From the IMG/VR virus record IMGVR_UViG_3300036846_000743, positions 62,001 through 126,000 of that record: a stretch of DNA of 64,000 nt. One strand, given 5' to 3'. Each line of letters opens with the position of its first letter. The first letter of the stretch is position 1. This document shows, in pieces, positions 1 through 64,000 of this stretch. The notes beneath the pieces were generated by a model. The model ran no database searches. It was not told where the DNA came from and was given only the letters and a program-made list of their open reading frames with translations. The position numbers were made by a program, and so were the translations under genes.

Positions 1-778
1 TGAGTTGAAGACCGTTGCTGAGCGGATTGATCGTCAGGCAGCTATCACCGGTCAGGGAGAAGTCGCCATTGGGCAAGGGCGATACGCCGTTGATCCTGCG
101 GATCGGTGGACCGATAGTTCCCTCGCAGGCGCATTGCTCAGTCAAGCCAGCACCATCGATGGCATCAAAACGAACCTCGGCCGGGACAGCCGGCGAGGTG
201 TCAGTGGCCTGGGAGCCCGGGGTCACCGAGATCTGCATGTTGCTCCCTGACGACAGGATCACGTGCCCGGTCAGCCTGTCACTCAGTTCGCCGTTATTCA
301 GGACCCGGAGCGACTGGATGCCGCGGATCATCGGCCGGATGCAATCACTGTCGAGCCCGCCGCCATTGATGTCGAAGGAGAACTGCCCGGTCGGCTGAAG
401 ATCGATCGAACCGAGCTGGCCGATGACGAGCTTGCCCACCGAGTCATCGAACGGGTAAACCCCTGGCAGGGAATAGGTCGTGTTCGGTACATGCGTGACC
501 TTGCTGATGATGGCCGAGGCAACAATGGCCACGCCGTCGCTGCTGTTGTACCCGATCGAGATGTTGTAGCCGGTCGCGAAGATCGAGATCGAGGCGAGAA
601 AGAATTGATCAACGTCAACGTTGACCCCGGCATGCGCGGGGAAATAAAGCTCCAGGATAAAGTCATCGGGCAGCTTGAACGTGCCGGTGAGATCGGTCTT
701 GGTGGCATCATCGGACAGCGGATAGGACCGCTGCGAGTTATGATTGAGCCACTCCAGGTTCCAGATACCTACTGGCAT
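1..778 (-). CDS. Putative baseplate/tail-associated structural protein, 3'-truncated by window edge
   Basis: Not in the ORF track because it has no stop in the window. My translation from ATG 778 (AAGGAG at 787-792) is open to base 1: MPVGIWNLEWLNHNSQRSYPLSDDATK...PPIRRINGVSPLPNGDFSLTGDSC. Lies downstream of the baseplate cluster. Confidence 0.75.
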   Translation of the reverse strand, partial: MPVGIWNLEWLNHNSQRSYPLSDDATKTDLTGTFKLPDDFILELYFPAHAGVNVDVDQFFLASISIFATGYNISIGYNSSDGVAIVASAIISKVTHVPNTTYSLPGVYPFDDSVGKLVIGQLGSIDLQPTGQFSFDINGGGLDSDCIRPMIRGIQSLRVLNNGELSDRLTGHVILSSGSNMQISVTPGSQATDTSPAVPAEVRFDAIDGAGLTEQCACEGTIGPPIRRINGVSPLPNGDFSLTGDSCLTINPLSNGLQL

Positions 779-808
779 TTATTGGTCTCCTTACCAATAG
801 GTATCCGG

Positions 809-2716
809 TCATGGTCCAGTGACGAGCGGGACGGCCGTCAGGATGCCGGCGGGCCGCATGAGCCCTACCTCGCCGGGATAGCCGTCATTGCTGGTGCGCA
901 CCAGGTTGACGAGGATCGTATCACCGGCCGTCACAGGGATCGGCACGCTCTCGACCTGGACGTACTGGTCGGAATTGATCAACACGTGAGTGTTGATGGT
1001 CAGCACCTGCTCGTTGACCACCCCCGGCAGATTGATCGGTGTCGTCACCGGCGGTGCCGGCGGCGCTGGCTGCGTTGGCGCCAGCGGTGGCTGGTTCAAG
1101 ATGCGATAGGTCGCCGTCATGATCGGCAGTGTGCCGTTGACCCCGCGGCCGATGAGCTGCATCCGTAGCGCCACCTGCGGGGTGTCCGGTATGCCTTTGG
1201 CCGGGACATTGAACCGCATCCGGATGCTGGTATCGCGGCCGGAGTCGAAGCCGATGTAGGGGATCTCCATGTAGAACCGTTCTTCGGTCTGGGCCAGCCG
1301 GATCAATTCAGCTGGTAGCTCACGCTCGCCGGACACGGTGTCGATTGAGATCTTGACCGTCCCCTGGTGCAGGATGCTGCCGTCGAGCTGTGGCGTCGGA
1401 TTGGTCGAAAGCAGCTCACATCCACTGTTGGCATCGGCTTGCAGGCCCTCGACCACGAGTCCCTGCCGGAAGGTGATCCCATCCAGGCGCTTGAAAGCGA
1501 TGGGGCCGGTGACCAGGTTCTCCGTGTCGACCAAGAACTCCAGGTCGAGATGTGCATACAGATCGCCGGTCGTCGCGTCAGCGTCATTGCAGTCGGTGAA
1601 CCGCAGCTCCGGGCTGTCCGCCGCCGGCTGCAAGCTGGTCACCGTCGTGCGCTCGGTAGTGAAGACCATCATGGTGTAGGACAGGATGATCTGGAAGTTC
1701 TCGGTGCGCGGGCACTCAGGCCCGGTAGCAGGATTGCCGGTCTCGTCTTCGACGGGAGCAGTCCAGTCGCTGGGCCATGGTTGATCGCCGTCGCAATCGC
1801 TCATCCACCAGATGCCGAAGCGATCAACCGAGCACAGGCCGCCAGGGCCCGCTGGTATCAGCGTCCCGCCCAGATAGTTCTCGCCGCGATCGAGAAAGAT
1901 AGCAGCTCCCGAAGGCGGGATCGGCGGGAAGATCTGGGCCAGCTCGGGATGCATGGCCAGGTTATAGCCAAAGGCCGCGCCGGTCGGTATCGGAACGCTA
2001 AAGTAGGTCGAAGTGGCCGGCAGCCAACCTGAAAAGTTCGGGTTGGGATTCTGCACGAAGCGGCGAGCAGCACCGCTGGTGCTGCTGATGCCATTCTCTC
2101 CTGCCGGCTCGGCGAAGAGCTTGACCTTGTAGTGAATGTGATCTTCCAGGAAGTCCCGCTGGATTGGCTGGACGATCGCCATACCGTCGTCGGTATAGAC
2201 CAGCACCGAGACCGAGACGGGCGGCCGCTGCCGGACGATCACGCCAGGCGTAGCAGCGGAGAGATAGTACCTGCCCGGGATCGGGGTGTGCAGCACGGGA
2301 TCGATATCCGCAGGCCCGACAGCCTGCGTGATATCGACCTGCCGCCGGCCGGCCAGCAGGATGTCGGCCTTGGTGGCGTTGTACTTGAAGACGATAATGC
2401 CGACAGTGTCGCATGACGGCAGCGGCACCAGCGTCCCGCTTGTCGGATTGGCGGGATCCACCTCGACGCCGGCCAGGGCGCGCTCGTACTGGGCGGTGAC
2501 GGCGTTGCGGTAAACGGCCATGCCGATCTGCGCGGCCGACTCGACCGTCTCGCCGTACGCGCAGACCGCTTCGCCCAGCTCGGCGGCGTCGATGCGGCTC
2601 TTCAGATACTGGGTATTGCCTTCGAGAGCGCGGGTCGGCCGGCTGTCGATGGCACCATTGACGGGCTCGCCGTCGTTGACATGCCGGATCCGGTTGTTCC
2701 ACGTCACGCCATTCAT
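809..2716 (-). CDS. Putative baseplate/tail fibre attachment protein (635 aa)
   Basis: Long ORF at the end of the baseplate cluster; N-terminal VNDGEPV...RPTRALEGNTQYLKSRID resembles tail-fibre N-termini; function inferred from position. Confidence 0.55.
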   Translation of the reverse strand: MNGVTWNNRIRHVNDGEPVNGAIDSRPTRALEGNTQYLKSRIDAAELGEAVCAYGETVESAAQIGMAVYRNAVTAQYERALAGVEVDPANPTSGTLVPLPSCDTVGIIVFKYNATKADILLAGRRQVDITQAVGPADIDPVLHTPIPGRYYLSAATPGVIVRQRPPVSVSVLVYTDDGMAIVQPIQRDFLEDHIHYKVKLFAEPAGENGISSTSGAARRFVQNPNPNFSGWLPATSTYFSVPIPTGAAFGYNLAMHPELAQIFPPIPPSGAAIFLDRGENYLGGTLIPAGPGGLCSVDRFGIWWMSDCDGDQPWPSDWTAPVEDETGNPATGPECPRTENFQIILSYTMMVFTTERTTVTSLQPAADSPELRFTDCNDADATTGDLYAHLDLEFLVDTENLVTGPIAFKRLDGITFRQGLVVEGLQADANSGCELLSTNPTPQLDGSILHQGTVKISIDTVSGERELPAELIRLAQTEERFYMEIPYIGFDSGRDTSIRMRFNVPAKGIPDTPQVALRMQLIGRGVNGTLPIMTATYRILNQPPLAPTQPAPPAPPVTTPINLPGVVNEQVLTINTHVLINSDQYVQVESVPIPVTAGDTILVNLVRTSNDGYPGEVGLMRPAGILTAVPLVTGP

Positions 2717-2734
2717 CAGCCCCTCCCTGAGCGA

Positions 2735-3325
2735 TCATTTGAAGGTGATCGGGTACTGGATGCCGATCTGCCCCGACGGCACCTTGGGAACCTGGTTGGC
2801 CGGATCGTAATAGCTCCGGGCGAACACGACATCCTGGGACGGATCATTAGGGACCGGACCGGCCGCCAGGGCGACACCGAAGACCTTCGAGTGCACGCCA
2901 TCGGAGAAGGGCCGGCCGTGCACCCCCACCCCGGTCTGACTCTGGGCATAGAAGGTGCACATGTTGCCCTGGTCGGGCGTCAGGAATTCCTCGTAGCCGG
3001 GGGCAACGACGATGTCCGGGCATGACGTGACCGGCACCCGGAGGTAGTCGCGGACTGGGCTAGACGACAATCCCATGTAGTAGTCGATCCCGTCGCTCCG
3101 ATCGAACGACGGCACCGAGATCGTTCCCTGGTTGTTCTCGAACTCCAGGTAGGTATACGAGATCTTGTACCTGATGTCGCCCATCCCGCAGCAGCGCGCG
3201 ATGACGTTGCCCCAGGTGTAGAGCATCGTGTTGGGAGTGAACAGGCCGTGGATCGGGGTCCAGATCCCCGTCTTATCGTCAACGTGAAATGCGAGGTGCT
3301 TGCCGACGGCGATAGGTCCATCCAT
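2735..3325 (-). CDS. Hypothetical baseplate-region protein (196 aa)
   Basis: Co-oriented ORF filling the gap between neighbours; AAGGA upstream. Confidence 0.6.
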   Translation of the reverse strand: MDGPIAVGKHLAFHVDDKTGIWTPIHGLFTPNTMLYTWGNVIARCCGMGDIRYKISYTYLEFENNQGTISVPSFDRSDGIDYYMGLSSSPVRDYLRVPVTSCPDIVVAPGYEEFLTPDQGNMCTFYAQSQTGVGVHGRPFSDGVHSKVFGVALAAGPVPNDPSQDVVFARSYYDPANQVPKVPSGQIGIQYPITFK

Positions 3326-3351
3326 GCGACTGCGTCCTTGCTAGGTGTTCG

Positions 3352-3600
3352 TCAGACCGGAACCGCTTTCATCCTAGTGGGCGAGACCAGATGAGTGGCC
3401 CCCAGGAAAACTGCCTCACCGGTCTCCATGTTGATCGCCGCCCGAAAGTCCCATGGCTGATTGCTTTGCGGATCGGCACGGCCCAGATCCGAAGTCAAGT
3501 ACTCGCCGTCCTTCCCTTTCCACCTGGTCCGGAAGGTCTGGCCGGGCGACATCTCGCGGAAGATCTGGTCAGGACCAGCTGTGCCAGGCGTCGTTTTCAT
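3352..3600 (-). CDS. Small hypothetical protein (82 aa)
   Basis: ATGA overlap with the upstream gene stop at 3597-3600. Confidence 0.55.
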   Translation of the reverse strand: MKTTPGTAGPDQIFREMSPGQTFRTRWKGKDGEYLTSDLGRADPQSNQPWDFRAAINMETGEAVFLGATHLVSPTRMKAVPV

Positions 3601-5114
3601 CCAGCAAACTCCGCGTAACAGGTCCCAATGACGATGCCGCCAGTGATCGGGCCGTCGCCAACCATACTCACGGGATCGACGATCTCCACGATGGGCTCGG
3701 CCGCACTGAAAGATCCGAGCGGCGTATCATCAACGAGGTCCACTGTAACAGAATCCTCTACGACCGGCATCTCGATCACAGGGATGACAATCTCGTGCGG
3801 CGGCACGATCCGCCGCAGGTGCCTGAGCTGATCCAGGCCCAGGGCGTTCGGGCCGAATCCGCCGGTCCTGATCCTGACAAGCAAAGCGTTGTATCGCAAG
3901 TAGTTATCTGCCAGGAACTCCAGCGGATTGATCGAAGCGGGCAAGCTGGCTGCCGTCGGCTCGCCAGCCGGGTCTGGTCGAGTGTCGAGCGAGTGGGCCA
4001 GGGTTTGGCCACTGGCCACCCCGCGGCGGTGAACCTCATCCCAGAACTCGGCCACATCGGCTGGGAACCCGCCCAGGGACCAGCTTATCTTGGTGTAACC
4101 GTCAACGTTCGGCTCGACGATCAGGGGCGTGTCGGTGTTGCCGAACGTGATATCGGACATGTAGTTGGATGGCAGCATCCCGCCGCCGATCGACAGGGTG
4201 TTCAGCCAGTCCGGCACTGTGCCATGGTTCAGGTAATGGGTCTCGACCGTATTGACGATCGCGTCACCGGCGATAAGTGCATCGCCAACGTTCACGACTG
4301 GAGTACACGCAGGTGTATATCGATAGACATGGCTATCGGTTATCACGAGCAGCTCGTTCCCGCTGACGATGTCCTCGACGACCTCGTCGCCCAGGGCGAA
4401 GCCGCAGTCCGTCACGGCGGCCAGCATGCCCAGCACCTGCTCGGTCGCCGTGCAGCCAGTGATCGCGTCCAGGATCGCATTGACCAGATCTTTGTAGTTC
4501 TGCGACGACGGCAACCGGATGCCCATGATGTAGCCGAAATGGGTCCAGATAAACTCCTGATCGATCGCGGGACGGAACAGCCAGAGGGCCAGCTGGTTAT
4601 CGATCTCCAGCCCCTGCTCGTCCAGGACCGGGCTTGTGACGAAGCGTGGATCGGCAAAAGGATCATTGCGGAAGACCAGCCGGCCGTCGTCGATCACGAA
4701 GTCCAGGCTACGAGTCAGCGTGGCTGACGGGTCGTAGATCCGGTTCATGATCAGGTCGACCGAGGTGACCGGACAGTCCCATGAATACACCGGCGCGACG
4801 CTGCCGCCATAGATCTGGCCGTCTCCAAAGTCACCAGCATCCGGGCCGTAGCGCAGCGGGGCTACTCCCTTCAGGGACTCGAGCAGGTAGAAGCTGTACC
4901 ACTGCTCCGTGTGCTGGACCGGCACGGTGAGCCGGCCGACCGAGTTGATCGTCTCCTCCAGATCGATGCTGGCCTGGTAGCCGACCTCACCAAGATCGGC
5001 ACAGTACGCACTGACTTGGTCGACGCTCTGGAAGGTGTCGGCCCAGAAGCTGCCCAGCAAGGAGAGCAGCTTGCGGGCATTATGCAGATCACTATCGACG
5101 TACGTGTAGCTCAT
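3597..5114 (-). CDS. Putative baseplate wedge protein (505 aa)
   Basis: Follows the baseplate J-like gene; ATGA coupling at both ends; function by synteny. Confidence 0.55.
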   Translation of the reverse strand: MSYTYVDSDLHNARKLLSLLGSFWADTFQSVDQVSAYCADLGEVGYQASIDLEETINSVGRLTVPVQHTEQWYSFYLLESLKGVAPLRYGPDAGDFGDGQIYGGSVAPVYSWDCPVTSVDLIMNRIYDPSATLTRSLDFVIDDGRLVFRNDPFADPRFVTSPVLDEQGLEIDNQLALWLFRPAIDQEFIWTHFGYIMGIRLPSSQNYKDLVNAILDAITGCTATEQVLGMLAAVTDCGFALGDEVVEDIVSGNELLVITDSHVYRYTPACTPVVNVGDALIAGDAIVNTVETHYLNHGTVPDWLNTLSIGGGMLPSNYMSDITFGNTDTPLIVEPNVDGYTKISWSLGGFPADVAEFWDEVHRRGVASGQTLAHSLDTRPDPAGEPTAASLPASINPLEFLADNYLRYNALLVRIRTGGFGPNALGLDQLRHLRRIVPPHEIVIPVIEMPVVEDSVTVDLVDDTPLGSFSAAEPIVEIVDPVSMVGDGPITGGIVIGTCYAEFAG

Positions 5115-5593
5115 GAGATCTCGATCTCGACATCACTGTGCTGACAGCCATCAGGCACAAGGATCATGACCAGTGCCGGATCCAGGATCAGCCTGTCAAC
5201 TGGGAATTCCGTGAAGTTCTCCGAAAGTTCAAGCCCCGGCAGCTGCGGTGATGCCTGGAGCGACAACCCGACATAAATGCCACTGATCTCGAACTTGTAA
5301 CGGATCGCGAGCTTGTCCGGAATGTGCAGGTAGCAGCCGGTATTGGACACGCGCGCCCAGATATCGGCATGACCGTGGTTACGGCGCAGCTGGCCGGCCG
5401 GATGGGGACGCCAGGGCTCGGGCTCGACGGTCAATTCCTCATCGCGAGGCAAGTCGGCAACCTCCTCGTTGGTCAGACAGTCAGCCAGGTTGCCCATGGT
5501 CGGCCGGACCGACCCGGGATCCAGATGGGCCTCCAGCAGGGTATCGATGAACTCGCGGATACAGTGCCGGCGACCAGGGAGAGTGATCGTCAT
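5111..5593 (-). CDS. Hypothetical protein (160 aa)
   Basis: AGGAGG upstream; ATGA overlap with the next gene. Confidence 0.6.
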   Translation of the reverse strand: MTITLPGRRHCIREFIDTLLEAHLDPGSVRPTMGNLADCLTNEEVADLPRDEELTVEPEPWRPHPAGQLRRNHGHADIWARVSNTGCYLHIPDKLAIRYKFEISGIYVGLSLQASPQLPGLELSENFTEFPVDRLILDPALVMILVPDGCQHSDVEIEIS

Positions 5594-5604
5594 GGGGGAT
5601 CCTC

Positions 5605-7272
5605 CTAGATATCAGGCATGTCGGCGTCAACGACGGAAATGCCGATATTGTGTACATCAAGCATGAAAGCTACGGTGCGAGGCGTGACCATATTACCGGG
5701 CTCGTCGGGAATTTCGAGCACTTCGGTGCTGCGGATCCGCCGCATGGTACCGTCGGGCCGCCGGATGGTCCCGAACATGTCGATGGCTCCGGTATAGGCG
5801 CCATCAGGCAGCTGGTCCTGAACCAGATCGGCAAGTAGACTGGCATAAAGCTGACCGATAAAACCCAGCGAGTTGACCAGCTGCATCATGGAAGCCGCGA
5901 TGGCGTCCACGGTCCCCTGATCGACGACGACCGTGGCCCGCTTGCGGATGTCAAAGCTGATTGCCAGGAAGCAGGGAACCGGGGCCTTGACCAGGCAATC
6001 CCCGGCGGGCGCCCCGAAGGACCGGCCGGAAACAGTATCCTGCAAGTCGGCGATCAGGGGCATGGCCAGTAGCGAGACGGCATAGTCGGCCGTGGACTGG
6101 TTCACGATCAGACTGGCAACCGGCGTGTCAGTATCCAGGAACTGGATCGTCGTGGTCTGATAACGACTGTACGCGGCTTCAATGGGATTCACGATGTCGG
6201 GCACGAAGCCGGGGAAGTCGAGATCGAAGGAGCGGTCGTCGCTGGTGATCTCGTAGCCGGCGTCGTCCTGCGACCCTCCCGCAGGCCCGACCCGGTCGAC
6301 CTGGTAGAAGCCGGGGGCATCGGTCGCGGTGATCGAGAGCTGCCAGATTCCGCCAGCGGCGAGTTTCTGGACCAGTGTAGCTGTCTTCGTGACGGTGATC
6401 GATAGCGGCATGTCCTGGGTGCGGGCATAGAGATCGACGCGGCCGAAATGTGAGATCGGCATGACGGTGTGCCGGTCGCGGAGCATCTCGGGATCGCCAG
6501 CGCCGATGATCGAAGTCTGGAGGATCCGGGAGAACTGGTCCATGGCCCTGAGCGAGGCGTCGATCGTGACCCGGTTCGACCAGGCGCGGGCCGCCATGCC
6601 TCCCTGGAGCCGGTTGAGCATCTCCTGGTTGCTCTCGGGGTCGAAGCCGCCGCTGAAGTCGCTCTCGGCGTATGCCCGGTCGAAGTAAGGGATCGGATCG
6701 GTCATGGCCAGGGAGGCTCCCCGGCGGAGCATGCCAGCCGCGCCGGGATCGTCGGCGGTCACCGGGATCGAGAACGAGTAGGTGCCGTCACCTACCGGGC
6801 GGAGCACGCGGTCCGTATCCGTGGTAGCCGTGGCATCGCTGATCCGCGCCGCATAGGCTTGGCCGGGGGTGAACGTGATGCCCCCGGACACGAACTGGGC
6901 TGCCGCCGGCACGACCACCGGAGCCAGGGTGGTAAGAACGATGGTGATCGTGCCGGTCGCGTTCGATCCGGCACCACGTTCGATCCGGAAGTTGGACAGG
7001 GCCCGGTTGACGATGTCATCGTCGGCCAGGGCGGGGTTCTCGGAGATCGCCATCAAGCTGTTCGAGTCCCGCATCAGCTCCATGCGGGCCCGCTGCTCGG
7101 CGCCCAGGATCGATACCAGGTACAGGACGATGTCGTGAATTACGCCCCGCTTGATCTCCAGTTCGGGGAATTGTTCTGCCATCCGCTCGGAGATCTGCTG
7201 GTGCGCCTGGTCCACGAGGGCAGGATCGATCGTTGACAGGTCGAGCACGTCGAGGATATCGGCCATGGGCAT
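5605..7272 (-). CDS. Baseplate J / gp6-like wedge protein (555 aa)
   Basis: Pattern typical of baseplate J: ELEIKRGVIHDIVLY, RGAGSNATGTITI, PGAAGML, FSGGFDPESNQEMLNRL, GRVDLY; directly after a gp25-like gene. Confidence 0.75.
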   Translation of the reverse strand: MPMADILDVLDLSTIDPALVDQAHQQISERMAEQFPELEIKRGVIHDIVLYLVSILGAEQRARMELMRDSNSLMAISENPALADDDIVNRALSNFRIERGAGSNATGTITIVLTTLAPVVVPAAAQFVSGGITFTPGQAYAARISDATATTDTDRVLRPVGDGTYSFSIPVTADDPGAAGMLRRGASLAMTDPIPYFDRAYAESDFSGGFDPESNQEMLNRLQGGMAARAWSNRVTIDASLRAMDQFSRILQTSIIGAGDPEMLRDRHTVMPISHFGRVDLYARTQDMPLSITVTKTATLVQKLAAGGIWQLSITATDAPGFYQVDRVGPAGGSQDDAGYEITSDDRSFDLDFPGFVPDIVNPIEAAYSRYQTTTIQFLDTDTPVASLIVNQSTADYAVSLLAMPLIADLQDTVSGRSFGAPAGDCLVKAPVPCFLAISFDIRKRATVVVDQGTVDAIAASMMQLVNSLGFIGQLYASLLADLVQDQLPDGAYTGAIDMFGTIRRPDGTMRRIRSTEVLEIPDEPGNMVTPRTVAFMLDVHNIGISVVDADMPDI

Positions 7273-7277
7273 CTCCG

Positions 7278-7754
7278 TCAGATCGGGACCACGCCAGGCG
7301 TGGTCGAGATGGGCATGATCACCTTGCGGCTGGTACCGGCCAGGCTCCGGAGCGTGACATGCATGACAATGGTGCCCGACAGGATGGACACCGAGTCCAG
7401 CGTAGCCAAGGCATACCGCTCATCGTCCGGATCGGTAGCCAGCTCCTCGGCGGTGAGCGACAGCTCGAGATCGTTCAGGGCCAGATTGAAAGCGATGAAA
7501 ACATCGGTCTCGGTACGAAGATAGCCCTGACGAAACTGGATCATGAACGTGGTGCCGCGGCCTGGCAGGTAGAGCATGGAGCCCTTCTCGGTGAGCAGCT
7601 CCAGGACGAACCGCTGGGCCAGCTTCTGGACGCCGGTGCAGAGCTGGCCGGCAGCAGCCTCGGTGAAGAGGATCTGCTCAAGCCGGACCTCGCCCATAGG
7701 CTTGGCCCCCTGAAGCGCCAGAACGTCATAGATTCGCAACTCGCCGTTGCTCAT
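7278..7754 (-). CDS. gp25/GpW-like baseplate wedge initiator (start re-placed to ATG 7754)
   Basis: GVQKLAQRFVLELLTEKGSMLYLPGRGT resembles the gp25/GpW signature; ATGA overlap with the upstream gene at 7751-7754. Confidence 0.7.
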   Translation of the reverse strand: MSNGELRIYDVLALQGAKPMGEVRLEQILFTEAAAGQLCTGVQKLAQRFVLELLTEKGSMLYLPGRGTTFMIQFRQGYLRTETDVFIAFNLALNDLELSLTAEELATDPDDERYALATLDSVSILSGTIVMHVTLRSLAGTSRKVIMPISTTPGVVPI

Positions 7755-8215
7755 CCTTGCCCCGACTGTAATGCATCCTGCACATGCTTGAGCACGCCAC
7801 CCAGGAAGACGCCTGCGTCGTAGGAATGACCGAACCGCCGGCCCATCGCGTGAGCGATGCACCGGACCGGTGTGGCGTGCCTGGCACGGAAGGCACGCTC
7901 CATGATCGCGATATAGTCGCCCTGGGTCTTGACCGAGATCACGTCGCCGCAGGTCCCAGGATCGGTACCATCCTGGATCAGCTCGGCGTAATTGGTATCG
8001 ATGTTCTCGCGGTCAAAGCCAGCCGTGATGCCGGCGATATCGAGAAGATCCAGCGCCCCCGCATCCTTGTGCTTGGACTGCACGCTGGTCTCAGGGATGT
8101 TCCATTTGCGGGGCCCATAGCCGCGAGATGCTTTACCCTGCTGACCATCCTGCGTGGTCAGGTCCTTGAGATTGTTCGTGAAGACATCGTCGATCTTGCC
8201 CTTGCTCGCCATCAT
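7751..8215 (-). CDS. Hypothetical protein (154 aa)
   Basis: Translationally coupled on both sides (ATGA). Confidence 0.6.
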   Translation of the reverse strand: MMASKGKIDDVFTNNLKDLTTQDGQQGKASRGYGPRKWNIPETSVQSKHKDAGALDLLDIAGITAGFDRENIDTNYAELIQDGTDPGTCGDVISVKTQGDYIAIMERAFRARHATPVRCIAHAMGRRFGHSYDAGVFLGGVLKHVQDALQSGQG

Positions 8216-9003
8216 AGCACCTCCGAGTCCTCGAGTTCGTTCAGCATCCGCTGGATCCGCGCCGCCCGCTGGCTGACGGCCCCCGGCGAGATCCGCAGCC
8301 GGCGAGCGATCTGGGTGGCCGGCAGCTTGGGAGCACCGTTTAAGCCCATGCCGTACTCTAAGATCACCTGGTCATGCGGGTCGAGGTCATGATAGAGAAA
8401 CTGAGCCCTGAGCATAGATCGATCAGGCCCTTCGACGGCCGGCTCGAACCCGCCACCGCCACTCCCTTCTTCATCCTCATCGGACAGAGCGGCCATCCGG
8501 CCTTCAGGTATTGCCGGCCGGTAGCCCCTGATGTGTGCGATGCGTCGCCGGGACAGCCCTATGTGATCTGACAGCTCCATGTCCGACGGATCACGGCCCA
8601 GCTGATCACGCAGCTCGGTCTCGGACTCGGTCAGGTGCTGTTGATCAAGCGCCACCGCTTCAGGAACCTTGATCGTCTGTGCCTGCTGCGCACTGTAGCG
8701 GCGCAGCCCCTGAAGGTGGGCCATCAGGTGGGTCTTGAGGCTGGCCTTGGTCGGGTCATACTTCTTGGCCGCATCCAGGGCAATCATCCGCGCGCGGCTG
8801 CGCATCATAGGGTTGACGTTCCGGCCGCCGTAGACAGAAAGCCCTTCATCGATCACCGGATTGATCGCTTTCAGGAACTCGTCGGACTGGCCGGGACCGG
8901 GATTGGCTGACCACGCATGAAAGGCGGGAGCGTACTGTGACTCGAGCCGGTCCTTGGGCGCGGCGAAGCCGGGCTCGAGCTTGTACGGGGTGAAACCAGG
9001 CAT
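8212..9003 (-). CDS. Phage sigma70-family RNA polymerase sigma factor (263 aa)
   Basis: Region 2-like AAKKYDPTKASLKTHL, region 3 LGRDPSDMELSDHIGLS, region 4 HTH LDPHDQVILEYGMGLNGAPKLPATQIARRLRISPGAVSQRAARIQRML. Confidence 0.88.
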   Translation of the reverse strand: MPGFTPYKLEPGFAAPKDRLESQYAPAFHAWSANPGPGQSDEFLKAINPVIDEGLSVYGGRNVNPMMRSRARMIALDAAKKYDPTKASLKTHLMAHLQGLRRYSAQQAQTIKVPEAVALDQQHLTESETELRDQLGRDPSDMELSDHIGLSRRRIAHIRGYRPAIPEGRMAALSDEDEEGSGGGGFEPAVEGPDRSMLRAQFLYHDLDPHDQVILEYGMGLNGAPKLPATQIARRLRISPGAVSQRAARIQRMLNELEDSEVL

Positions 9004-9036
9004 CCCAGGGTCCTCAATACGCTGCGTAACGCTTGA

Positions 9037-10653
9037 CTACTTGATATCGACCAGGGGGCATCCCTTGAAAGTCTCCTTGTAGAGCGGATGCGCCTTGATC
9101 GAGGTCTTGTCGTCGCCATTCTCCTTCTCGCTGCGGATGTGCGACAGGTGAAACGACGTGCCGATCATGGGCTGCTCGCCATCCACGGCGATCGAGACCC
9201 GGGCCACGTGGGCGTAGAACGGGGCCGCGAACGCGTCGCCACCTATATGCTGCTCAGCCTCGTTCTCGATCTTGAGCACCGAACCAGGGGCAATATCCAG
9301 CCGGAATGGGCCAGAGCACACGGCCTGCCGGGTGCGGAGCTTCTCCAGGGCGTAGTGAGCCTGCGCATACTTCTTGAGGAACGGGTTGATGGCATCGGTC
9401 AGGCGCTTCTTCACGTCGCCCGGCACGTCGTTAACCTTCGGGCCGCCCGGCTGCACGGCAGTGCCAATGGCGTTGCCCTTGGCGCCGGCCGATGCGCTGG
9501 CGTACAGGCTGGGCGAGTAAAGCCTGGCTGTCCAGTCCGGGCCTTGCTTGACGATGATGACGCCCTTGCTGTCGGGATCAGGCTCGAAGTAGCCGCCGAC
9601 GCCGACCGCAGGCGGGGCACCCTGACCGGACTTCAGGGCCCCGGTCGACGCCGAGGCGAAGGCCATGATCCCGACGGCACGCAAGGGCCGGCCAAGTCCG
9701 CGCATCCATTCAACCTGGGTTTCCTCATTGGTCGTGATGGTGAGGTACTGCTCGCGGTAGCCAGCCATGAACGGCGCCGCGATGGCATCCTCAACGCGAG
9801 GCACAATGGAGAAAAGGAACTGGCTACAGAACATGCCGATCAGCATATCCCAGAGCGTCTGATGAGCAATCTGCGAAGCATGCGAGACGCTGCTGGCAAC
9901 CTGGATCCTGATGCTATTGGTGATATCCGCGTCCGTCTTCAGGTCAAGACCCAGCTTCTGCTGGTATGGGCCGCCGAACCGGTTGAGAGCTGCCAACGCC
10001 TGATCGTTCTTGCCGCCGGGCTCGACGGCCCCGCCGGGAACTCTCGCAAAGAAGTTATCCCTGTTGCAGAGCTTCGTGAGAAACTGCTTTACCGCATCAC
10101 CCCAGAAGTCACTCTCGATGGTTGAGCCGTTCACATACTTGTCAGCAAGGGAATAGGAATAGAAGTTAGCGCCACTGTCATCCACCGGACTGATGGCCCC
10201 ATAGGAAAAGTCACCGATATTGGACGGATGACTGCTCTTGGAAAAGACCGAGCTGAAAGCCATCTCCGACAGCCAGTGTTCCATCTGGATGGTGAACTGG
10301 GCGTTCCCCCGGGAGCGGCTGAAGCCGGCCGCCGTGACGAAGCCGTCGAAGATCCTGACTTCATCACCAGAAAGCCCCAGATCGCCCCCTTGCATAGCCG
10401 ATGAGCCGGACTGGCCCAGCGCATTGGGAGTGATGTAGATCTGGCACGGCGCCCGGTTGACGAAGTTCTCGATCAGTGTGTGAACTGGCGATGGCTGGTT
10501 CTTGAAGTCACGACCCACGGCGAGTGTCGCCGACGCCTGGGGGATCGCGTTCAACTCGTAGTCGACATTGCAGCGGACGCAGGGCATCTCCTGGCCGTCG
10601 ACGACGAGCCTGATCCGCGGATCATAACGTGCCCATGGTGCGGTCGACGGCAT
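9037..10653 (-). CDS. Putative baseplate hub protein (gp27/GpD-like, 538 aa)
   Basis: N-terminal VDYELNAIPQASATLAVG and C-terminal GPFRLDIAPGSVLKI...YAHVARVSI fit contractile-tail hub proteins; position after the tape measure. Confidence 0.6.
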   Translation of the reverse strand: MPSTAPWARYDPRIRLVVDGQEMPCVRCNVDYELNAIPQASATLAVGRDFKNQPSPVHTLIENFVNRAPCQIYITPNALGQSGSSAMQGGDLGLSGDEVRIFDGFVTAAGFSRSRGNAQFTIQMEHWLSEMAFSSVFSKSSHPSNIGDFSYGAISPVDDSGANFYSYSLADKYVNGSTIESDFWGDAVKQFLTKLCNRDNFFARVPGGAVEPGGKNDQALAALNRFGGPYQQKLGLDLKTDADITNSIRIQVASSVSHASQIAHQTLWDMLIGMFCSQFLFSIVPRVEDAIAAPFMAGYREQYLTITTNEETQVEWMRGLGRPLRAVGIMAFASASTGALKSGQGAPPAVGVGGYFEPDPDSKGVIIVKQGPDWTARLYSPSLYASASAGAKGNAIGTAVQPGGPKVNDVPGDVKKRLTDAINPFLKKYAQAHYALEKLRTRQAVCSGPFRLDIAPGSVLKIENEAEQHIGGDAFAAPFYAHVARVSIAVDGEQPMIGTSFHLSHIRSEKENGDDKTSIKAHPLYKETFKGCPLVDIK

Positions 10654-11438
10654 CAGCTGACCTTCCTGCGTACTTCGTCAGTCCGGGCTGCCACCGCCAG
10701 GAGCACTGCCCCCAGGCGATATGGCAGCGGCTGATCGGAATGCCAGAGATTGCTCCAGGTGGTGTACGGCTCCGCGGTGGCACCACCGAAGAGCCCACCC
10801 AGGATGTTGGCGCCAGCCACGCCGAAGTCGGCAGCGACCTGGCCCGGGTCCTTGGCGGGTGCCGCCAGGCAGTCAACGATCCAGGTAGCCCCGGCGGGGA
10901 TGCCGGCATTGAAGCGAGCCAGAAGCGGCGAGCCGTCCAGGGGAAACTCGGTCGAGAGCCCGCTGACGTAGCTGATCTGGTGCTCGGCATAGCCCTGGCT
11001 CGGGCTCCGTCGGGTCACGGCAACTGCCGGCCCGCCGATGAGCTTGACCTGCCACGAGAACGTCATCCGCCCGTCGATAGCCAGCGGCCGGTCGCCAATG
11101 ACATAGAGTGTGTAACCGTTTCCAACTGCCTGAACAGACGGCGCGAAGTCGAAGTCGGCCATGGCACGGTCGCCAGGCGTGTAGGTGATCCGCGGGTCCT
11201 GGACGGTGACGAACTCCGCCAGTTCGGTCGCGTGCAGCATCGCCATGTACTGACGGAGCCGGTAGTCGAGCATCGCGGCATCTGCGCGGGGCCCGAACAG
11301 GAGACTGCGCGCCTGCTGAAGGTATAGCGGGAGAGCCACCGTCTGGAAGGACGGCGGGACGTACTCACCCATGAGCGTTGTGGCCGATGCCGGCAAGTTC
11401 AGCAGGAGTGTTCGCACGTGATTGACCACTGTTATCAT
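10653..11438 (-). CDS. Hypothetical tail/baseplate protein (261 aa)
   Basis: Coupled ORF within the tail operon. Confidence 0.6.
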   Translation of the reverse strand: MITVVNHVRTLLLNLPASATTLMGEYVPPSFQTVALPLYLQQARSLLFGPRADAAMLDYRLRQYMAMLHATELAEFVTVQDPRITYTPGDRAMADFDFAPSVQAVGNGYTLYVIGDRPLAIDGRMTFSWQVKLIGGPAVAVTRRSPSQGYAEHQISYVSGLSTEFPLDGSPLLARFNAGIPAGATWIVDCLAAPAKDPGQVAADFGVAGANILGGLFGGATAEPYTTWSNLWHSDQPLPYRLGAVLLAVAARTDEVRRKVS

Positions 11439-11911
11439 CCCGACTTGGAGCTGGGCAGCGCGTGGAACTGCATACCGAACTGGACCAGTCTCGCTTCGGG
11501 GCGAGAGATATCGACATTCAGTTCAGTAAGGAAGCCGCGGAAGCGGCCGTTGTTGCTCGTGCCGATGGCGATCGAGATCGGATCCGCCCTGGCCTCGAGC
11601 CGGTTGGCCTCGTAATACGCCAGCAATGCTTCCACGCCAGTGCCACCCTGGCACAGCCGGGTAAAGGCCATACCGCTGGTGCGAAGCTGGCCGATCCGCT
11701 CGCCGAAGCTGTAGACATAGATCAGGTCCTTGAGGGTGTGCAGGAACTGATAATTGCCGGCTCGCTGGACGGCCAGCTCACAGAGAATGACGCCTCCTGC
11801 GCCACCGGCTGCGTTGAAGCCGTCGATGGTCAGGCGGAACGGATTCTCGTCGTCGGTGGTCGTGTTGAGTACCGTGACGATGCCCGGCCTGTTATTGAAG
11901 ATCTCGGCCAT
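11435..11911 (-). CDS. Tube-like tail initiator protein (158 aa)
   Basis: IYVYSFGERIGQLRTSG parallels TYYVGGRTQGNMTVG in the tube protein at 20231..20794; lies immediately after the tape measure. Confidence 0.55.
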   Translation of the reverse strand: MAEIFNNRPGIVTVLNTTTDDENPFRLTIDGFNAAGGAGGVILCELAVQRAGNYQFLHTLKDLIYVYSFGERIGQLRTSGMAFTRLCQGGTGVEALLAYYEANRLEARADPISIAIGTSNNGRFRGFLTELNVDISRPEARLVQFGMQFHALPSSKSG

Positions 11912-11913
11912 TA

Positions 11914-14900
11914 CTAACTTCCAGCAACAGGTGTCGTGTTCATGCTCCCACTGCCAGTAATTACAGCCCTGTTATCAGCAGTGAGTATCAATTCGCCTTT
12001 CATATCCAGCTGACCTCCTCCCGTTGTTGCCTGCTTGTTGGCCGCCTCGGCCGCTATGGCCGACTTGATCTGCGTATCACTCTGCTCGACCGCCTCAGTG
12101 ATCGTCCGCATCGAACTGAAGCCCATCAGCTCGCCGGCTTCTGCGACGAGTCCCTCGGCGCCCTTTGACTTCTTGAGTTCTTCCATGCTGATGCCAGTGA
12201 CTTGGGCGATGTTCTTGAGAGCCTTCCGGGCATCGATCTTCTTCTGCAAGGCATATCGCTTCTGTGCGGACTCGGGCCCTTCGCCCAGGACGTCTTTCAG
12301 CCTGGCCTCTTCCGCCTCGTCGCCCATGATCCCCATCTCACGAACCATGCTGGAGATGATCGCCTTGTTCTTGTCCGTGTCAGTCTGCGTCTGCTCGGCG
12401 AAGTACTCGGTCCATTCCTTCTTCTCGGCCTCCGGCATGGGCGTGCGCTTGTCGGCCGGCAACTGCATCCGCTCGGCCATCCAGTCGCGATCTCCGGTAT
12501 TGGCCTTCTCGAGCGCACGGACCTCGTCGCCAATTCCCTCCATGCCCTTGGGCAGCACGGCCGTACCCGCCAGGATGTCTTCCACACTCACCTTTGCTTT
12601 GGCGGCAAGACGAGCCATCTCGTCGTACCTACCCTTGATCGCCTTTGCCTTGGCGAAAGAACCTGCTCCGGCGCCTTCCAGCGAGCCCAGGTTCCCGAGC
12701 ATGTAGTTACTCGCCTGACGGCCAAGATCGTAACTGGCCTTAGCGTGCCGCTTGCGAATCGCGATCGCTTCGTCGCGCGCGGCCCCTTTCTCGCTGGGTA
12801 TGGCCGTCTTGCGTGCTTCGTCCAGCTCTTTCGTACGGGCTGATGCTTCGACCAGGTCCCGCGCACCAATCTTGGCCTTGAGGTCGATACCAGCCGCATC
12901 CCCCTGGACAGTCAGGCCACCGGTCAACTCGCCAAGCTGCTTGAGCCTTTCCCGATCGGCGGCAAAACGTGCGTCCTTCATTCTCGGATCGTCATCCATC
13001 TTGCCTTCCCGGATCAGATCGAAGTCCTTGTCCTCGAAGCCCATCTTCTTGTAGATCTCGTTCTGATCCCTGCGGATCTTCTCCTTGTCGGCAGCGCCGC
13101 CGGCAGTCGTGAAATATCCAACTCGCTTGCGCAATTCATCCGAGATGCCCTTGGTGGCAGGATCGAGGACCCGCTGCCTGGCAGCCTGGAATGCGGCCTC
13201 GTCGGCACCTTTGGCGAGAACACCGGCATCTTCCAGCACGCCTCTCAGTCGTTGCCTGGCCGTATCGCCGCCCTGCTGGATCGCCTCGATATCCCCCGTG
13301 ATCTCCCTGAGCCTGTTCGTCTTCTGCTCTGGTGTCAGCTTGGCATTGCCCTGGACTTCCCGGAATTGCTGCACTGACTCGACCAGGGCCTGCGACAGGA
13401 CGTTCAGCTTCTTCTTGGCTCCGAGCCCGCCTTCGGCTTCGAGCGCATTGACGTCGACCTTACCCAGACTCTTCAGGATGTCTTCCGGATTCACGCCGCC
13501 CATGACCTTCGCGACCGCCGCGCCCAGGTTCGGCGACGGCTGCTGGAACTCGTCCATCAAGCGTGCCAGCCATGGGGCCTGCGCCATACCGCCCAGTGCC
13601 GTGCGCAGCGCCACCTCGGCCTGTCGCTCTTCGCCGATGACCCGGGTGCGCTCCCGCACCTCCGGCCTGTTCAGGTCACGAACAGCAGCCCAGCTGGCAT
13701 AGCCGTATGGCGCTTCGATAACCCGCTGCGCGAGCAGGCCGGTGACACCCGCAGCCATCGTGCCAAACTTTCCCGCCGGGAACATGCTGTTGAACTGGGC
13801 GTTGGCCTGATCATCGGTCATCCCCGGATTCGTAGCCTTGAGCTGAGCCACCACAGACTCGCGGGCCGCGGTCCGCATGTTCGTATCGCGCTTCTTCATG
13901 TCAAGCCAGTCGGCCTGCGACATGTTCATTGCGGAGGTTGTCATGGCCAGGGTGGCATTCCTGGCGATATCTCGTCTCCGGTCCACATCCATGCCGGGAG
14001 CAGTCTCTTGCAGCTGGTTCAGAACAACGCCCTGAGTCTCCAGCGCCAGCAGCCCTGCGAGTTCTTCACCCTGTCGCGGCCGCACGAGATTCTGCCCGAT
14101 GTTGAACCGGTCGATGAACTCACGGTTGGCAGCCGGGGCCCGCAGATAGGCCCGCGCCATCGCCGGATCGACCTTGCTCGCCTGCATGAGCTGGAACCAC
14201 CGCTCCTCGGTCACATCCAGCGACTCTTGCTCGCCGCGCTCATTGATGAACGTCCTCGCGCCTGGCGTCCTGATCGCCTTCATCAGGTTTGCCAGCGGCC
14301 CCTGGACATTGCCCTGGCCAAGGCCGCGTTCCTGCGCCTCGAAGAGCCGGGCGGTGGCGCCCAGGCGATTGGCCATCGGCGAAGCCGCCGCGTTGAGCTG
14401 AAGCTCCCGCTCCATGATCGACAGCTCTTCGCGGCTGCGCCGGCCCCAACCTCCCAGGTCGCCTTCACCAACCTGACCGTAAGCAGCGCCGAATTCGGCA
14501 GCGGCCTGCGATGCGCGCAGACCGAAGATGGGCTCTATGCCCCGCGCCCTGGCCGAGGCGGCGCCGCCGGCCGCAAACGCCTCGAACGCCTGCATTCCCA
14601 GGCCACTGCTGCGGGCGATGACCTGGGTCGTGCGCACGGTCCGCTCCAGCTGCGCCGGGTTCATCGTCGCCAGGCCGCCCTGGGTCAGCTTGTCGAGACC
14701 GTCGATCAGCTCCTTCATCGGCGCGTTGGGCCGGCCGATATCACCGAAGATCTCCCGCATCGCCGACACGGCACCTGCCATGTCCTTGAGCCGGTTGCCG
14801 ACGCGATTGGCGTCGAACCCACGCAGAAGTGCGTCGAACTGGTTCGGAGTCTCCCGCTGAAGCGCCTCTACCGTTTGCCTGGCAAGCCCCGGGGCCGCAG

Positions 14901-15780
14901 CCAGCTGGCGAACCTGCTCATTGCCGGCGGCCGCGGCAGCAGCAGGCGTTGCGGCAAGGAGTGCGGCGAACCGTTCCGGATCACGCTGGCGGATCAGCCG
15001 GTACATGTCTTCGCGGCCGGCAGCCGTGCCGGTCAGCTCTTCGAACTGTCTGGCCCTGGACATGGTGCCGATCGATCTGCCCATCACTCCGTGAGCTTGA
15101 AGCTCGTCATACATGGCGCCGGCCTGGCCGGCAGTGATGCCACGCCAGGCGGCCAGGTCGGCACCCTCACCGAAGAACCGCCGGTGCATCTCGGCAGCCA
15201 GCGTGCCGGCCGATGCGCCCGACAGTCCGGTGCGGCCAGTCGTCGGATCCACGGCCTGGAGGCCGGCGCGGTGCAGAAACGAGGACATGACCGTCGCCGA
15301 ACCCCGGATGCCATGCGCGGCATCGAATACCTCGGGCATCGCCATGGCAAAGAACGGCGCCATCGTCGCCATGTCGCCGGCCATGACGTTGGCCGAGCGC
15401 TGCTGTTCCAGCCCCCAGGGCGTACCCTGCATCTGACCAATGCCGCGGATGATCCGGACATAAGTCTCGCGATCGGCCTGGGAAGCAGTCTGCATGGCCA
15501 GCTGCTTGCCCTGCCAGTATTGCTTGGCGCGATGCTGATCGTAGAAGCTCTGCACGGGCGCGAACTGGGCCGGCATCATGCCGCCGTGCCCGAAAAAGGA
15601 GCTGATCAGCGGCTGGAGCAGCATCGGGACGAGCGGGTTCGCCATGATCCCGCCGCCAAAGCCCTCGCCGATATTGAGATCAAGGCGCTGCTGAGGCTCG
15701 AGATTCGCACTGCCCCACATCCCGCGATACGTGAGGAGTTCTTGCCGCAGCTGTTCCTGATCCATGCCGACTGCCATCAA
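11914..15780 (-). CDS. Tape measure protein (1288 aa)
   Basis: Long Ala/Gly/Met-rich helical ORF directly after two chaperone-like genes and before the hub/baseplate genes. Confidence 0.75.
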   Translation of the reverse strand: MMAVGMDQEQLRQELLTYRGMWGSANLEPQQRLDLNIGEGFGGGIMANPLVPMLLQPLISSFFGHGGMMPAQFAPVQSFYDQHRAKQYWQGKQLAMQTASQADRETYVRIIRGIGQMQGTPWGLEQQRSANVMAGDMATMAPFFAMAMPEVFDAAHGIRGSATVMSSFLHRAGLQAVDPTTGRTGLSGASAGTLAAEMHRRFFGEGADLAAWRGITAGQAGAMYDELQAHGVMGRSIGTMSRARQFEELTGTAAGREDMYRLIRQRDPERFAALLAATPAAAAAAGNEQVRQLAAAPGLARQTVEALQRETPNQFDALLRGFDANRVGNRLKDMAGAVSAMREIFGDIGRPNAPMKELIDGLDKLTQGGLATMNPAQLERTVRTTQVIARSSGLGMQAFEAFAAGGAASARARGIEPIFGLRASQAAAEFGAAYGQVGEGDLGGWGRRSREELSIMERELQLNAAASPMANRLGATARLFEAQERGLGQGNVQGPLANLMKAIRTPGARTFINERGEQESLDVTEERWFQLMQASKVDPAMARAYLRAPAANREFIDRFNIGQNLVRPRQGEELAGLLALETQGVVLNQLQETAPGMDVDRRRDIARNATLAMTTSAMNMSQADWLDMKKRDTNMRTAARESVVAQLKATNPGMTDDQANAQFNSMFPAGKFGTMAAGVTGLLAQRVIEAPYGYASWAAVRDLNRPEVRERTRVIGEERQAEVALRTALGGMAQAPWLARLMDEFQQPSPNLGAAVAKVMGGVNPEDILKSLGKVDVNALEAEGGLGAKKKLNVLSQALVESVQQFREVQGNAKLTPEQKTNRLREITGDIEAIQQGGDTARQRLRGVLEDAGVLAKGADEAAFQAARQRVLDPATKGISDELRKRVGYFTTAGGAADKEKIRRDQNEIYKKMGFEDKDFDLIREGKMDDDPRMKDARFAADRERLKQLGELTGGLTVQGDAAGIDLKAKIGARDLVEASARTKELDEARKTAIPSEKGAARDEAIAIRKRHAKASYDLGRQASNYMLGNLGSLEGAGAGSFAKAKAIKGRYDEMARLAAKAKVSVEDILAGTAVLPKGMEGIGDEVRALEKANTGDRDWMAERMQLPADKRTPMPEAEKKEWTEYFAEQTQTDTDKNKAIISSMVREMGIMGDEAEEARLKDVLGEGPESAQKRYALQKKIDARKALKNIAQVTGISMEELKKSKGAEGLVAEAGELMGFSSMRTITEAVEQSDTQIKSAIAAEAANKQATTGGGQLDMKGELILTADNRAVITGSGSMNTTPVAGS

Positions 15781-16238
15781 CCCCTCCCCTTCCGTGGGCT
15801 TCCCGCTCCTACGTCTACCTGTCTGACTCGCCGGGGCTGCTGCCGGACGCTATTCCTGAGCCACTCTGCCGTCTCATTGATCCGCCGCTGGGTCTCAGGA
15901 TCATCCAGCTTGCCGAACCAGGACTCCCAGGCTTCACGCAACTTGACAGCTTGCTGCTTTCGTACCTCCTCGCGACTCACTTCGAGCCACGGGAACAAGA
16001 GCTTGATGATGCTGGTGATTCGCGTTTCCGAGTCGTCCAGTAAAAGTTCGGTTGACTCCTTCGTTAGGTTGGAGCGACTCAACATCGCCAGGATCCGGTC
16101 ATTGTACAGGCGATAGCACTCCTTGAGGTTCTGTCGCTCCAGCTGGTCCAGGATCAGGCGCAGGTACCGCCACCACTTGGGATCACGGGGATCGGCCCTA
16201 CCGAAGTCTATGACCCCGGCGGCGGCAGCCTGCACCAT
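15777..16238 (-). CDS. Putative tail assembly chaperone (153 aa)
   Basis: Charged helical protein just upstream of the tape measure; TGATG and ATGA overlaps. Confidence 0.5.
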   Translation of the reverse strand: MVQAAAAGVIDFGRADPRDPKWWRYLRLILDQLERQNLKECYRLYNDRILAMLSRSNLTKESTELLLDDSETRITSIIKLLFPWLEVSREEVRKQQAVKLREAWESWFGKLDDPETQRRINETAEWLRNSVRQQPRRVRQVDVGAGSPRKGRG

Positions 16239-17482
16239 CAGAGCTGCGGATCGATCCCTTGCCAGAAAGACTCCTCGTCCGCGTTGGCTGAGAGCTTCTC
16301 ACACATCCGTTGAAACCGCATGAAACCTTGCCCGACTGCTCGCCGCACGCTCTCGCTGTGCAGCACGTTAGTCAGCAAGTGCCCGAGCAGCGCCGGTAAT
16401 GGAGTGGGACTGTCATCGTCAGAGTCGATATCCTCAAGATCGACGCCTTCGTAGACGCGCCCCACGTTCTTGATGTCGATGAAGCCGATGCACTGGGCCA
16501 TTCGATAGTCCATCAGCCGCTGCAACCACTCGCCGTCACCAACAATCCGACTCTTGCGAATATCATCGGCGATCTGGGTCAACGCGGCATCGGCCTCATT
16601 ACCGGTCAGCTCGCGGTAGCCAACCTTGACGAACCCGCCCAGCATCGCGCCCTCGCGCTCGAAACGGTGACCTGGTCCGGCCAGGGCAGCCATCAGGTAG
16701 GCCCGCTTGTCCTCATCGTCAGGCTCGGTTGGATCATGTCTCGTCAGTTCCCAGCCGCAGTGCGGACAATTCGTGATACCGGCTGCCCCGGTGCTCGAGA
16801 GTTCGCCGATCGGCGGCGGGCCCGGCATGGACGGCTCTGGCTCCGGCGGCTTCTGTAGTTCTGGTTTACGCCAGCCTGATGGCTTGGGCTGTCCCGGCGG
16901 GTCCGATCGCGGCCAGCCTGCCTGCCTGGGCCTTGGTGACGGCTCTGCGCTTGCCTGCGCTGACTGATCGGGCGGCGGTCGATCATCGACGACGGCAAAG
17001 CCTGGCTGGCCCCGCGAGGCAGTGTCGGCAACCTTGATCGCACTGGCAACACCAGGAGGCAGGCCGCCGGCAGCTATCTGCTCCGCGGTGAATTGCTGCT
17101 GAAAGGCGGCAGCCTTTTCGAGCGCCTCGCGCAGCTCCTTCTGCTTGGCGGCAGGAAGCGTGCTGATGTCAACGGGCTTGGGCACCTGCAAGGGGGGCGT
17201 GTCGGCAGGCACTGGCAGAACAGTGCTGCTGGCGACAGCCTCCCTCCGGGCAGCCGCGATCACCTCGGCGGCATTGCCTGGAACCGGCATGCCTTTGCCC
17301 CAGCCGATCGACTCCAGTTGCTGCCGTTCAAACGGGGTCATGTACTTCGGGTCCAAGACCTGACCCGGCTGGAAAAGAACAGGCGCCAGCGTGTCCTCGA
17401 GCGTGGGCGAAAGCGTCGCGGCCGCCGGCTGTGCGGGCTGTGGAATATGTCTGCGCAGGTCAAGTTTCTTCTTTTCAGTCAT
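16238..17482 (-). CDS. Putative tail assembly chaperone/hub assembly protein with Pro-rich N-half and CxxC (414 aa)
   Basis: Pro-rich linker followed by NCPHCGW; position between spike and tape measure. Confidence 0.5.
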   Translation of the reverse strand: MTEKKKLDLRRHIPQPAQPAAATLSPTLEDTLAPVLFQPGQVLDPKYMTPFERQQLESIGWGKGMPVPGNAAEVIAAARREAVASSTVLPVPADTPPLQVPKPVDISTLPAAKQKELREALEKAAAFQQQFTAEQIAAGGLPPGVASAIKVADTASRGQPGFAVVDDRPPPDQSAQASAEPSPRPRQAGWPRSDPPGQPKPSGWRKPELQKPPEPEPSMPGPPPIGELSSTGAAGITNCPHCGWELTRHDPTEPDDEDKRAYLMAALAGPGHRFEREGAMLGGFVKVGYRELTGNEADAALTQIADDIRKSRIVGDGEWLQRLMDYRMAQCIGFIDIKNVGRVYEGVDLEDIDSDDDSPTPLPALLGHLLTNVLHSESVRRAVGQGFMRFQRMCEKLSANADEESFWQGIDPQL

Positions 17483-17491
17483 GCTTGATCC

Positions 17492-20170
17492 TCACACGAT
17501 GATCAGGTAGCCCTGAGATGGGGGCTGCGGATCTGGGTCCTTGAACTTGGGTTGCTCGTAGTCATTCTGGTTATCCTTCCGTGACTTGCTGACCCCATTC
17601 TCGTGGTCGTAGAGGCTGAGATCCATCCTCATGTAGGTATCGTCATCGTCCCACGGCTCCTTGCCGGGATAGGGCATGGTCTCTTCAGATGAACCGCCGG
17701 TGACCGCTGTTTCTTCCCACGTCTTCAATTCCTGGCCGCTGAGCCGGGCCATCTGCTGCCATCGATCCTCGAAGAGCTTGAAGTTCGTGGTGAGATACTG
17801 CTGCGGATTGCGGAAGGTGAAATGGACTGCGCTGATCGTATCGTCATTGCCGGCTCCCTTGTCCGCGTAGAGCCAGTTGGCGAAGATAAGTTGCCAGTTC
17901 TTCGATACAGCGGCCACAGCCTTGGCTTCGTCATCGATAACTGTCTCCAGGTCCTGGATGTCTAGTTCCAGGCTCTCCCCTATGATCGTGCCGACCTTGC
18001 CGTCGTAGTCCTGGGCCAGCGGGCTGCCGAAGTAGCCCGCCACCGACAGGAAGGACTCCAGGGCGAGAATGCCGCCCAGGAAGATGCCCCAGCCCTCGAC
18101 GGAGATCTCCGAGCCGATGATGTTGGACTGGGCCCCCCACACGTGGCTGGTCACGATATTCCCGTCGCTGCCGAAGTTGTCCGTGATCGAATTGGAGACG
18201 TAATTGAGGATCGAGCTGGCCTGCATCGTGATCACCTGCTGGCCCTTGGCGGCGTCGAGAGTGATGGTACCAGGCTGGACATCACCGCCGCCGGTGCGAA
18301 GGTAAATGTTCGTGGCCCAGATGACAGCGTCGCCATGGTCCACCTTGACCTGGAAGCCGCCGCTGCCTACCTCCTCGCCTACCTTGTCCTGGTAGTCGTA
18401 GGCTCCGGGGGCCTTGCACTCGATGAGCACGCCCCCGATATCGCCGGCGTTGCCTCCCAGGAGATGCAAGTTATGTTCGGCCTTGAGCCGCAGGTCCTTC
18501 TTGGTAGTCGACAGGTCCATCGAGTTGTTGGCGCGAAGAATAATGTCGTGGCCGCCCAGGGCATTGAAGTTCCGTCCCGGCTTGGCCCATATATCCCCAG
18601 GGGCAGTCAGGAAAATGTGCCCGCCGCACATCCTGATCTCGGCACCGTAACCATCGCCGAGGACCACTCCGCCATCATCCTGCATGCTCAGATAGGAATG
18701 GTTCGGAAAGTAGCTCACGCCAGGCAAACGATGATCGATCTTCTGCTGAACTGGATCCGGCCGGTTCAGGTAGAAGTTACCGGCCAGATCGCCAAACGTG
18801 ATCGGCGCCTCGACCATCCCGATGAAGGTGTCTTCCTCTTCCGCAATGTTCCAGTCTTTCTTGTGGTAGAAGAACGGGTGCGCGCCCAGCCAGTTGAAGA
18901 CCCAGGCATGGACATCCATGAGGCCGGCGACCTGCTGGAGATGCGGGACCTGCGAGTCGGCCTCGATCTCGCCCGTGATCTTGTGATCCGGGCCGTCGCC
19001 GACCGCGCCAGCAAACTTGTAGTTCTCGTCGGTATCGCCGTTGCCATCCTCGCACCGTTTCATCCGCTTCACTGCCGGGATGGCCGCCCACTTGACGATG
19101 TGAATCGACTTGGCCGATCGCAGCGAGTAACGGCCGTCGACCCCGATGTTCTCCTCGAACAGCGCCAGGTTGGTGTTATCCCCGCTGTAGGTATAGGCAT
19201 CGTCCTGATATGGGGCCTGGATCATCCGCTTGCCGCCTTGCCCCAGGTAGCCCCGGAACTGGAGCGAGCGGTGGAACGGCTGCTGGTCGTCTTCCCCGGG
19301 CTCCCAGGAAGCGTAGTGGGGCTTGCTGATCTGAACTTCCTGTGGCGAGAAGTCCTGGAAGGGATCATCGACCGCGACCATGACGCCGGTCTGTTCCCAC
19401 GGGTAGGGCGTGAAGCCGTCGTAATGATAAACCTCAGCCTGGTCGACAGCGATCTCAGACTCGTGGCCACCCGAGAACGCCTGCATGTTAAACCCGGCCA
19501 GCCGCAGCAGCTGATCGTGATAGAACGCGAAGACACCAGTCGCTTCATCGACGGCTAGCTGGACCATGAACGGATCGAGTAATACCCGCAGCCCGGTCTC
19601 GGTGATCGCGCCCCATTCGCACATTGACATCCCGTCGAATGGCCGGCCGTTGGACCAGTCGGCGATGCCGCCGCTGCTCTCACACCCGAACGGCGTGGAG
19701 TGGGTGTGATCGACCCGCAGGCCACAGCGGCTGGCCTGATGAACGAAGTCTGATAGTGCCAGGTTCGGGGCCGTCATCGCGATGGGAATTACGCCCAGGA
19801 TGATCCCGTAGTCACCAAACGGAGGCCGCAGGACGTAGACCTCGGACCCGGGGGCGATCGAGTTGATCGGGTGGGGACCAAGAGGCATGAGCCCGCCGGC
19901 CGCCAGGGCCGTACAGAGCACCACCCCGGCCTGGCGCTCGAGCATCACGCGGTAGCAGTGGGCGTAGGCGATGACGTCCACGACCCGGCCGCGAAAAATA
20001 GTGGGCCCGAAGCCCATGTTCTTGTAGAGATCGTAAGCAGTCCCCTGAGCGTCATCGATCGAGGACAAGAGCGAGGTGGGAGTGAGCTTCCGGTTCCAGT
20101 CCAGTCCATACGCTGCCTGAGACATCGGCCCGAACAAGGGCCGACGCCCCTGGTTATTCTGCGCCGCCAT
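17492..20170 (-). CDS. VgrG/gp5-like baseplate hub-spike protein (892 aa)
   Basis: N-terminal OB-fold-like RGRVVDV...APGSEVYV; C-terminal beta-helix-like LSMQDDGGVVLGDGYGAEIRMCGGHIFLTAPGDIW repeats. Confidence 0.65.
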   Translation of the reverse strand: MAAQNNQGRRPLFGPMSQAAYGLDWNRKLTPTSLLSSIDDAQGTAYDLYKNMGFGPTIFRGRVVDVIAYAHCYRVMLERQAGVVLCTALAAGGLMPLGPHPINSIAPGSEVYVLRPPFGDYGIILGVIPIAMTAPNLALSDFVHQASRCGLRVDHTHSTPFGCESSGGIADWSNGRPFDGMSMCEWGAITETGLRVLLDPFMVQLAVDEATGVFAFYHDQLLRLAGFNMQAFSGGHESEIAVDQAEVYHYDGFTPYPWEQTGVMVAVDDPFQDFSPQEVQISKPHYASWEPGEDDQQPFHRSLQFRGYLGQGGKRMIQAPYQDDAYTYSGDNTNLALFEENIGVDGRYSLRSAKSIHIVKWAAIPAVKRMKRCEDGNGDTDENYKFAGAVGDGPDHKITGEIEADSQVPHLQQVAGLMDVHAWVFNWLGAHPFFYHKKDWNIAEEEDTFIGMVEAPITFGDLAGNFYLNRPDPVQQKIDHRLPGVSYFPNHSYLSMQDDGGVVLGDGYGAEIRMCGGHIFLTAPGDIWAKPGRNFNALGGHDIILRANNSMDLSTTKKDLRLKAEHNLHLLGGNAGDIGGVLIECKAPGAYDYQDKVGEEVGSGGFQVKVDHGDAVIWATNIYLRTGGGDVQPGTITLDAAKGQQVITMQASSILNYVSNSITDNFGSDGNIVTSHVWGAQSNIIGSEISVEGWGIFLGGILALESFLSVAGYFGSPLAQDYDGKVGTIIGESLELDIQDLETVIDDEAKAVAAVSKNWQLIFANWLYADKGAGNDDTISAVHFTFRNPQQYLTTNFKLFEDRWQQMARLSGQELKTWEETAVTGGSSEETMPYPGKEPWDDDDTYMRMDLSLYDHENGVSKSRKDNQNDYEQPKFKDPDPQPPSQGYLIIV

Positions 20171-20230
20171 TGCAAACCACCTTGCGGTGAGGTTACGGGC
20201 ACAAGGCCCAGAAAGACAGACTGCTAACTG

Positions 20231-20794
20231 CTATGCGACTAACGTACCACCAAAGCCACCAAGCCCGCCGCCACCCGTGTTACTGCCGAAGTCGCCGACG
20301 AGAGCGTTAGCGCCGGCTGTACCGTCGTTGTTTGACATCTGGATGAACATCAGCTGGAGGTTCTCGTTGATCACCATGTCCTGCGCAGCGACGCTGATGC
20401 CGACGCTGGTGAGCACACAGTAGCTGAACTTGAAGTTGCCATTCTTGAACTTGTCGGTCGTGTAGCATCCGGTGCCGATGTAGAGCATGATCGTGTTCTG
20501 GCTGGCGTTGCAGACGTCGCCGAACCGCGAGTAGAACGCCGACATGATCACGCCCGGGCCTACAACCCGGCCAACCGTCATGTTGCCCTGGGTACGGCCC
20601 CCGACGTAGTAGGTCAGGTCCGAGCCAACTTCCCAGAGCCGGGTAACCTGCTGCTGGTAGTTGATGTTGACCTGTTGCACAAGCATCCCCGACCCCAGCA
20701 GATTGCCTGCCTGGCCAGAGAAGGTGAACACCGCACCGTCGGCGGTGAATGCCTTGCCGAACCCATTGGTCGCCTTATTGAAAATGTCAGGCAT
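20231..20794 (-). CDS. Tail tube protein (187 aa)
   Basis: Directly downstream of the sheath; LVQQVNINYQQQVTRLWEVGS...ENLQLMF is typical of contractile tubes. Confidence 0.75.
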   Translation of the reverse strand: MPDIFNKATNGFGKAFTADGAVFTFSGQAGNLLGSGMLVQQVNINYQQQVTRLWEVGSDLTYYVGGRTQGNMTVGRVVGPGVIMSAFYSRFGDVCNASQNTIMLYIGTGCYTTDKFKNGNFKFSYCVLTSVGISVAAQDMVINENLQLMFIQMSNNDGTAGANALVGDFGSNTGGGGLGGFGGTLVA

Positions 20795-20851
20795 TTCTGC
20801 TCAACCTCCGTGTCGTGGAAGCGGGTCAGGCACCCGCAGGTTGTGGTCCTG

Positions 20852-23632
20852 TTAGACGACCAAGTGAATCTCAAGGTTGTTCATCGGGTAGGGCAGCGTG
20901 ACATCGATGACGCACACGACCCGATCCGCGAGGATGGCGTGTTTCTGAAGGGTGATGATCGTGGCGTCGACCAGCTGAGCACCCAGTCGCGGGACATACC
21001 CGTTGGACTTCAGGAAGTCGATGCACGACTCGATCTCGGTACCGAGCACCAGCAAGGCCGTCGGCGTGACGTTCATCCGGCCGATATAGATCGCCAGCCG
21101 CTGCTGGAACAGGTACGAGATCGAATCCAGGTTGGACGTGACCATCTCCTCGGACGAGTTCACGTCGGTGTTGTCGGTGGTCAGCGCATGCCGGTTGTAG
21201 ACCGTCCCGTCCGGGGCCTGCGTCACGATCCAGGTCCCGGCGCCAGCCATGGTGTTGAGCTGAGCACCACCCAGGAAGTTGGTGGTGCGAGTCAGATCAT
21301 CAAAGCCCGCCACCGCGACATTGGTCAGGCCCTGATGCGGGACGACGCCCGATCGCAGGCCGGCCAGCGCCGCAGCCAGGTAATAGCCCTCCTGAAGAAT
21401 ACCACCGGAACCAACGACGTCGGGCCAGACTGCCTTCACGCGACGGCTGCTGAAGCTGCCGGCCTGCTGGGCGAGATCCTGAGCGATCTCGTCCTTGTTC
21501 AGGAAACGCCAGACTTCCATTTTCTGGGCCACCGTCACCGGCTGATCGGGCCCGGCCATGAGCAGAAGCGAATCCTCGTTGAGCACCTCGTCGATGACGT
21601 ATTCATCGAAGATCTCGTTGCCGCCACTATCGATCCCGTAATTGGTCCGGACCACATCGCCGGGCCGGACCAGATTGGCCAGGAAGTTGGAATTACCGGC
21701 GGGTACAGTCAGCAAGGTGAACTGATTGCCGCTGGCATTTGGATTGTCGGCAATCTCGGCCATGACGACGGTGCCGTCCGCCGAGGTCGCATCGGAGACA
21801 ACTGCATCCTGGCTATTGGCCTTGATCGAGCAGAACACCGCGCGCCAGTGAGCTTGTTCTGCCGCTGACTCGTCCTGGACGTGAGCCGCATACAGATCGA
21901 TGATATTGCGATCGAACGTCAATGGCACCAGGTTGTAGACGTCGTCGCGGCCGATCAGGAGTGACAGGCATGCAACCCAGCTATCGATGTCATCGGGATT
22001 GGCGATAGCCGTGAACTTCACCTCGGTGCCATTGGCGTTGGCGAGCGCCTTGTAGACGCCCCACTTGAGCGGGTTGTCGGGCGAAAGCGGGCCAGGGATC
22101 ATCGTGTCCAGATCGCCAACGTCGAAGATCGTGCCGACCTGGCTGGCTAGATCAGGGATCCAGGCACGATACTCGAGATAGACCAAGCCGGACTCGACCG
22201 GCAAAGGCCGCGGCTCGCCGCCGGCAGTGAACGTCTCGTCATAGGCTTCGACGCCGCCGTGAATGATGACCTGGGTATCTTCCTGCTCCCAGTTAGTGAT
22301 ACCATCGACCGTCTCGTCGACCATGATGTTGCGTTCGACGGAGAGGGTCAGGTCGAGATCGGTTGCCGGCGTCGGGGTCCAGAGCTGTGCCGGCAGGTTG
22401 TTGCCCAGGACTAGCGTGGACATACGGCCATCTTGCGCAGCGAGGACCTGGATATAGAAACGATCACCCTTGCGGATGCCAGCGCCGGCCGTGAAAAGGA
22501 TCGTCACGCCCTGTGTGCCGACCGGGTAAGGGCTGCCCAGAGTCGAGGTAGTTACCGGCAGCGGCTGGCTGCTATCGGTGCCGTGGATGGTGATAGCACG
22601 GAACTGCGGGCAGGCCGTGAGATCGTCACTGATGGTGCCGCCCCTGCTGAACTCGATCACGTAGGTCGTCGACTGGGTGCCACGATACACACCGCCCGAC
22701 ACGGCAGTTATGGTCGTGTAGTCGTCATTGACTTCGATCTCCCAGGCTTCACCGGCGAGTAAATTGGTGCCGCCTGTCGTCGTGAATGTCAGTGCCAGCC
22801 CGCGACGTCCCACCGGGAAGGACGTGCCGGAAGCTGCTGGAGATACCGCCGCGACATCGTCGTAGCCGCTGGCGGTCGTGATTCTCAGCGAGGCGGTTGT
22901 CAGGTCTCCGCCGACCGATGAATTGATCACTGTGACCGTGTAGGTATCGACCAGCACGCCGTCAGCCAGGGCACTGTAGTTGGTGGTACTAGCCGTCGGC
23001 ATGATCGTCGGCGGCGGAGTGCCGAGGCCGGTAACGACAGCACTGGCCGTCTGAGTCTGCCCGTTGGTCGGAGGCGAGTCTTCGGTCACCGGATCAACAG
23101 TTGCGCCGATCGGATCGGCCAGAATAGCTGTGACATAGCTGTCGATCGTGTAGCTCGTGCTCGATACCACACCGCGGATATGCACCCGGTCGCCTGGCTG
23201 CACATCGCGATCGTAGAGCGCAGGGTGTCGCGGATAACTGGCGCCGTTGGCCTCGAAGCCGTAGATCGAACCCTTGAGATTGATCTGATTGGCTGCCGTC
23301 GGCACCACGGTGACGGCGCCGGCAGCGTCACCGGACGCGGGAAGATCAACGCCGATCTTCTTCACGAAATACTGGAGCATCGCCTTGTCGATGTAGACCT
23401 TGGTGTAGCTCTGGTCGATGACTCCACCCGGAGGCCGCTGGGGCCATCCAGCAACGAGATCGTTGAGCGGATCGTACGCACCCACGTAGGCGAGCAGCTT
23501 CTCGTTGGGGTCTGCGTATCGGAGCAGGAATGCGTGCGGCCCTGAGATGTGTGCCCGCAGCTGGGTGATCAGCGCGGTCGGGACGACATCGAATTCCTGG
23601 AAGACAAGAACCTGCGGCAGAATGTAGGCCAT
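20852..23632 (-). CDS. Tail sheath protein (about 926 aa; start re-placed to MAYILPQV)
   Basis: N-terminal YILPQVLVFQEF; C-terminal sheath core (YNLVPLT, AAALAGLRSGVVPHQGLTN, EEMVTSNLDSI, VTLPYPMNNLEIHLVV); followed by the tube gene. Confidence 0.85.
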   Translation of the reverse strand: MAYILPQVLVFQEFDVVPTALITQLRAHISGPHAFLLRYADPNEKLLAYVGAYDPLNDLVAGWPQRPPGGVIDQSYTKVYIDKAMLQYFVKKIGVDLPASGDAAGAVTVVPTAANQINLKGSIYGFEANGASYPRHPALYDRDVQPGDRVHIRGVVSSTSYTIDSYVTAILADPIGATVDPVTEDSPPTNGQTQTASAVVTGLGTPPPTIMPTASTTNYSALADGVLVDTYTVTVINSSVGGDLTTASLRITTASGYDDVAAVSPAASGTSFPVGRRGLALTFTTTGGTNLLAGEAWEIEVNDDYTTITAVSGGVYRGTQSTTYVIEFSRGGTISDDLTACPQFRAITIHGTDSSQPLPVTTSTLGSPYPVGTQGVTILFTAGAGIRKGDRFYIQVLAAQDGRMSTLVLGNNLPAQLWTPTPATDLDLTLSVERNIMVDETVDGITNWEQEDTQVIIHGGVEAYDETFTAGGEPRPLPVESGLVYLEYRAWIPDLASQVGTIFDVGDLDTMIPGPLSPDNPLKWGVYKALANANGTEVKFTAIANPDDIDSWVACLSLLIGRDDVYNLVPLTFDRNIIDLYAAHVQDESAAEQAHWRAVFCSIKANSQDAVVSDATSADGTVVMAEIADNPNASGNQFTLLTVPAGNSNFLANLVRPGDVVRTNYGIDSGGNEIFDEYVIDEVLNEDSLLLMAGPDQPVTVAQKMEVWRFLNKDEIAQDLAQQAGSFSSRRVKAVWPDVVGSGGILQEGYYLAAALAGLRSGVVPHQGLTNVAVAGFDDLTRTTNFLGGAQLNTMAGAGTWIVTQAPDGTVYNRHALTTDNTDVNSSEEMVTSNLDSISYLFQQRLAIYIGRMNVTPTALLVLGTEIESCIDFLKSNGYVPRLGAQLVDATIITLQKHAILADRVVCVIDVTLPYPMNNLEIHLVV

Positions 23633-23680
23633 CGCTATCGGAGCCTCCATGCAGATCGAACGATGTACTCAGTCCATTGT

Positions 23681-24370
23681 TTATCCGGCCCCAGGGTTGC
23701 AAGCCCCGCAGAGCCAGCCGCCAAGATCCGTTGGCGAGAACATATTCGCCGATAGCACAAACCGCTTCAGCTTGGGCACATCTTGCTCGATGTCCCATGA
23801 CAGGTCTGAAGCGTACGCGACGGTAACTGGAACGGCGTAGTTCTCCGTCGACTCTTGTAGCTCACTGACCGGACCTAACTCTGAAACGGTGAACCGTTTC
23901 AGACCCAGCGTCCGGCGGATGAGAGAACCGAAACCTAGCAACTCTCGGAACACTTCAGCACCGAGGATCTCGACCTCGCCGCCTTCACCTGCCAGACAGA
24001 AGATGGTGTGAGAGCCACGCATTATCGTGTAATAATGCTCAAAGCCATCTGCCATGGGAGTCAGCCGATCGTCGATGGCGAGACGCTCGGGTTGCCATGC
24101 GTTCCGCTTGATGATGACCGCCGGCCGTTTTTCAACGGCCTGGGGTTTCCAGTCCGTAATGCTCGCGATCAGGATACCATTTCTGGTGTTAGCTCTCCAG
24201 AGAATGTCTCGCAACTCCGGATGCTCGATGTTCTCACGTGTAGCAAAGTGATCCCCCAGCCATTGGAGCAGGAAGCCGGTCATCAGGATTGGCGTGAGGC
24301 CAAATGAGCACGGGCTCGAGAAATGCTCGACCTTCAGCTCAGGATTGCCGTTTGAAGGGGTTCCGTTCAT
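23681..24370 (-). CDS. Putative tail terminator/completion protein
   Basis: Immediately upstream of the sheath; KRPAVIIKRNAW and YAVPVTVAY patterns; start uncertain (24370 ATG or 24403 TTG). Confidence 0.55.
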   Translation of the reverse strand: MNGTPSNGNPELKVEHFSSPCSFGLTPILMTGFLLQWLGDHFATRENIEHPELRDILWRANTRNGILIASITDWKPQAVEKRPAVIIKRNAWQPERLAIDDRLTPMADGFEHYYTIMRGSHTIFCLAGEGGEVEILGAEVFRELLGFGSLIRRTLGLKRFTVSELGPVSELQESTENYAVPVTVAYASDLSWDIEQDVPKLKRFVLSANMFSPTDLGGWLCGACNPGAG

Positions 24371-24432
24371 CGCGCTTGGCTTCCCTGCCTCCGGGTTCGC
24401 CAAGGAGCTTGTCGATCAGCTCCCGGTTTGGC

Positions 24433-25365
24433 TCATAGCTCATCATGCCCTTGGGCGTTATTCTCGGCAATAAGCGACCGCCCCGCCATGGCTGGGATTG
24501 GCTGGGGGGCCACGATGCAATGTCCTCTGGGTTGCTCACGGGTTAATGGAACCTCCACAGTGTAGATGACATCGCTGAATGGTGCCAGTCGCAACTCGGC
24601 CTGGGAGACCAACGGCACCATGCCGATCTCGGCCACATGCTTGACTCGATGGAAGTAGAACCGCAGATCGGACTGGTCGGCCACGAACCCATCCCAATGG
24701 GCCACCGGCGGGTCATGAATGATCCGGGCTTGCCGAACCAGCGAGTCATCGTCGATGGTACCACGCTCCTGGACCTCGTCGCGCTGCTCGTAGAGCCCGC
24801 CGGGCTCGGAATCCAGATCATAGGGTACAGGCGAATAGAAGCCGCCCAGGAACTCGGTCCCGACGGTAGCGGGATCGGTTGTCTTCGTGATCTCGCCGGT
24901 CAGATAGTCGGTGACCGAGTTCATGCGATCGGTCGGATCGGGGATGTCGCCGCGACGCTTCCGCTTGAGCAGCCAGCCTTTGACGACGCCCGCGACCTGG
25001 AACCGCAGCCGCTCCTTCTTGATGATCAGGCGGGCCTTGACCCATTGCTTGCTTTGCAGGGTACCGAAGACGCCCTGGGGTTGCGAGACATAGATACCCA
25101 CAGGCGTCATAAGCTGGACCCGGAAATGGGTCGTCAGATTGCGGCCGCCCGTCAAGACGGGATCGACGGTGATGGTCCACCAGTCAGGCAGCCAATCGGT
25201 CAGATTGTCCCACTCCGATGTCGACACGCCTGTATCGGAGACCTGCAACAGGAACTGCCATGGCTCGGGATCGCAGAACCAAGGTGCGATCTCCCAGGTT
25301 ATCCGGGTCTGGCCCAGAACCATGTGATCGATACGCAGCCGTTTGAAAACCGGATCTCGCATCAT
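24433..25365 (-). CDS. Putative head closure/neck protein
   Basis: TAATG overlap with the upstream stop; sits between the adaptor-like gene and the terminator. Confidence 0.55.
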   Translation of the reverse strand: MMRDPVFKRLRIDHMVLGQTRITWEIAPWFCDPEPWQFLLQVSDTGVSTSEWDNLTDWLPDWWTITVDPVLTGGRNLTTHFRVQLMTPVGIYVSQPQGVFGTLQSKQWVKARLIIKKERLRFQVAGVVKGWLLKRKRRGDIPDPTDRMNSVTDYLTGEITKTTDPATVGTEFLGGFYSPVPYDLDSEPGGLYEQRDEVQERGTIDDDSLVRQARIIHDPPVAHWDGFVADQSDLRFYFHRVKHVAEIGMVPLVSQAELRLAPFSDVIYTVEVPLTREQPRGHCIVAPQPIPAMAGRSLIAENNAQGHDEL

Positions 25366-26594
25366 TAGCAGTGGTGCCACCCGTAGTCAGAACCAAGCTC
25401 GGCCCAGCCCTGATCAAGATTCATCGAGATCTTCTTCTGCTGGGCCCATTGCCGGTACTCTTGCCAGTAAGCCTGGGCCGCCTGCTCGTACTGCTGAGCC
25501 TTCTGGCCGTGCTCGTCGAACGAGACGCCGCCAGCCGAATAGGCCGCCTGGTTCCTGCGATGCCACTCGGCGGCGATCCAGAAGAGCTGGGCCTTGGCGC
25601 CCCGCTTCCACCAGTACCTGTACGGGAAATTCTGCGTGGTATAAGAACCGATCGGCGGCAGCGACTCGTTCCAGTAGTCGACGACGTTGCGCAGCGCCAC
25701 AGCAATCTCGCTGTTGTCGAAGGCCACCGAGTCGTCGAGTAGATCGTTCTCGAGCGGAGAGCTATCCCGTAACTCCAGGCGCATCTCGGCCAGGCTGGGC
25801 GGTCCATGCCACTGGTAGTTCATGCCGAAGAGGCTTTCCTGGACATACAGGTAGAACTGGTTCTGGGCGGCGACGCAATCACCCGCAGCATCGAAGACGG
25901 CCATCTCGGCAACGTAAATGCCAGGCCCACCCAGCTGCGAAGGATCGATCTGGGCGACCATCAGCCCGGAGGCCGGGTCCGATGCGGTAGCCGGATAGTT
26001 GACGACGTAGTTGTAACAGTCGGGCGCAATATTAAGTGAACCCAGGACTTGGGCTGGATCGCCAGCCTCACACCCACTCAGATCGATCGGGCAGCCATCG
26101 CTGTCCACCATGATCCAGGCGATGGACGGGCACGGGCTAGACATGACCGTAACCGTCCTGAGCCTGGGCGTCACCGGCAGCGAATCCACCGTGCCGATAA
26201 CCGGCACGGCTGGAGGAGCTTCGCAATTCTCCAGGTAAGACGACGACCTGGCGAAGACGGGCGGTGGAGTCACGCGCGCCCGGGGAACAGCCCGGCGAAC
26301 CGGCGAGGTTCTCTTCACGGCGGCTGCCGTGCCGATCAGGATCGCGCCTTGCTCGGGCGTGACGTTGAAGGCAACAGTCTGCGGGCTGGGCCCACCCGTG
26401 TCCCAGACCAGCTGGCCACGGAAATGGCTGGGGTAGTCGACGACCGCACCGTACTGGCCGCTGCCCAGGTCCTCGATCCCCTGGGAGATTCGTGGGCCGA
26501 TCGGCTTGCCAGCCTTCACCAGTGTATAGCCGACGGCTCTCAGGCCAGCCTTGGCCGGTCCGAAGTCAACCCGCGTGTATGGTTCAAAAGCCAT
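25365..26594 (-). CDS. Putative head-tail adaptor/neck protein with Ig-like N-terminal domains (409 aa)
   Basis: C-terminal LRDSSPLENDLL...FDNSEI...AEWHRRNQAAYSAGGVSFD...YEQAAQ is adaptor-like; position before neck and sheath. Confidence 0.6.
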   Translation of the reverse strand: MAFEPYTRVDFGPAKAGLRAVGYTLVKAGKPIGPRISQGIEDLGSGQYGAVVDYPSHFRGQLVWDTGGPSPQTVAFNVTPEQGAILIGTAAAVKRTSPVRRAVPRARVTPPPVFARSSSYLENCEAPPAVPVIGTVDSLPVTPRLRTVTVMSSPCPSIAWIMVDSDGCPIDLSGCEAGDPAQVLGSLNIAPDCYNYVVNYPATASDPASGLMVAQIDPSQLGGPGIYVAEMAVFDAAGDCVAAQNQFYLYVQESLFGMNYQWHGPPSLAEMRLELRDSSPLENDLLDDSVAFDNSEIAVALRNVVDYWNESLPPIGSYTTQNFPYRYWWKRGAKAQLFWIAAEWHRRNQAAYSAGGVSFDEHGQKAQQYEQAAQAYWQEYRQWAQQKKISMNLDQGWAELGSDYGWHHC

Positions 26595-26650
26595 GAAGTA
26601 AGCCTCCGTGCCGCTTCGATCCTATCCTTCTGGTCCTGTTTGGTCCACTC

Positions 26651-29600
26651 TCAGCTTCCCGGAGGATACGGGGTCTGCCCCCGGACCGGCGGGACCGCAG
26701 CGTTGGTATCCACGTCGGCCTTCCAGGCTGTCGTCGTATCCTCGGCATAGATAGTCATCGGCAGGATCCCACTCGTTGCGCTCCAGTTCGTCGTCCATTG
26801 TATCAGCGACCGTGCTGCCTGGAGTATCGTTCGCCTGATCGTGGAAGCCGCGGAAGCGAAGCTCCGTGTCAGAGTCGCATCCGCGATGGCCGTGATCTCG
26901 GTCTGGGGCAGATCGATGAAGTCATACGTGTCGTAGGCTACGATGTCGAATTTGACATTGGTCGCCGGGAACCCTGGAACGACAGCCCTCAAGATGGTCT
27001 CGCCCAGCGTGCTGCGATCGGCAGTATCGCCGGCCAGCTGGTACCAGCCATCGCCAATCTCGCTGACGACCCCAGCGGCCGGCACCCAGCTTGTGGCCCC
27101 GGACTTCAGAAGCTGGACCGTCGGATGGGCGCCGAGGATCGGAGTGATCCGGTCGGCTTGGGTCATCAGGAAGCCGATCGGATAGTAAGTGATGGCTCGC
27201 GGATCGGCCCTGCGGCCCGCCACGGCCGACGACTTGCGATCCTTGCTGGCCATGGAGATCGGAATGCGGGTCCCGGTCCGGGGCGACATCGGCCGGCCCT
27301 GGATTGGATGGGGAGCGATATCGGTGATGGTATCGTGGCTGCGGACCCTGACCCGGCACACGACCGTGTCTGTCAGCTGCACGACTTCCGGCAGCTTCAA
27401 GAGCATCGTGTCGACCGTGTGACTCTCCTGGTACGACACCACTGCCAGAGTATCGGTCTGATAGGGCAGATCACGCCCGCCGCTGATCGTAGCGTCGGTG
27501 CTGTGCCAGAAGACATGGAAGTTGGCACAGACCGTGTCCGTACTGTGGTGATCGGTGAAGGTTCCTCGCTTCAGCCCCCAGGTGTAATGGGGCACCCAGG
27601 ACGAGGCTCGGCGCCCGGTGTCAGTACTGTGAGTCTTCGCCCGCGTCGCGTAGGCCAGCGTGTTAGTCGTGTGCGTGGTGATCACGGTCCGGAACGCTCG
27701 AAGATCAGTCTTGTGCGTCCGGGTTCGCGTGCCGTACTTCAGAGCATCAGTCTTGCTCGAGGCCGTGCGCACGGCGTAAAGCAGGCTATCGGTCGCGGAC
27801 GATCTCGCGAAGGTCGCACGGGCTCGCGTGTCGGTATTGTGGGCCCGGCTGCTCGTCCCTCGTTTCACCGTGTTGGTGGTATGAGTTCGAGTACTTGCCT
27901 TGAGCAGCAGAGCATCGGTGGCGTGGGTCACAACGGCCGTTTGCCGCAGCCGCGAATTCGTGGCATGGGTGCGTATGCTGGTGCCGCGGCACCGGATATC
28001 GGTACGGTGAGTGCAAGTCACCGCCCCGAGGCAATCAACATCCGTGGTGTGCGTCCTGAAGCCGACGCCACGCATCGACGGGAAGGAGTCAGCACCGTGA
28101 GCGATGATCGAACCGAGTCGGCAGCGCGTGTCAGTGCCGTGCGAACGCACCGAAGTGAGATAACGCAGGGCGCTGGTGGTGTGCGTCTTGATCCTAGTTC
28201 CGGCGCGGTCAACATCGGTCGAATGCACCTGCGTCGTTACGCTGCGTATTGCGGCACGAACGTCGGTGGTATGCGCCCAGACAACATTGAGTCGGCAGCG
28301 CGTGTCAGTGCCGTGCGACCGCGCCGGAGTAAGATAACGCCGCGTGTCGGTCGTGTGGGTTCGAGTCTGGCTCCCGGCGAGATCAGCATCGGTAGTATGG
28401 GCCTGGACGACGGTGCCGCGGAGCGCAAGCTGGCTATTCGTACTGTGAGTGATCGTATTGGCGCCACGAACCAGCGCATTGGTGCCATGCGGACGGCCCG
28501 CAACGGCGCGTTTCAACGCATCAGTCGTCTGGGTCCGGGTCGTTGACCCGGCAAGATCGGCATCAGCGAAGTGCGACTGGTATCCAACGCCAAGCTGGGC
28601 GAGCCAGCTATCGGTGTTGTGGCTGCAACTGTGGGTGTCAAGAAGCCAGGCATCGGTACTGTGCGTGCAGACGGCAGCGGCGAAAGTCCCGACATCAGTT
28701 GTGTGGCTGTGAGTGATCGCTCCGCCGAGATCGACGTCAGTCGTGTGAGATTGAAGCGCGACGCCAAGCTGAGCGGTCCAGCTAGCAGTGCTATGAGCCC
28801 GGCTGGAAGTAGCAAGGAGCCGAGCGTCGGTGCTGTGGATACGGACGGTGGTAGCGAAAGCCAGGGCGTCAGTCGCATGCGTCCAGGTAACCGACCCGTG
28901 GAGATCGATGTCGGTGTAGTGAACCCAGGAAGAGGTACTGAGCCTGGAAACCCGGCTGTCTGTGCTGTGAGTCCAGGTGACCGTCGTTGCCACCTGGACC
29001 AAGGTTCGCAGGACCAGCTGCGTCGCGCGCAGGTTGACACCAGTCGGCTGCACGAGGGTACGAACTGACAGCTGGGTATCACGCAGGTTGACACCAGTCG
29101 GCTGCACGAGAATGCGAACCGGCAGCTGAGTGTCGCGCAGGTTGATGCTAGTTGAAGTGCTGGTAGTGTGAGTCTTGGTCAGAGCGCCCTTGGCGTCCGT
29201 GTCGGTGACGTGAACCCGCGGGTAGCCCACCGGAGTCGCAACTATGCTGTCCGCGGTATGACTGGACAGTGATGACGCAAGGAGCAGAGCATTGGTGCCG
29301 TGATTGACAGTTCGAGACAGGTAAGTCGCACTGTCAGTCTTGTGAACCTGGAGCAGGGCTCCCTTGGCGTTCGTGTCGGTGCCGTGAACTCGCGGGTAGG
29401 CTGCCGAGATCGCGACCGTAGTGTCGGTTGTATGGGTTCGAGTCTGGGTCGCCCTGAGACTGACATCAATGCTATGGGTTTTCGCGACGGTGGTCAGCCG
29501 CGAAGTCTGCATATCAGTGCTGTGAGTCTTGATGGTCGTCGCGCGCACCAGAATATCGGTGCTATGAGCCTTCACGGCGATCCCTGCCGTCAAGGCAAGT

Positions 29601-32566
29601 GCATCGGCACCATGGGTTCGGGTCAGGGTCGCCCAGCGACCTGTATCGGTGGTGTGAGTCTTCACCGACGTTATGCAGGGCACAGCGTCGGTCGCGTGGG
29701 TCCGGGTCACGGGCCCCTTGAGATCGGCATCAGTCGCGTGAATCTTCGAGACAGTCGCCAGTACCACAGCCCGGACGTCTGTGGTGTGCGTATGGATGGC
29801 GACAGAGTAGGACCGAACATCGGTCGTATGGGTGCGAACAGCCGTGGCCTGGACCAGCGTATCGGTCGTCTGGATCTTGCTCGCCATGGCACGAGCCAGT
29901 GCATCGGTCGTTTGGGTCCTGCTTGCCACGGCGCGCGGCAGAACGTCGGTCGTGTGAATCCTGATCGTCGTGGCACGAACCAGAACATCAGTCGTCTGGG
30001 TCTTGACCGACGTAGCGCGAAGCAGAACGTCGGTCGTCTGGGTACGAGTCAAGGCCCCCTTGAGATCGGCATCGGTCGCGTGAGTCCTCGAGACAGTCGC
30101 CAGCAGAGCAGCCCGTACATCGGTCGTGTGAATCTTGGCGGCCGTACCACGGACCAGGCTGCTAGTGGCATGGATCTGGGTCTGCCCGCCAGGCAACAGA
30201 CTGTCGGTCGCATGGGCTCGAGTCGGGGCCCCCTTGAGGTCCGCGTCGCTGGCATGGGCTTTCGAGCTGGTAACCAGTCGCGAAGCCTGCGTATCGGTAC
30301 CATGAGTCTTGGTGGTCGTCGCGCGCAACAGAACGTTGGTAACGTGACCCTTGGCTCCTGCCACTACCGTTATTGCGCCGGTATCAGTGCCATGCGTCCT
30401 GCTCGTAGGCGTGACGTTGAACGGTTCATTGCCGCCGGCCAGGCTCTGGATCTGATCATTGTTAAGCGCGACGCCGTAGATCCGGACGTCATCGAGATCA
30501 CCGGTGAGATAGGTGGAAACGCCAGTGGTCGCACTCCGCCCAAGATACGTATGCATCGTCGGGCTGGGAGCAGGCACCTGAGCGCTCGTACTCGACTGAC
30601 GCCTGCCACCGACGAAGATGCGAGTGAAGGTGGGATAGACAATTCCAGTGACATGGGCCCAGACTCCAGCCGTCAGGGCCGCGTCGGCCTGCACCGTGGC
30701 GGTGCCGCCGTTGCCCGTCAACATGTACGGTATGCCGCTGGTCAGGCCCAGGGTCCAGCCCTGCGTCGCCGGGTTGTCCGTGTGACCTATGAGCGAGTAA
30801 TTACCAACAGCCGTAGGCCGGACCCAGGCCGATACCGTGAAGTTGGTAGTGAGGTTATGGGTCGGCTGAATCCCGGCGTCGAGATAGTTGGAGCCACCAG
30901 GAAAATGGCGAGCGCCTGGGTTGGTGAAGCCGTTAGGCAGAGGGCTGGTCGGCGCTGGAGTCGACGCGGTTGTGGTGCCAGGCGTATCAGTAGCATTGGC
31001 AACAGGCGGCGCCGAGTCGATCGCGACCTGAGCAGTTCCGGTCTCGTCGAGCGCCCAGTGGGCGATCAGAACGCCGAGCAGATTGCTGGAAGTGCCGTGA
31101 GTTCTGGTTACCGACGACTGTTGTACAGCGTCGGTGCTGTGCGTCTTGACTGTTGTCGCCAGCGAGACGGCATCGGTGGTATGAGTCCTGACCGGCGTTA
31201 CTCGTAGCGAAGCATTGGTCGTGTGGGTCTTGGTGGCCGTAGCGAGAGCCAGGGCGTTTGTCGTGTGAGTCTTGACCTGGACTCCCTTGGCATCTGCATC
31301 GGTAGCATGAGCCCTGGCCGCCGTCACAAGCGCCGAGACTTGCGAAGAAGTGCCGTGACTCGTGGTGTTTGCGGCACGAGCCAGATCATCAGTCTGATGC
31401 ACCCGGGTTGCCGTCGCCCTCGACAGCGCATTGGTAGTATGGGTCCGGACAGAGGTTCCCCGGAGCAGCATATCGGTCGAATGCGTCCTGACCGACGTCG
31501 CCCGCAGTGAAAGACTGGTACTGTGCGTGATCGAGCGACGGAAGACCAGCATCGAGCTGGTGCCGTGACTCGTGGGCACGCTGATATTCGCCTGGGAGAC
31601 ACCGCCCAGCCAGAGGCCAAAAATGCTCCTGTAGCCCGGTATGTGAACGCCAGGCGCCAGCTTCAGCAACGTACTGGTGCCGTGACTCCGGGAGGCCCAA
31701 GCATGTACGTAGGTCGCATCAGTCGTACTGGAGCGGGTCTGGGTACGCCGCGAGACGCCATCGGTCGAACTGGTACGAGTATGCGTTGCTGGTAGTAAAG
31801 CGTCGGTGCTGTGACTCGTGACGACGGTAGTGAGAATGAAAAGCCTGGTATCAGTGCTGTGAGTCTGGATCGTGGGTGTAGGCCCGGCGACCGTGTAGCT
31901 GCTGGTGCCGTGAGTCTTTGTCTGCGTTACCGGCGGAGGATTCAGTAATTCGAGTATGAAACCGACCCAGTTCCCGGTCGCATTGAAGGAGCAGGCACCT
32001 GTATAGTTTCCGGAGGTGGTCGTGACGTTGTAGGCACCCTGCGACACGGAAGTGGTGGCAGATACAATACCGCCCACTGCGACCGAAGTAGCCGGGGTCC
32101 CTGCCATGGCAGCTGTCGTCGGGGCAGCAACCGTCCCGAACGCCATGACGATGATCTCGGGACTGGGCAGGGACGGTATGACGATGGTCCCAGTGTTGGG
32201 CTTGGTACTGGATCCAGTAGAACTGTTGTACCCGCCCACCACATTAGCGAACGTCGTGGCAGTGCCCGAGACCTCGAAGACGTTGAGCGTGAGATGGTTC
32301 ACACCACCTGTGGCACCGAAGGTACCCGTAGTAGTCTGAGATGCCGAGTTCGCACGGACATAGCAAGCTACGCCGATGTTGGTGCCATTATCAGCCCGCG
32401 CTACCAGGGTCCAACCACTGGGCGTAGTCGGCGTTCCGACTGTTCCACCCTGCCAGAACAAAAAGGCAACGAGGCAGTTACCAGCCGTAGTGGCTGCGGG
32501 CCACGACGCACCGACTGTCGAGGTAGTAGAGCCATTCGTAGCAGTTTGGACGTAAGCAGCAGGCAT
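26651..32566 (-). CDS. Giant virion fibre/appendage protein: N-terminal beta domain, T-H-x-T-D repeat stalk, LamG domain, C-terminal anchor domain (1971 aa)
   Basis: Repeat stalk is visible in the translation; LamG signature AHWALDE...FTVSAWVRP...WAHVTG...LTGDLDDVRIYGVAL at about 30431-31075. Confidence 0.8.
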   Translation of the reverse strand: MPAAYVQTATNGSTTSTVGASWPAATTAGNCLVAFLFWQGGTVGTPTTPSGWTLVARADNGTNIGVACYVRANSASQTTTGTFGATGGVNHLTLNVFEVSGTATTFANVVGGYNSSTGSSTKPNTGTIVIPSLPSPEIIVMAFGTVAAPTTAAMAGTPATSVAVGGIVSATTSVSQGAYNVTTTSGNYTGACSFNATGNWVGFILELLNPPPVTQTKTHGTSSYTVAGPTPTIQTHSTDTRLFILTTVVTSHSTDALLPATHTRTSSTDGVSRRTQTRSSTTDATYVHAWASRSHGTSTLLKLAPGVHIPGYRSIFGLWLGGVSQANISVPTSHGTSSMLVFRRSITHSTSLSLRATSVRTHSTDMLLRGTSVRTHTTNALSRATATRVHQTDDLARAANTTSHGTSSQVSALVTAARAHATDADAKGVQVKTHTTNALALATATKTHTTNASLRVTPVRTHTTDAVSLATTVKTHSTDAVQQSSVTRTHGTSSNLLGVLIAHWALDETGTAQVAIDSAPPVANATDTPGTTTASTPAPTSPLPNGFTNPGARHFPGGSNYLDAGIQPTHNLTTNFTVSAWVRPTAVGNYSLIGHTDNPATQGWTLGLTSGIPYMLTGNGGTATVQADAALTAGVWAHVTGIVYPTFTRIFVGGRRQSSTSAQVPAPSPTMHTYLGRSATTGVSTYLTGDLDDVRIYGVALNNDQIQSLAGGNEPFNVTPTSRTHGTDTGAITVVAGAKGHVTNVLLRATTTKTHGTDTQASRLVTSSKAHASDADLKGAPTRAHATDSLLPGGQTQIHATSSLVRGTAAKIHTTDVRAALLATVSRTHATDADLKGALTRTQTTDVLLRATSVKTQTTDVLVRATTIRIHTTDVLPRAVASRTQTTDALARAMASKIQTTDTLVQATAVRTHTTDVRSYSVAIHTHTTDVRAVVLATVSKIHATDADLKGPVTRTHATDAVPCITSVKTHTTDTGRWATLTRTHGADALALTAGIAVKAHSTDILVRATTIKTHSTDMQTSRLTTVAKTHSIDVSLRATQTRTHTTDTTVAISAAYPRVHGTDTNAKGALLQVHKTDSATYLSRTVNHGTNALLLASSLSSHTADSIVATPVGYPRVHVTDTDAKGALTKTHTTSTSTSINLRDTQLPVRILVQPTGVNLRDTQLSVRTLVQPTGVNLRATQLVLRTLVQVATTVTWTHSTDSRVSRLSTSSWVHYTDIDLHGSVTWTHATDALAFATTVRIHSTDARLLATSSRAHSTASWTAQLGVALQSHTTDVDLGGAITHSHTTDVGTFAAAVCTHSTDAWLLDTHSCSHNTDSWLAQLGVGYQSHFADADLAGSTTRTQTTDALKRAVAGRPHGTNALVRGANTITHSTNSQLALRGTVVQAHTTDADLAGSQTRTHTTDTRRYLTPARSHGTDTRCRLNVVWAHTTDVRAAIRSVTTQVHSTDVDRAGTRIKTHTTSALRYLTSVRSHGTDTRCRLGSIIAHGADSFPSMRGVGFRTHTTDVDCLGAVTCTHRTDIRCRGTSIRTHATNSRLRQTAVVTHATDALLLKASTRTHTTNTVKRGTSSRAHNTDTRARATFARSSATDSLLYAVRTASSKTDALKYGTRTRTHKTDLRAFRTVITTHTTNTLAYATRAKTHSTDTGRRASSWVPHYTWGLKRGTFTDHHSTDTVCANFHVFWHSTDATISGGRDLPYQTDTLAVVSYQESHTVDTMLLKLPEVVQLTDTVVCRVRVRSHDTITDIAPHPIQGRPMSPRTGTRIPISMASKDRKSSAVAGRRADPRAITYYPIGFLMTQADRITPILGAHPTVQLLKSGATSWVPAAGVVSEIGDGWYQLAGDTADRSTLGETILRAVVPGFPATNVKFDIVAYDTYDFIDLPQTEITAIADATLTRSFASAASTIRRTILQAARSLIQWTTNWSATSGILPMTIYAEDTTTAWKADVDTNAAVPPVRGQTPYPPGS
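27350..31920 (-). repeat. Degenerate 14/16-residue coding repeat (T/S-H-x-T-D core)
   Basis: Example: ATSVRTHSTDMLLR GTSVRTHTTNALSR ATATRVHQTDDLAR; His spacing is 14 or 16; interrupted by the LamG domain. Confidence 0.9.
28995..29154 (-). repeat. 54-nt (18-aa) triplicated insert NLRDTQLxVRxLVQPTGV
   Basis: caggttgacaccagtcggctgcacgag occurs twice exactly; translation shows three units. Confidence 0.85.
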
Positions 32567-32576
32567 TTGTGGTCCG

Positions 32577-33137
32577 TCAGGTGGTCGGGCTCTGGCCTAC
32601 AATCGGATCGGCACCAGTCTGGCCGGTGGTGTTCATCTGCCAGGCCGTAGACGCATCGTCCTCGGTGCACACGGTGAGCAGGCCCGTGCCAGCGGCGATC
32701 GACCACTTGTTGCGCAGCAGTCGCATGGCCTGGAGCAGACAGCGGGCTGGCCAGCTCGCAATCTGTCGCCAGTCACGAGTCAGAACCGCGTCGGCGATGG
32801 CCGTGCGCTCGGCGGCCGGCAGGCTCACGGCGGCGAATGGATCGTACGAGACGACGTCGTACTTCTCGTCGTATGGGTCCGAGTTAGCGTCATCGACGTG
32901 GATCTTCAGCTCACCAAGCGTATCTCGATCAGCTGCGATGGGAGTCCAGCTGTACCAGCCATAGCCTGTCTCGCTGATGACACCGCTAGGATCCTTGGGA
33001 CCAAAAGCGGCACCATTCTTGGAGATCGTCAGACTGAGAAAAGCACTGCGCCCGGTGGCACCGGTGATGTGATCGGACTTGAGCACCAGCATGAACCCGA
33101 TCGGGTAATTGGTGCTGCTCTGCTGGCGTTCTTTCAT
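32577..33137 (-). CDS. Stand-alone paralogue of the C-terminal domain of the 1971-aa fibre (186 aa)
   Basis: YPIGF...GVISETGYGWY...DRDTLGE...YDVVSYD...TAIADAVLTR...LLQA...TAW...P aligns by eye with the fibre C-terminus. Confidence 0.8.
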   Translation of the reverse strand: MKERQQSSTNYPIGFMLVLKSDHITGATGRSAFLSLTISKNGAAFGPKDPSGVISETGYGWYSWTPIAADRDTLGELKIHVDDANSDPYDEKYDVVSYDPFAAVSLPAAERTAIADAVLTRDWRQIASWPARCLLQAMRLLRNKWSIAAGTGLLTVCTEDDASTAWQMNTTGQTGADPIVGQSPTT

Positions 33138-33173
33138 CGGTCTGTCTCCGAAACAAAGGAATGAACAGTCGTA

Positions 33174-34208
33174 TCAGGTCACTTTCTTGACGCCGAACTG
33201 GGCATTGTTGACTCCCGCAATAGTCCAGGCGAGACCGGTAGCCGGATCATGACCCTGGATGTCCGGATAGGCGTTGTAGGTTGTGGAACCGACGGGCTGC
33301 GCGCTTGTACCGTCGTAGTTGGTGCCACCGGATCGGTATTCCGGCACTGCCGTCGCGGTACCGGCCGAATCATTCTTGAGAATTGGGCAGGCCATTACCC
33401 CGTAGACGGTGCCTGCGGCCACCGGCAAAGCCGGGTAGGTATAGAGATCGATAGCCCCGGCGGCAGCAGTCTGGACGTAATTGGTATCGTCGTTGGCCGG
33501 GCTTTCATTGACCTGGGACCAGTTGGCGCCCGAGTCGGTACCGCCGCGGGTGAAACCGGTTACGAAACCGTTGCCCGTAGGCAGAGATGAGATCACCCGG
33601 CAGTCACCGCAGAAAATACCATCAGCACGACTGTAGAGATCGTCGAACCAGAGTTGCTGGCTGGCCTGGTTGCCGTCGAAAAACGTAAGCACGTTGGTAG
33701 TGGCGTTGGCAGTCGACTGCGTGTTGACACCAGTACCCGATACAACGACCACGCCATTGACTTTCAGCGTGAACGAACCGGTTGTACCGCTGCCGATCGT
33801 CGCCGAGAATTCGATGTAGTACCAGATATTGGCACTGAGTGGCTGCGTCGCTGTCCCGAGCGACGTGCCGTTACGGGTCACAAACAGCAGTCCAGTGGCA
33901 CTCAGCCGGACATCTACCTGATCCGCGCCGCTATCCTCGAAGATCAGGAAAGGCCCTCCGTTGATCTGGCTGAAACCGCTGGGCTTAAAGGCGAACCCGA
34001 CCGTGCGTGTCTGTTTGGACGGAAGCGTCAGTTTCACGTAGTCGGAGTAGCTGACGAGCATCAAACAGTTGCTGCCGTTGCGTCCACCGGAAGTGATCTG
34101 ATAATTACCAAAGACCGAAGTCCAGTAGCGGTTGATCTGTGCCGTGTTGTAGTCGTCGAATCCGTCGAAGTACTCGAGCGTGGTGTTGCTGACAGTGGAT
34201 ATGCTCAT
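33174..34208 (-). CDS. Concanavalin/LamG-like fibre-tip protein (344 aa)
   Basis: YFDGFDDY, TVGFAFKP, NIWYYIEFSATI, LKVNGVVV, WFDDLY beta-sandwich signature. Confidence 0.65.
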   Translation of the reverse strand: MSISTVSNTTLEYFDGFDDYNTAQINRYWTSVFGNYQITSGGRNGSNCLMLVSYSDYVKLTLPSKQTRTVGFAFKPSGFSQINGGPFLIFEDSGADQVDVRLSATGLLFVTRNGTSLGTATQPLSANIWYYIEFSATIGSGTTGSFTLKVNGVVVVSGTGVNTQSTANATTNVLTFFDGNQASQQLWFDDLYSRADGIFCGDCRVISSLPTGNGFVTGFTRGGTDSGANWSQVNESPANDDTNYVQTAAAGAIDLYTYPALPVAAGTVYGVMACPILKNDSAGTATAVPEYRSGGTNYDGTSAQPVGSTTYNAYPDIQGHDPATGLAWTIAGVNNAQFGVKKVT

Positions 34209-34211
34209 CGA

Positions 34212-34898
34212 TCATCCCTCATTGAAGGCGATGCCGCGCGTGCCCACGCGCTGGCTTCGGGACCGTGACGCCGCGATCCCCAGGGCAACAAGCGAGTCAG
34301 TCGAATATATGGCCGTTTTAGGTCCTGGCGTGTAGGTGCTGGTACCATGAGTCCTGGCCGTCGTTGCGCGCAGTGTACTACCAGTAGTGAAAGTCTTGGT
34401 TGCCGCGGCGGGCAGCAGAAAGTCGGTGGTATGGGTCCTGAGCTGCGTGGCGCGCAGCAGCAGATCCGTAGTGAAGATCCTGATCGACGTGGCACGCAGC
34501 AGCACATCGGTAGCATAGGTCCTGATCGACGTGGCGAGTGGCAGCGTACCGGTAGCATGGGTCCTGATCGACGTGGCGCGCAGCAAGACGTCAGTGCTGT
34601 GAGTCTTGGTTGTTCCTACCGTCTTCGGCAGGAGATCGGTAGTAAAGGTCCTGGTCGACGTCGCCCGACGCAGAAGGTCAGTACCATGCGTCCTGGTCGT
34701 CCCTACCGCCTGCCGCAGGAGATCGGTAGTAACGGTCCTGGTCGTCCCTACCGCCTTCGGCAGGAGATTGGTAGTAAAGGTCCTGGTCGACGTCGTGACC
34801 AGCTGGGCGCCGGTAGTATGTGTCTTGACGACGGTCGCCGGCCCGGTGGGCCCGAGAGCGGAAAACGGAACAGAAGCAAATGGTCGGGCAGCAAACAT
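34212..34898 (-). CDS. Short T-H-x-T-D repeat stalk protein (228 aa)
   Basis: Starts MFAARPFASVPFSALG, then about a dozen 14-15-aa repeats like those of the giant fibre. Confidence 0.75.
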   Translation of the reverse strand: MFAARPFASVPFSALGPTGPATVVKTHTTGAQLVTTSTRTFTTNLLPKAVGTTRTVTTDLLRQAVGTTRTHGTDLLRRATSTRTFTTDLLPKTVGTTKTHSTDVLLRATSIRTHATGTLPLATSIRTYATDVLLRATSIRIFTTDLLLRATQLRTHTTDFLLPAAATKTFTTGSTLRATTARTHGTSTYTPGPKTAIYSTDSLVALGIAASRSRSQRVGTRGIAFNEG

Positions 34899-34914
34899 GG
34901 GTTTTGCCCAACCT

Positions 34915-34962
34915 TTATGGCATCAGAACGGTCTGGGTCTCACAGCTCTTAACATTGGACAT
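34915..34962 (-). CDS. Possible 15-aa micro-ORF MSNVKSCETQTVLMP
   Basis: GGAGG 8 nt upstream of ATG 34962; TAA at 34915-34917; fills an otherwise empty intergenic gap. Confidence 0.3.
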   Translation of the reverse strand: MSNVKSCETQTVLMP

Positions 34963-35005
34963 GATCGCAACCTCCATGCTGCTGCATTCACGGAGCTGAC
35001 AGGTT

Positions 35006-36214
35006 TCAGCCAGGGAATGTCGTGTATAACCCGACGAGGCCGTAACTGGAGCCAAGATTGACAGTCGCGCTGTAATTGGCATTTTCCATCATAGCCATGA
35101 ATACGTAACCACCAGATAGTTTTGCTTGAACGTTAATTTGTAGCGAGAAGTTTATAGCGCCAGAGCCAGTATTGGCGGCACTGACAGACCAGTTGTTGGC
35201 AGTCGGAGTAGTATTGGGGGTTTGTACGAATGCTACCCCTGCGAACAAACCAGTATTGACAGGAAAACTGCCGGATAACGTACTGTTGACAGAGACGGGT
35301 TCTTCGTTGATCCCTCGCATCAACTCTATACCGTCATTCGGATAAACGGAGCCCCTGATAACACGGCTGACGCCGGAAGCATAAGTCCATGCTGCACTGT
35401 TATCGTACATGTAAGAGTCACGTATTACTCTATTGTTATAATTCCATACCATTCGCTTGCCGCCGGCGCCATTAGCGCCCCCGTTGCCTATGTCGTAGGC
35501 CACTCCCGCAGCATGCGTAAAGATACTGCCCAGGTACCGCCTGGTAGGATCAGTCGACTTGCAAATGAAGCCATTCTGATAAGTGAGCCCGACAGCGCTC
35601 CTGGTATTTGGACTGGTCCAGGCCACCAGCTCCAAGCCGAGAAGTCCAGACGTAGCGCGATAGCCAAAGACGTCATAAGCCGTGTTGGCCTGCGTATTGG
35701 CCCCGCCAGAAGTGAGGTTCAGGTTAGCCCCGGCAGGAAACTGCACAATCTCGATACCGTAACCGTTCCATAATGGAATTTTATCGTGAAGATATGGCGC
35801 ATAATACAACCAGTTACTGCCGTTCGTATCGGCCACTGGAGCATTTTGAGTCAGTGTCAACCGGCCGCCCGGCGCCGGATAAATGATGGACGTATCCGAC
35901 ATCGGAGCAGATCCGCACCGGACGTTCGTACTGAAGGTATTGAAGTAGTTGGGGCCGTTGGTGGAATCCGCCACAAGGTTCCTAGCCAGCGAGTTGTTAC
36001 TGCTGGAGTATGTGCCGTAACCGCGCTCCCATAGCCCAGTCGGGACCCCGTTGCTGTCCACGGCTTCGATGTAGTAAGCACAGGTATCATTATTGGCCAT
36101 GACACTGCTGAAGGTACGGAAGCCCGGCACCGCGCCTCCTAGCAGCACTCCACCTACCCCTGGAGAACTTGCAGACACTTCCAGTACCCGGTCTGAGCCG
36201 ATCAGATAAGCCAT
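35006..36214 (-). CDS. Tail fibre / receptor-binding-like protein (402 aa)
   Basis: N-terminal SDRVLEVS...LGGAVPGFRTF...WERGYGTY and internal GGRLTLT...DPTRRYLGSI motifs typical of phage fibre proteins; visibly lower GC. Confidence 0.7.
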   Translation of the reverse strand: MAYLIGSDRVLEVSASSPGVGGVLLGGAVPGFRTFSSVMANNDTCAYYIEAVDSNGVPTGLWERGYGTYSSSNNSLARNLVADSTNGPNYFNTFSTNVRCGSAPMSDTSIIYPAPGGRLTLTQNAPVADTNGSNWLYYAPYLHDKIPLWNGYGIEIVQFPAGANLNLTSGGANTQANTAYDVFGYRATSGLLGLELVAWTSPNTRSAVGLTYQNGFICKSTDPTRRYLGSIFTHAAGVAYDIGNGGANGAGGKRMVWNYNNRVIRDSYMYDNSAAWTYASGVSRVIRGSVYPNDGIELMRGINEEPVSVNSTLSGSFPVNTGLFAGVAFVQTPNTTPTANNWSVSAANTGSGAINFSLQINVQAKLSGGYVFMAMMENANYSATVNLGSSYGLVGLYTTFPG

Positions 36215-36244
36215 CTATCACCCCTCCTTGGACTGGAAGATCGG

Positions 36245-37048
36245 TCAAGACCCAGGCATCGCTGCACCGATCTCCCAGGAGTCCGCAGGAACGTAAACCG
36301 GGGCGTGGAACCAGGGATGGCTCTCCTGGAACGCGCCACCCATGACCAGCGACTCGTCGTTGATGGCGTAAACGATGTGCTGCACGTTGGAGTCTTGCCC
36401 ATTGGAAGACTGGGCTGTGAGCTGCCAGCCCAGCATGTTGACGACCGGCGGCGTGCCTACCGCCAGCCCGCCAGGGGCCTCGAACTTGCGGCGGCGGAAG
36501 ATCATCCGCTGGCCACGATCGAAGTACTGCTCGAACCAGGGCAGGCCGCCGTTGCCATAGAAGACCATCGACAGAAGCCGGCTGCGATCGAGCTGCTCGC
36601 TCGAGATCTCGGCGCGCGTGATCGGCTCGGTCTGGGGATCGGTCTTGCCGTCCTCGTAGTGGGCGATCCAGGTCAGGTCCGGAATGCGATCATCGACGCC
36701 CCGGACCACGGCGAACCAGGGAAGGCTTTCGTCGTAACGACCAGCCATGATGATCCGACCGTCTTCCGAGACATAGGCGATGTGCTGAACGCTGAAATTA
36801 CGCCCATCACGGATAAGCGTCTCCTGCCAGCCCAGCATGTGACAGGGAAAGCCGGTCAAAGGGGTATGCGGCAAGACGTGATAGATTGCCCGCTGCTGGG
36901 GCTCGAAGAGCTGTTCAAGAAATGGCCGACCCGAATGATCGGTGAGCTGGATGCTCTTGAGCGCGCTGGTATCGAGATTGAGCTGATCGCCACGGCGCTC
37001 TTGCGCAAAACCGCCATCTCGGTAGAAGGCGGTCCAGGTAAAAGGCAT
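36245..37048 (-). CDS. Hypothetical protein with a tandemly duplicated domain of about 130 aa (267 aa)
   Basis: FTWTAFYRDG...FLEQLFEPQQRAIY...MLGWQ...VQHIAY repeats as LTWIAHYEDG...WFEQYFDRGQRMIF...MLGWQ...VQHIVY. Confidence 0.8.
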   Translation of the reverse strand: MPFTWTAFYRDGGFAQERRGDQLNLDTSALKSIQLTDHSGRPFLEQLFEPQQRAIYHVLPHTPLTGFPCHMLGWQETLIRDGRNFSVQHIAYVSEDGRIIMAGRYDESLPWFAVVRGVDDRIPDLTWIAHYEDGKTDPQTEPITRAEISSEQLDRSRLLSMVFYGNGGLPWFEQYFDRGQRMIFRRRKFEAPGGLAVGTPPVVNMLGWQLTAQSSNGQDSNVQHIVYAINDESLVMGGAFQESHPWFHAPVYVPADSWEIGAAMPGS

Positions 37049-37134
37049 TGTATTGCCCTCCTGACCGGTTGCGGGCCGTAGGTGGTCGCCGGTAATTGTA
37101 TTCAGCGGCGGCCGGCCCTGTAGTTTTTGGTGGG

Positions 37135-37818
37135 TTACTTGTCCTCGTCCTCGTCCTCGTCTTCCAGGTCTTCAGCCTTGATCGTACCGACGTCGTCCTT
37201 GCCGATCGTCATCGTCTCCCGCCCGGAGGTATCCATGAGCGGGGTCTGCACCTGTGAGTGCTGCGGCCCGACGGTCATCTCGTTGTATTCTTCGAACTTC
37301 GACTCTGCTTCCTGCTTCTCCGTGGTCTGGCGGGCCTTATGGGCCTGCATGGCCTTCTCGTCCAGCACCTGGTCGGGCCGTACGTAGAGACAGTGGCCGA
37401 GCTTGCCCCGGCCGTCGCAGGTGTGACTGACGCCCCAGGGCTGGCCGTGCTCGTCTACGCCACCGATCGGCTCGGCGAACTCGACGCCGATCGTCTTGCC
37501 GACCTCGTTGGACAGCCGAATGACCTTGGCCTTGCGAGGCGCCGCCGGCGAATCTTCACTGCCAACGATCCAGTAGCTCTCGCCCTTCTTGAGCTTCCGC
37601 TCGACCTCAACGGGTGGGGCCTGCTCTTCCGGAGCCAGCGGCCGGACCGGCCGGGCGGCACCGCGCTTGGCGGCGGCATTGGGATCGCCTGCATGGATAC
37701 CTGCGGGGAGATCCTTGTGCTCACTGGGGACCGGACGCTCCTGGGGACGGCCGGCAGGCTGGGGTGCCGGCTGCCGGGACTGGGGCTGCCGAGATTGTGG
37801 GTATCGTGGATCGGGCAT
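37135..37818 (-). CDS. Hypothetical protein with a CAP-Gly/SH3-like central domain (227 aa)
   Basis: KVIRLS...IGVEFAEPIGG...HTCDGRGKLGHCLYVRPDQV; Pro/Gln-rich N-terminus, acidic C-terminus. Confidence 0.6.
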   Translation of the reverse strand: MPDPRYPQSRQPQSRQPAPQPAGRPQERPVPSEHKDLPAGIHAGDPNAAAKRGAARPVRPLAPEEQAPPVEVERKLKKGESYWIVGSEDSPAAPRKAKVIRLSNEVGKTIGVEFAEPIGGVDEHGQPWGVSHTCDGRGKLGHCLYVRPDQVLDEKAMQAHKARQTTEKQEAESKFEEYNEMTVGPQHSQVQTPLMDTSGRETMTIGKDDVGTIKAEDLEDEDEDEDK

Positions 37819-37819
37819 G

Positions 37820-38353
37820 TCAGGCTCCTTCCATGAACGAGGCTAACCAAGAACGGATGTCGAAGTCTGGGTTCTTGGTCTTCATGATCTTGATCATTGC
37901 ATCAACCACCATGTGGCAGTGGCGACAAGCAGCCCCCAGGTTGTCCTCGTCATGGCTACCTTCATATTCGCGAGGAACTAAGTGGTGAGTCTGGAGGTTC
38001 TTGGTACGGCCACAGAAGATACAGGCTTTATCCCGATCGATGATCTTGGTACTCAACTTTTCCCAGTTCTTGCTACGACCTCGTCTAAGTCTGAAGGCAT
38101 TATCGATCGGGGCTCGGTGTTTCTCGCCAAGACAAGTCAAGGAGCAGTAGATCACGGACGGCTTTCGACCGCTACGTCCTCCGGCCTCGAACTTGGTTCG
38201 GCATTGTGGACAGGTCTTCGTAACTCTCCGTTTGCGTGCCTCACAAGTTGCGCCTCGCCGTGAGTCGTGATAACACTTGCCCGAGCAGTGGACCATATCG
38301 GTTCTGGGTATGACCTTGCCGCAGGTACAGTAGCGAGTCGCGTGCTTGTTCAT
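37820..38353 (-). CDS. Free-standing HNH endonuclease with N-terminal Cys (Zn) repeats
   Basis: IIDRDKACIFCG...LQTHHLVP...HDEDNLGAACRHCHMVVD; CxC/CxxC repeats upstream. Confidence 0.88.
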   Translation of the reverse strand: MNKHATRYCTCGKVIPRTDMVHCSGKCYHDSRRGATCEARKRRVTKTCPQCRTKFEAGGRSGRKPSVIYCSLTCLGEKHRAPIDNAFRLRRGRSKNWEKLSTKIIDRDKACIFCGRTKNLQTHHLVPREYEGSHDEDNLGAACRHCHMVVDAMIKIMKTKNPDFDIRSWLASFMEGA

Positions 38354-38405
38354 CCCGCCAGGATACACAGATAAAGGCGGTCCTGACCACCTTCACCTGT
38401 CATAT

Positions 38406-38948
38406 CTACGTTTCATCATATTTCCATGTGAAGGTCTCTTGTGCGGTTGCTCCTGGCGTTGCTGTACTTGCGACCACTATTTGGTACACGAACCAGGACC
38501 CGAAGTCGCCGGTGGTCGGGTTCGCGATCGAGCCAGCCAGGCTCTTGGGTGACGCCGCCGTGAAGGTGAAGGGATCCACGGGCGTCGTGATCGTAGAATA
38601 GGCACCGGTGGTGAGCTGGATGCCGGTCTGACCAACCGTGCCGGTAGCCTGGACGTAGGTCGTGGCCTCGTTACCTATGGCCGTGATCCCGGTGCCGAAG
38701 TTATTGGCACCATCCGCGTACCAGCGCAGATTGTTGATGGTCCCGGCTGGCGATGTCCCGGCCGTCAGCCGGGTGCAGACCCAGAAGCTGTAATTACTGC
38801 CGGAGGCCGGGATCTGGACCGGGCTCGACGTGTCGGCCGTCGTATGCGAGTCCAGAGCGTTGGCCCGGGTATTGATCCCGGTGATGGTGCTCTTGACAGG
38901 CGCACCAGTGGCTCCGGTCCAACGCAAGATGTCAACGGTTGCTGCCAT
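38406..38948 (-). CDS. Putative virion structural protein (180 aa, Thr-rich beta)
   Basis: Strong RBS; Thr/Gly-rich beta composition; lies between the head and fibre genes. Confidence 0.55.
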   Translation of the reverse strand: MAATVDILRWTGATGAPVKSTITGINTRANALDSHTTADTSSPVQIPASGSNYSFWVCTRLTAGTSPAGTINNLRWYADGANNFGTGITAIGNEATTYVQATGTVGQTGIQLTTGAYSTITTPVDPFTFTAASPKSLAGSIANPTTGDFGSWFVYQIVVASTATPGATAQETFTWKYDET

Positions 38949-39003
38949 GGGGAACTCCCTTTCCTCGAATGACCTCCGTGCGGGCCACGGGTATTAGGCG
39001 CCG

Positions 39004-39032
39004 ATTCTACGGCCTGACTAGATCAACTGCAA
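39004..39032 (-). promoter_or_regulatory. Candidate sigma70-type promoter TTGCAG-N17-TAGAAT
   Basis: -35 at 39027-39032, -10 at 39004-39009, 17-nt spacer, upstream of 38406..38948. Confidence 0.45.
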
Positions 39033-40289
39033 GCCTGGGTGGCGTTGACCTTTCAAGGCTACGAGATCAGCGTACACGTATTTTAACTCTTGCAGCTTGT
39101 GCCAGTCACTCGGATAGCACTCCCAAACCCGCACGGCCTGAAAGCGACAGATGATCTCCGGGCAATACGCTGCGTAACGCCGATCACAATAATACCGAAA
39201 GCTCAAGTCATTCCAAAAGGAGGCATGGGTCGGATCGCAAAAAGCCCCCTTGCCGCCCGTCGAGGGCGTGCGGCTGATGATCCAGCCGCCCGGCACCAGG
39301 CAGCGCCACAGATCGTTCATGACCGGGATGACGTGCTCCCGGGGGATATGCTCCAGGAAGTCAGCCGCCCGGAAGATGCCGACCGAATTATCCTCGAACG
39401 GTAGCCCCTTGGTCACGTCACAGATGATATCGGCATCTCGCAGGTCGATCGACTTGTAGCCTTCGGGACAGTCAATCCGGCCGCCCAGATCGAACCTGGG
39501 AAGCCCGTTGCGGCGGGACCATTCATGCGCCAGCTTCCAGGTATACCGGTTCTGGTTCCTGTGATGGACTTTTTCCAGAGTCCCGTCTTCGCGGAAGGTA
39601 CGGAAGCTATTCTGCGCCTCCTCCGCCACGTTGATGCGCTCCCGGTACATATAGAGTGGCCGCGGGACGTGATGGAAGGGCACTTCAGCCAGGTACATGC
39701 GGCAGATCATGTCGTGATCGTCGCAGATGGGCAGTTCCGGGTCATGACCGTCGACGAGGGCGTAAGCGGTCTTGGTCCAGGCCCGGACGTGATTGGGAGC
39801 ATAGTAGATCTGGCGGAGACTTGAAGCTGTCGGCTCGAAGGCGCTCGTCGCCATGTAGGACCGGCCGGCATACTGGAACGGGTAGCTCCGCCATCCCTGG
39901 TCCTCGCCGAAGGTATGACTGCTGTGGTCGACCCAGAATTGGATGAAGTCCGAGTAGACGAACGCTGGCTGTTCCGGATCATACACTGCTGCCGCCACTT
40001 CGGTGAGGCAATCGGGTGTCAGCATGTCATCGTGATCCAGCTCGACGATCACTGGTCCAGCAGCCTGATTGCAAAGCTGCCGCTTCAGGGCCCCGACATT
40101 ACCGACCATGGTCCAGTCTTCAGGCAACACCTTGACGCGAGCATCCGTCATGATGCGCGCAGGGACCCTGGCACCACCATTGGGCAAGAGCAACCAGTCC
40201 CAATCCGTATGTGTCTGTGCCTGTAGGCTGGTCCATGCATCGTCCAGCCAACTTATATCGTGGGTCGGCGTCACAACGGTCAAATGCAT
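39018..40289 (-). CDS. GT2 glycosyltransferase fused to a class I SAM methyltransferase (start re-placed to MHLTVVTPTH)
   Basis: GT-A: TVVTPTH, LQAQTHTDWDWLLL, VELDHDD, DDHDMICR, LYMYR. MTase: RFDLGG, DIICDVTKGLPFEDNSV, DFLEHI, MNDLWRCLVPGGW, DPTHASFW. Confidence 0.9.
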   Translation of the reverse strand: MHLTVVTPTHDISWLDDAWTSLQAQTHTDWDWLLLPNGGARVPARIMTDARVKVLPEDWTMVGNVGALKRQLCNQAAGPVIVELDHDDMLTPDCLTEVAAAVYDPEQPAFVYSDFIQFWVDHSSHTFGEDQGWRSYPFQYAGRSYMATSAFEPTASSLRQIYYAPNHVRAWTKTAYALVDGHDPELPICDDHDMICRMYLAEVPFHHVPRPLYMYRERINVAEEAQNSFRTFREDGTLEKVHHRNQNRYTWKLAHEWSRRNGLPRFDLGGRIDCPEGYKSIDLRDADIICDVTKGLPFEDNSVGIFRAADFLEHIPREHVIPVMNDLWRCLVPGGWIISRTPSTGGKGAFCDPTHASFWNDLSFRYYCDRRYAAYCPEIICRFQAVRVWECYPSDWHKLQELKYVYADLVALKGQRHPGLQLI

Positions 40290-40326
40290 CCTGCGGGCTC
40301 CGCGGCCAACCCTTATCCGAGCAACA

Positions 40327-40689
40327 TCACGTTGGCATCTTCGGAGGATCGATTGGCTCGGGCCAGGTCGGATCGACGCCGCCGAGTACGGCGCCGGGAT
40401 AGCCAATGGCCTGGGGATCGAGCACCACGCCCAGTGCCTTGGTGTTGTCGTAGACGAACACCGAAGGTGTCGCGATGATGGTCAGAAGGCCAGCGGATAC
40501 GGCCGCCTCCATCGCCTTGAACTGGCGATTGCTGGACTTGGCGGCCAGCCGATCGACAAGGTTGCCGGCGACCGTCAGCTGCTCCTGGGGAGCCATGGTC
40601 TTACCATGAGGCGGGATGAAGCTGAAAATGATCTCCCGCCCGCTGGTGTTCTGGATCGTGGTGTAGAGATAATTAAGTGCGGCTGGCAC
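40327..40689 (-). CDS. Hypothetical protein, possibly head-associated (120 aa)
   Basis: GTG start with AAGGAG upstream; downstream of the capsid genes. Confidence 0.6.
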   Translation of the reverse strand: MPAALNYLYTTIQNTSGREIIFSFIPPHGKTMAPQEQLTVAGNLVDRLAAKSSNRQFKAMEAAVSAGLLTIIATPSVFVYDNTKALGVVLDPQAIGYPGAVLGGVDPTWPEPIDPPKMPT

Positions 40690-40712
40690 GGCGATGTCTC
40701 CTTGTCCTGGGC

Positions 40713-41141
40713 TCAGCCTGCTTGCTGCTGAGTCAGATATAGTTGATACGCCAGGGCCGCAGCCCGAACGCGGGGATCCTTGGTCAGCTCAGCCGCCGCA
40801 GTCTTGACCAGCTGATCATTAGCCTGAGTCTGTGCGGTCCGGCCGCTGGCCTGCTTGCCCATGAGCAGCCGAAGACTGCCGTGGGCCTGGTCAATGAAGC
40901 CGCCCTGTGCATTGGCCTGCTTCTCCTGGCTCTGCCGCTCGGCCGCGAACAGATCAGCGCCCATCTCCAGAAGTTGCGTGGCCTCAGCCTCATTACGAGG
41001 GACGATACTGTAGTCCTGGGCGAGCTTGGTGAAGAAGACCGGAGCGTGGATCTGGCCGTACAGGAAGTCGTACGCCGTATCCGCCGGCAGGACCTGGACC
41101 TCGTTGCCAGCCGCCCGCTGGCTTTGGTTGTTACCGGCCAC
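40713..41141 (-). CDS. Hypothetical protein (GTG start re-placed to 41141)
   Basis: AGGAGGAGG 7 nt upstream; contains EKQA and VKTAA motifs. Confidence 0.65.
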   Translation of the reverse strand: MAGNNQSQRAAGNEVQVLPADTAYDFLYGQIHAPVFFTKLAQDYSIVPRNEAEATQLLEMGADLFAAERQSQEKQANAQGGFIDQAHGSLRLLMGKQASGRTAQTQANDQLVKTAAAELTKDPRVRAAALAYQLYLTQQQAG

Positions 41142-41202
41142 CGTTTGCCTCCTCCTGGACCACTTGTTTATATGTGTAGGTAGAAACTCAAGACACGAGT
41201 GA

Positions 41203-42144
41203 TCAGGCGAAGTCAGCGCGGGCGAGGCCGCCGGTGTGGCCGATCGTGCCACCCATGGTCTCGTAGGCGAAGAACTCGAGAAGATATGCTTCTCTCTTTA
41301 TATACATCGTCGTGTCTTCCAAAACATACATTTTCCCAATAAACTTCGGATCAGCATACATGAATATGGTATCCGTAGGCACCAGATCATGTTTGATGCT
41401 GATGATCCAACGCTTATCGAGAAAGTCGGTCTCGCTCCAGCCATTTCGCAGCACGTCCTGGCTGAAGTCACCGCCCATCTCATCACGGCCCCACTTCATG
41501 ACCTCCTTGATGGAGATGTTGTTGATCAAGACGGTCGCGGCTTCGAGCCGCGCATCAGTGCTCGGCATGATCTTGAGCGAATCCAGCACCGAGTCGCGCG
41601 TGATGCCGCCATGGATCGTGACCCATTGGGGAATGCCCGACCAGGGCACGTTCAAGTCAGCGCCCATGAGCGCTAAGTTGGTTGCCCCTATGAGTTTGCT
41701 ATCCTCTTCCGCCAGCATGTCCTTGATAGCATTGTCAGAAAGGACCTGCCGGATGTCCATGATCCAGGTGCGGAGTTCGTCGACGTCCTTGGTGAACCGT
41801 GGTGTCACGATGCGATCGAACGCAACGCGATATCGCGGGCCGCGGATGTAGACGTTGGTGGGCAGGGTAGCGAAGGGAATGGAAATGGCAGCCGGCGAAT
41901 CCGGCTCTTTGTCCACAATCTTCACTGGTTTGTCGGTATCAACCTGCCGGTCCAGCTCATCATTGGCGATCTGGAGCGGCGGCATGATGCGTCGTGCGAA
42001 TCCATCTTCACGCATCTTGATGCGAGTGAAGTCGTTGACCGCGTCGATCGCGGTCTTGATCATCCCCGGGTTCGTCAGGTTAGCGAAGAGCGTCTCATTC
42101 ATGAGCTGCACTTCGGACCTGGTCATGATGGCGCCAGCTGCCAC
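41203..42144 (-). CDS. Major capsid protein, HK97/encapsulin-like fold (about 313 aa)
   Basis: REDGFARRIMPP...RYRVAFDRIVTPRFTKDVDELR...DIRQV...DMLAEEDSKLI...LEFFAYETMGGTIGH; GTG 42144 with GGAGGAG; follows protease, scaffold and decoration genes. Confidence 0.82.
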   Translation of the reverse strand: MAAGAIMTRSEVQLMNETLFANLTNPGMIKTAIDAVNDFTRIKMREDGFARRIMPPLQIANDELDRQVDTDKPVKIVDKEPDSPAAISIPFATLPTNVYIRGPRYRVAFDRIVTPRFTKDVDELRTWIMDIRQVLSDNAIKDMLAEEDSKLIGATNLALMGADLNVPWSGIPQWVTIHGGITRDSVLDSLKIMPSTDARLEAATVLINNISIKEVMKWGRDEMGGDFSQDVLRNGWSETDFLDKRWIISIKHDLVPTDTIFMYADPKFIGKMYVLEDTTMYIKREAYLLEFFAYETMGGTIGHTGGLARADFA

Positions 42145-42196
42145 TTTAGTCTCCTCCGTGAATGGGTATCCTGACGAACAAACGACGACGATTGAC

Positions 42197-42814
42197 TCAA
42201 GTGCACTTGGGGACGTAAACCGGCCAGAACGACAAGACCGGCACCCGATGGTGATTGATGTGATCAGCACGACTGACAACGGCACAGATCCCATTGGTCA
42301 AGTTGGTGACCGCAGTGCCCGGAGCCGGAAATGCCGTCCAGAACGCGGTAGCACCCAGCTTGCCAGCGAAGGATCGATCGACGCCGGTACCGACCGGGAA
42401 CATGGCCTCGGTGGGTGCGGTCAGCTGCTGACCAGGGGTGTAGTGGACGGTGGGATTCTGCGTGGGATCGCCCTGGAAGAATTCCGTCGTCTCCAGCTCG
42501 AAGCCGCCGGCGGCGACCAGGCCGGACATCTTGCCCGTGGGCGCGATGGCGGTCCAGTTATTCCCGCCAGGGTTCTGAACATCCAGCTCATGGGACCCCT
42601 GGAGCAGGAAGATCCCCATGTTGCTGGGGCCGAGACCCAGCTCGAACTCACCAGCTGCGTTGACATGGACGACGCTCCCGCCATAGACGGGATCAACCGT
42701 CACGTTGGCCGACAGAAACGCGTCGAAGTCAAGGGCAGCCTCATCGGGCCACCCTTTGAGTTCATCGAGGCAATGCTCGAACATCAGAATTGGACCGGTG
42801 TAAGCGGTAACCAT
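42197..42814 (-). CDS. Capsid decoration/cement-like protein (205 aa)
   Basis: Immediately upstream of the MCP; beta-rich, with GGFELETTEF and YTPGQQLTA. Confidence 0.55.
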   Translation of the reverse strand: MVTAYTGPILMFEHCLDELKGWPDEAALDFDAFLSANVTVDPVYGGSVVHVNAAGEFELGLGPSNMGIFLLQGSHELDVQNPGGNNWTAIAPTGKMSGLVAAGGFELETTEFFQGDPTQNPTVHYTPGQQLTAPTEAMFPVGTGVDRSFAGKLGATAFWTAFPAPGTAVTNLTNGICAVVSRADHINHHRVPVLSFWPVYVPKCT

Positions 42815-42868
42815 AGTTTTCCTCGTTGCCTCCTTGAATGTGCCTCGATGCCGTGGTATCCGTTCCCC

Positions 42869-43282
42869 TTAGTTACCCATGAGTCGCTCGCGAAAGACAC
42901 GAAAACTCTCGGGTTCTTCCCCTTCGCCATGACGACGCCCAGCATAGGGGCCTGCCCCGGCGTTGGCTCGCTTCTCGGTCCCGTTCGTAGCCGGATGGCC
43001 GAGCGTGATCGAGTTGTCTTCTTGCTTGGCCCGCGCTGTCTTGATCAGGATCTGGAGCGTACGCACCGGATCCTTGAGCGCGGTGATCGCGGCCTGCTTC
43101 TCCTCCGGGTCGATGAGTTTGGCTTTGAGCAACTCATCGACGGCCGCGGGGATCAGGTCAGCGGCCTGCTTCTCCATCGTTTCTTGCCGCGAGAGGATCG
43201 AGGCCGCCTTCTCCGCCATTGCAGCGGACATGTCGACGAACTCGAGCACCTTCTCAGGAATGGTCTTGGGTTTTGAGGCCAT
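42869..43282 (-). CDS. Putative scaffolding protein (137 aa)
   Basis: Helical and charged; lies between the protease region and the capsid genes. Confidence 0.5.
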   Translation of the reverse strand: MASKPKTIPEKVLEFVDMSAAMAEKAASILSRQETMEKQAADLIPAAVDELLKAKLIDPEEKQAAITALKDPVRTLQILIKTARAKQEDNSITLGHPATNGTEKRANAGAGPYAGRRHGEGEEPESFRVFRERLMGN

Positions 43283-43323
43283 CGATGATCTTCCTCCGTG
43301 ACTAGACGGGCTCCCTTACATGG

Positions 43324-44676
43324 TCAGCTGCCGATGACCTCGGCGAGATATTGCCGCATCTCGGCCCGGATCTGCTGGTCCTGCGGGCTGCTGGCTACCT
43401 TGTAGCCGAGCTTTCCGGAACGTCGTTTGGTCTTGACCGCCTCGGCAATCTTCAACAGGGTCTCTCGCTGATCGGCAGCGACCTTGGGGGCAGCCGATTG
43501 CAGCTCTTCGGGCGAAACGCCCATTTCATGCATGGCGCCGCTCAAGTTCTCAGTTGGATCACTGCCGCCGCCACCGGGTGGGCCGCCGGGTGGGCCGCCA
43601 GGAGGACCGCCAGGAGGACCGCCAGGAGGACCGCCAGGAGGACCGCCAGGGCCACCGCCGCCACCGAGAAGTCCGCCTTGTTCCACGGCAGCTACCAGCT
43701 GCTGCAAGACTTCCGGCGGTAGCTGTGCCAGGACTTCCATGGGATCTTGCCCACCGGCGCCAGGCGGGCCTGCTGGCATGCCACCGCCGCCCATGTCCCC
43801 AGCTGGGCCGCCACCAGCCGTAGCATCACCACCGCCAGGTGGCATTGCTTCAGCTTCCGTGGCAGCCGGATCGGCGGCTTGCTTGACGGTACGTGCGAAG
43901 CCGTCAAGGTACTCGGCAACCCTGTCGGCCTGAAACTGTGCTTCCTTGATGATGGTCTCGACCATCGCCGAGACCTGAGCGTCAGCGGCACCGTCGTCCA
44001 GCCCCAGCGCGGCGGCCAGTTTGTAGCCGGCGGCTGCGGCCTGCTTGGTCTCCTCGCTGACTTCACTGTCATCGGCCTCCTTCGCCTTTGTCGCGGGCGG
44101 AGTCACCGATTGTGCGTGGCGAACTGGCTTGGTCTCGCCACGACTGTGAACCATAGCGCTGCCGGGGGTGGCTCGCTTCTCGCTGAGCTTGCCTTGCCCC
44201 AGGTCGGCCATCAGCTCGTTGCCGAGCTGGCCAATCGCGACGGCGAGCTTCTTGAAGTGCCACTCGCCGTACTTCTCACCGTCGTCGGCTTTCATGACCG
44301 ACGTCGTACCCGGGTCTTCCTTGGTGCCTTTGAAGTCGTCTTCGGCGGACGGATCCTCGCCGGTCGGGGCGTGCTTGACCCCGATCTGCATCTCGTACTG
44401 CATCTGGTCGCTGGGCCCGCCCTCACCCTCGACCGATGGTGCGCCGATCTCTTCCTTGACGTCCTTGGTGTTCTCGGAATACCGAGCACCGGTCTGCTCG
44501 GCGATGAGACCATCATCGACGTTCTTGGAGGGATGGGTCGTTGCGCCACCGATCGAGCCGGGTTCGCTCAGTGGCTCGCCCGTCTTCACGGCAGCCTGTT
44601 TCTCGTCGTTGATCTCGTCGAAGAACGAGCGAAGGCTGGAAAAGACCGCGTTCTTCGGAGTTTTCAGAGTTGACAT
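43324..44676 (-). CDS. Scaffold-like/internal head protein with PPGG repeats (450 aa)
   Basis: Acidic, low-complexity; several K-x-A motifs; directly after the protease. Confidence 0.55.
   Translation of the reverse strand: MSTLKTPKNAVFSSLRSFFDEINDEKQAAVKTGEPLSEPGSIGGATTHPSKNVDDGLIAEQTGARYSENTKDVKEEIGAPSVEGEGGPSDQMQYEMQIGVKHAPTGEDPSAEDDFKGTKEDPGTTSVMKADDGEKYGEWHFKKLAVAIGQLGNELMADLGQGKLSEKRATPGSAMVHSRGETKPVRHAQSVTPPATKAKEADDSEVSEETKQAAAAGYKLAAALGLDDGAADAQVSAMVETIIKEAQFQADRVAEYLDGFARTVKQAADPAATEAEAMPPGGGDATAGGGPAGDMGGGGMPAGPPGAGGQDPMEVLAQLPPEVLQQLVAAVEQGGLLGGGGGPGGPPGGPPGGPPGGPPGGPPGGPPGGGGSDPTENLSGAMHEMGVSPEELQSAAPKVAADQRETLLKIAEAVKTKRRSGKLGYKVASSPQDQQIRAEMRQYLAEVIGS
43574..43655 (-). repeat. 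12-nt tandem repeat encoding (GGPP)n
   Basis: ccgccaggagga units seen directly. Confidence 0.9.
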
Positions 44677-44807
44677 GGAGGGTCACTCCCTTGACCAGTA
44701 GTGGCCGCCGTGCCGGACGTTAGCTGCTTAGCCTACACGATGACGCCATACGGTGCTAGATGTTGTCAAGATCTCTTGCCCAGTTCAGCCCGCATTCCCG
44801 TTCCCCG

Positions 44808-46307
44808 TCATGCTACATAGTTCTGGCGTATAAGCAAGTTCATGATTGTCGTTTCGGACTGATCTGCGGTCGCAGGGATTGCTGACGCCAGAGCCAGTTT
44901 GTAAAGAGCATACTGCCGGGCAAGCCGCTCGGCACCGCCCATGTCAGCCGCTTGTTTGCGCATTCCCTCGCCATGGCTGCGATGCCGGGGGGAGGGCAAA
45001 CCACGGATCACGTGCAGGGAAACGCGATCCTGAAGATGCTTCGGTTGCAGTCCGGATGACATGGCGAGCTTGGTTGCCCAGCGCTGCATGCTCATCGGCG
45101 GCTCAGCCCCATGGCTATTGATCGCGTAGATGCTGTCCCGGACCTGGACATCCAGAGCCGGACTTCGTGTAAGTCTACCGTAGATGCCCGGCAACTGCGC
45201 TGCCACTTCTTCGTAGGCATCACTGGCTTGCTTCTCGTCCCCGGACACCAGAACCAGAAAGTCACGAAGTGGAAGGGCTACTTTTTCTTGCGATAGTGCT
45301 CCGAGCATGTGTTCGAGCCGGTTGCGGGTATGCAGCTCGCTTGGGAATTCACGGACTGGATCCTGGACCATGAGATCGAAGGCCCTGTCCGTATTGCGCG
45401 GGCCTTCCGCCTCCACCTGCCGCTCAATCTCGGCCAGCCGGTGGGCTACCTTGACGTGCTGGGCAACCCAGCCTGGCATGAATGGATCAACCATCAATTC
45501 CGTTGGCATCGTCAGGCCGATCTCCTCGGCCAGTGCCGCACCACCCAGGCCAATCACGCGACCACCGGCGGCTGCCGCTTTCTCCAGGCGACCCAGGCTC
45601 CAGGCGATCCGGTCGGCTGGCTTGTGAACATGCGAGTCATCGAACCAGACCGGGCTGGGGTTTCTGGCGTGGAGGGTGTGTCCATCGTCGAAGGTACGGC
45701 CGATGTTGTCCTTCAGGCCACCGTACTTGCACATCGTATTGTCGCAGTACTCCTGCCGGGTACGAGCCTTGTTGCCACAACCCGAGCAAATATCGTGGGC
45801 AACCTTGCAGGCCATACTCGTGGGGATGTCATCCCCGCGCTCAAGCAGCTCCAGCTCCTTGTCGGCGACGAGCCCACCATTGGCCTTGGCGGTCTTCTCA
45901 CTACCGTTCAAGCCGGCCAGTAACTCGATCCGCTTCATGGGCTCGTTGAAGGCCGTGTCCAGGAACCGGCCGTAGCTCTTGTCGGGGTCTTTGTTGGCAT
46001 GGTTCCGGTAGAACCGGCCATACTTCTGGAAGGTTCCGTGATGTTGCCGGCATTCACTACGATCGAAGCCGTCGCCATTCCGGTTCGGACCATAGTCTTC
46101 GGTGGCACCCAGTCCGATGATGTGCACCGGGACTTCGTCCTGGGCCAGCTTGATGCGCCGCAGCTTCTCGACGAACTCCACTCCGGCGCGCTTCTCGAGC
46201 ACGGAGCGATCATTGGGCCCCAAGCGACCGTCGCGGCGGAGCCGGACCAGCGCCACGGTCGGTTCGCCGAAGTCATAAGCATGGATACCAGAGCACTTGA
46301 GCATCAT
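44808..46307 (-). CDS. Prohead (capsid maturation) protease-like protein (499 aa)
   Basis: NRNGDGFD...HGTF...YRNHANKDPDKSYG...TSMACKVAHDICSGCGNKA...EYC...DDSHVHKPADRIAWSL resembles herpes/HK97-type phage head proteases; position upstream of scaffold and MCP. Confidence 0.7.
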   Translation of the reverse strand: MMLKCSGIHAYDFGEPTVALVRLRRDGRLGPNDRSVLEKRAGVEFVEKLRRIKLAQDEVPVHIIGLGATEDYGPNRNGDGFDRSECRQHHGTFQKYGRFYRNHANKDPDKSYGRFLDTAFNEPMKRIELLAGLNGSEKTAKANGGLVADKELELLERGDDIPTSMACKVAHDICSGCGNKARTRQEYCDNTMCKYGGLKDNIGRTFDDGHTLHARNPSPVWFDDSHVHKPADRIAWSLGRLEKAAAAGGRVIGLGGAALAEEIGLTMPTELMVDPFMPGWVAQHVKVAHRLAEIERQVEAEGPRNTDRAFDLMVQDPVREFPSELHTRNRLEHMLGALSQEKVALPLRDFLVLVSGDEKQASDAYEEVAAQLPGIYGRLTRSPALDVQVRDSIYAINSHGAEPPMSMQRWATKLAMSSGLQPKHLQDRVSLHVIRGLPSPRHRSHGEGMRKQAADMGGAERLARQYALYKLALASAIPATADQSETTIMNLLIRQNYVA

Positions 46308-46308
46308 A

Positions 46309-47412
46309 TCAGTAGCTGGGTTCGGTGGCCTTCATGTACGCGGGCAAGAGGAAAGGCGAAACGCGCAGGGCCAATCCGCCCCATCGCTTCGTGCGGCTCA
46401 GGGGGTTCGCGGTCATGTCCCGCATGCCGCGAGCGATCGTATCCCTGACGTGCGATCCTTCGATGTAATTCTTGTAGTCCGCCAAGCCGCGCGGCGGCAC
46501 ATTCCCCGGTTGGCCTGTCGGCGTGTTCTTGCGCAACTTGCCGACTATGCGGCCAATCCTGGACTCCTGGAATCCCCTGAATGGATTGGGAGCATCCCAG
46601 GTTCTCCTGGACATCTCATCGTGGAGCAACCTGGTGGCTTCCTCCGGTGTATATCCCGGCGTAGTGCGGGCAGGATCGACGGGTTTCAGATCCGCAGCAC
46701 CCCTGCGGAATGCTTCCGCGAGCCTGGCGTTATGCTGTCTCCGCCAGATCTCGCCGGAGAGGCCGGTAGCTCCCACCATCGCTGTGCCGACCGTCCACGG
46801 TCGATCACTGGCCCCAGTGACCGTGTTGACTCCTTGGCCTACGGCAGAGGCGCCCTCACGGGCTGCCTGTCCGATGTCCTGGCCCCAGCCACCCTTGTCC
46901 TTGGCCGTCTGAGGAACAGCAGCCGCACCAGCCGCACCAGTCGGTGCTATCTTCGTGGGATCAACCGTGATATCCGATCCCGTTGCCCTTGCATAGAGCT
47001 TCTGCGCGCCCGATGCCTCATTCCAGGCTTTATCCGCCGCAGCTTGCTGATCAGCGACTCGCTGCGCCTGTGTAGCCGACGGTCTGGAACTCAGCTGGTT
47101 CCAGGCCCTCCATGCCTCGGGAACGGCACCACCCGCAACACCGCCCAGAACGGCACCGGTCAGCGCCGACGTCAGCGGGTTCTTCTTCCGCTTGGAGAAC
47201 AGGCCAACCCCCAGGCCACCGAATCCGCCAATACCGGCACCAATGGCGGCATGGGTGAGAACTCGTTGCAGGTTAGGATCCAGCGCAGGCATACCCTGGG
47301 CCGTCTTGATGAATCCACCCACGGCGCGGCTGGCGACAGCCGTGCGCGCCAGGAACTGGGCAGCCTCGGCCGGATCCCTACTTAGCCAGTACACTGGTTG
47401 ATGCTGATCCAC
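46309..47412 (-). CDS. Glycine-zipper hydrophobic protein (367 aa), possible ejection protein
   Basis: AAIGAGIGGFGGLGVGLF and ALTGAVLGGVAGGAV segments; start uncertain. Confidence 0.6.
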   Translation of the reverse strand: MDQHQPVYWLSRDPAEAAQFLARTAVASRAVGGFIKTAQGMPALDPNLQRVLTHAAIGAGIGGFGGLGVGLFSKRKKNPLTSALTGAVLGGVAGGAVPEAWRAWNQLSSRPSATQAQRVADQQAAADKAWNEASGAQKLYARATGSDITVDPTKIAPTGAAGAAAVPQTAKDKGGWGQDIGQAAREGASAVGQGVNTVTGASDRPWTVGTAMVGATGLSGEIWRRQHNARLAEAFRRGAADLKPVDPARTTPGYTPEEATRLLHDEMSRRTWDAPNPFRGFQESRIGRIVGKLRKNTPTGQPGNVPPRGLADYKNYIEGSHVRDTIARGMRDMTANPLSRTKRWGGLALRVSPFLLPAYMKATEPSY

Positions 47413-48772
47413 CCTTGCCCCCAGGTGATTGCGTCGCGGTTGGTGGCAGAGGAATGCCGCCGACTTCCCTCAGTCCTTGCTCGGTCTTGACGACGTCACC
47501 TACGTCGAATGGATCGATGGCGCCCTGCTGGAGCCGCTTCCGCAAGAGGCCGCTCATGAGCAAGGGCTGCTGGCTGGCCCGCGGGGCCAGCTGGCTGACG
47601 TCGTTGAATGCATTGAGTACTTCGTCCCGGTGAAAACCTTTGAGGACCGGGTCGTGAGACAGCATCTCCTCAAGCATCGCCCGGGTCTTGATGTCTCGCA
47701 GCGCCTGCTCGTGCTCCGGAGTGGCGATCTGATTGAGCTTGCTCTGGACGAGCTTCTCCTTCTCGGTCGGCACCAGGCTCATGAGCATCGGCGTGGTGAT
47801 GTTGCTGGCCATGAGTGCGTTGAAGTTGGGCCAGAACCCCGTGTCGGCTGCTGCCTTAGTCCCAGGTAAGGGCAGCGGATCTAGGATGGAGCCGCGCGGG
47901 GCCACGACAAAAGGGCGCTCAATCTCCGCAAGAACGGCACCTCGATCGGCCGCTCGCTTTTCATTGTCAGTGACGACCTGGCGGAGCCGGCCCGCCAGGT
48001 CGACCAGTCGCGAGAAGGTGTGATAAGGCTCGCCCATCGCCGAATGGAACCGGCCGGTACCTGCCTGCTTCATCAGGTTAGGGCGAGTGCGACGAAGCTG
48101 GTTGTAGACCGCCACGCCCTCTCTGCCGAAGAGGGTCTCGACGTTCTCGCGAACGTCGTATATCGACAGGTTGCCAGGTGTGGCGAAGTAGTCGGCTAAC
48201 TTGGCGAAGCCATCCATGATCTGGTGCTGAACCCGCACCGTCTCCATACGATCCGCCTCTTCGGCCTGAGCGGCCTTCTGGCGGGCAATTACGACGCGTT
48301 CGCCAGCCTGCTCGTCGCGGACCGTCGGGTAGGCCGGGACCGGCTTGTCGGCCAGTCGCCAGTCGGTCGCTGCCGCCGCTTTCTCCATCTGGGCCTCCTG
48401 TGAGGCCCGGACGTACCACGACGGCGACAGCGAATAGGCGACATGGACTCCGGACTCGCGCTCGACCGCGGCGGCTGACTTGACCTGGGATGGGTACAGC
48501 CGCTCGAGGATCGCCGGCGCGTCGGCGATCGGGAAGTCCGCTGCCTTGTCCAGCAGCGAAGAGTGCGACTCCCGGTGCCGGGTGGTCCGGCCCGTGTTGT
48601 AAGCAGCGACCATGAGGCCGATGTGGCCAGGCGGGATTGCACGCTGGGATGCCACCTTGACGATGGCATCGTCGGGATCGGTGCCCCTGTTGACCAGATC
48701 AACGATGTTGTCGAGGGCTTCGCGTAGTCGCGATTCGCCCTCCTTGGTCATCCTCGGCATCATCCTGGGCAT
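47378..48772 (-). CDS. Hypothetical protein (464 aa), K-x-A motifs
   Basis: Long ORF with good RBS; VKVAS, DKAAD, VKSAA, EKAAA, MKQAG, EKRAA, TKAAA. Confidence 0.7.
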   Translation of the reverse strand: MPRMMPRMTKEGESRLREALDNIVDLVNRGTDPDDAIVKVASQRAIPPGHIGLMVAAYNTGRTTRHRESHSSLLDKAADFPIADAPAILERLYPSQVKSAAAVERESGVHVAYSLSPSWYVRASQEAQMEKAAAATDWRLADKPVPAYPTVRDEQAGERVVIARQKAAQAEEADRMETVRVQHQIMDGFAKLADYFATPGNLSIYDVRENVETLFGREGVAVYNQLRRTRPNLMKQAGTGRFHSAMGEPYHTFSRLVDLAGRLRQVVTDNEKRAADRGAVLAEIERPFVVAPRGSILDPLPLPGTKAAADTGFWPNFNALMASNITTPMLMSLVPTEKEKLVQSKLNQIATPEHEQALRDIKTRAMLEEMLSHDPVLKGFHRDEVLNAFNDVSQLAPRASQQPLLMSGLLRKRLQQGAIDPFDVGDVVKTEQGLREVGGIPLPPTATQSPGGKGGSASTSVLAK

Positions 48773-49740
48773 CAGTCTTGACCCTCCGTGGCCTGATCGC
48801 CATTGCGGCTGGGAAATGCCAGCAGCTGTAACATTCCTGCGGCGGGAACCTCCTGCCCAGCTGACGCGGCCATGACCTCTTCATACCGAAGGTCGGCCGC
48901 CAGATCATCGTACCGGTCCATCGGCGCGGAGTCCACATGGATGGCCTGATGGCCTACCGCGAACGGGAGCGAGATCAGCATCGCATGCACGTTCTGCTTC
49001 ATGGCCTCGGCGGCAATTCCGGCGCCTGAGCCGCCGGTGCGCTCCAGCTCGACCAGCTTCAGGAAGTTATTGATCAGCTCGACGGCATTAAAAGAGTTAA
49101 TTCTAAGAGTTTTCAAGGCAACCATGGCGACCCGGCGCAGATCGTTCTGGGCAATGTCAGCTACGAAGTACTTCAGATCGCCGGCGCGATCGGGGCGTGC
49201 GTGTCCCACGGACTGGTCGATCATGAGGTCGACCGCCAGGGGCCCGCCGAGCAATCCGAAAAGTTTCCACAGAAGGTCATACTCGCTGGCCTGGAAGCCC
49301 AGATGAACTGCCGGCCCCAGGACGCAGTGCATCAGGTAGCCCCTGTTATAGAGCCGCTCGCGAACGTTGAAGAACAATCTCTCGAAAGCCTCGATGACCT
49401 CGACGCTGGTGGCTATCCGTCTCGCGATGTTCTCGACGGCGTCATCAGCTAGTAGACGTGCTTCCACCTCAGATCGCATCGGGTTGCCCACATCTTCTTT
49501 CTGGGTGTGCCAGATATCGTGAGCCCAGAAAATGACCGGATGGTTCTCTTCCAGCTGGGCCATGTCCATTTCGGTCTGACAGTTTGCCTGGTCACGGAGA
49601 AACCTGGCAGCGCGGCCGACCCAGACATCGCCGTCGCGGCGCCGTGATAATGGGTATTTGTTCTCTGCGGCCAGCGAAGCTCGCTGCCATCGCCAGTCCA
49701 CCGGTCTGCGGGGGTTTCGCGGGGAGTAAGTCTGGAGCAT
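48772..49740 (-). CDS. Hypothetical protein (about 322 aa)
   Basis: Start re-placed to MLQTYSPRN to avoid overlap with the upstream gene; TGATG coupling downstream. Confidence 0.7.
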   Translation of the reverse strand: MLQTYSPRNPRRPVDWRWQRASLAAENKYPLSRRRDGDVWVGRAARFLRDQANCQTEMDMAQLEENHPVIFWAHDIWHTQKEDVGNPMRSEVEARLLADDAVENIARRIATSVEVIEAFERLFFNVRERLYNRGYLMHCVLGPAVHLGFQASEYDLLWKLFGLLGGPLAVDLMIDQSVGHARPDRAGDLKYFVADIAQNDLRRVAMVALKTLRINSFNAVELINNFLKLVELERTGGSGAGIAAEAMKQNVHAMLISLPFAVGHQAIHVDSAPMDRYDDLAADLRYEEVMAASAGQEVPAAGMLQLLAFPSRNGDQATEGQD

Positions 49741-49756
49741 AGCGTTACGCTGCGTA

Positions 49757-50200
49757 TTAGTCGCCTTTGGTCTTGATCGTGATGAAGATCCCGAAGGTCC
49801 CGGTACCGCCTGCAACGAACTTCAGGTATAGCTTCCCTTGCGCGGTAGTAGGACTAGCGCCATCGGCATTGATGTACGGCGTAGGAAAAGACCAGCCGCC
49901 GTCCGAGCCGTCGGCCAGCAGGTACCGGTCGGCGGCCGTGGCTACCGACCGGACGGGGCCTATCTGGCCCGCATACTCGACCATGGGGTCGACCGTCGCG
50001 TCGCCACTGGTAGTAGCCTGGCCCGGCGGACAGCTCGCGGCCGCGTTGTACATCGCGAACGAGAAGGTGCTCTTGCTGCCGCCGGTCTGGATGCACTGCA
50101 TCTGGATGATCTCGCCCCGCGGCGGCGCATTGAGCGCCATGCGATAGGTCTGACCAGCAGTGACGTTGACATTAGGTGCAGCGATGCGAGTGACGCCCAT
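49757..50200 (-). CDS. Hypothetical beta-rich protein (147 aa)
   Basis: GGAGGA upstream; co-oriented. Confidence 0.65.
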   Translation of the reverse strand: MGVTRIAAPNVNVTAGQTYRMALNAPPRGEIIQMQCIQTGGSKSTFSFAMYNAAASCPPGQATTSGDATVDPMVEYAGQIGPVRSVATAADRYLLADGSDGGWSFPTPYINADGASPTTAQGKLYLKFVAGGTGTFGIFITIKTKGD

Positions 50201-50215
50201 GGACCATCCTCCCTG

Positions 50216-52807
50216 CTAGTCGTTGGTATCGCTCTTGAAGTCGGTCCGCTGCATGGCCGCCTCGGGATCAGCCTCGACCGTCTTCTGCTTCAGATCCAGT
50301 ACCAGGTCACCCATGTCCTCGAACGAGTTTCTGAGCATGTCCTCCAGCTCGGGCACGTGGCTCTTGCCGTACCGTTCTTCGAATGCCTCACGGTGCCAGT
50401 AGAGCTGGAACAAGATCCGGCCGATCCGGTCCATGCCCTTCATGAGATCGCCCAGGTAACGATCCGTGAGCTGGTCGTCCCGGGTGGTCTTCAGGAGGCT
50501 CCCCAGCATGGACGTATCGAAGATCTCGCGCTGGCCAGTGGCGGCTGCTTCAGTTGCGGCCTGGGCCGCGCCGGGGTCCGGGCTGGCGGAATTGTTATTA
50601 CGCCATGGCGGATCGGGGTCCAGGTTCGTGTTGGGCCGCTGTAGCTCCCGATTGGCCGGGTCGGGAAACATGCCATCGACCGGGATGGACTCCGACTGCG
50701 GGTCCTGCGACGGGTAGTCGGGGTTCATGAAGTTGCCCGAGCTGTAAGTAGGGTCCGGAATGGCCGGCGCGGTCGGTCCCTCGTCGGTCATGTATGGCCC
50801 CCTGGCCTGCTTGACCCAGGGGGCATACTCGACCCGGAATTCCAGCGCAGGTCCGGGCTTCTTGAAGCGGTTCTCCTCGGCCATCTTGAGCATGTTCCGG
50901 GCGACGCCTTCGGTGAAGCCGTGATCACGCACCAGATGCACGATCGCCTGCTTCTCGGTCATGGATCGCCTGCCGTTGACCGCAGCCCGGCTGCCGTCGA
51001 AAGCAATTGCGATGCGATGATGCGGGATCGTCGAGCCGACCTTGTCGCGCCACATGCCCATCTCGATGCTCATGACGTGGGCCGTGCTGACCGGCGGCGT
51101 CTTGCTCTCACCCTTGCCGCCGGTCAGGCTCTTGATCGGCCGGGTGACCTTGGTCAGGTCCTCCTCGGGCACGTCCCACTGATCATCGTCATAGTCGGCT
51201 TTCTCGACCGTGAAGAGCTTGGAGCCCTTGGGCATGAACAGATCACCCATGCGGCTTCGTACTTCAGAACCAGTCGGAGCGCCGAGATGAATTCGTTCGC
51301 CGTCGTTCCAGCGATCGTAGAAGTCAACGGGATCAGAAAGCCTTGACTTGTAGTACGACCACAGCGTGATGCCTCTATGCGATGCTGGCCGTGGTCGGGC
51401 CGCGAACATATCGAACCGGACGTTCAACATCTTGTAGCCTTCGTTGCTGCCAACGCTCCCCTCGACGATGAATGGCAGCGTACCGTCGGGCCGGCCCGGC
51501 CCGACGACGATGTACTGGCCGTCGCTGTCACCAGTCAGTGTGTCAGCATCCGGCAGGCTCTCAACCCAGTTCTTCCAGTCTTCGTCGGAGTACTGCTTCG
51601 CCGCCCAGAGATAGGACGCGTGGACATTGATCCAGCCCTTGGGCTCACCTTCGACTCGTGCCACTGTAGCGAAGACCTTGCGGCCGTCAGGCCCATGCGG
51701 CCCGATGATCACCAGCATCTTCTCGAGCACGTCAGGCTTGACCAGGATGTCGTAGAGCCCGGTCGTGTCAGGGTTGACCATGGCCTGCCGCATCTGGACC
51801 TTGTAGGCGACGGACTTGTCCGCGACCTCGCGCTGGTCCTTGATCAGCATGCCGTTTTCAAGCAGGTTCTCGGTATCGGGCACGGTCAAGGTCTTGGGGA
51901 GCTTCGAGAGCGCGTTCGGGTTGTAAGTGTAGACCTGGAGTGATCCCTTCTTGATCGGATGCTCTGGACCAACATCGCCCAGCACGGAATCACCGCGTGC
52001 CCATCCCGGCAGCGGACGGTACGGCGGTACGTCGAGCCCGGACAGGACCGACACCGCTGCGGCAGTTTTCTCACGCTTGAGATCAGCCAGCAAGTCCTGG
52101 ATCAGCTTCAGGTCGTAAAACTGATCGAGACCGCGGGCGATCCCCGGATATGTCTGAGCGTACTTGAGCAGTGCGCGAACAGTCTTGATACCGCCTTCCT
52201 TGAGCAGCGTGGGCAGGGTGCGCACGTCCTTGTAGCGGGGATCGGTGTAAGGGTTCGTGGTCGCGGCGTAGGCCAGGGCCGGCAATCCCTGCTGGAGCCA
52301 GCCGGGCATGGCCGAGGCGAACTTGCTTGGCGAGTGCACGATGCGGCTTAACGTGGGCGCCCGCACGCCGATACGCCGTAGGTCCTTGTGCACGCCTTCG
52401 CCCAGGGAGAGCGGCTTCTTCTTGAGCAGATAGTTGATCCAGTTCTCTTTCAAGGGCACGAACTGGTCATCGTTCTTAATGTAGAGTAGCTCGTTCCCTT
52501 TCAGGTCTCCGTCGATGAAGAAGACGGGGGCATACAGGATCTGGGAACCAACCTTGAAGCCACGCACGCCGACGGCCTTTGAATTGTCTTCATTGCGGTC
52601 GAGCAGCTGGAAGCCGACTTCGTAGTCGAGCAGCCCGGGCGCTTTGTCCTTGAGATAAGCATGAGCCAGATTCGCAAGCGCTTGTTCATACGGTTGGTCT
52701 TGACCATCGCCACCAAGCTCCGCGTGTTTGACAATGTGACTCTGAACTGCTGCTCGCCAGCGGGCTACTTCACTCCGTCCCCGTTGGCGATCAATGATCG
52801 TGGGCAT
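50216..52807 (-). CDS. Large hypothetical protein (863 aa), likely virion-internal
   Basis: Long ORF with AAGGAGG RBS; VKHAE, SKFAS, EKTAA, VKQAR motifs. Confidence 0.75.
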   Translation of the reverse strand: MPTIIDRQRGRSEVARWRAAVQSHIVKHAELGGDGQDQPYEQALANLAHAYLKDKAPGLLDYEVGFQLLDRNEDNSKAVGVRGFKVGSQILYAPVFFIDGDLKGNELLYIKNDDQFVPLKENWINYLLKKKPLSLGEGVHKDLRRIGVRAPTLSRIVHSPSKFASAMPGWLQQGLPALAYAATTNPYTDPRYKDVRTLPTLLKEGGIKTVRALLKYAQTYPGIARGLDQFYDLKLIQDLLADLKREKTAAAVSVLSGLDVPPYRPLPGWARGDSVLGDVGPEHPIKKGSLQVYTYNPNALSKLPKTLTVPDTENLLENGMLIKDQREVADKSVAYKVQMRQAMVNPDTTGLYDILVKPDVLEKMLVIIGPHGPDGRKVFATVARVEGEPKGWINVHASYLWAAKQYSDEDWKNWVESLPDADTLTGDSDGQYIVVGPGRPDGTLPFIVEGSVGSNEGYKMLNVRFDMFAARPRPASHRGITLWSYYKSRLSDPVDFYDRWNDGERIHLGAPTGSEVRSRMGDLFMPKGSKLFTVEKADYDDDQWDVPEEDLTKVTRPIKSLTGGKGESKTPPVSTAHVMSIEMGMWRDKVGSTIPHHRIAIAFDGSRAAVNGRRSMTEKQAIVHLVRDHGFTEGVARNMLKMAEENRFKKPGPALEFRVEYAPWVKQARGPYMTDEGPTAPAIPDPTYSSGNFMNPDYPSQDPQSESIPVDGMFPDPANRELQRPNTNLDPDPPWRNNNSASPDPGAAQAATEAAATGQREIFDTSMLGSLLKTTRDDQLTDRYLGDLMKGMDRIGRILFQLYWHREAFEERYGKSHVPELEDMLRNSFEDMGDLVLDLKQKTVEADPEAAMQRTDFKSDTND

Positions 52808-53448
52808 TGAGGAGCCTCCTTGCTCAATTGGTGAGGACAGGTCCCGAGCAAATGGATTGCGATGTTGCAGTTGGAACAGAGAACCCGGTAACCGGGCGGA
52901 CAGCCATTCCTGTGCAGCCAGTGATAAAAGTTCTGCCCGCCGTACTTGCCAAGCGCCTTGCGTTCGGCCCTCCCGCCGCCATCAATATGGTCGATCTCCA
53001 GGAACACTGGCTCCGTCTCGTCGCAGCAAGCGCAACGGTACCCGCCGTACGCCGCAAAGACCTCGTCTCGCATCTTCTGTCGCCGCGCTTTCGCGTTGGC
53101 GAGACAGGCCGAACATTCCGCGGTCGTATTGCTGTGCGGATTGTGACATGTAACACAGAACCCGGAAGCGACCAACGCCGCCTTCTTTGCTCGCCGCTTG
53201 CACTGACAGGAAGAACAATATCTGTCCCTGGCATAGGCATAACGGCGCGAACCATTTTCGTCGCGATCCCTGTGAATGACCACCGCGCCGCCGACGGCTG
53301 GATGCGTCTTGCAGCCGACGCAGATACCGGCGGCAACCAGCCGATCGTACCTCTCCCTCTCGCGTTCGATGCATCCATTACATTGGACCCTGCCGGGAAA
53401 AACTGGCCAGCGCTTGCACCGAATACACACGATCCTACGATGTTTCAT
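52765..53448 (-). CDS. Free-standing HNH endonuclease with multiple CxxC repeats
   Basis: RDEVFAAYGGYRCACCDETEPVFLEIDHIDGGG...YRVLCSNCNIA; overlaps the next gene start by 43 nt; lower GC. Confidence 0.85.
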   Translation of the reverse strand: MKHRRIVCIRCKRWPVFPGRVQCNGCIERERERYDRLVAAGICVGCKTHPAVGGAVVIHRDRDENGSRRYAYARDRYCSSCQCKRRAKKAALVASGFCVTCHNPHSNTTAECSACLANAKARRQKMRDEVFAAYGGYRCACCDETEPVFLEIDHIDGGGRAERKALGKYGGQNFYHWLHRNGCPPGYRVLCSNCNIAIHLLGTCPHQLSKEAPQCPRSLIANGDGVK

Positions 53449-53522
53449 GATGGTGGCCCCTTGCACGGGTCATCGTCACGACTCGGCGCTGGACCCCAAT
53501 CCGGCGCCGAGTCACGTTCACG

Positions 53523-54047
53523 TCACGTGACTCTCCCCTTCAAGATATTTTGCAGGTTCGCGCCACCGCTGCGACCAAAGTCAGCCGCCGCGGCAAACAG
53601 TGGCATCCCGCCCATCCCCAGGGCTGCTTCGGTGAACGGCTTGACCGGCCCGCTGGTGAGCAGATTGGCCATGCCAGTCGGGCTTTTCATGCCACTGAAC
53701 ATTCCACCAAGCATGCCGCCGATCCCGCCGCCAGCCGGCGCAGAAGCAACGGGAGCACCAGGTCTGATTGCCGTTGCCTGGGTCGTGGTAGGAGCGGTTG
53801 CCACCGGAGTGGGCGCAGTCGGAGCGGACGTTGTCGGTGCAACCTTCGGGACAATCGGCCCGATGGAAGCGTTCTGAACCGGCTTGGCGCCGAAGGTGGT
53901 TGCTGACGACGCGCCACCGGTCGTGGGCTTGGCCCCGGCCGATGGCGTCGTCGAGAGCGATGAAGACGACGAGATTGTCGCCGGATTCACCGCAGCCAAC
54001 TTCAGGTGTAGAAGAGCGGCTTGCCGCCCTAACTCACGCGCGTTCAT
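53523..54047 (-). CDS. Hypothetical Thr/Pro-linker, Gly-rich hydrophobic protein (174 aa)
   Basis: GGAGG RBS; HLKLAA motif then a T/A/P linker and GGGIGGMLGGMFSGM. Confidence 0.65.
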   Translation of the reverse strand: MNARELGRQAALLHLKLAAVNPATISSSSSLSTTPSAGAKPTTGGASSATTFGAKPVQNASIGPIVPKVAPTTSAPTAPTPVATAPTTTQATAIRPGAPVASAPAGGGIGGMLGGMFSGMKSPTGMANLLTSGPVKPFTEAALGMGGMPLFAAAADFGRSGGANLQNILKGRVT

Positions 54048-54071
54048 CCGGATCCTCCGCTACACGATGCT

Positions 54072-54341
54072 TCAATCTTCAGGATCGACTGACTCGGTTG
54101 TTTCAAAGTCTTCATCGTCAGCATCTTTGCCAGGCGAGTGTGCTGGTGCCGGTTTCCCTGGCTGTCGCCCTGGTTGTCCTGGTTGGCCTGGCTGTCGCCC
54201 TGGTTGCCCTGGTTGGCCTGGCTGTTGCCCCGGTTGCCCTGGTTGCTGCCCAGGCTGTGTTGGCTGCTTTCCAGGCTGCTGCGCTGGATGTTCGCCCGGA
54301 TCATCTTCTTCACGGTGCGGTTTACCTGCTGCACTCATCAT
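54072..54341 (-). CDS. Small (QPG)n repeat protein (89 aa)
   Basis: GGAGG upstream of ATGATG; QPG repeats with acidic ends. Confidence 0.55.
   Translation of the reverse strand: MMSAAGKPHREEDDPGEHPAQQPGKQPTQPGQQPGQPGQQPGQPGQPGRQPGQPGQPGRQPGKPAPAHSPGKDADDEDFETTESVDPED
54156..54287 (-). repeat. 9/12-nt tandem repeat encoding QPG/QQPG
   Basis: cctggttgc/cctggctg units seen directly. Confidence 0.85.
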
Positions 54342-54388
54342 CAGGAGTTTCCTCCAGTAAAGCCAACGGCTTTCGCCACATCATAACA

Positions 54389-56365
54389 TCAACTGCCGCC
54401 ACGCCAGGTAGCAGCGCCTCCGTGGACCGGCATTTTGAGTCGGTCCACTGATGCATCATGACCATCCAGGTCGTCGTTGTCGACATCCCAGGATCCGTCG
54501 TCAGGATCCCAACCCTTGGTCAGGCCCTGCCGCCCGAAGTGAGTGCGCTCGGCCAGCGCGGGCACGTAGCTCGTACCGGCAACGTCACTGGTAGCGCCCC
54601 GATGCGCCGCCTGCAACGTGGCCTTCTCAAGGCCGGACCCCAGATGCCGGGTCATGAAGTCGGGATCATGCTGGAGGTTGTACATGCCCCGGACCATCAT
54701 GGGTTCGAAGGGCGGCGGCTCGTCATGGACTTCCAGATTGTTCACTCCGAACTCCCTGAGTTCGGGAAGCATCCCCTGGCGGACCTTGGTGCCTATGGTG
54801 TGATGCAGGACCGGACGCTCGAGATACTTGCCCACAGCCGATGGCAGCTCGACCACACGGGACCCTTCCCGGGGACGCCAGTTGTTCTCGACGTGTGAGT
54901 ACGGCACCACGTCATCCTCCACGTGATCACCGAATTCGTCCGTGACCCGAACGTGATCGATCAGGCCGCGGGCCAGCAACTCGACATTGCGCCGGTGGCT
55001 GCTCATGCCCGAGTTACGATAGGCGTCTCCGAATGCCCCGACGAAATACCGGCGGCCCTCGCCAATGCCTTTGTGCCGAACGACTTCGGCAGGGTTGGGT
55101 ATCCCGTCCGAGAGCACGTCGCCAGCCTCGACACTATCGCCGATCTCGACCTTCGGGTCCATACCGGCGGGGACGTAGTGCTGCTCGGATCCGACCATGA
55201 CGTACTTGCCGCCCTGGGGAGCGTCAGTGATCGCCGAGACCTTGCCGTCGAGCTGAGCATGCGTGGCCCCGCCCTTGAAGGTCTTGGGCACCTGAATTAA
55301 CTGGTTGATATGGGCAAACCCAGAGACGGCTTTGTCGGCCCCGGCGACGCCGCCGGTATGCCGGGCCGAAAGCTGGCCCTGGGAGAGCTTCTCCGAAACG
55401 GCCTGCGCAGCAGCCAGGCCCACGTAGTCGCCCAGCGGGGGTAAACCGCCCCGCTCCCGGATGCCGACATCCCGGGCATAGACGCCTCCCTGGGGCGGCC
55501 CGCCAATCATGGGCGATCGGACCAGGATACGACCATGCCCCTGAGCCTGGAGGTCCTTGAGGACCTTGGGCGTCAGGGTCGTATTTCGCTTGTAGGGGCC
55601 GATGGGGCGAGCCAGCAGGGCACCTTCGTTATCGGGATCATCGGTCGCGACTGGCAGGCCGCGCACCGAGGTCGTATCGTCAGGGCCGTCGTGATCGGTC
55701 ACGATCAGACGGTGCACGACCTGGTTGAGCTGCTTGCTCAGGAAGCCAGCGTCCTGGGTGGCAAACTTGGTCGAGACAACGCCCTTGCGAGCACCGAAGG
55801 CACCGGCCCAGTACTCGGCAGGCGAAAGACCATGAGGGTACGAGTTCAGGACAGGGATCGGGATCGGCCGGTCGTGATGATCGACGTACATCAGGTCGGA
55901 GCCCATGAAAGACTTCAGGTTCGTCTTGCTGCCCCGCGCGCCTGAGAGCACCTGGCGGACAAACGGATTGTCAGCCGCCTTGGCCTCGTCGAAGATCGCG
56001 TTCTCCATGTGATCACGGTACTTGTCCACCGCGGCAACGATCGCCTGCTCTTTTTGGTCGTCAGTTGTCCGGGTGTTGGCCTGGATCATCTGGACTTCGC
56101 GGCGAATCTGTTCCTTGATCCGCTCGCCAGTCTTGCTGGGCCGCATGTCTTCCAGAGCGACCGAGAAGCCGCCGGTGGAATATGCTACATCACGACCAAC
56201 GTCAGAAAGCCGCTTGGCAACGTCGCGGTAGATCTCGGGGCGGCGCTCGGCGATGTCCTGGAAAAGTTGCCTGATACCTTTGGCGTCGAGAACGCGATTG
56301 TAGTCTTTGAGTTCAGGCGGTAAACTTTCGTTCACCATCAAATTCCCTAGAGTTGTCCGGAGCAT
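54389..56365 (-). CDS. rpoC: RNA polymerase beta' subunit, C-terminal part
   Basis: SGARG; bridge helix EYWAGAFGARKGVVSTKFATQDAGFLSKQL; trigger loop AAQAVSEKLSQGQLSARHTGG; RRNVELLARGL. Start 56365 (or 56392). Confidence 0.92.
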   Translation of the reverse strand: MLRTTLGNLMVNESLPPELKDYNRVLDAKGIRQLFQDIAERRPEIYRDVAKRLSDVGRDVAYSTGGFSVALEDMRPSKTGERIKEQIRREVQMIQANTRTTDDQKEQAIVAAVDKYRDHMENAIFDEAKAADNPFVRQVLSGARGSKTNLKSFMGSDLMYVDHHDRPIPIPVLNSYPHGLSPAEYWAGAFGARKGVVSTKFATQDAGFLSKQLNQVVHRLIVTDHDGPDDTTSVRGLPVATDDPDNEGALLARPIGPYKRNTTLTPKVLKDLQAQGHGRILVRSPMIGGPPQGGVYARDVGIRERGGLPPLGDYVGLAAAQAVSEKLSQGQLSARHTGGVAGADKAVSGFAHINQLIQVPKTFKGGATHAQLDGKVSAITDAPQGGKYVMVGSEQHYVPAGMDPKVEIGDSVEAGDVLSDGIPNPAEVVRHKGIGEGRRYFVGAFGDAYRNSGMSSHRRNVELLARGLIDHVRVTDEFGDHVEDDVVPYSHVENNWRPREGSRVVELPSAVGKYLERPVLHHTIGTKVRQGMLPELREFGVNNLEVHDEPPPFEPMMVRGMYNLQHDPDFMTRHLGSGLEKATLQAAHRGATSDVAGTSYVPALAERTHFGRQGLTKGWDPDDGSWDVDNDDLDGHDASVDRLKMPVHGGAATWRGGS

Positions 56366-56401
56366 GGCAACGTCACACCCCCGCTTCACCATACGCTTTC
56401 G

Positions 56402-56656
56402 TCAGACTTGCCAGTCGTAGTCCTTGACGCCGTTAGGCTTGATCGTGTCGATCTGGACCCGGTCGAGGCCGAGATTGGCCAGGATGCGGTTGAAGTGCGG
56501 GTCCCTGGCGTGCGCCGCCGTGACATGCGTTCCGTTGGTATCGCCCACCCATTCCACGACCACGGCCAGCGGGGTCCCGTCACCGCTCTTGACGACCACG
56601 CGGGTGGCCGGGATCACCAGCGGATTGCCCAGGCCGTCGAGGATCTCCAGGATCAT
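56402..56656 (-). CDS. Hypothetical protein (84 aa)
   Basis: ATGA-coupled to the upstream gene. Confidence 0.65.
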   Translation of the reverse strand: MILEILDGLGNPLVIPATRVVVKSGDGTPLAVVVEWVGDTNGTHVTAAHARDPHFNRILANLGLDRVQIDTIKPNGVKDYDWQV

Positions 56657-57456
56657 GCATCACCACTTTTGAGCGATCGGGACAGGGCAGCCAGGGCGCC
56701 CGCCTTGCTGCGAACCGTACGTAATTCATCGAGCGTGTACTCATTACCGACATCGAACGACTGGCGGCGATGATCCTCGCCGAGAATTCTGGAGATCCCT
56801 TGAACACCCGAACCCGCTCTGACCGAGGCCGCCTTGGCGCCGCCGCCAATGGGGCCCTGGTCGGGAGTCAGCGGCGGAATTGGGCCAGGACCAGCCCCGC
56901 CACCCGGAGGCGCACCGCCGCCCGGAGGCGCGCCGCCGCCCGGAGGCATACCGCCTGGTCCCGGCATGGTGGTACCACCACCGCCAGGTGCTGCCTGCTC
57001 CGCCTGTGCCTGTTGCTGCATCATCGGATCAGGCGGCGGACCGACCACGATCGATGGCGGCACCTGGACGTTCAGGGCCTCGCAGACCTTCACGAGCAGG
57101 AACTGGATCGTCCAGAGCTTGGTGTCCAGTAATTGCTGCTCGGCCTTCTTGCCGCCACCCTTGCCAGCAGGCCCGCCGGCCATGCCGCCGGCGCCTTGAG
57201 CTGCCTGGGTGATCTGGGCCAGCGTCGCCGGATCGAGCGGTCCTGGAGGCGGAGCTGGTGCTCCACCCATAGCACCGCCCCCGCCGGCCATCGCGGCTGG
57301 ATCCGGCATGGGCGGCGGAGCGCCGCCAGCCATTGCGCCCGGATCAGGGGGCTGCGCGACCTTCTCGAACTCGTTGTTGTCCAGTACGTCGTTGTCGACC
57401 CGCCATCGTGCTACTGCCCGCAGGTGTGGATTGATGAGCGGAAGTGTCGCTGACAT
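56653..57456 (-). CDS. Pro/Gly/Ala-rich hypothetical protein (267 aa)
   Basis: Low-complexity PPGGG repeats; EKVAQ and AKAAS motifs. Confidence 0.65.
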   Translation of the reverse strand: MSATLPLINPHLRAVARWRVDNDVLDNNEFEKVAQPPDPGAMAGGAPPPMPDPAAMAGGGGAMGGAPAPPPGPLDPATLAQITQAAQGAGGMAGGPAGKGGGKKAEQQLLDTKLWTIQFLLVKVCEALNVQVPPSIVVGPPPDPMMQQQAQAEQAAPGGGGTTMPGPGGMPPGGGAPPGGGAPPGGGAGPGPIPPLTPDQGPIGGGAKAASVRAGSGVQGISRILGEDHRRQSFDVGNEYTLDELRTVRSKAGALAALSRSLKSGDA

Positions 57457-57648
57457 GGTTCACCGTCCCTGATGAGTGGGTTCCCGGTCCCTGAGTCGAC
57501 AGCCGGCTTCACGCCGTCATCTTAACGCGAGTCAGCCTTCCCGAGCAACGCAGCGGCTAAAGTTCGCCGCTGTTCCCGTCATATACCAATGCAAGACGCC
57601 TGGTTGTCAGGCATCCCGATCTGTCCATCACGATGAAAGGGTTTTCTG

Positions 57649-57747
57649 ATGGGAACTGTTCTGTTCTGGCTCTTCGTGCTCTTTTGTCTTGCAGCCGCAG
57701 GACGTAGCGCTTGCAGCTGTACCAATCACTATCACTACCGGAGGTGA
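57649..57747 (+). CDS. Possible 32-aa hydrophobic peptide MGTVLFWLFVLFCLAAAGRSACSCTNHYHYRR (antisense to the operon)
   Basis: GAAAGG upstream; one TM/signal-like segment; followed by hairpins and a U-tract on the + strand. Confidence 0.4.
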   Translation: MGTVLFWLFVLFCLAAAGRSACSCTNHYHYRR

Positions 57748-57756
57748 TCGACCCGC

Positions 57757-57821
57757 CGGAAAGCTAACCCACCCTAGCTTTCCGATGGGTCGGAAGACCC
57801 GTCGGACTGTCTTTTCTTTTT
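57757..57821 (+). terminator. Two adjacent hairpins followed by a T-rich tract (intrinsic terminator-like on +)
   Basis: CGGAAAGCTA-8nt-TAGCTTTCCG (57757-57784) overlaps TCCGATGGGTC-GGAA-GACCCGTCGGA (57781-57806); then CTGTCTTTTCTTTTT. Confidence 0.6.
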
Positions 57822-57826
57822 AGCTA

Positions 57827-59815
57827 TCAGCGATCCATAACGATCTCGACGGGCTGATCTGCGCTAATATCACCCCGCCGGTAAGCCGCCAGGGCATCGG
57901 CCTTGGTAGCGAAAGTCCGCGGTCGCTTACCGGACCGTCCGGCCGTGGCCGCGTAGAGCCCGGCGGCGTATTCGCGGCTCGGAAGTTGATGCGCTTTGAA
58001 AGATGCTGCCGCAAGCAGGTTCCGGCTGGGAAGCATCTTCTCATAAGCGTCCCTGACCGCTTCCTTGGTAACCGGGACGTGGTACTGCATGGCGTCGCCA
58101 TCGAAGTCAGCGCCGAAGCCGGTGACGATCATGGGCGACACGTGCAGGGTCTCGCCCTGCTCGAGCCTCGGGCGGAAAGCCATGATCCCGTACCGGTGCA
58201 GGACTGGTGCTCTGTTGATGATCACCGGCCGGGAGTCCATCTCGTGCATCATCTCGGCGCGCGCCGACGGCTTACGCTCCTTGACCGCCCTGACGGCATC
58301 GATACGAGCCATGCCGCGCTGAACTAACCGGCGAACGATAAAAGGCTGGTAGACATCCCAGGCCCGGTTCTCCGGCAGGCCGACCTGATCCATGTCCAGA
58401 TCGGGATTGGGCACTATAGTCGCTCGACCCACCAGGTCCGTGGCGCTGGAGAGCAGCTTGCGCTGGACCATGCCCGTCTTGGGGCTATTCCCGAAAACCT
58501 GCTTGAGCACGCCCCGGACCCCTCGCTCCTGGTTCTTGGGATGAAGCGGATCACCGAGGCCAGTCACAGCCTTCAGGGTCTGGTAAGCAGCCAGCCGCTC
58601 CTCCGAGACGTCGTTGACCTTGGTCTTCATGTCCCGGAGGTTATCACGAGCATCGATCAGTTCTTTGTAAAGATAATTGGCATCAGCCACCATGGGCAGC
58701 TTGGAGCCAGCCATCGTCGAGACCGGCCGGAACATAGGGGGCAGCACAGGGGCTTTATCGAGCATCCAGTCCCTGGGATGCAGCCCGGCTTTCTGGGCAC
58801 CCTTCAGGTAGCCCAGCTTGCGCACGGCCGTATCACGGGCACCCTTACGTCCTGAGCGAATATCAGCTCGGGCCTGGTTGATGGCCTGATCGAGCTTGAT
58901 CCCATCCAGCGCCTTCGAGATCGCTTCGGAGCCCGTCCGGCCATTGAGTTCCTCCTTGCCGGACAGCACGGACAGGAACTTCTTCTCGGTCATGCCCAGC
59001 ATCCGCCGGATCGGTTCTTCCATCGCTGGGTTGGGTAAGGGCTCGGCCAGCTTAATATGCGCCCACCTGTTTCCCCCGTGACCACCGGTCAAGGCTTCGT
59101 CGAACAAGCCTCCTTTCAGGGGCTTCAGGCCCTCTTTCCAGTCGACCGTGTCGCCGTGGGTGATCTCGCGGTCGCCAGATAATTCATCGACATCTTTCCC
59201 TGAAAGAGCCATCGCATTCAGCCTGGTACCTTGGCGGACGACGTTAATTCCGCCGGCCTTGAGCATGTTGATGAACTTGTCATAGACCATGGGCGTCTTG
59301 GGCGTCGGCAGCGGCCGGCCGGACATGAACTGCGCCCAGAATTCGGGATGCTGCTGGCCCCGAACGGCACCAGCATCACGAAGCACTTCGGTAGCTCCAT
59401 GCGAGAGCAGCGCGTTCACGTCCATGAGTGATATTCTCTTGGAGCCGGCTTCGCCGCCACGTGCTGGGGCCCCCTCGGCCGTGTAGCCGCCGGTGCCGCG
59501 GCCCTGGCCCTTGGATTCGCTGGTGTGGTGAAGTTTCATGAACCAGCGGTTGCCCGTAAGTATGCGCGGGATATCGCGCCCGGCGACCGGATCCTTGATC
59601 GTCTCGGCCGATGTCATGCCATGCCGGGCCAGCTCCTGGATGGCCCATTCGTTGTAGTCCCGGCCGTCGAAGTCAGGAACACGATAGGGCCTGCCGGTCT
59701 TCTCGGCAATCTTGCCCAGAGCGGCCTCGATGCTCTGGGCCGGGTTCGTGCGGGTGATCACACCTAAAGGATTCAACAATACTTCATACGGCCGACCTTT
59801 CATATCTTGTGGCAT
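57827..59815 (-). CDS. rpoC: Fused RNA polymerase beta C-terminus + beta' N-terminal (catalytic) part; conserved coding extends upstream to 59857 without a start codon
   Basis: beta: MPQD...VLLNPLGVITRTNPAQ, MKLHH...KGQGR, KRISLMDVNALLSHGA. beta': GGLFD, VLPPMFRP, DLVGRATIVPNPDLDMDQVGLP, NRAPVLHR, GADFDGD at 58094-58114. Confidence 0.93.
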   Translation of the reverse strand: MPQDMKGRPYEVLLNPLGVITRTNPAQSIEAALGKIAEKTGRPYRVPDFDGRDYNEWAIQELARHGMTSAETIKDPVAGRDIPRILTGNRWFMKLHHTSESKGQGRGTGGYTAEGAPARGGEAGSKRISLMDVNALLSHGATEVLRDAGAVRGQQHPEFWAQFMSGRPLPTPKTPMVYDKFINMLKAGGINVVRQGTRLNAMALSGKDVDELSGDREITHGDTVDWKEGLKPLKGGLFDEALTGGHGGNRWAHIKLAEPLPNPAMEEPIRRMLGMTEKKFLSVLSGKEELNGRTGSEAISKALDGIKLDQAINQARADIRSGRKGARDTAVRKLGYLKGAQKAGLHPRDWMLDKAPVLPPMFRPVSTMAGSKLPMVADANYLYKELIDARDNLRDMKTKVNDVSEERLAAYQTLKAVTGLGDPLHPKNQERGVRGVLKQVFGNSPKTGMVQRKLLSSATDLVGRATIVPNPDLDMDQVGLPENRAWDVYQPFIVRRLVQRGMARIDAVRAVKERKPSARAEMMHEMDSRPVIINRAPVLHRYGIMAFRPRLEQGETLHVSPMIVTGFGADFDGDAMQYHVPVTKEAVRDAYEKMLPSRNLLAAASFKAHQLPSREYAAGLYAATAGRSGKRPRTFATKADALAAYRRGDISADQPVEIVMDR

Positions 59816-59858
59816 CTCATGATCAGGAATGATTGCGGAAACTACGCCTTTATCGCCT

Positions 59859-62800
59859 TCAACCGTACCGGCCGCTGTTCAGCGACCAGTACGTTTTGTC
59901 CTCTCTTTTGCAGTAGACGATATGGTTGGGGACTGTGACGCAGTAAACGTCACCCGAATAGTCGACCATCCTTTCTTCGTTCGCCTCGTAGATCCCGATC
60001 CGGCCATGTTTGAACCAAGGACGCAAATGCTTCCGATTGACACGACCCCGCCAATGCGGCTGTTTCTGCCAGTTATCCGTCCGCTCCGTCCGTTTGAGCG
60101 TCACGGCCCAGCCTAGTTTCAAGCAAATGATCTGGATATCGACAGCTAGCTGTTCAGACGAAGAACCGTATTCCCATGCATCGCCTTGATGACCATCGCC
60201 GGCCATGTAAGCGTCAAAGAAAATGCGGAGCTGCCGCGGGCACAACTCCTGAACGTAGTCTGGAATGTACTTGGTATAGCTATCGCCTAACAGCGCCAGA
60301 ACCCCGTAGAGCCATTTGCTGGTAATCTCGAACCGCTGATCGTCGCTATTGTAGGTGAAACGAATCCCTAGCCGAACTAGGCTATCGTAGATCGCTTGCC
60401 AGTGCGGTGAGTTACGGAACTGGGCAATCTTCACCTTGAAGCTACCATTGGCCTTATTGTAGTCGCACCAACCTTCAGCCAAGTAATAGCCCAGAAACTC
60501 GAGCCAGTCGTCCATTCGGACCTGCTCATAATACTGCTCGCGCGATGTGTATTGCGCGTATGGCTCGAACTTGATCCATTCTTGCTCGATGCCAATCCAG
60601 CGGCAGTCTTTCTTGAAATTCCATTCGCCTTTCGACTCGTAAAATGCCTGTGCCGTGATCGGCTGATAGGACTTGCCTGGCCGTGCTACCCAGAGTCGGT
60701 GCTCGGGCGTGACCAGCATGTTGATGTGCTTGGTGTTCAGGTAGTACATCAATCCATCATGACGATACCGATGCAGATGAGTCGGCTGCTGATATTCCAG
60801 CGCATCCGTCTCAGGGTTGAGAGTTGTCAGCTCGTCATCGGTCACAACCTCCGCAACCGGTTTCCAACCCCGACGGGTCAGAAGCCAGGTCGCCGGGTCG
60901 TAGCACATCTTGTCGCCGACTTCCATGGGGTTCAGGCTCTTGACCGAGACCACGATACCCTTGGGCGTCTTCTCGACGTCGGTAACTTCGCCAGGTGCAT
61001 GATGGTTCCAGGTCTCAGAGTGATCGGCCCACGCCGCTTGCCGGCCCCGGGAGAGCGACCCGTGGGTCCGCTCGCGTTCCTTGACGGCCAGGATCAGCGG
61101 ATCGCCGTGATTGACGATCGTGCCCGGCCTGACCACGCCCTCGTCGTCAATGGTATCAAGCATCTTGCGGTCGAATACACCTGGAAAAGTCGCGATGTGG
61201 GCGCTCTTGCCCGGCTTGACCTCGCCGTCGTGCTCGAGCGAGTGCTGATACATGTGCTCCGAGGAGAACCGCTTGGCCATCGCCTCGCTGATGACGATCG
61301 CGTCCTCGAAGTTCAGGCCGCGGAAGGGGATGTAGGCCGTGCGGGCGTTCTGACCCAGGGCCGATACACCGTGTTCGTCGGTGTAGTTGGACCTGGCCAG
61401 CAGGCTGCCGGCAGCGATCCGGTCGCCAGGCTTGACTACCGGAGTCTGGTGAATATAGGTTTTCCGGTTGTAAGGATAGTTCACGTAAAGCTCGTGCTCG
61501 CGGGGCTTGCCGTCGTCGCCCTGGACGGTGATCTTGCCGTCCTCCACCCTGGTGACGATACCGGGAGCGTCACTGTGCATGGCGCCGAAATGCCGGCCAT
61601 AGCGGGACTCGTAACTGTCACCCTGGCTCCCCCTGACGCCGGCCTGCACCAGCGGGGCCTGGGGATCCTTCACCGGCAGGGCCTGGGTGATCATGCGGCC
61701 GGCCATGACCTCACGCTGCCCCTTGACGGTCGACTTCATCGGCACCAGGTTCGAGATCGAGCTGAAGGCATCGTCCATGTTGGGCAGCTCGTACTGGACC
61801 TGGTTCCGCGGCACGTCGCGGGTCTTGCCGCCGGCCAGCGCCGAGACGTAGGGCTTGACCGTCTGTAGCTCGCCCGGAAAGGCAATCACCGAGTCGGTCA
61901 GGTCCTGCGCGCTGCGGTGTTCGAGCCGGCCAGTACGCACGTTGCGAAACGGCGCGTAGAGCCGGCCGTCGGCCCCCTTGAATGTCCCCTGGGCCACACG
62001 GCCGTCGACACCGGCATGAAAGCTCTCCGGGGTGACCAGGGGATCGATCAGGCCGAAGTGCGACGGCTGAACGTTGCGAGCTTCGGCGGGGATTGCATCA
62101 AGCGAAGGAATCCCTCCAGTGCCCAGCCGGCTGACCCGGGCCTGCTGGTCGAAGATCATGGCCGGGTTAATTCCCTCGGTGGGCTGGCCCAGGCCGCTGG
62201 ACTGGATAGCGGCGTTGATATTCCGGGTCAGTAACTCGGCCGGGATGTGCTTGAGGCTCCCGGTCATGGACGCTTTCCAGAGGACCTTGCCCAGAAGCAT
62301 GCGGTCCTTGCCGACCCGCTCGGATAACAGATCTTCGGGACCCATGGCGTACATGTAGGCCAGGTGATCACGGTCATCGGGTTCTGCTTCTTGTTTGTTT
62401 ATCGCAGCCAGTTTCCTGGTGGTATCCAGCATCTGATCCAGCGAGACCTTGTCGTACGGCTTACCGAGGGTCCGCCTGGTGACCTCTGGGTCGAGCTTCA
62501 TGGCCTCGAACGCTTCGCGGACTTCCTGCTCCTGGGTCTTGGTCGGATCAGGTTTGCGAACCAACCGGCTATGCAGCTTACCGATGACCGATGGATCATC
62601 CTTGAGCATGTTGGGCTGGTAGAGATCACCCCAGGCTTCGCGAAGCTGCTTGTCGCTGGCCCCCATGGCATGGAGCAAGGACGTCAAGGGCATCTTGGAC
62701 TGACCGACTTTGAGGCGGAACACGCCGGTCTCGGGCTCCATGAAGATCCGGTGCGCGGCACCCTGGCCGGGCATGACGTTCACATGGGCTTCGAGTTCGC

Positions 62801-63329
62801 CGTTGGCCTGGCGGCGAGTAAAGACGCCGGGCCGGAGCCTGAGCTGGTGAGCCAGCGTATATTCGGACCCATTCTGGATAAAAGTCCCGTGATCGGTCAG
62901 GTACGGGATCGTAGCCACGGTGGATCGTTTCTGATCGATGACCGCGCCGGTCGCGTTATCACGCAGCGTCCAGGTGCCCCGGAGCCGGGCCCCCAGACTG
63001 CGGCCTCCCAGGATGGCCTTCTTCCAGTCGGCCTTGCCGTACCGCTGCGCGCCTTCATAGCCGACGTCGTCAAGGGTCAGGGTGTGTCGCTGGTTCGAGA
63101 CCGGCGGGATCTTGCCAGCTGCCTCCTTGACGCGATCGAAGATCCGGCTCCGGATCGCGGCCGCATCGCCAAAGGCACGAAGGCCGGCCGGAGCGTGTGC
63201 CGGCAAGGCGGGTGATCGCTCAACACCCTGTTCCTTGTGCGTGCCGTCGTTGATCCTGCCGTCGCCGTCACCGTCTCGCGGGACGCTGGACAGCGATCCC
63301 AGGGCCGACTCTGCCAGAACGCTAGGCAC
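59859..63329 (-). CDS. rpoB: RNA polymerase beta subunit, N-terminal/major part, intein-containing
   Basis: GTFIQNGSEY...LRPGVF, SRLGTGG...ARNVQPSHFGLIDPLVTPE, MAGRMITQA, LGQNARTAYIPFRGLNFEDAIVISE, VGDKM. GTG 63329 with AAGGAGG. Confidence 0.93.
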   Translation of the reverse strand: MPSVLAESALGSLSSVPRDGDGDGRINDGTHKEQGVERSPALPAHAPAGLRAFGDAAAIRSRIFDRVKEAAGKIPPVSNQRHTLTLDDVGYEGAQRYGKADWKKAILGGRSLGARLRGTWTLRDNATGAVIDQKRSTVATIPYLTDHGTFIQNGSEYTLAHQLRLRPGVFTRRQANGELEAHVNVMPGQGAAHRIFMEPETGVFRLKVGQSKMPLTSLLHAMGASDKQLREAWGDLYQPNMLKDDPSVIGKLHSRLVRKPDPTKTQEQEVREAFEAMKLDPEVTRRTLGKPYDKVSLDQMLDTTRKLAAINKQEAEPDDRDHLAYMYAMGPEDLLSERVGKDRMLLGKVLWKASMTGSLKHIPAELLTRNINAAIQSSGLGQPTEGINPAMIFDQQARVSRLGTGGIPSLDAIPAEARNVQPSHFGLIDPLVTPESFHAGVDGRVAQGTFKGADGRLYAPFRNVRTGRLEHRSAQDLTDSVIAFPGELQTVKPYVSALAGGKTRDVPRNQVQYELPNMDDAFSSISNLVPMKSTVKGQREVMAGRMITQALPVKDPQAPLVQAGVRGSQGDSYESRYGRHFGAMHSDAPGIVTRVEDGKITVQGDDGKPREHELYVNYPYNRKTYIHQTPVVKPGDRIAAGSLLARSNYTDEHGVSALGQNARTAYIPFRGLNFEDAIVISEAMAKRFSSEHMYQHSLEHDGEVKPGKSAHIATFPGVFDRKMLDTIDDEGVVRPGTIVNHGDPLILAVKERERTHGSLSRGRQAAWADHSETWNHHAPGEVTDVEKTPKGIVVSVKSLNPMEVGDKMCYDPATWLLTRRGWKPVAEVVTDDELTTLNPETDALEYQQPTHLHRYRHDGLMYYLNTKHINMLVTPEHRLWVARPGKSYQPITAQAFYESKGEWNFKKDCRWIGIEQEWIKFEPYAQYTSREQYYEQVRMDDWLEFLGYYLAEGWCDYNKANGSFKVKIAQFRNSPHWQAIYDSLVRLGIRFTYNSDDQRFEITSKWLYGVLALLGDSYTKYIPDYVQELCPRQLRIFFDAYMAGDGHQGDAWEYGSSSEQLAVDIQIICLKLGWAVTLKRTERTDNWQKQPHWRGRVNRKHLRPWFKHGRIGIYEANEERMVDYSGDVYCVTVPNHIVYCKREDKTYWSLNSGRYG
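59877..60905 (-). mobile_element. Intein with LAGLIDADG homing endonuclease (343 aa) at GDKM|S of beta
   Basis: Block A CYDPATWLLTRRGW; block B LVTPEHRLWV; LAGLIDADG FLGYYLAEG and FFDAYMAGDG; block F/G VYCVTVPNH...WSLN followed by +1 Ser; lower GC. Confidence 0.95.
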
Positions 63330-63339
63330 AGGGCCCTCC

Positions 63340-64000
63340 TTACTTGGGGTGCGGCTGTACCAGTTGCTGTCCAGCGACGCGGCCCAGCGATCCAGCCAGG
63401 CTGGGTAATTGCGGCGGGGACGGCTCTGCCGGCTTCTCGGGCTTCGCCGGCTTGCCATCGGTCGGCGTCATGAGCCGGTTCCAGACGGCCATCTGATTGG
63501 CCTTGATCCGGTTCAGGAATTGGTCGGCCGCCTGGCCGACACTGGCGTGCTTCTCTTTCTTCGCCGGCTCCTCGTCTGGTTCCTTCCTGGCCCCGAACGC
63601 ACGGTGCCAGATCGACGGCTTCGGCCGCATGATCGGTGTCGGCATCGGGATCGCCATGATCGGGCTCGGGGCCTGCTCGGCAATCTGGGCCTGCCGCCGC
63701 TTCACTGCCTCCTCGACGGCCTTGTCCTCGGCCGTTGATCTGGCCCAGTGATAACCACCCAGGCCGGCACCCAGCATGAGGCCGCCGCCCAGCGTCAGGG
63801 CACCACCCATAAGCGGACCGTACCAGCCTTCTGCCTGCTTCTCGTAGAGACTGGCCAGCACATCGAGCGAGCTGGGCTTCGGATCTGCCGAAGCCAGCTT
63901 GCGCCGGCCGGCCAGCGCACTCTCGTAGCCCTTGCGCGCCTCTTCCAGCTCACTCTCCTGCTCGGCCGTCCGGGTCTTGTCGAGCAGATAGTCAGTCAGC
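63340..64000 (-). CDS. Glycine-zipper hypothetical protein, 5'-truncated by window edge
   Basis: The track ORF 63340..63861 stays open upstream to base 64000 (LTDYLLDKTRTAEQ...); MGGALTLGGGLMLGAGLGGY; EKQAE and EKHAS motifs. Confidence 0.7.
   Translation of the reverse strand, partial: LTDYLLDKTRTAEQESELEEARKGYESALAGRRKLASADPKPSSLDVLASLYEKQAEGWYGPLMGGALTLGGGLMLGAGLGGYHWARSTAEDKAVEEAVKRRQAQIAEQAPSPIMAIPMPTPIMRPKPSIWHRAFGARKEPDEEPAKKEKHASVGQAADQFLNRIKANQMAVWNRLMTPTDGKPAKPEKPAEPSPPQLPSLAGSLGRVAGQQLVQPHPK

Follow-up and report, generated by a model that had tools for sequence, protein, structure and literature searches.

A recurrent Lys-x-Ala word in the head-assembly proteins of a 226-kb phage and its distant relatives as the likely recognition motif of a predicted prohead protease

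The window analysed here is a stretch of 64,000 nucleotides (positions 62,001 to 126,000 of IMG/VR record IMGVR_UViG_3300036846_000743) from a 226-kb phage genome with 61% GC. Its part from 40713 to 64000 holds the head-assembly genes on the minus strand in the order 47378-48772, 46309-47412, a predicted prohead protease (44808-46307), 43324-44676, 42869-43282, 42197-42814 and the major capsid gene, the same order as in Salmonella phage Arash and Vibrio phage D181. The protease gene thus lies in the head module, next to a scaffold-like gene and upstream of the major capsid gene. The major capsid protein (41203-42144, minus strand) was assigned by its match to phrog_2522 (major head protein) and by similarity to the Arash major capsid protein and phage G gp27; its likely true start is a GTG at 42144 preceded by GGAGGAG, and the longer ORF to 42294 overlaps the upstream gene. 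Just upstream of the head-assembly genes, Pfam hits mark RNA polymerase beta/beta' genes (59859-63329, 57827-59815 and 54389-56392, together spanning 54389-63329, minus strand), which are orthologous to Arash gp206 and gp216 and are the only such set in the genome.

The predicted protease comprises 499 aa with an N-terminal leader, a catalytic domain (residues 45-243; 45579-46175, minus strand) and a long helical C-terminal extension. It had no Pfam match at E <= 0.01 and its only PHROG hit, phrog_2774, is of unknown function, so that its assignment rests on the fold and on tblastn matches to annotated prohead proteases (Rhodococcus phage E3 gp77 and Stormageddon gp13), the matches over residues 38-251 including Arash gp222, Vibrio D181 and phage G gp19 in addition to E3 gp77. 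An AF2 model has a pLDDT of 85-97 over residues 45-243, and although Foldseek E-values alone were weak (0.08), the top 36 structural matches obtained with VIA-align are all herpesvirus proteases or T4 gp21 (Z 10.5 to the VZV protease, 10.1 to the pseudorabies protease and 9.9 to T4 gp21), which places the modelled domain in the assemblin/T4 gp21 fold. H103 (in H-x-N-K-D-P) and S164 (in T-S-M-A-C) are invariant in 38 homologues, and their spacing of 61 residues resembles that of H85 and S140 in T4 gp21 (10.64898/2026.03.04.709575), a comparison made without a residue-level superposition. The domain also contains a conserved Cys cluster (C167, C174, C177, C188).

A first-pass annotation of the sequence had remarked that K-x-A words recur at domain boundaries in many otherwise unrelated head-region proteins and are much less evident in the tail genes. 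This observation is borne out: all 16 words it named are present in minus-strand ORFs of 40713-64000, and in the count against shuffled controls that had been set as its test, K-x-A occurs 79 times in this region against 39.4 expected from within-protein shuffles (sd 5.8, z 6.9, reached by none of 5000 shuffles), while the tail region (1-40406) holds 32 against 37.5 expected. However, the excess is not spread over the whole span but is carried by five ORFs near the capsid gene (40713-48772), namely 40713-41252 (4 vs 1.0), 42869-43282 (5 vs 1.9), 43324-44676 (13 vs 3.8), 44808-46307 (12 vs 2.5) and 47378-48772 (9 vs 2.4). The other ORFs from which words had been drawn (46309-47412, 50216-52807, 53523-54047, 56653-57456 and 63340-63861) are not individually significant, and the RNA polymerase ORFs are at expectation (2 vs 2.5, 5 vs 4.4, 6 vs 4.9). 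In the five ORFs K-x-A is the top pair of 1236 spaced residue pairs (43 vs 11.4, z 9.3), whereas K to A at spacings 0, 2 and 3 is near expectation (11, 16 and 17 vs 11.4); this z is inflated, since the five ORFs were chosen after seeing the counts, a bias that affects neither the region-wide test nor the tests in other phages. Over 245 crude ORFs of the whole genome, three of the four most enriched proteins lie in this 5.5-kb block.

Apart from the protease, the carriers are scaffold-like and poorly folding proteins and small neighbours. The gene just after the protease (43324-44676, minus strand) encodes a scaffold-like, mostly unstructured protein of 450 aa with a Gly/Pro-rich tract (Atlas model pLDDT 0.41), in which 13 of 29 lysines belong to a K-x-A; it occupies the same position as Arash gp223 and D181 278, which carry 8 and 10 sites, respectively. 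The small head-assembly protein of 137 aa (42869-43282, minus strand) carries EKAAS, EKQAA twice, IKTAR and EKRAN. The protein of 464 aa encoded two genes upstream of the protease (47378-48772, minus strand) shows weak similarity to Arash gp220 (E 2e-4) and D181 275, which carry 10 and 11 sites, and the protein of up to 179 aa encoded just after the capsid gene (40713-41252, minus strand) has 4 K-x-A among only 6 lysines, including DQLVKTAAAE, the third-highest scoring site genome-wide with a matrix trained on other phages. With this matrix, the sites of the head block score better than K-x-A elsewhere in the genome (mean 1.06 vs -1.21, p 5e-8).

The signal was replicated in syntenic head blocks defined a priori in Arash (44 vs 19.7) and D181 (50 vs 21.0), K-x-A being the top pair in each, and it also recurs in the protease of phage G. 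Among 55 non-redundant metagenomic loci found only through protease homology, K-x-A is the top pair in 34 and among the top three in 46, with pooled counts of 2522 against 1277 expected (z 34.8) across relatives of 29-64% GC. L/M/F two residues before the Lys, Glu just before it and Ser, Glu or Ala just after the Ala are enriched as well, giving a consensus of [L/M/F]-x-K-x-A-[S/A/E]. In these relatives the enrichment follows gene position, with ratios of 2.4-3.1 at the protease, at the three genes after it (2.97 at the first, 3.1 at the second and third) and at the gene two before it (2.63), falling to about 1.1-1.4 from the capsid region onward. In contrast, the protease gene of the more distant Rhodococcus phage E3 shows no clear enrichment (7 vs 4.5). 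As a control of the method, the same scan applied to T4 gp67, gp68, gp21 and gp22 returned I-x-E at rank 1 and L-x-E at rank 3, the known gp21 motif (PMC5694885).

Individual sites are conserved at aligned positions. In the protease, K39-R-A41 (46185-46193, minus strand; context SVLEKRAG) lies at the N-terminal edge of the catalytic domain, and its Lys and Ala are, like H103 and S164, invariant in 38 of 38 homologues at 23% mean identity. At the C-terminal edge, K243-A-A245 (45573-45581, minus strand; context GRLEKAAAAG) is a candidate self-release site, with K-x-A at this alignment position in 30 of 38 homologues (VLEKVAN in Arash, VLQKVAS in D181 and ILEKVAS in phage G). A further site, K451-Q-A453 (44949-44957, minus strand; context EGMRKQAADM), lies in a disordered linker of the C-terminal extension and is the fourth-highest scoring site genome-wide with the matrix trained on other phages. 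The proposed location at domain boundaries thus holds for these three sites of the protease, the one protein where it could be examined, since they lie in or at the edge of the low-confidence linkers 27-41, 244-272 and 431-456 of the model, although several other sites lie inside helices or inside the folded catalytic domain (K138, K168) and may be chance occurrences or inaccessible. In the capsid protein, the site G-M-I-K-T-A-I (42049-42057, minus strand), about 24-30 residues from the start, is a candidate maturation cleavage site: K-x-A is kept at the aligned position in 50 of 51 orthologues while the flanking residues vary, whereas the capsid protein of phage G lacks it. The rest of the capsid protein holds 18 K-x-A against 69.1 expected, the most depleted of 936 pairs. 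However, other residue pairs deviate almost as much in those related capsid sequences, and the portal and RNA polymerase proteins of relatives are not depleted, avoidance being seen only in the capsid protein.

The best explanation, held with fair confidence, is that K-x-A, in full [L/M/F]-[E/V/T/Q]-K-x-A-[S/A/E], is the recognition and cleavage motif of the prohead protease encoded at 44808-46307, with Ser164 and His103 as its putative catalytic residues. In this view, the protease would free its catalytic domain inside the assembled prohead by cutting at K39-x-A41 and K243-x-A245, chop the scaffold-like proteins (43324-44676, 42869-43282, 47378-48772 and 40713-41252) at their many sites so that they can leave or condense, and trim about 25-30 residues from the N-terminus of the capsid protein at G-M-I-K-T-A. 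Self-cleavage beside the catalytic domain is established for SPN3US gp245 and phiKZ gp175 (PMC5694885). Since the specified residues alternate (hydrophobic, x, Lys, x, Ala), they would fit a substrate lying as an extended strand in the protease groove with P5, P3 and P1 facing the enzyme, and the cut is therefore placed after Ala (Lys as P3, Ala as P1, Ser/Ala/Glu as P1'). This placement rests on analogy only, and a cut after Lys, with the hydrophobic residue at P3 as in T4, is not excluded. While the statistics, the conservation, the fold and the positions of the sites come directly out of the analysis, the proteolytic activity, the cutting of the word at all, its cutting by this enzyme and the bond that is cut are inferred. 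In docking, a motif peptide, a 19-residue piece of the 137-aa protein (residues 29-47), scored 0.45 against the protease domain, with 0.13 for the best control, and the three runs agreed in at least 64% of their contacts with a partner pLDDT of at least 48, but the result gave no contacts and was rated as weak support: 51 of 78 solved complexes and 2 of 108 mismatched pairs reach the mark, but a pass at 0.60 or under is more often wrong than right.

The interpretation given in the first-pass annotation is therefore only partly supported. That K-x-A is the word read by the head protease is backed by comparative evidence only, and that it marks a large internal-protein cargo is not supported as written, since nothing shows that the carriers stay in the head or are ejected. 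It had further been proposed that the RNA polymerase may be packaged, as its genes are interleaved with this block, yet the motif gives no support for this, the subunits being neither enriched nor depleted. What speaks for packaging is independent of the motif and weak: the polymerase genes sit between the portal and head-assembly genes in Arash and just upstream of the head-assembly genes here, the genome holds only one beta/beta' set, and virion mass spectrometry of Arash lists its beta subunit as the most detected protein, albeit in a preparation where 116 of 252 proteins were detected (PMC10585845). Support for a packaged polymerase comes down to this mass spectrometry, which is suggestive but unspecific.

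Other readings appear less likely. K-x-A could be a short binding or assembly motif, a repeated contact word through which scaffold proteins, the protease tail and the N-arm of the capsid protein bind each other, the portal or the shell; it sits in all of these partners of prohead assembly, no cleavage product has been observed for this phage or any relative (the Arash study used a trypsin digest and the supplements examined carry no peptide-level data), and Arash mass spectrometry still detects gp220-gp225 in virion preparations. Such a role is unlikely, however, because a binding word explains neither why the capsid protein body avoids it nor why two conserved copies bracket the catalytic domain at disordered edges, which is the pattern of self-processing, and because the every-second-residue pattern fits strand docking in a protease groove and the same scan returns a true cleavage motif in T4.

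It is more doubtful still that the word is cut by another enzyme, either a host protease or a second phage protease. No assay links the enzyme to the word and phage G encodes other proteases such as ClpP (10.1101/2024.12.16.628780), but the signal was recovered in loci selected only for homology to this protease across 29-64% GC, and therefore many hosts, it peaks on and around the protease gene, and the protease carries conserved copies at its own domain edges, while the lack of clear enrichment in E3 would fit a specificity that changes with the protease. A chance or compositional artefact, in which Lys- and Ala-rich helical proteins would give K-x-A by composition or helix periodicity, is very unlikely and largely refuted by the replication in other phages. 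The carriers are rich in Ala and partly helical, and the five ORFs were picked after the counts were seen, yet the shuffles preserve the composition of each protein, only spacing 1 is enriched and not 3 or 4, so that helix composition does not explain the excess, A-x-K is not enriched, and individual sites are conserved at aligned positions at 23% identity. A DNA-level word (AAG NNN GCN) is disfavoured as well, since 24 different codons occupy the x position, Lys and Ala codon use at the sites matches the background, and the same amino-acid word is found in relatives from 29 to 64% GC.

The closest parallels are the prohead proteases T4 gp21, phiKZ gp175 and SPN3US gp245 with their motifs L/I-x-E, S/A/G-x-E and A-x-E. 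T4 gp21 shares the predicted fold, and these systems share the logic of a three-residue word with a free middle position that is repeated in core or scaffold proteins, present in the protease itself and used to trim the capsid protein (PMC5694885). Here, however, the specified residues are Lys and Ala rather than a small or hydrophobic residue plus Glu, and no residue-x-Glu pair is among the enriched pairs, so that this phage would work like that code without belonging to the Glu-specific group; its protease is also much longer, with a helical C-terminal extension and a Cys cluster, and without detectable sequence similarity to gp21. Herpesvirus assemblin, the best structural match, has maturation and release sites of the form (V/L/I)-x-A followed by Ser. 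Ala likewise precedes the putative cut here, Ser is the most enriched residue after it (2.8-fold), and the protease domain is followed by a scaffold-like extension with a site at the junction, like the release site, but the residue two before Ala is Lys and not hydrophobic, a further hydrophobic preference lies two residues earlier, and the position of the cut is inferred. The nearest cultured relatives, Arash, Vibrio phages D181, D148 and D69 and Bacillus phage G, have homologous proteases and capsid proteins (25-36% identity), the same gene order with RNA polymerase genes beside the head genes in Arash and D181, and the same K-x-A excess, but no DNA similarity; the present genome is larger, has a higher GC content and carries a split RNA polymerase beta gene. 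None of the papers examined on these phages mentions the motif, and a Lys-x-Ala specificity was not found described in the literature searched. As in the phiKZ-type virion RNA polymerase, multi-subunit beta/beta'-like genes lie among structural genes and a relative's polymerase is abundant in virion mass spectrometry (PMC10585845), but only one set is present rather than a non-virion set and a virion set that is found in particles and partly processed by the head protease, its subunits are larger and less fragmented, and they show no motif enrichment.

Prohead proteases read short words, but those established for large phages all end in Glu, and a Lys-x-Ala word in a widespread clade would add a second specificity class. 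In a broader and more tentative reading, about as likely wrong as right or slightly more so, a large and mostly uncultivated clade of big phages, covering at least 336 IMG/VR contigs plus Arash, the Vibrio D-phages and phage G, uses a prohead protease of this specificity that cuts after Ala, as in herpesviruses and unlike the T4 and phiKZ enzymes, and carries in the virion the single RNA polymerase encoded beside the head genes. The code would then be strong enough to be read from sequence alone, so that the processed head proteome, the self-release sites of the protease and the mature capsid protein N-terminus could be predicted for hundreds of genomes. As the putative Ala-then-Ser cut echoes herpesvirus assemblin, which shares the fold, the finding bears on how specificity evolved across that virus lineage. 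In practical terms, the word gives a sequence-only way to find scaffold and processed head proteins that are otherwise unannotatable in hundreds of metagenomic phage genomes, predicts exact mature termini for cryo-EM model building and names sites to mutate. Furthermore, a recent preprint reports that bacterial CBASS immunity senses prohead protease activity through loops containing the protease's motif (10.64898/2026.03.04.709575), and the word that a phage protease reads may therefore decide which defence systems can detect it.

The window comprises bases 62001-126000 of a single virus record of 226,073 bp, rated 100% complete by CheckV and with 61% GC, and all real genes of the window lie on the minus strand. 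Read in the direction of transcription, the region 40713-64000 opens with a 376-aa ORF that runs off the window's end and continues with three RNA polymerase genes, namely 59859-63458 (beta), 57827-59815 (end of beta fused to the start of beta') and 54389-56392 (rest of beta'). These are followed by small ORFs and an HNH endonuclease ORF at 52765-53466 (phrog_2255, E 3e-6), by an 863-aa protein and ORFs of 147, 347, 464 and 367 aa, by the 499-aa predicted prohead protease (44808-46307), by ORFs of 450 (43324-44676), 137 (42869-43282) and 205 aa (42197-42814), by the major capsid gene (41203-42294, phrog_2522) and by a 179-aa ORF, after which the tail genes begin. A DNA similarity search of the head block against cultured phages returned no match. 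At the protein level, however, the protease and the capsid protein match Salmonella phage Arash, Vibrio phages D181, D148 and D69 and, more weakly, Bacillus phage G, while the protease also matches Rhodococcus phage E3 and related Rhodococcus and Gordonia phages. A Pfam search with all 20 ORFs of the region hit only the RNA polymerase domains, and PHROGs added only the capsid protein, the HNH endonuclease and the polymerase.

Two gene models in this region need correction. The capsid gene most likely starts at GTG 42144, preceded by GGAGGAG, which removes its overlap with 42197-42814 as well as a spurious TKVAA word, and the polymerase beta gene most likely starts at GTG 63329, preceded by AAGGAGG and directly after the stop of the upstream gene. 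The 205-aa ORF 42197-42814, located between the small K-x-A-rich protein and the capsid gene, contains no K-x-A at all and sits where D181 has gene 281 and where phage G has its capsid decoration gene; it may be a decoration protein. The proteins encoded at 46309-47412 and 63340-64000 (an ORF that continues to window coordinate 64470) have Gly-rich, membrane-like stretches (GAGIGGFGGLGVGL, GGALTLGGGLMLGAGLGG) inside the head module, and very large proteins of the same style lie elsewhere in the genome (genome 157891-162612, 1573 aa).

The first-pass annotation had observed that K-x-A-like words recur in proteins of 40713-64000 and are much less evident in the tail genes, and this observation holds, since all sixteen words it listed are present and the excess is statistically clear. 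Against 5000 shuffles that keep the composition of each protein, 40713-64000 holds 79 K-x-A where 39.4 are expected (z 6.9), whereas the tail half of the window holds 32 against 37.5. The excess is local, being carried by five ORFs around the capsid gene (4 vs 1.0, 5 vs 1.9, 13 vs 3.8, 12 vs 2.5 and 9 vs 2.4), while the polymerase genes are at expectation. In those five ORFs 43 of 91 lysines are followed by x-A, and of 1236 spaced residue pairs tested K-x1-A is first (z 9.3) and E-K second (z 4.5). Since the five ORFs were picked after the counts had been seen, more weight is put on the tests in other phages and on the positions of the sites. Over 245 crude ORFs of the whole genome, three of the four most enriched proteins lie in this block. 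The fourth, outside the window, is a 389-aa protein (genome 32855-34024, plus strand) located 3.4 kb downstream of the large terminase gene (genome 27519-29459). It has 13 of its 20 lysines in K-x-A (13 vs 3.1, second most enriched in the genome), holds the top-scoring site genome-wide (PDFVKQASVE) and has no PHROG hit and no tblastn match among cultured phages. It is a candidate further protease substrate. In contrast, a 332-aa protein outside the window (genome 166711-167709, minus strand) ends in five tandem copies of K-P-A-E-H-H-A, which raise its K-x-A count through a repeat and not through the motif described here.

The signal was also recovered in other phages. In the syntenic blocks of Arash (gp218-gp225) and D181 (genes 273-281), which were defined by gene order and not by motif content, K-x1-A is again the top pair of all (44 vs 19.7 and 50 vs 21.0), and L or M two residues before the Lys and S after the Ala are also enriched. 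The sequences make this plain to the eye, as in MTKQASA, LVKEASV, LEKAAAV, MEKAASV and IEKSASV. Furthermore, 80 IMG/VR loci were retrieved solely by homology to the protease, out of 336 confirmed candidates. In 55 non-redundant loci, K-x1-A is the top pair of about 1200 in 34 and within the top three in 46, with pooled counts of 2522 vs 1277 (z 34.8). The next pairs are L-x1-K and M-x1-K, and E-K, F-x1-K and K-x2-S also rank in the top ten, giving the consensus [L/M/F]-[E/V/Q/T]-K-[Q/T/V]-A-[S/E/A]. Phage G shares the signal in its protease gp19 (8 vs 2.4) and in gp21 (7 vs 2.8), whereas the more distant Rhodococcus E3 gene does not clearly do so (7 vs 4.5). To examine whether such a scan finds cleavage motifs, the same procedure was applied to T4 gp67, gp68, gp21 and gp22, where it ranks I-x1-E first and L-x1-E third of 1160 pairs, with K-x-A at rank 48; I/L-x-E is the established gp21 motif (PMC5694885; 10.64898/2026.03.04.709575).

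Two other explanations of the enrichment were considered and rejected. A helix or composition effect would not be confined to one spacing, yet in the five ORFs K to A at spacings 0, 2 and 3 is near chance, A-x-K and R-x-A are not enriched, and the shuffles preserve the composition of each protein. A word at the DNA level is rejected by the diversity of codons, as the middle position uses 24 different codons in the window and Lys and Ala codon use at the sites matches the background, and by the relatives, whose loci span 29-64% GC. The signal is therefore in the protein, not the DNA.

The 499-aa protein itself has no Pfam match, but its residues 38-251 match proteins annotated as prohead or capsid maturation protease. 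An AlphaFold2 model built on 35 homologues is confident (pLDDT 85-97) over residues 45-243. Foldseek alone gave weak E-values for this model and was dominated by spurious AcrB matches to the helical tail, and it was a second structural aligner that settled the predicted fold, its 36 best matches all being herpesvirus proteases or T4 gp21 (VZV Z 10.5, pseudorabies 10.1, T4 gp21 9.9). H103 and S164 are invariant in 38 homologues at 23% mean identity. Inserted in the catalytic domain is a cluster of four cysteines (C167, C174, C177 and C188; window 45744-45809, protease residues 167-188), of which C174 is invariant and C177 and C188 are at least 90% conserved among homologues. It looks like a zinc-binding knuckle, a feature that is not known from T4 gp21 or the herpesvirus proteases. 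The domain is followed by a disordered linker and a helical extension, as in protease-scaffold fusions.

Three patterns in the location of the sites fit a protease and are hard to explain otherwise. In the 38-sequence alignment of the protease K39 and A41 are invariant, as conserved as the putative catalytic residues, a second K-x-A follows the catalytic domain in 30 of 38 and a third follows in 25 of 38. In the model these sites fall at the edges of the folded domain, in or beside the low-confidence segments 27-41 and 244-272, and K451 lies in segment 431-456; self-cleavage beside the catalytic domain is known for SPN3US gp245 and phiKZ gp175 (PMC5694885). Across relatives the enrichment also follows gene order, with ratios of 2.6 two genes before the protease, 2.35 in the protease and 3.0-3.1 in the three genes after it, falling to 1.1-1.4 from the capsid region onward. 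Lastly, the capsid protein keeps one K-x-A about 24-30 residues from its start in 50 of 51 orthologues while the neighboring residues vary (MIKTAI, LVKEAG, MEKVAA, KEKIAA), and the rest of the protein holds 18 where 69.1 are expected (ratio 0.26), the most depleted of 936 pairs. The latter must be taken with some caution and is counted as moderate evidence, since the capsid sequences are related and a few other pairs deviate almost as much. In sum, the motif is many-fold in proteins that would have to be removed, single and, in 50 of 51 orthologues, retained where a trim is expected, and avoided in the shell protein that must survive.

In addition, the K-x-A sites of the window's head block fit a matrix trained only on other phages far better than K-x-A elsewhere in the genome (p 5e-8). 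Docking of a 19-residue motif peptide against the protease domain scored 0.45, with a best control of 0.13, which amounts to weak support only: the mark was reached by 51 of 78 solved complexes and 2 of 108 mismatched pairs, but a pass at 0.60 or under is more often wrong than right. The three runs agree in at least 64% of their contacts and the partner pLDDT is at least 48, but no contacts were returned, so that the docking could not locate the cut bond.

The constrained positions of the motif alternate (hydrophobic, free, Lys, free, Ala), which is what a strand bound in a protease groove gives, with every second side chain facing the enzyme. For this protease fold, the motifs of T4 (L/I-x-E), phiKZ (S/A/G-x-E) and SPN3US (A-x-E) have the form P3-x-P1 (PMC5694885). 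The herpesvirus consensus, V/L/I-x-A followed by Ser, has the same form. By that rule K would be P3 and A would be P1, the cut would fall after Ala, and the Ser/Ala/Glu preference would be that of P1'. The alternative, hydrophobic-x-K with a cut after Lys, mirrors T4 with reversed charge, but it would make Ala a P2' determinant, which is unusual, and we consider a cut after Ala the more likely of the two, by analogy only. While the enrichment, the conservation, the modelled fold and the placement of the sites are direct results of the sequence and model analyses, proteolytic activity of the enzyme, cleavage at the word and the identity of the cut bond are inferred from them. The supplement of the Arash virion study contains no peptide-level data that could show new termini.

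The interpretation offered by the first-pass annotation, that K-x-A is the site of the head protease and marks a large internal-protein cargo and that, because the polymerase genes are interleaved with this block, the RNA polymerase may be virion-packaged, is only partly supported. The comparative evidence favors the first of these claims, but a large internal cargo is not shown; the carriers look like scaffold and core proteins. The 450-aa protein is predicted to be largely unstructured and has a long Gly/Pro tract, including repeated G-G-P-P, at about residues 280-370 between two K-x-A-rich parts. Mass spectrometry does, however, detect gp220-gp225 in Arash virion preparations.

On the RNA polymerase the motif is silent, with counts at expectation in this phage, Arash and D181, and avoidance of the word is uninformative as a test for packaging because the portal proteins of relatives are not depleted either. 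Both polymerase beta proteins of Arash (gp206) and D181 (gene 263) begin with the motif-like word M-P-K-x-A-S (MPKSAS and MPKKAS; positions 5094-5111 of the Arash sequence L001 and 9072-9089 of the D181 sequence L002), an unexplained feature that at first appeared to align with RVKEAA at residue 111 of the window's protein. The BLAST register, in which residue 146 of the window's protein equals residue 61 in Arash, shows that they do not align, the window's protein having a longer N-terminus with no aligned copy, and the similarity was dropped as evidence. Independent hints of packaging exist, as the polymerase genes lie between the portal and head-assembly genes in Arash and just upstream of the head-assembly genes here. 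Moreover, only one set of beta/beta' domains, the one in the window, is present in the whole genome, whereas phiKZ-like phages carry two sets. In Arash the beta subunit gave the most spectra of any virion protein, although 116 of 252 proteins were detected, so that purity is doubtful (PMC10585845). Packaging is regarded as possible, but it is not supported by the present finding.

The beta-type gene, which is one 1525-aa gene in Arash (gp206), is broken in this phage after about residue 881 (window 59815-60900, comprising the end of ORF 59859-63458 and the start of 57827-59815). The first ORF continues for some 320 residues with a LAGLIDADG-like match (PF14528, E 8e-4, below its cut-off), and the second ORF resumes at the equivalent of gp206 residue 812. 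This suggests invasion by a homing endonuclease (intron or split gene), but an Rfam search for a group I intron at the break found no match. The HNH endonuclease ORF at 52765-53466 lies between the polymerase genes and the head genes, and D181 also carries homing endonucleases inside its polymerase region (L002 6118-6741 and 10898-11515).

Searches for a Lys-x-Ala motif of prohead or capsid maturation proteases, and for cleavage after alanine, found nothing relevant in the literature examined, although this left out most subscription journals and a prior report cannot be excluded, and neither the Arash paper nor the phage G multi-omics preprint discusses processing. On present evidence, the motif follows the familiar logic of a head-protease cleavage code, but with a different and herpesvirus-like word that is shared by a large and mostly uncultivated clade.

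What the first reader, a model, noticed from the sequence alone, without database searches (positions are those of the whole stretch)
54389..63329. Phage multisubunit RNA polymerase with an unusual partition: betaN | betaC-beta'N fusion | beta'C
Seen: the beta C-terminal motifs run without a stop into beta' N-terminal motifs around 59250-59212 (FINMLKAGGINV...RLNAMALSGKD) in one ORF, while beta' C lies two genes downstream. Known: cellular beta-beta' fusions (Helicobacter, Wolbachia) join full-length chains, and phiKZ-type phage RNAPs split beta and beta' into separate pieces. Inference: here the cuts fall across subunit boundaries. If the hop at 59862 is real, the product is a full beta-beta'N polyprotein plus a separate beta'C. 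The enzyme looks closer to cellular RNAP than phiKZ enzymes do.
Basis: partly seen in the sequence, partly recalled or inferred. Interest (0 to 1): 0.85.

Follow-up and report, generated by a model that had tools for sequence, protein, structure and literature searches.

The report
Phage RNA polymerase: fusion, intein, hop
This jumbo-phage RNA polymerase is a two-chain enzyme (beta fused to the first half of beta', plus the rest of beta'); the apparent third piece arises because the fused gene holds a mobile intein followed by a 7-base stop-containing gap that ribosomes most likely hop over, a rare and apparently undescribed kind of natural translational bypass.

Summary
About 60 of 80 related IMG/VR phages, and Salmonella phage Arash (gp206, found in virions by mass spectrometry), carry beta and beta'N as one ORF of about 1,470-1,525 aa, with beta'C separate. 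So beta-beta'N plus beta'C is a family ground plan, already in GenBank but not discussed in the papers I read.

In the window the fused gene (63329..57827, minus strand) carries a 343-aa LAGLIDADG intein between the two active-site lysines. Five codons later comes a 7-nt insert, GGT-TGA-A-GGC.

I inspected DNA from twelve lineages with this intein. They hold nine different inserts of 5-10 nt, covering all three frames and all three stop codons. Each is GGY-stop...GGY followed by GAY-AAR. Each is preceded by a 12-15 bp hairpin with compensatory substitutions. Gap-less alleles of the same intein lack the strong hairpin.

A hop of peptidyl-tRNA-Gly from GGY to GGY restores the invariant motif SGRYG|DKGVV. 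No experiment supports this yet.

The enzyme matches bacterial RNAP better than AR9 RNAP. A sigma-like gene lies at 8212..9003. No alpha or omega homologue was found in the window.

The parts
60906..63329 (-). N-extein: beta subunit, N-terminal 808 aa, up to ...VGDKM (GTG start with TAAGGAGG Shine-Dalgarno)
   Evidence: Pfam Rpb2_3 and Rpb2_6 profile 5-228. Start codon and SD. Coordinates. GDKM aligns with E. coli beta ...D-K1065-M1066, by extension from the aligned G1071-N-K1073.
59877..60905 (-). 343-aa intein with a LAGLIDADG homing endonuclease (Cys1 ... Asn343, followed by Ser+1)
   Evidence: LAGLIDADG_3 at 24.3 bits, above the 22.5 cut-off. T-x-x-H block and terminal Asn invariant in 13 homologous inteins. 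AF2 model pLDDT 88.5. Foldseek top hits are TliVMA, PhoVMA, PI-PfuI and PI-SceI inteins, E 2e-17 to 1e-8.
59864..59893 (-). 13-bp RNA hairpin (CGUACUGGUCGCU-GAAC-AGCGGCCGGUACG). Its 5' arm is the intein's last codons and its 3' arm is the extein codons SGRY. Its last base is the first base of the take-off codon.
   Evidence: RNAfold z = -4.4. Present in all 12 gap-bearing lineages. 98.6% of cells paired, 5 of 13 pairs with compensatory double changes, 0 of 500 shuffles as high. Weak or absent in gap-less alleles and in intein-less genes.
59862..59876 (-). First five C-extein codons, S-G-R-Y-G, ending in the take-off codon GGT (59864-59862)
   Evidence: Direct reading. Matches the family consensus SGRYG.
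59855..59861 (-). 7-nt insert: TGA stop (59861-59859), A (59858) and the landing codon GGC (59857-59855)
   Evidence: Absent from 74 uninterrupted homologous sites. Nine variants of 5-10 nt in 12 lineages, all GGY-stop...GGY.
57827..59854 (-). Rest of the fused gene: 675 codons from GAT (D of DKGVV) through the beta C-terminus and beta' N-terminal half (GADFDGD) to TGA at 57829-57827
   Evidence: Pfam. PDB alignments to beta and beta'. One continuous ORF with the N part in about 60 relatives.
56653..57456 (-). Conserved 267-aa Pro/Gly/Ala-rich protein between beta-beta'N and beta'C; function unknown
   Evidence: A roughly 240-aa ORF sits at this position across the clade. No Pfam or PHROG hit.
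56402..56656 (-). Conserved 84-aa protein, start overlapping the previous stop (ATGA); function unknown
   Evidence: Synteny in about 30 loci. AF2 pLDDT 88, five strands plus one helix. No structural match, best E 0.63.
54389..56392 (-). beta'C subunit (667 aa from ATG 56392; homology begins near Met10 at 56365)
   Evidence: Pfam Rpb1_4, Rpb1_5 and RPOC_hybrid. Aligns to Streptomyces beta' 655-1177. Homologous to Arash gp216.
8212..9003 (-).
   Evidence: tblastn with Arash gp10, a virion-associated 'sigma factor': E 2e-10. Weak Sigma70_r3 and r4 hits, below Pfam cut-offs.

Best explanation
The locus encodes a two-chain RNA polymerase core of an Arash-like jumbo-phage family. One chain is beta fused through its C-terminus to the N-terminal half of beta' (about 1,488 aa when mature). 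The other is beta'C (about 660 aa), cut near E. coli beta' residues 550-580.

In this phage the fused gene has been invaded by a mobile cassette with three parts:
1. A LAGLIDADG intein inserted between the two active-site lysines of beta.
2. A 13-bp mRNA hairpin spanning the intein/extein junction.
3. A 7-nt insert (TGA-A-GGC) directly after the Gly codon five codons into the C-extein.

Proposed mechanism (inferred, not shown):
- The ribosome stalls with peptidyl-tRNA-Gly on GGU and UGA in the A site.
- Refolding of the hairpin behind the ribosome pulls the mRNA through.
- The tRNA re-pairs with GGC 7 nt downstream, and decoding resumes at GAU.
- The result is an 1,831-aa precursor reading ...SGRYG|DKGVV.
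- The intein then splices itself out.

By homology with Arash, the enzyme is probably packaged in virions and works with a phage sigma-like factor.
For: Architecture:
- beta-beta'N is a single ORF of 1,458-1,499 aa in about 60 of 80 relatives.
- Arash gp206 is 1,525 aa with Rpb2 and Rpb1_1/2 domains, and gp216 has Rpb1_4/5. Both are abundant in Arash virions; gp206 has 100% coverage and 128 unique peptides (PMC10585845).
- The beta gene of Vibrio phage D181 is interrupted by a group I intron exactly at the break (RF00028, 100.7 bits).

Hop:
- The family consensus is GDK[ML]SGRYGDKGV, and 74 sites are uninterrupted.
- Of 41 protein clusters of this intein lineage, 36 end exactly at ...N(S/C)G(R/Q)YG.
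- Twelve lineages carry nine different inserts of 5-10 nt, using UGA, UAA and UAG and all three frames. All are GGY-stop...GGY-GAY-AAR.
- The five gap-less clusters run straight on from the Gly into DK (SGRYG|DKGVV in two of them).
- Synonymous sites are frozen just 5' of the gap: 9 of 11 codons identical against 36 of 202 elsewhere, p = 1.6e-5.
- The hairpin shows covariation. It is present in 12 of 12 gap carriers at -18 to -26 kcal/mol and weak in 3 of 3 gap-less alleles at -4 to -11.5 kcal/mol.
- ORFs on both sides stay intact across about 50% amino-acid divergence.

Intein.
Against: - There is no protein, ribosome-profiling or read-level evidence for any member carrying the gap.
- Known hops over stop codons without dedicated signals are inefficient (about 1%, from my knowledge of the Weiss/Atkins work cited), whereas in Arash this protein is very abundant.
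- The hairpin's role is inferred by analogy with T4 gene 60.
- A product with one extra Gly, or with an x-G insertion, cannot be excluded from sequence alone.
- The intein has Leu rather than His before the terminal Asn, so its splicing competence is untested.
- Virion packaging and sigma dependence are extrapolated from a homologue with 25-33% identity.
Confidence: 0.68

Rival explanations
1. This is a true three-chain enzyme. Translation ends at TGA 59861-59859, giving betaN (after intein splicing). A separate betaC-beta'N chain starts at ATG 59815.
For: These are the ORFs as called, and gene callers split the gene this way in 36 protein clusters. Split beta subunits exist in phiKZ/AR9-type enzymes (PMC7824862).
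Against: - The 45 nt between the gap and ATG 59815 encode GDKGVVSAIIPDHE in ORF2's frame with no start codon. This stretch matches E. coli GNK1073GVISKINPIED and includes an active-site lysine. That chain would lack it.
- The break is absent from 74 homologous sites.
- The invariant GGY...GGY flanks and the covarying hairpin have no role in this model.
Confidence: 0.07
2. A different recoding event is used at each allele. In the window this would be a +1 frameshift at GGU-UGA-A, giving SGRYG-EG-DKG. In the 6- and 9-nt alleles it would be stop read-through, and in the 5- and 8-nt alleles a -1 or +2 shift. Each would add two or three residues.
For: A stop in the A site is a classic +1 stimulator (the prfB type, from general knowledge). 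All such products would share an x...G insertion before DKG.
Against: - It needs three mechanisms for one conserved cassette.
- tRNA-Gly re-pairing from GGU to GUU is poor.
- It inserts residues into an invariant catalytic loop that has no length variation in 74 relatives.
- It gives no reason for the landing codon always being GGY.
- Gap-less alleles of the same intein read straight on from the Gly into DK.
Confidence: 0.13
3. The 7-nt insert is a sequencing or assembly artefact, or the gene is a decaying pseudogene.
For: The window is a metagenome-assembled contig, and I could not check the reads. The first exact-match scan of metagenome contigs found nothing.
Against: - Analogous inserts occur in JGI, ENA, NCBI and Logan assemblies from many samples: 36 protein clusters, of which I inspected DNA for 12 lineages.
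- One allele is identical in four contigs.
- Both flanking ORFs are intact over more than 1,800 codons at about 50% divergence.
- There is hairpin covariation and synonymous constraint.
Confidence: 0.04
4. The hairpin-plus-stop element is mainly regulatory. Most ribosomes terminate, releasing betaN-intein (a source of free homing endonuclease). Only a small fraction hop, which throttles RNAP synthesis or favours intein spread.
For: - The cassette is mobile. Carriers are not one clade (AU p = 4e-7), and the inteins are more alike (60-64%) than the host genes (50-52%).
- There is a precedent in T4, where the gene 60 bypass travels with the mobA endonuclease (the mobA link is described in preprint 10.1101/2022.08.31.505936; the mobile-cassette reading is Bonocora et al. 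2011, from its title and my own knowledge).
Against: This is compatible with the main explanation and differs only in efficiency and purpose. No data bear on efficiency. The RNAP homologue is highly abundant in Arash virions, but Arash has no gap.
Confidence: 0.08

Closest known systems
Salmonella phage Arash RNAP (gp206 + gp216; OQ632216.1) and Vibrio phages D181/D148/D69
   Same: Same ground plan: beta fused to beta'N (Arash gp206, 1,525 aa) plus a separate beta'C (gp216, 606 aa). The match is colinear over the whole fusion. In Arash both proteins are in virions, together with a sigma-like gp10 that has a homologue in the window.
   Different: Only 25-33% identity. Arash has no intein and no gap, and its beta'C lies 4.8 kb away behind opposite-strand genes. 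D181's beta is interrupted by a group I intron with a homing endonuclease gene rather than by an intein. The published description does not note the fusion or the split.
T4 gene 60 translational bypass and its mobA cassette
   Same: Gly take-off codon followed by a stop. Matched Gly landing codon. mRNA structure next to the take-off site. Linkage to a homing endonuclease and horizontal mobility. One protein is made from two ORFs (for this locus).
   Different: No sequence homology, and a different host gene. The gap is 5-10 nt rather than 50 (20 in one clade). The structure is a hairpin entirely 5' of the take-off codon rather than one containing it. The endonuclease sits inside an intein. No nascent-peptide signal has been identified. 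Nothing has been tested experimentally.
mReC: multimeric-RNAP-encoding Caudovirales (Weinheimer & Aylward 2020, PMC7481178)
   Same: Tailed phages, some jumbo, whose beta and beta' are close enough to cellular enzymes to match COG0085/COG0086. They are far less diverged than phiKZ-type enzymes.
   Different: mReC contigs list separate beta (about 1,011-1,377 aa) and beta' (about 976-1,004 aa) genes. The paper applies 'fused' and 'fusion' only to crAssphage and does not use 'split'. I did not test whether this family falls inside mReC.
phiKZ / AR9 virion and non-virion multisubunit RNAPs
   Same: Phage-encoded two-barrel RNAP. beta' is split into N and C polypeptides. No alpha or omega. One enzyme is packaged in the virion (PMC7824862 and PMC13282480).
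   Different: Those enzymes split beta as well (4-5 polypeptides), never fuse beta to beta', and are much more diverged. AR9 chain 7s00_C scores E 3e-7 against 4e-20 for bacterial beta. I did not compare the split points.
Cellular beta-beta' fusions (Helicobacter, Wolbachia rpoBC) and the cyanobacterial/plastid gamma + beta' split
   Same: The beta C-terminus is joined directly to the beta' N-terminus. beta' is cut between the catalytic NADFDGD region and the trigger-loop half.
   Different: Cellular fusions keep beta' whole. Among relatives only L072, L076 and L080 (2,038-2,082 aa) do this, confirmed by Pfam for L072. The phage cut lies about 70 residues upstream of the cyanobacterial one: ORF2 residue 651 aligns to residue 551 of the 625-aa gamma subunit. 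The Helicobacter and Wolbachia facts come from my own knowledge and were not tested here.
Inteins in second-largest RNAP subunits (RPB2/RPA2/RPC2 and viral RPO; Goodwin et al. 2006, PMC1635734)
   Same: Inteins with LAGLIDADG endonucleases inserted at the most conserved, active-site-proximal positions of the beta-like subunit.
   Different: Those are in eukaryotic nuclear genes and eukaryotic viruses, at other sites. None is reported with an adjacent bypass. Here at least eight insertion positions are used across the phage family.

Membership tests
Multisubunit (two-barrel) RNA polymerase, beta and beta' homologues | beta double-psi barrel with the two conserved lysines (GDK...; G-x-K-G) | tested here: met
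   The sequence reads VGDKM ... SGRYG|DKGVV. DKG aligns with E. coli N1072-K1073-G. Rpb2_6 matches on both sides of the intein.
Multisubunit (two-barrel) RNA polymerase, beta and beta' homologues | beta' catalytic aspartate triad (NADFDGD) | tested here: met
   GADFDGD starts near residue 568 of ORF2, with all three Asp present and the first residue Gly instead of Asn.
Multisubunit (two-barrel) RNA polymerase, beta and beta' homologues | alpha dimer and omega assembly subunits (bacterial core) | tested here: not met
   None of the 35 larger window ORFs scanned gave a Pfam alpha or omega hit. The conserved 84-aa neighbour has no structural match. Small ORFs and the other 160 kb of the genome were not scanned.
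beta-beta' fusion (Helicobacter type) | one ORF across the beta C-terminus and the beta' N-terminus | tested here: met
   The join is conserved in every related locus I examined.
beta-beta' fusion (Helicobacter type) | the whole of beta' is included in the fused chain | tested here: not met
   The chain stops near E. coli beta' residue 550, and beta'C is a separate gene 1.4 kb downstream. The feature is met only in the distant relatives L072, L076 and L080 (Pfam for L072).
phiKZ/AR9-type split RNAP | beta encoded as separate N and C polypeptides | tested here: not met
   The break is a 7-nt insert inside an otherwise continuous gene, and the family norm is one ORF.
phiKZ/AR9-type split RNAP | beta' encoded as separate N and C polypeptides | tested here: met
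   Whether the split point is the same was not tested.
Intein with homing endonuclease | Cys/Ser1, block B T-x-x-H, C-terminal Asn, and a nucleophile at +1 | tested here: met
   Cys1 and ...SLN|S. Thr65, His68 and Asn342 are invariant in 13 inteins (numbering of alignment A2, which omits Cys1).
Intein with homing endonuclease | penultimate His (block G H-N) | tested here: not met
   The residue is Leu here. In relatives it is Gln, Gly, His or Met. Inteins without this His are known to splice (my own knowledge, not tested).
Intein with homing endonuclease | HINT fold plus LAGLIDADG domain | tested here: met
   AF2 pLDDT 88.5. Foldseek probability 1.00 to the TliVMA, PI-PfuI and PI-SceI inteins. 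Pfam LAGLIDADG_3 is above its cut-off.
Intein with homing endonuclease | protein splicing activity | not testable with these tools
   This needs expression of the precursor.
Programmed translational bypassing (hopping) | matched take-off and landing codons read by one tRNA | tested here: met
   GGY to GGY in 12 of 12 lineages with 9 different gaps.
Programmed translational bypassing (hopping) | slow-to-decode or stop codon immediately 3' of the take-off codon | tested here: met
   UGA, UAA or UAG in all 12 lineages.
Programmed translational bypassing (hopping) | conserved cis-acting mRNA signal | tested here: met
   The hairpin has 5 compensatory pairs with 0 of 500 shuffles as high. Synonymous constraint gives p = 1.6e-5. 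The hairpin is absent from gap-less alleles. Its causal role is inferred.
Programmed translational bypassing (hopping) | a single polypeptide is actually made across the gap | not testable with these tools
   This needs mass spectrometry or a reporter assay.
T4 gene 60 / mobA cassette | homology to the gene 60 bypass cassette (topoisomerase gene, roughly 50-nt gap, take-off stem-loop, MobA) | tested here: not met
   The host gene, gap length, structure position and endonuclease family are all different.

The most novel reading that the evidence does not exclude
The intein, the junction-spanning hairpin and the 5-10-nt stop-containing gap form one mobile cassette. It would be a second, independently evolved class of programmed translational bypassing in phages, widespread in nature (at least 36 protein clusters). 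In it, refolding of a hairpin behind the ribosome drives peptidyl-tRNA-Gly over a stop codon efficiently enough to make an essential, abundant virion RNA polymerase in hosts of very different base composition.
Probability: 0.5. Interest if true: 0.9.

Novelty: new variant of a known kind. Interest (0 to 1): 0.78.

Why it matters
1. The case corrects how a whole family of jumbo-phage RNA polymerases should be read. They are two-chain enzymes (beta-beta'N plus beta'C, with full beta-beta' fusions in distant members). This intermediate between cellular and phiKZ-type layouts is already in databases but mis-annotated as 'beta' and 'beta''. The covalent beta-beta' link may replace alpha-mediated assembly.

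2. Natural programmed bypassing is known essentially from T4 gene 60 and its relatives, and from one yeast mitochondrial lineage. A short-gap cassette with dozens of natural variants differing in gap length, stop codon and hairpin sequence would be a ready-made mutational series for testing how mRNA refolding drives take-off and landing.

3. Gene callers split these genes. In 36 protein clusters the protein ends artificially at ...SGRYG, so annotation pipelines and RNAP phylogenies are affected.

4. It is a second example of a bypass element travelling with a homing endonuclease. This raises the question of what the gap does for the selfish element.

Tried and rejected
- **Megablast to GenBank phages:** no match for the locus.
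- **Exact-match scan of metagenome contigs:** none found for the window's junction. A degenerate pattern then found relatives.
- **The search for related loci with the intein alone:** returned only the window's own contig.
- **Group I intron at the break:** rejected for the window, which has no Rfam hit. This is the explanation in Vibrio phage D181.
- **Stop-codon reassignment or a suppressor tRNA:** rejected because all three stop codons and all three frames occur, and the window has no tRNA genes.
- **Reinitiation after the stop:** rejected because there is no in-frame ATG, GTG or TTG before the conserved DKG.
- **Split intein or trans-splicing:** rejected because the break lies five codons after a complete intein.
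- **The 84-aa and 267-aa proteins as omega- or alpha-like subunits:** no support.
- **PHROGs and Pfam on about 35 neighbouring ORFs:** almost all unannotatable. The exceptions are Baseplate_J, Laminin_G_3 and a glycosyltransferase.
- **Host assignment from genome bins:** inconclusive. The related contigs sit in bins labelled Aquaspirillum, Thermoguttaceae and others.
- **Not attempted:** a full RNAP phylogeny against cellular, mReC and phiKZ enzymes, for lack of a broad reference set. I relied on E-value contrasts instead.

Full report
**1. What is in the window**

On the minus strand between 63,458 and 54,389 lie five ORFs of 1,199, 662, 267, 84 and 667 aa.
- The first ORF has Rpb2 domain 3 and the first two-thirds of Rpb2 domain 6 (profile 5-228), then a LAGLIDADG hit.
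- The second starts with the last third of Rpb2_6 (profile 246-361). It runs on without a stop into Rpb1 domains 1 and 2, including GADFDGD.
- The fifth has Rpb1 domains 4 and 5.

Alignment to solved structures shows the following.
- The start of ORF2's frame matches bacterial beta from G-N-K1073 to the C-terminus.
- Residues 270-658 of ORF2 match beta' up to about E. coli residue 550.
- The fifth ORF matches the rest of beta', Streptomyces residues 655-1177.

The quoted peptides sit at 59,275 and 59,224-59,192.

**2. The 'beta N' ORF ends in an intein**

After ...VGDKM the ORF continues with 343 residues that begin with Cys and end ...WSLN, followed by Ser.
- They include a T-x-x-H block and two LAGLIDADG motifs.
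- On its own the segment passes Pfam's LAGLIDADG_3 cut-off.
- An AlphaFold model built from 13 homologous inteins has pLDDT 88.5.
- Its best structural matches are endonuclease-containing inteins (TliVMA, PhoVMA, PI-PfuI, PI-SceI), with E from 2e-17 to 1e-8.

Extending the alignment places the intein between E. coli beta M1066 and A1067, that is, between the two catalytic lysines K1065 and K1073.

**3. The beta N | beta C break is a 7-nt insert**

The window is IMG/VR contig IMGVR_UViG_3300036846_000743, 226 kb.
- In about 60 of 80 related IMG/VR loci, beta and beta'N are one ORF of 1,458-1,499 aa.
- At the position of the break these loci read GDK[ML]-SGRYG-DKGV. Across all loci I counted 74 uninterrupted sites.
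- The window reads ...AAC|AGC GGC CGG TAC GGT TGA A GGC GAT AAA GGC.... This is the same sequence with 7 extra nucleotides that contain an in-frame stop and shift the frame by +1.
- Downstream of the insert, ORF2's frame codes for GDKGVVSAIIPDHE before its first ATG. This matches E. coli GNKGVISKINPIED, and no start codon is available.

A three-chain enzyme would therefore lack an active-site lysine.

**4. Comparative evidence that the insert is bypassed**

*How widespread the gap is.* A protein search with the intein region found 41 clusters (under 90% identity to each other) of this intein lineage, from JGI, ENA, NCBI and Logan assemblies.
- Thirty-six clusters end exactly at ...N(S/C)G(R/Q)YG.
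- Five run on without a gap, straight from the Gly into DK; two of them read ...NSGRYGDKGVV.

*The gap variants.* I inspected DNA for twelve gap-bearing lineages. They hold nine different inserts: TAGGT, TGAGGT, TGAAGGC, TGAGGGT, TAATAGGT, TGAATGGT, TGAATGGC, TAACTAGGC and TGAACTAGGC.
- Lengths of 5 to 10 nt cover all three frames, and all three stop codons are used.
- Three things never change. The codon before the insert is GGY. A stop follows it directly. The insert ends in GGY, followed by GAY-AAR (Asp-Lys).

*What explains every allele.* One mechanism does: peptidyl-tRNA-Gly leaves GGY and re-pairs with the downstream GGY, giving SGRYG|DKGVV, the invariant family motif. Read-through, +1 frameshifting or -1 frameshifting would each explain only some alleles, and each would insert residues into a catalytic loop that never varies in length.

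**5. A conserved RNA signal**

- The 14 codons before the gap have almost no synonymous change among four lineages whose inteins are only 58-72% identical. Nine of 11 codons are identical, against 36 of 202 elsewhere (Fisher p = 1.6e-5).
- They fold into a 12-15 bp hairpin that ends one base into the take-off codon. Its 5' arm is the intein's last codons and its 3' arm is the extein codons S-G-R-Y.
- On the 12-sequence alignment, 98.6% of cells form standard pairs and 5 of 13 pairs show compensatory double changes. Examples are Trp UGG to Leu CUG paired with Arg CGG to AGG, and Ser AGC to UCU or Cys UGC paired with matching intein changes.
- None of 500 shuffles reached these values, and slid registers gave 20-58% pairing.
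- Hairpin energies are -18 to -26 kcal/mol in all 12 gap carriers. They are -4.2, -4.7 and -11.5 kcal/mol in three gap-less alleles of the same intein.
- Intein-less genes, and a different intein at the same site (L070), show no unusual folding, with z from -0.6 to +0.8.

By analogy with T4 gene 60, where pairing of mRNA leaving the ribosome is proposed to drive forward movement (title and abstract of 10.1101/2024.12.09.627546, seen), I infer a sequence of events. With a stop in the A site, refolding of this hairpin pulls the mRNA through until the tRNA captures the next GGY. This step is inference, and no experiment exists.

**6. The cassette is mobile**

- In a tree of the N-extein (72 sequences), the window groups with L004 and L005 at 80-81% identity. 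Both lack this intein.
- The other carriers in the tree (L058, L089, L090) lie in a different clade.
- Monophyly of the carriers is rejected (AU p = 4e-7).
- Their inteins are more alike (60-64%) than their host genes (50-52%).

The intein, hairpin and gap therefore appear to spread together. This recalls the T4 mobA/gene 60 cassette, but there is no homology, and a 2022 survey of gene 60 relatives stated that no other phage bypass had been reported.

**7. The real RNAP architecture and how new it is**

After the hop and splicing, the product is beta-beta'N of 808 + 5 + 675 = 1,488 aa, plus beta'C.

The same ground plan is seen in the following.
- More than 70 IMG/VR relatives.
- Salmonella phage Arash. 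Its gp206 is 1,525 aa with Rpb2 and Rpb1_1/2 domains, and its gp216 is 606 aa with Rpb1_4/5 domains.
- Vibrio phages D181, D148 and D69. In D181 the apparent beta split is a group I intron with a homing endonuclease gene.

Three distant relatives (L072, L076, L080) encode the whole of beta-beta' as one chain of 2,038-2,082 aa, confirmed by Pfam for L072.

In Arash both chains are among the most abundant virion proteins, and a sigma-like gp10 is also present (PMC10585845). That paper calls them simply beta and beta'.

The literature I read does not describe this layout.
- Two jumbo-phage reviews and the mReC paper do not mention a beta-beta'N fusion.
- mReC phages have separate beta and beta' genes of about 1,000-1,400 aa.

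So the partition is not unique to this window, but it has gone unremarked.

The beta' cut lies about 70 residues upstream of the cyanobacterial gamma/beta' cut. The enzyme matches bacterial beta and beta' (E 4e-20 and 1e-51) better than AR9 nvRNAP (3e-7). It also matches PHROG families of full-length beta and beta' (about 1,200-residue profiles) at E 8e-41 and 4e-53, against 1e-5 to 1e-13 for the PHROG families named 'RNA polymerase beta subunit'.

**8. Surroundings**

- Between beta-beta'N and beta'C lie a Pro/Gly/Ala-rich protein of about 240 aa and a protein of about 80 aa, in most of the clade's loci. Neither has a family match.
- The 84-aa protein models confidently (pLDDT 88) as five strands and one helix but matches nothing solved. 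No alpha or omega homologue was found among the larger window ORFs.
- The window does encode a homologue of Arash's sigma-like gp10 at 8212..9003 (E 2e-10; weak Sigma70 r3/r4). It sits next to a Baseplate_J gene that matches Arash gp13.
- The RNAP genes therefore sit in or next to a virion module, consistent with a packaged enzyme. This is inferred from Arash.

**9. Limits**

- No reads, proteomics or expression data exist for any gap-bearing phage.
- Bypass efficiency, the exact junction (one Gly or two) and the splicing competence of an intein with Leu-Asn at its end are all unknown.
- The rest of the 226-kb genome was not available, so I could not look for a second polymerase.
- My confidence is about 0.85 for the two-chain architecture and about 0.65 for hopping as the mechanism.

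Noticed in passing
window 8212..9003 (-): A 263-aa ORF is homologous to Arash gp10, the virion-associated 'sigma factor' (tblastn E 2e-10). It has sub-threshold Sigma70_r3/r4 and HTH hits. The adjacent ORF 5605..7272 (Baseplate_J) matches Arash gp13, so this stretch is syntenic with Arash.
   Followed up: partly
related loci L005, L023, L025, L035, L044, L049, L058, L061, L063-L066, L070, L079, L082, L087: The RNAP genes of this phage family are a hot spot for insertions. Homologous LAGLIDADG inteins (26-31% identical, mostly ending G-N) or other inserts occupy at least eight positions in beta, beta'N and beta'C, with up to four per genome in L070.
   Followed up: partly
L002 (Vibrio phage D181, OZ196140.1) 3378-3585 and 7175-7455: There are two group I introns (RF00028, 102.5 and 100.7 bits). 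The second lies exactly at the apparent split of the beta gene and is followed by an annotated homing endonuclease gene. The record annotates the exons as separate hypothetical proteins.
   Followed up: partly
L072:7595-13816, L076:7610-13858, L080:7574-13690: Distant relatives (33-36% identity) encode the whole of beta-beta' as one chain of 2,038-2,082 aa. In L072, Pfam finds Rpb2_3/6 and then Rpb1_1/2/3/5. This is a Helicobacter-like full fusion in phages.
   Followed up: partly
window 56402..57456 (-): Two genes of unknown function sit between beta-beta'N and beta'C in most of the clade's loci. One is a low-complexity protein of about 240 aa with three conserved helical islands. The other is a protein of about 80 aa with a confident but unmatched fold. 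The two are translationally coupled through an ATGA overlap.
   Followed up: partly
window 57457..57826: A 370-nt spacer follows the beta-beta'N stop, where most relatives have 20-30 nt. On the plus strand it holds a short ORF for a hydrophobic peptide (read by eye from the sequence) and a terminator-like hairpin with a T-run at 57781-57806.
   Followed up: no
window about 59000-59090 (-), ORF2 residues about 245-288: The beta' N-terminal zinc-binding element seems to be missing. Between GGLFDEALTG and the next aligned block the phage has 44 residues with no Cys, where Thermus beta' has about 108.
   Followed up: no
P0005, P0015 and locus L104: In some cassette variants the +1 extein nucleophile is Cys (N|CGRYG) instead of Ser. 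The AGC to UGC change is compensated in the opposite hairpin arm (CUG to CAU, Leu to His), so intein chemistry and RNA structure co-vary.
   Followed up: partly
window 63329..63458 (-): The longest ORF starts at ATG 63458 and overlaps the upstream gene by 119 nt. Homology and a perfect Shine-Dalgarno sequence point to GTG 63329 as the real start.
   Followed up: yes

Follow-up and report, generated by a model that had tools for sequence, protein, structure and literature searches.

Efficient programmed translational bypassing is known mainly from one phage system, T4 gene 60 and its topoisomerase homologues, and from one yeast mitochondrial lineage, that of Magnusiomyces capitatus with its "byp" elements. 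In gene 60, the ribosome hops over 50 nt (20 nt in the shortest homologue) between matched Gly codons, and the interruption is physically tied to the homing endonuclease mobA. Besides, synthetic "stop-hops" with shifts of +5 and +6 work in E. coli (Weiss et al. 1987, as cited in PMC5009743), but they are inefficient (about 1%). Short natural hops with matched codons across a stop have been predicted since 1987, while the 2016 recoding review (PMC5009743) states that natural in-frame stop-hops are not known, and our literature searches found no description of the case presented here. We analyzed the essential RNA polymerase (RNAP) beta gene of a jumbo phage, which is interrupted just after an intein by a 7-nt gap beginning with a stop codon. 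Related phages keep this arrangement in 16 distinct versions, so ribosomes most likely hop over the gap, which would be a new natural family of translational bypassing.

Structure of the interrupted polymerase gene

The analyzed DNA, called the window below, is a stretch of 64,000 nt from the IMG/VR record IMGVR_UViG_3300036846_000743. The features of the locus, all on the minus strand, are as follows.

60906..63458 (-), N-extein, the N-terminal part of the phage RNAP beta-like subunit, ending ...MEVGDKM
59877..60905 (-), 343-aa intein with a LAGLIDADG homing endonuclease (Cys1 ... Asn343), inserted in GDKM|SGRYG
59864..59893 (-), conserved 13-bp RNA hairpin, with the 5' strand at 59893-59881 (last intein codons), the loop GAAC at 59880-59877 and the 3' strand at 59876-59864 (Ser-Gly-Arg-Tyr codons plus G1 of the proposed take-off codon)
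59862..59864 (-), proposed take-off codon GGT (Gly of SGRYG)
59859..59861 (-), stop codon TGA directly after it
59855..59861 (-), 7-nt coding gap TGA-A-GGC, whose last 3 nt (59857-59855, GGC) are the proposed landing codon
57827..59854 (-), resumed coding DKGVVS..., the beta C-terminal part fused to the beta' N-terminal part (to the GADFDGD Mg site and beyond), with its stop at 57829-57827
54389..56392 (-), separate gene for the beta' C-terminal part, i.e. the rest of the polymerase

The preliminary description of this break in the beta reading frame proved correct. The first ORF (63458..59859) ends ...WSLN|SGRYG, and its codons are AAC (59879-77), AGC (59876-74), GGC (59873-71), CGG (59870-68), TAC (59867-65), GGT (59864-62) and TGA (59861-59), followed by A (59858), GGC (59857-55) and GAT (59854-52). 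The continuation GDKGVVSAIIPDHEMP... lies in the +1 frame, which is open only from 59878 and has no ATG, GTG or TTG before the ATG at 59815. Simple read-through of UGA would meet TAA two codons later. Six relatives without the break read ...SGRYGDKGV... or ...CGRYGDKGI... at this place, so the window carries exactly 7 extra nt. Uninterrupted genes are found in the relatives (labeled L with a number) L004, L005, L007 and L009 without an intein and in L006 with a different intein, and they are single ORFs of 1496, 1846 and 2212 aa.

For the flanking parts we ran Pfam searches. In the N-extein, which is 77-82% identical to the continuous genes of L004 and L005, residues 632-852 match RNA_pol_Rpb2_6 on profile positions 5-228. 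The resumed part matches Rpb2_6 profile positions 232-361 and then Rpb1_1 and Rpb1_2, so the profile positions of the two pieces abut (228 and 232). The separate beta' gene matches Rpb1_4 and Rpb1_5. The two pieces were not joined across the stop for any search. It turned out that the gap has the property of a non-coding insert, being absent from uninterrupted homologues, and that joining the flanks restores the conserved protein.

The intein has the features expected of a LAGLIDADG intein in a conserved host motif. Cys1, TPEH, two LAGLIDADG-like motifs, the terminal Asn and Ser+1 (...SLN|S) can be read in the sequence, LAGLIDADG_3 is matched in 9 of 11 family members, and PDB matches are to PI-PkoII and VMA inteins. 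Hint_2 and Intein_splicing are only weak matches, and the penultimate residue is not His, both in the window and across the family.

Conservation of the junction in related phages

To figure out whether the break is an error, we searched for the window's own allele and for its relatives. The exact allele has no independent replicate. DNA searches with and without the 7 nt found only the window's own contig among viral contigs and nothing among metagenome contigs, and the exact protein of the first ORF is not on record elsewhere, so the support comes from relatives. In cultured-phage records, blastn of the junction region found nothing, while tblastn found only distant polymerases (Arash, Vibrio D181 and others). 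A pattern search of genome contigs also found nothing, which leaves no host or prophage lead.

In contrast, 16 distinct versions of this junction were found in independent metagenomes and assemblers, with 43-88% extein identity. All of them (16 of 16) carry the same family of ~340-aa LAGLIDADG inteins at GDK(M/L/F)|C...N|SGRYG. Several recur identically in independent assemblies, namely L013 (ENA) and L014 (Logan), L015 and L016 (two runs), L051 (JGI) and L052 (Logan), L053 and L054, and L022, L024, L026 and L041. The GGY take-off codon is kept in 16 of 16 variants and is followed at once by a stop in 16 of 16, with TGA, TAA and TAG all in use. A GGN codon lies directly before GAY-AAR (Asp-Lys) in 14 of 16, and it is GGY in 13. 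The two exceptions, AGC in L017 and GAT in L018, lack a cognate landing codon but are one base away from GGN, and GGA in L015 is not read by tRNA-Gly(GCC). The variants share ancestry, so these counts are not fully independent, although at least 12 distinct gap sequences and 5 lengths show repeated turnover.

The resumed frame is also conserved. The 13 codons between the landing codon and the first Met are under purifying selection (pS 0.76, pN 0.22, pN/pS 0.29), and D, K and G are invariant although each uses 2-3 codons. In 11 of 16 variants there is no ATG, GTG or TTG in the resumed frame before Asp-Lys, and the downstream Met is ATA in L037.

The preliminary description had named three outcomes that would overturn a hop, and none of them was obtained. 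Against an error in reads or assembly, the same junctions recur in independent assemblies. Against random decay in relatives, the site is conserved, and both flanking ORFs are intact over 1100-1500 and 675-2021 codons. Against independent initiation at 59815, there are the ATA in L037, the invariant DKG upstream of it and the absence of a promoter-like site. An artefact, a pseudogene, or a truly split beta whose C-part starts at 59815 and works without DKGVVS is therefore very unlikely and effectively refuted, even though only one assembly contains the window's exact proteins and gene callers do start the downstream gene at that ATG. Gene callers systematically split this polymerase gene, and dozens of ~660-aa "MP..." proteins in public databases are products of this mis-call. 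A crude scan of the window for other long open stretches before a start codon found no second frame break of this kind.

The skipped stretch is 5, 6, 7, 8 or 9 nt, covering all three frame relations, so no single frameshift direction fits, while one GGY-to-GGN hop fits all and restores the SGRYG-DKGV sequence of uninterrupted relatives. Conventional frameshifting or read-through would mean a +1 shift at GGU-UGA-A in the window, giving SGRYG-EG-DKG, and +2 or -1 shifts, or stop read-through where the gap is in frame, in relatives, with 2-3 extra residues in the active-site loop. A stop codon in the A site also stimulates prfB-type +1 frameshifting, and the resumed frame is open for 7-8 codons upstream in the 7- and 8-nt variants. 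However, homologous sites would need three different mechanisms, GGU-to-GUU re-pairing is poor, and there is no Shine-Dalgarno sequence 3 nt upstream. All uninterrupted relatives and the distant phages Arash and Vibrio D181 have no extra residues in GR(Y/H)G(D/N)KG, and the conserved GGN directly before Asp-Lys has no explanation in this model, which we consider unlikely.

Hairpin-driven sliding without re-pairing in the P site is likewise improbable. In this case the mRNA would slip and a new Gly-tRNA would decode the landing GGN in the A site and give SGRYG-G-DKG with one extra Gly. The AGC, GAT and GGA variants show that exact re-pairing is not always available. However, the consensus has a single Gly, the frame would be poorly defined without re-pairing, and landing codons are GGY in 13 of 16, matching the GGY take-off, whereas the next Gly codon (in DKG) is GGA in 9 of 16.

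A conserved hairpin next to the proposed take-off codon

The preliminary description proposed a weak hairpin (CGGCCG-GUA-CGGUUG) covering the take-off codon, but this is not the favoured fold. The same CGGCCG bases belong to the 3' arm of a much stronger 13-bp hairpin (-23.1 kcal/mol, z = -6.2), which ends on the first base of the take-off codon. In 15 distinct sequences, 11 core pairs are 100% paired, 3 of them with double changes. The covariation score is 0.123 against 0.056 in shuffles (reached by 0 of 500), and partner-slid controls give 11-52% pairing. RNAalifold independently predicts the same helix with 13 pairs at -23.3 kcal/mol and 5 pairs with compensatory changes, including Ser AGC<->TCC matched by C<->G in the preceding codon. 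The hairpin is present in 16 of 16 gap alleles, which fold at -20.3 to -23.8 kcal/mol, and absent from 9 uninterrupted alleles, which fold at -6.3 to -12.5 kcal/mol with no such stem.

A strong GC-rich hairpin directly followed by an A/U-rich stretch and flanked by GG...GG repeats resembles terminator-like geometry. The gap might be lost at the RNA level, either by an unknown processing step directed by the hairpin or by RNA polymerase skipping 5-9 template bases between the two GG repeats; RNA data were not examined. This seems unlikely, since such micro-excision or transcriptional hopping has no precedent, and the model does not require the gap to begin with an in-frame stop codon, as 16 of 16 do with all three stops. 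Moreover, no Rfam family matches and no terminator-like T-run follows.

Probable programmed bypassing linked to a mobile intein

The best explanation is a programmed short-range translational bypass (a stop-hop) linked to a mobile intein, in which we have good but not complete confidence. In this model, the ribosome translates the beta N-part, the whole intein and Ser-Gly-Arg-Tyr-Gly, so that GGU sits in the P site and UGA, which is slow to decode, in the A site. Peptidyl-tRNA-Gly would then let go of GGU, the mRNA would slide by 7 nt, the same tRNA would re-pair with GGC and decoding would resume at GAU-AAA, yielding one polypeptide ...SGRYG-DKGVVS.... The intein would then splice itself out and leave a normal GDKM-SGRYGDKGVVS active-site loop. 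The hairpin is inferred to refold behind the ribosome, at the mRNA exit or Shine-Dalgarno-helix cavity, pulling the mRNA forward and blocking backward movement, as proposed for the 5' stem-loop of T4 gene 60. It lies 5' of the take-off codon and is melted while GGU is in the P site, so this action is a model.

Our analysis establishes the anatomy and its conservation, the covariation of the hairpin, purifying selection on the resumed frame and the strict co-occurrence with the intein, whereas the hop itself, the role of the hairpin and the efficiency are inferences. There is no protein, ribosome-profiling or reporter evidence, and the efficiency is unknown. Since synthetic stop-hops are inefficient, high efficiency would have to come from the hairpin and/or the nascent peptide, which is untested. 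The upstream peptide K(R/E)xxK(T/S)YWSxNSGRYG is conserved, but intein function constrains it anyway, and a signal in the exit tunnel was not assayed. No tRNA genes occur in the window, so no phage-encoded tRNA-Gly or suppressor tRNA can be invoked from it; the rest of the 226-kb contig was not scanned. The comparative data thus support the earlier interpretation of a peptidyl-tRNA-Gly hop from GGU across UGA-A onto GGC, although its hairpin was wrong and the link between the element and the intein had gone unnoticed.

The 5' arm of the hairpin is encoded by the intein's own last codons. A more speculative and rather unlikely reading is that the cassette works as an "addiction" or retention device. 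Precise loss of the intein would leave a gap that ribosomes can no longer hop and would kill the essential polymerase, so the intein and gap would travel and persist as one selfish unit, a recoding signal recruited by a mobile element to enforce its own retention. Alternatively, or in addition, the gap might shield the allele from endonuclease cleavage, as the gene 60 gap does for MobA. We also compared inteins with exteins. A global alignment of the first 265 aa was confounded by additional inteins and local alignments give only a weak correlation (rho 0.28), which does not tell spread by homing from spread mainly by descent.

The family links recoding to intein biology for the first time. 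Its 16 natural variants, with different stops, gap lengths and landing codons and a simple covarying hairpin, form a compact system, probably easy to handle at the bench, for asking how mRNA refolding behind the ribosome drives forward sliding.

Comparison with known recoding systems

The locus shares with T4 gene 60 the matched Gly take-off and landing codons, the stop directly after take-off, conserved mRNA pairing next to the take-off codon, and an interruption in a highly conserved, essential gene tied to a homing-endonuclease element. In both, the hop (inferred here) restores the uninterrupted protein sequence exactly. However, the gap is 5-9 nt, leaving no room for a take-off stem-loop 3' of the codon or for an internal Shine-Dalgarno sequence before landing, and the hairpin lies wholly 5'. 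The host gene is RNAP beta instead of the topoisomerase II large subunit, and the mobile element is an in-frame intein instead of a free-standing mobA. With no sequence homology seen, no homologous ~50-nt cassette, no UUCG-type take-off stem-loop and no Rfam match, the locus is not a member of the gene 60/mobA cassette by homology, but in our model it works like one.

The geometry is the same as in synthetic stop-hops in E. coli (Weiss, Dunn, Atkins and Gesteland 1987; O'Connor et al. 1989, as reviewed in PMC5009743), with matched codons flanking a stop. The relatives L022 and L053 (GGY-UGA-GGU) and L033 (GGC-UAGGU) are exactly of this form, while the window is a +7 version. The synthetic hops were artificial, whereas this one is natural, conserved, located in an essential gene and provided with a dedicated hairpin.

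The byp elements are also short inserts bypassed by translation, and their landing does not always need a perfect match (two of three bases), as in L017 and L018. They are, however, 27-55 nt long, occur at 81 sites, use an unassigned sense codon in the A site and depend on relaxed mitochondrial decoding rather than a local hairpin. In the prfB (RF2) +1 frameshift, a stop codon in the A site makes the P-site tRNA re-pair further downstream, as proposed here, but prfB needs an overlapping +1 codon (CUU-U) and a Shine-Dalgarno sequence 3 nt upstream, both of which are absent at this locus, and the variable shifts of 5-9 nt are incompatible with it.

Organization of the interrupted RNAP gene

To describe the interrupted polymerase gene, we searched the ORFs on the minus strand and compared them with Pfam. 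A 1199-codon ORF encodes the N-terminal two thirds of a multisubunit-RNAP beta-like subunit, a 343-aa LAGLIDADG intein and five C-extein codons in this order, and the coding sequence continues in another frame behind a stop codon. The features are as follows.

63458..59859, minus strand: 1199-codon ORF.
60905 (Cys1) to 59877 (end of Asn343), minus strand: 343-aa LAGLIDADG intein, inserted in the catalytic motif after GDKM and followed by Ser-Gly-Arg-Tyr-Gly.
59864-59862, minus strand: GGT, the last Gly codon of SGRYG (proposed take-off codon).
59861-59859, minus strand: TGA stop codon.
59858, minus strand: A.
59857-59855, minus strand: GGC (proposed landing codon), followed by GAT AAA.
To 57827, minus strand: the continuation DKGVVSAIIPDHEMP..., 675 codons in the +1 frame, which covers the rest of beta fused to the N-terminal half of beta', including GADFDGD.

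The +1 frame opens only 8 codons before Asp and has no ATG, GTG or TTG before 59815, and read-through of the TGA would hit TAA two codons later. The preliminary description had placed the break, the stop codon and the frame of the continuation in this way, and it turned out to be accurate. The first ~100 residues of the ORF (63458-63150) are Arg/Ser/Pro-rich and low in complexity, and the JGI annotation gives a product of 1156 aa, which is shorter than the 1199-aa ORF, so the true start codon may be further downstream. The sequence comes from a 226-kb metagenomic contig (JGI 3300036846), which also encodes a tail sheath and a baseplate wedge, so it is a myovirus-type jumbo phage.

The architecture of the polymerase (54389-59857, minus strand) is unusual. 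The beta C-terminal part is fused in one ORF to the beta' N-terminal half (through GADFDGD), followed by two small ORFs (56653-57456, 267 aa, no Pfam hit; 56402-56656, 84 aa) and by a separate gene for the beta' C-terminal part at 54389-56392. Relatives share this layout.

Comparison with uninterrupted relatives

Six relatives from viral contigs (L004 to L009; 53-84% identical downstream) read straight through this site. L004, L005, L007 and L009 have no intein here and read GDK(M/L)SGRYGDKGV, while L006 has a different intein with Cys+1, which ends in GN and is followed by CGRYGDKGI. L008, the most divergent one, has no intein here either and reads SDKLSDRFGAKGV. The genes of L004, L005 and L006 are single ORFs of 1496, 1846 and 2212 aa, respectively. 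The distant cultured phages Arash and Vibrio D181 read GDK(V/I)TGLHGNKGVVS. Relative to all of these, the window has exactly 7 additional bases between the Gly and Asp codons. In Vibrio phage D181 (L002, 4511-5128), a free-standing homing-endonuclease gene splits the polymerase gene at a different place, which is another route by which mobile endonucleases invade this gene.

Junction variants in independent assemblies

An assembly error, or decay of the site in relatives, had been named in advance as outcomes that would speak against recoding. We searched for further alleles. The downstream ORF as gene callers see it (662 aa starting at MPQDMK) was searched against a large protein collection, which returned many proteins of ~652-672 aa from long contigs. 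Of 25 fetched proteins, 17 start at the same "MP". Gene callers systematically annotate the downstream half in public protein collections as a ~660-aa protein beginning at the conserved Met of (E/Q)MP, which drops the essential DKGVVS segment. We then fetched the DNA for several of these proteins and also ran degenerate DNA patterns, which would have matched a gap-less allele as well, on viral and metagenome contigs. Together this gave 16 distinct junction variants.

Several variants recur base-for-base in independent runs or assemblers, namely L013 (ENA) and L014 (Logan), L015 and L016, L051 (JGI) and L052 (Logan), L053 and L054, and L022, L024, L026 and L041. The window's own allele is seen in one assembly only, while L012, which is 87% identical and comes from another sample, has the identical junction with synonymous differences downstream. 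The downstream protein is 43-88% identical among the variants and the intein 44-99%, so the arrangement is old. It is neither an artefact nor a pseudogene.

Conserved anatomy of the junction

Whether the take-off, stop and landing codons are conserved among homologous genes had been proposed as a test of the hop, and we examined this in the 16 variants, which share ancestry. All 16 carry the same intein family, with GDK(M/L/F) before it, C...Y(W/L)SxN as its first and last residues, and SGRYG after it. All 16 have GGY for the last Gly, and all 16 have a stop as the very next codon, with all three stop codons in use. Most variants (14 of 16) have a GGN codon directly before GAY-AAR, and 13 of these are GGY. 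The two exceptions, AGC (L017) and GAT (L018), are one base away from GGN. The distance from the take-off codon to the landing codon varies between 5 and 9 nt.

Distance from take-off to landing codon in the 16 junction variants
5 nt: L033, where the landing GGT overlaps TAG
6 nt: L022 and L053, which read GGY-TGA-GGT
7 nt: the window, L012 and L018
8 nt: L013, L015, L036, L037, L049 and L051
9 nt: L017, L039, L040 and L050

All three frame relations therefore occur at one homologous site, so no single frameshift direction can serve all of them, and the in-frame variants are blocked by the stop. A hop of peptidyl-tRNA-Gly from GGY to the next GGN explains every variant, although two variants lack a cognate landing codon and one uses GGA, and in every case it yields the SGRYG-DKG sequence of the uninterrupted genes. 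The comparative data thus support the preliminary interpretation of the site as such a hop.

Selection on the resumed frame

Independent initiation at 59815, with an enzyme that works without the DKGVVS segment, had also been put forward as an alternative that would count against the hop. In 11 of 16 variants, no start codon exists in the resumed frame upstream of Asp-Lys, and the "Met" used by gene callers is ATA in L037. Yet the 13 codons from Asp to that Met have pS 0.76 against pN 0.22, and D, K and G are invariant while each uses 2-3 codons. Besides, the Pfam Rpb2_6 profile positions of the two pieces abut at 228 and 232. These results indicate that the resumed frame is translated, though translation itself was not measured here.

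A covarying hairpin ending on the proposed take-off codon

Synonymous sites are frozen just upstream of the gap, where GGC-CGG-TAC is nearly invariant although our pattern allowed any Gly or Arg codon, while they vary freely downstream. The explanation is a stem with the following parts.

59893-59881, minus strand: 5' strand, which encodes the last intein residues (T/S)-Y-W-S-x.
59880-59877, minus strand: loop, GAAC.
59876-59864, minus strand: 3' strand, the Ser-Gly-Arg-Tyr codons plus G1 of the take-off codon.

The hairpin of the window folds at -23.1 kcal/mol with z = -6.2. On the alignment of the 16 sequences, all 165 cells of the 11 core pairs are standard pairs, and three of those pairs show changes on both sides. 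The covariation score is 0.123 against 0.056 in shuffles, 0 of 500 shuffles reach it, and sliding the pairing partners drops pairing to 11-52%. RNAalifold finds the same helix on its own, extended to 13 pairs, with 5 compensatory pairs. For instance, TGG>CTG is matched by CGG>AGG in L051, ACG>TCA is matched by TAC>TAT in L036, and the Ser codon switch AGC<->TCC is matched by C<->G in the preceding codon. All 16 gap alleles fold at -20.3 to -23.8 kcal/mol, while nine uninterrupted alleles, including L006, fold at -6.3 to -12.5 with no such stem. No Rfam family matches the site, and it does not look like a promoter or a terminator. The small hairpin suggested in the preliminary description uses bases that belong to this larger stem.

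A purine-rich, Shine-Dalgarno-like stretch (GAGAGGA, GGAGG, GGGAGGA) lies about 34 nt upstream of the take-off codon (about 59905-59898, minus strand; columns 8-15 of the 16-sequence alignment). It stays purine-rich in all 16 variants, even though the encoded residues vary (RED, RGG, RRD, RGD, REE). It may simply reflect the codon composition of Arg, Glu, Gly and Asp, or it could be a further signal.

Proposed mechanism

The anatomy, its conservation and the covariation of the hairpin come directly from the sequences, while the course of the hop is inferred from them, and so are its efficiency, the exact junction peptide and the role of the hairpin. In the most likely mechanism, termination is slow when GGU is in the P site and a stop is in the A site. 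The 5' arm of the hairpin would already have left the ribosome, while the 3' arm would still be threaded through the E-site and exit path. Refolding of the stem would pull the mRNA towards its 5' end, which would favour codon:anticodon dissociation and displace the mRNA until the next Gly codon can pair. The observed displacements leave 4-8 unpaired bases between the base of the helix and the landing codon, which is about the spacing tolerated between a Shine-Dalgarno helix and a P-site codon, though this similarity is our inference and not a result. The same kind of logic, with an A-site stop, matched Gly codons and mRNA pairing on the exit side as a forward driver, is proposed for T4 gene 60 (bioRxiv 10.1101/2022.08.31.505936; 10.1101/2024.12.09.627546). 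After the hop, ordinary protein splicing would remove the intein.

Relationship between the gap and the intein

A profile search with this intein family in viral contigs returned only gap-bearing loci, and the DNA patterns that would also match a gap-less allele found none with this intein. No gap was seen without the intein, and the intein-less alleles L023, L027, L034 and L035 are continuous. Because half of the hairpin is encoded inside the intein, the two features are physically interlocked. Why the gap exists is not shown. It might protect the allele from endonuclease cleavage, as argued for the gene 60 gap and MobA, or it might be a retention device that makes intein loss lethal. Intein and extein divergences correlate only weakly (rho 0.28), so horizontal homing of the cassette is plausible but unresolved.

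The polymerase genes of this phage clade also carry many further inteins at other sites. L005 (2494-8031) has one at about aa 416-764, and L006 (1414-8049) has two. These other-site inteins of L005 and L006 lie within continuous ORFs, while the rest were not checked for gaps. The beta' genes of L015 (11016-13361) and L049 (4492-4948) hit Hom_end_hint and LAGLIDADG_3, and the downstream ORFs of L017 and L022 are 2021 and 1017 aa.

Comparison with known systems

Full-text searches of the literature found no description of bypassing in an RNAP gene or next to an intein. A review from 2016 states that natural in-frame stop-hops are not known and that short matched-codon bypasses had long been presumed to exist (PMC5009743). 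In the inferred mechanism, the present case is programmed translational bypassing. By homology, it is not a member of the gene 60/mobA cassette family, since the host gene is different, the gap is 5-9 nt rather than 50, there is no 3' take-off stem-loop or internal Shine-Dalgarno sequence, and the mobile element is an in-frame intein. Its geometry is that of the synthetic +5 and +6 "stop-hops" of 1987.
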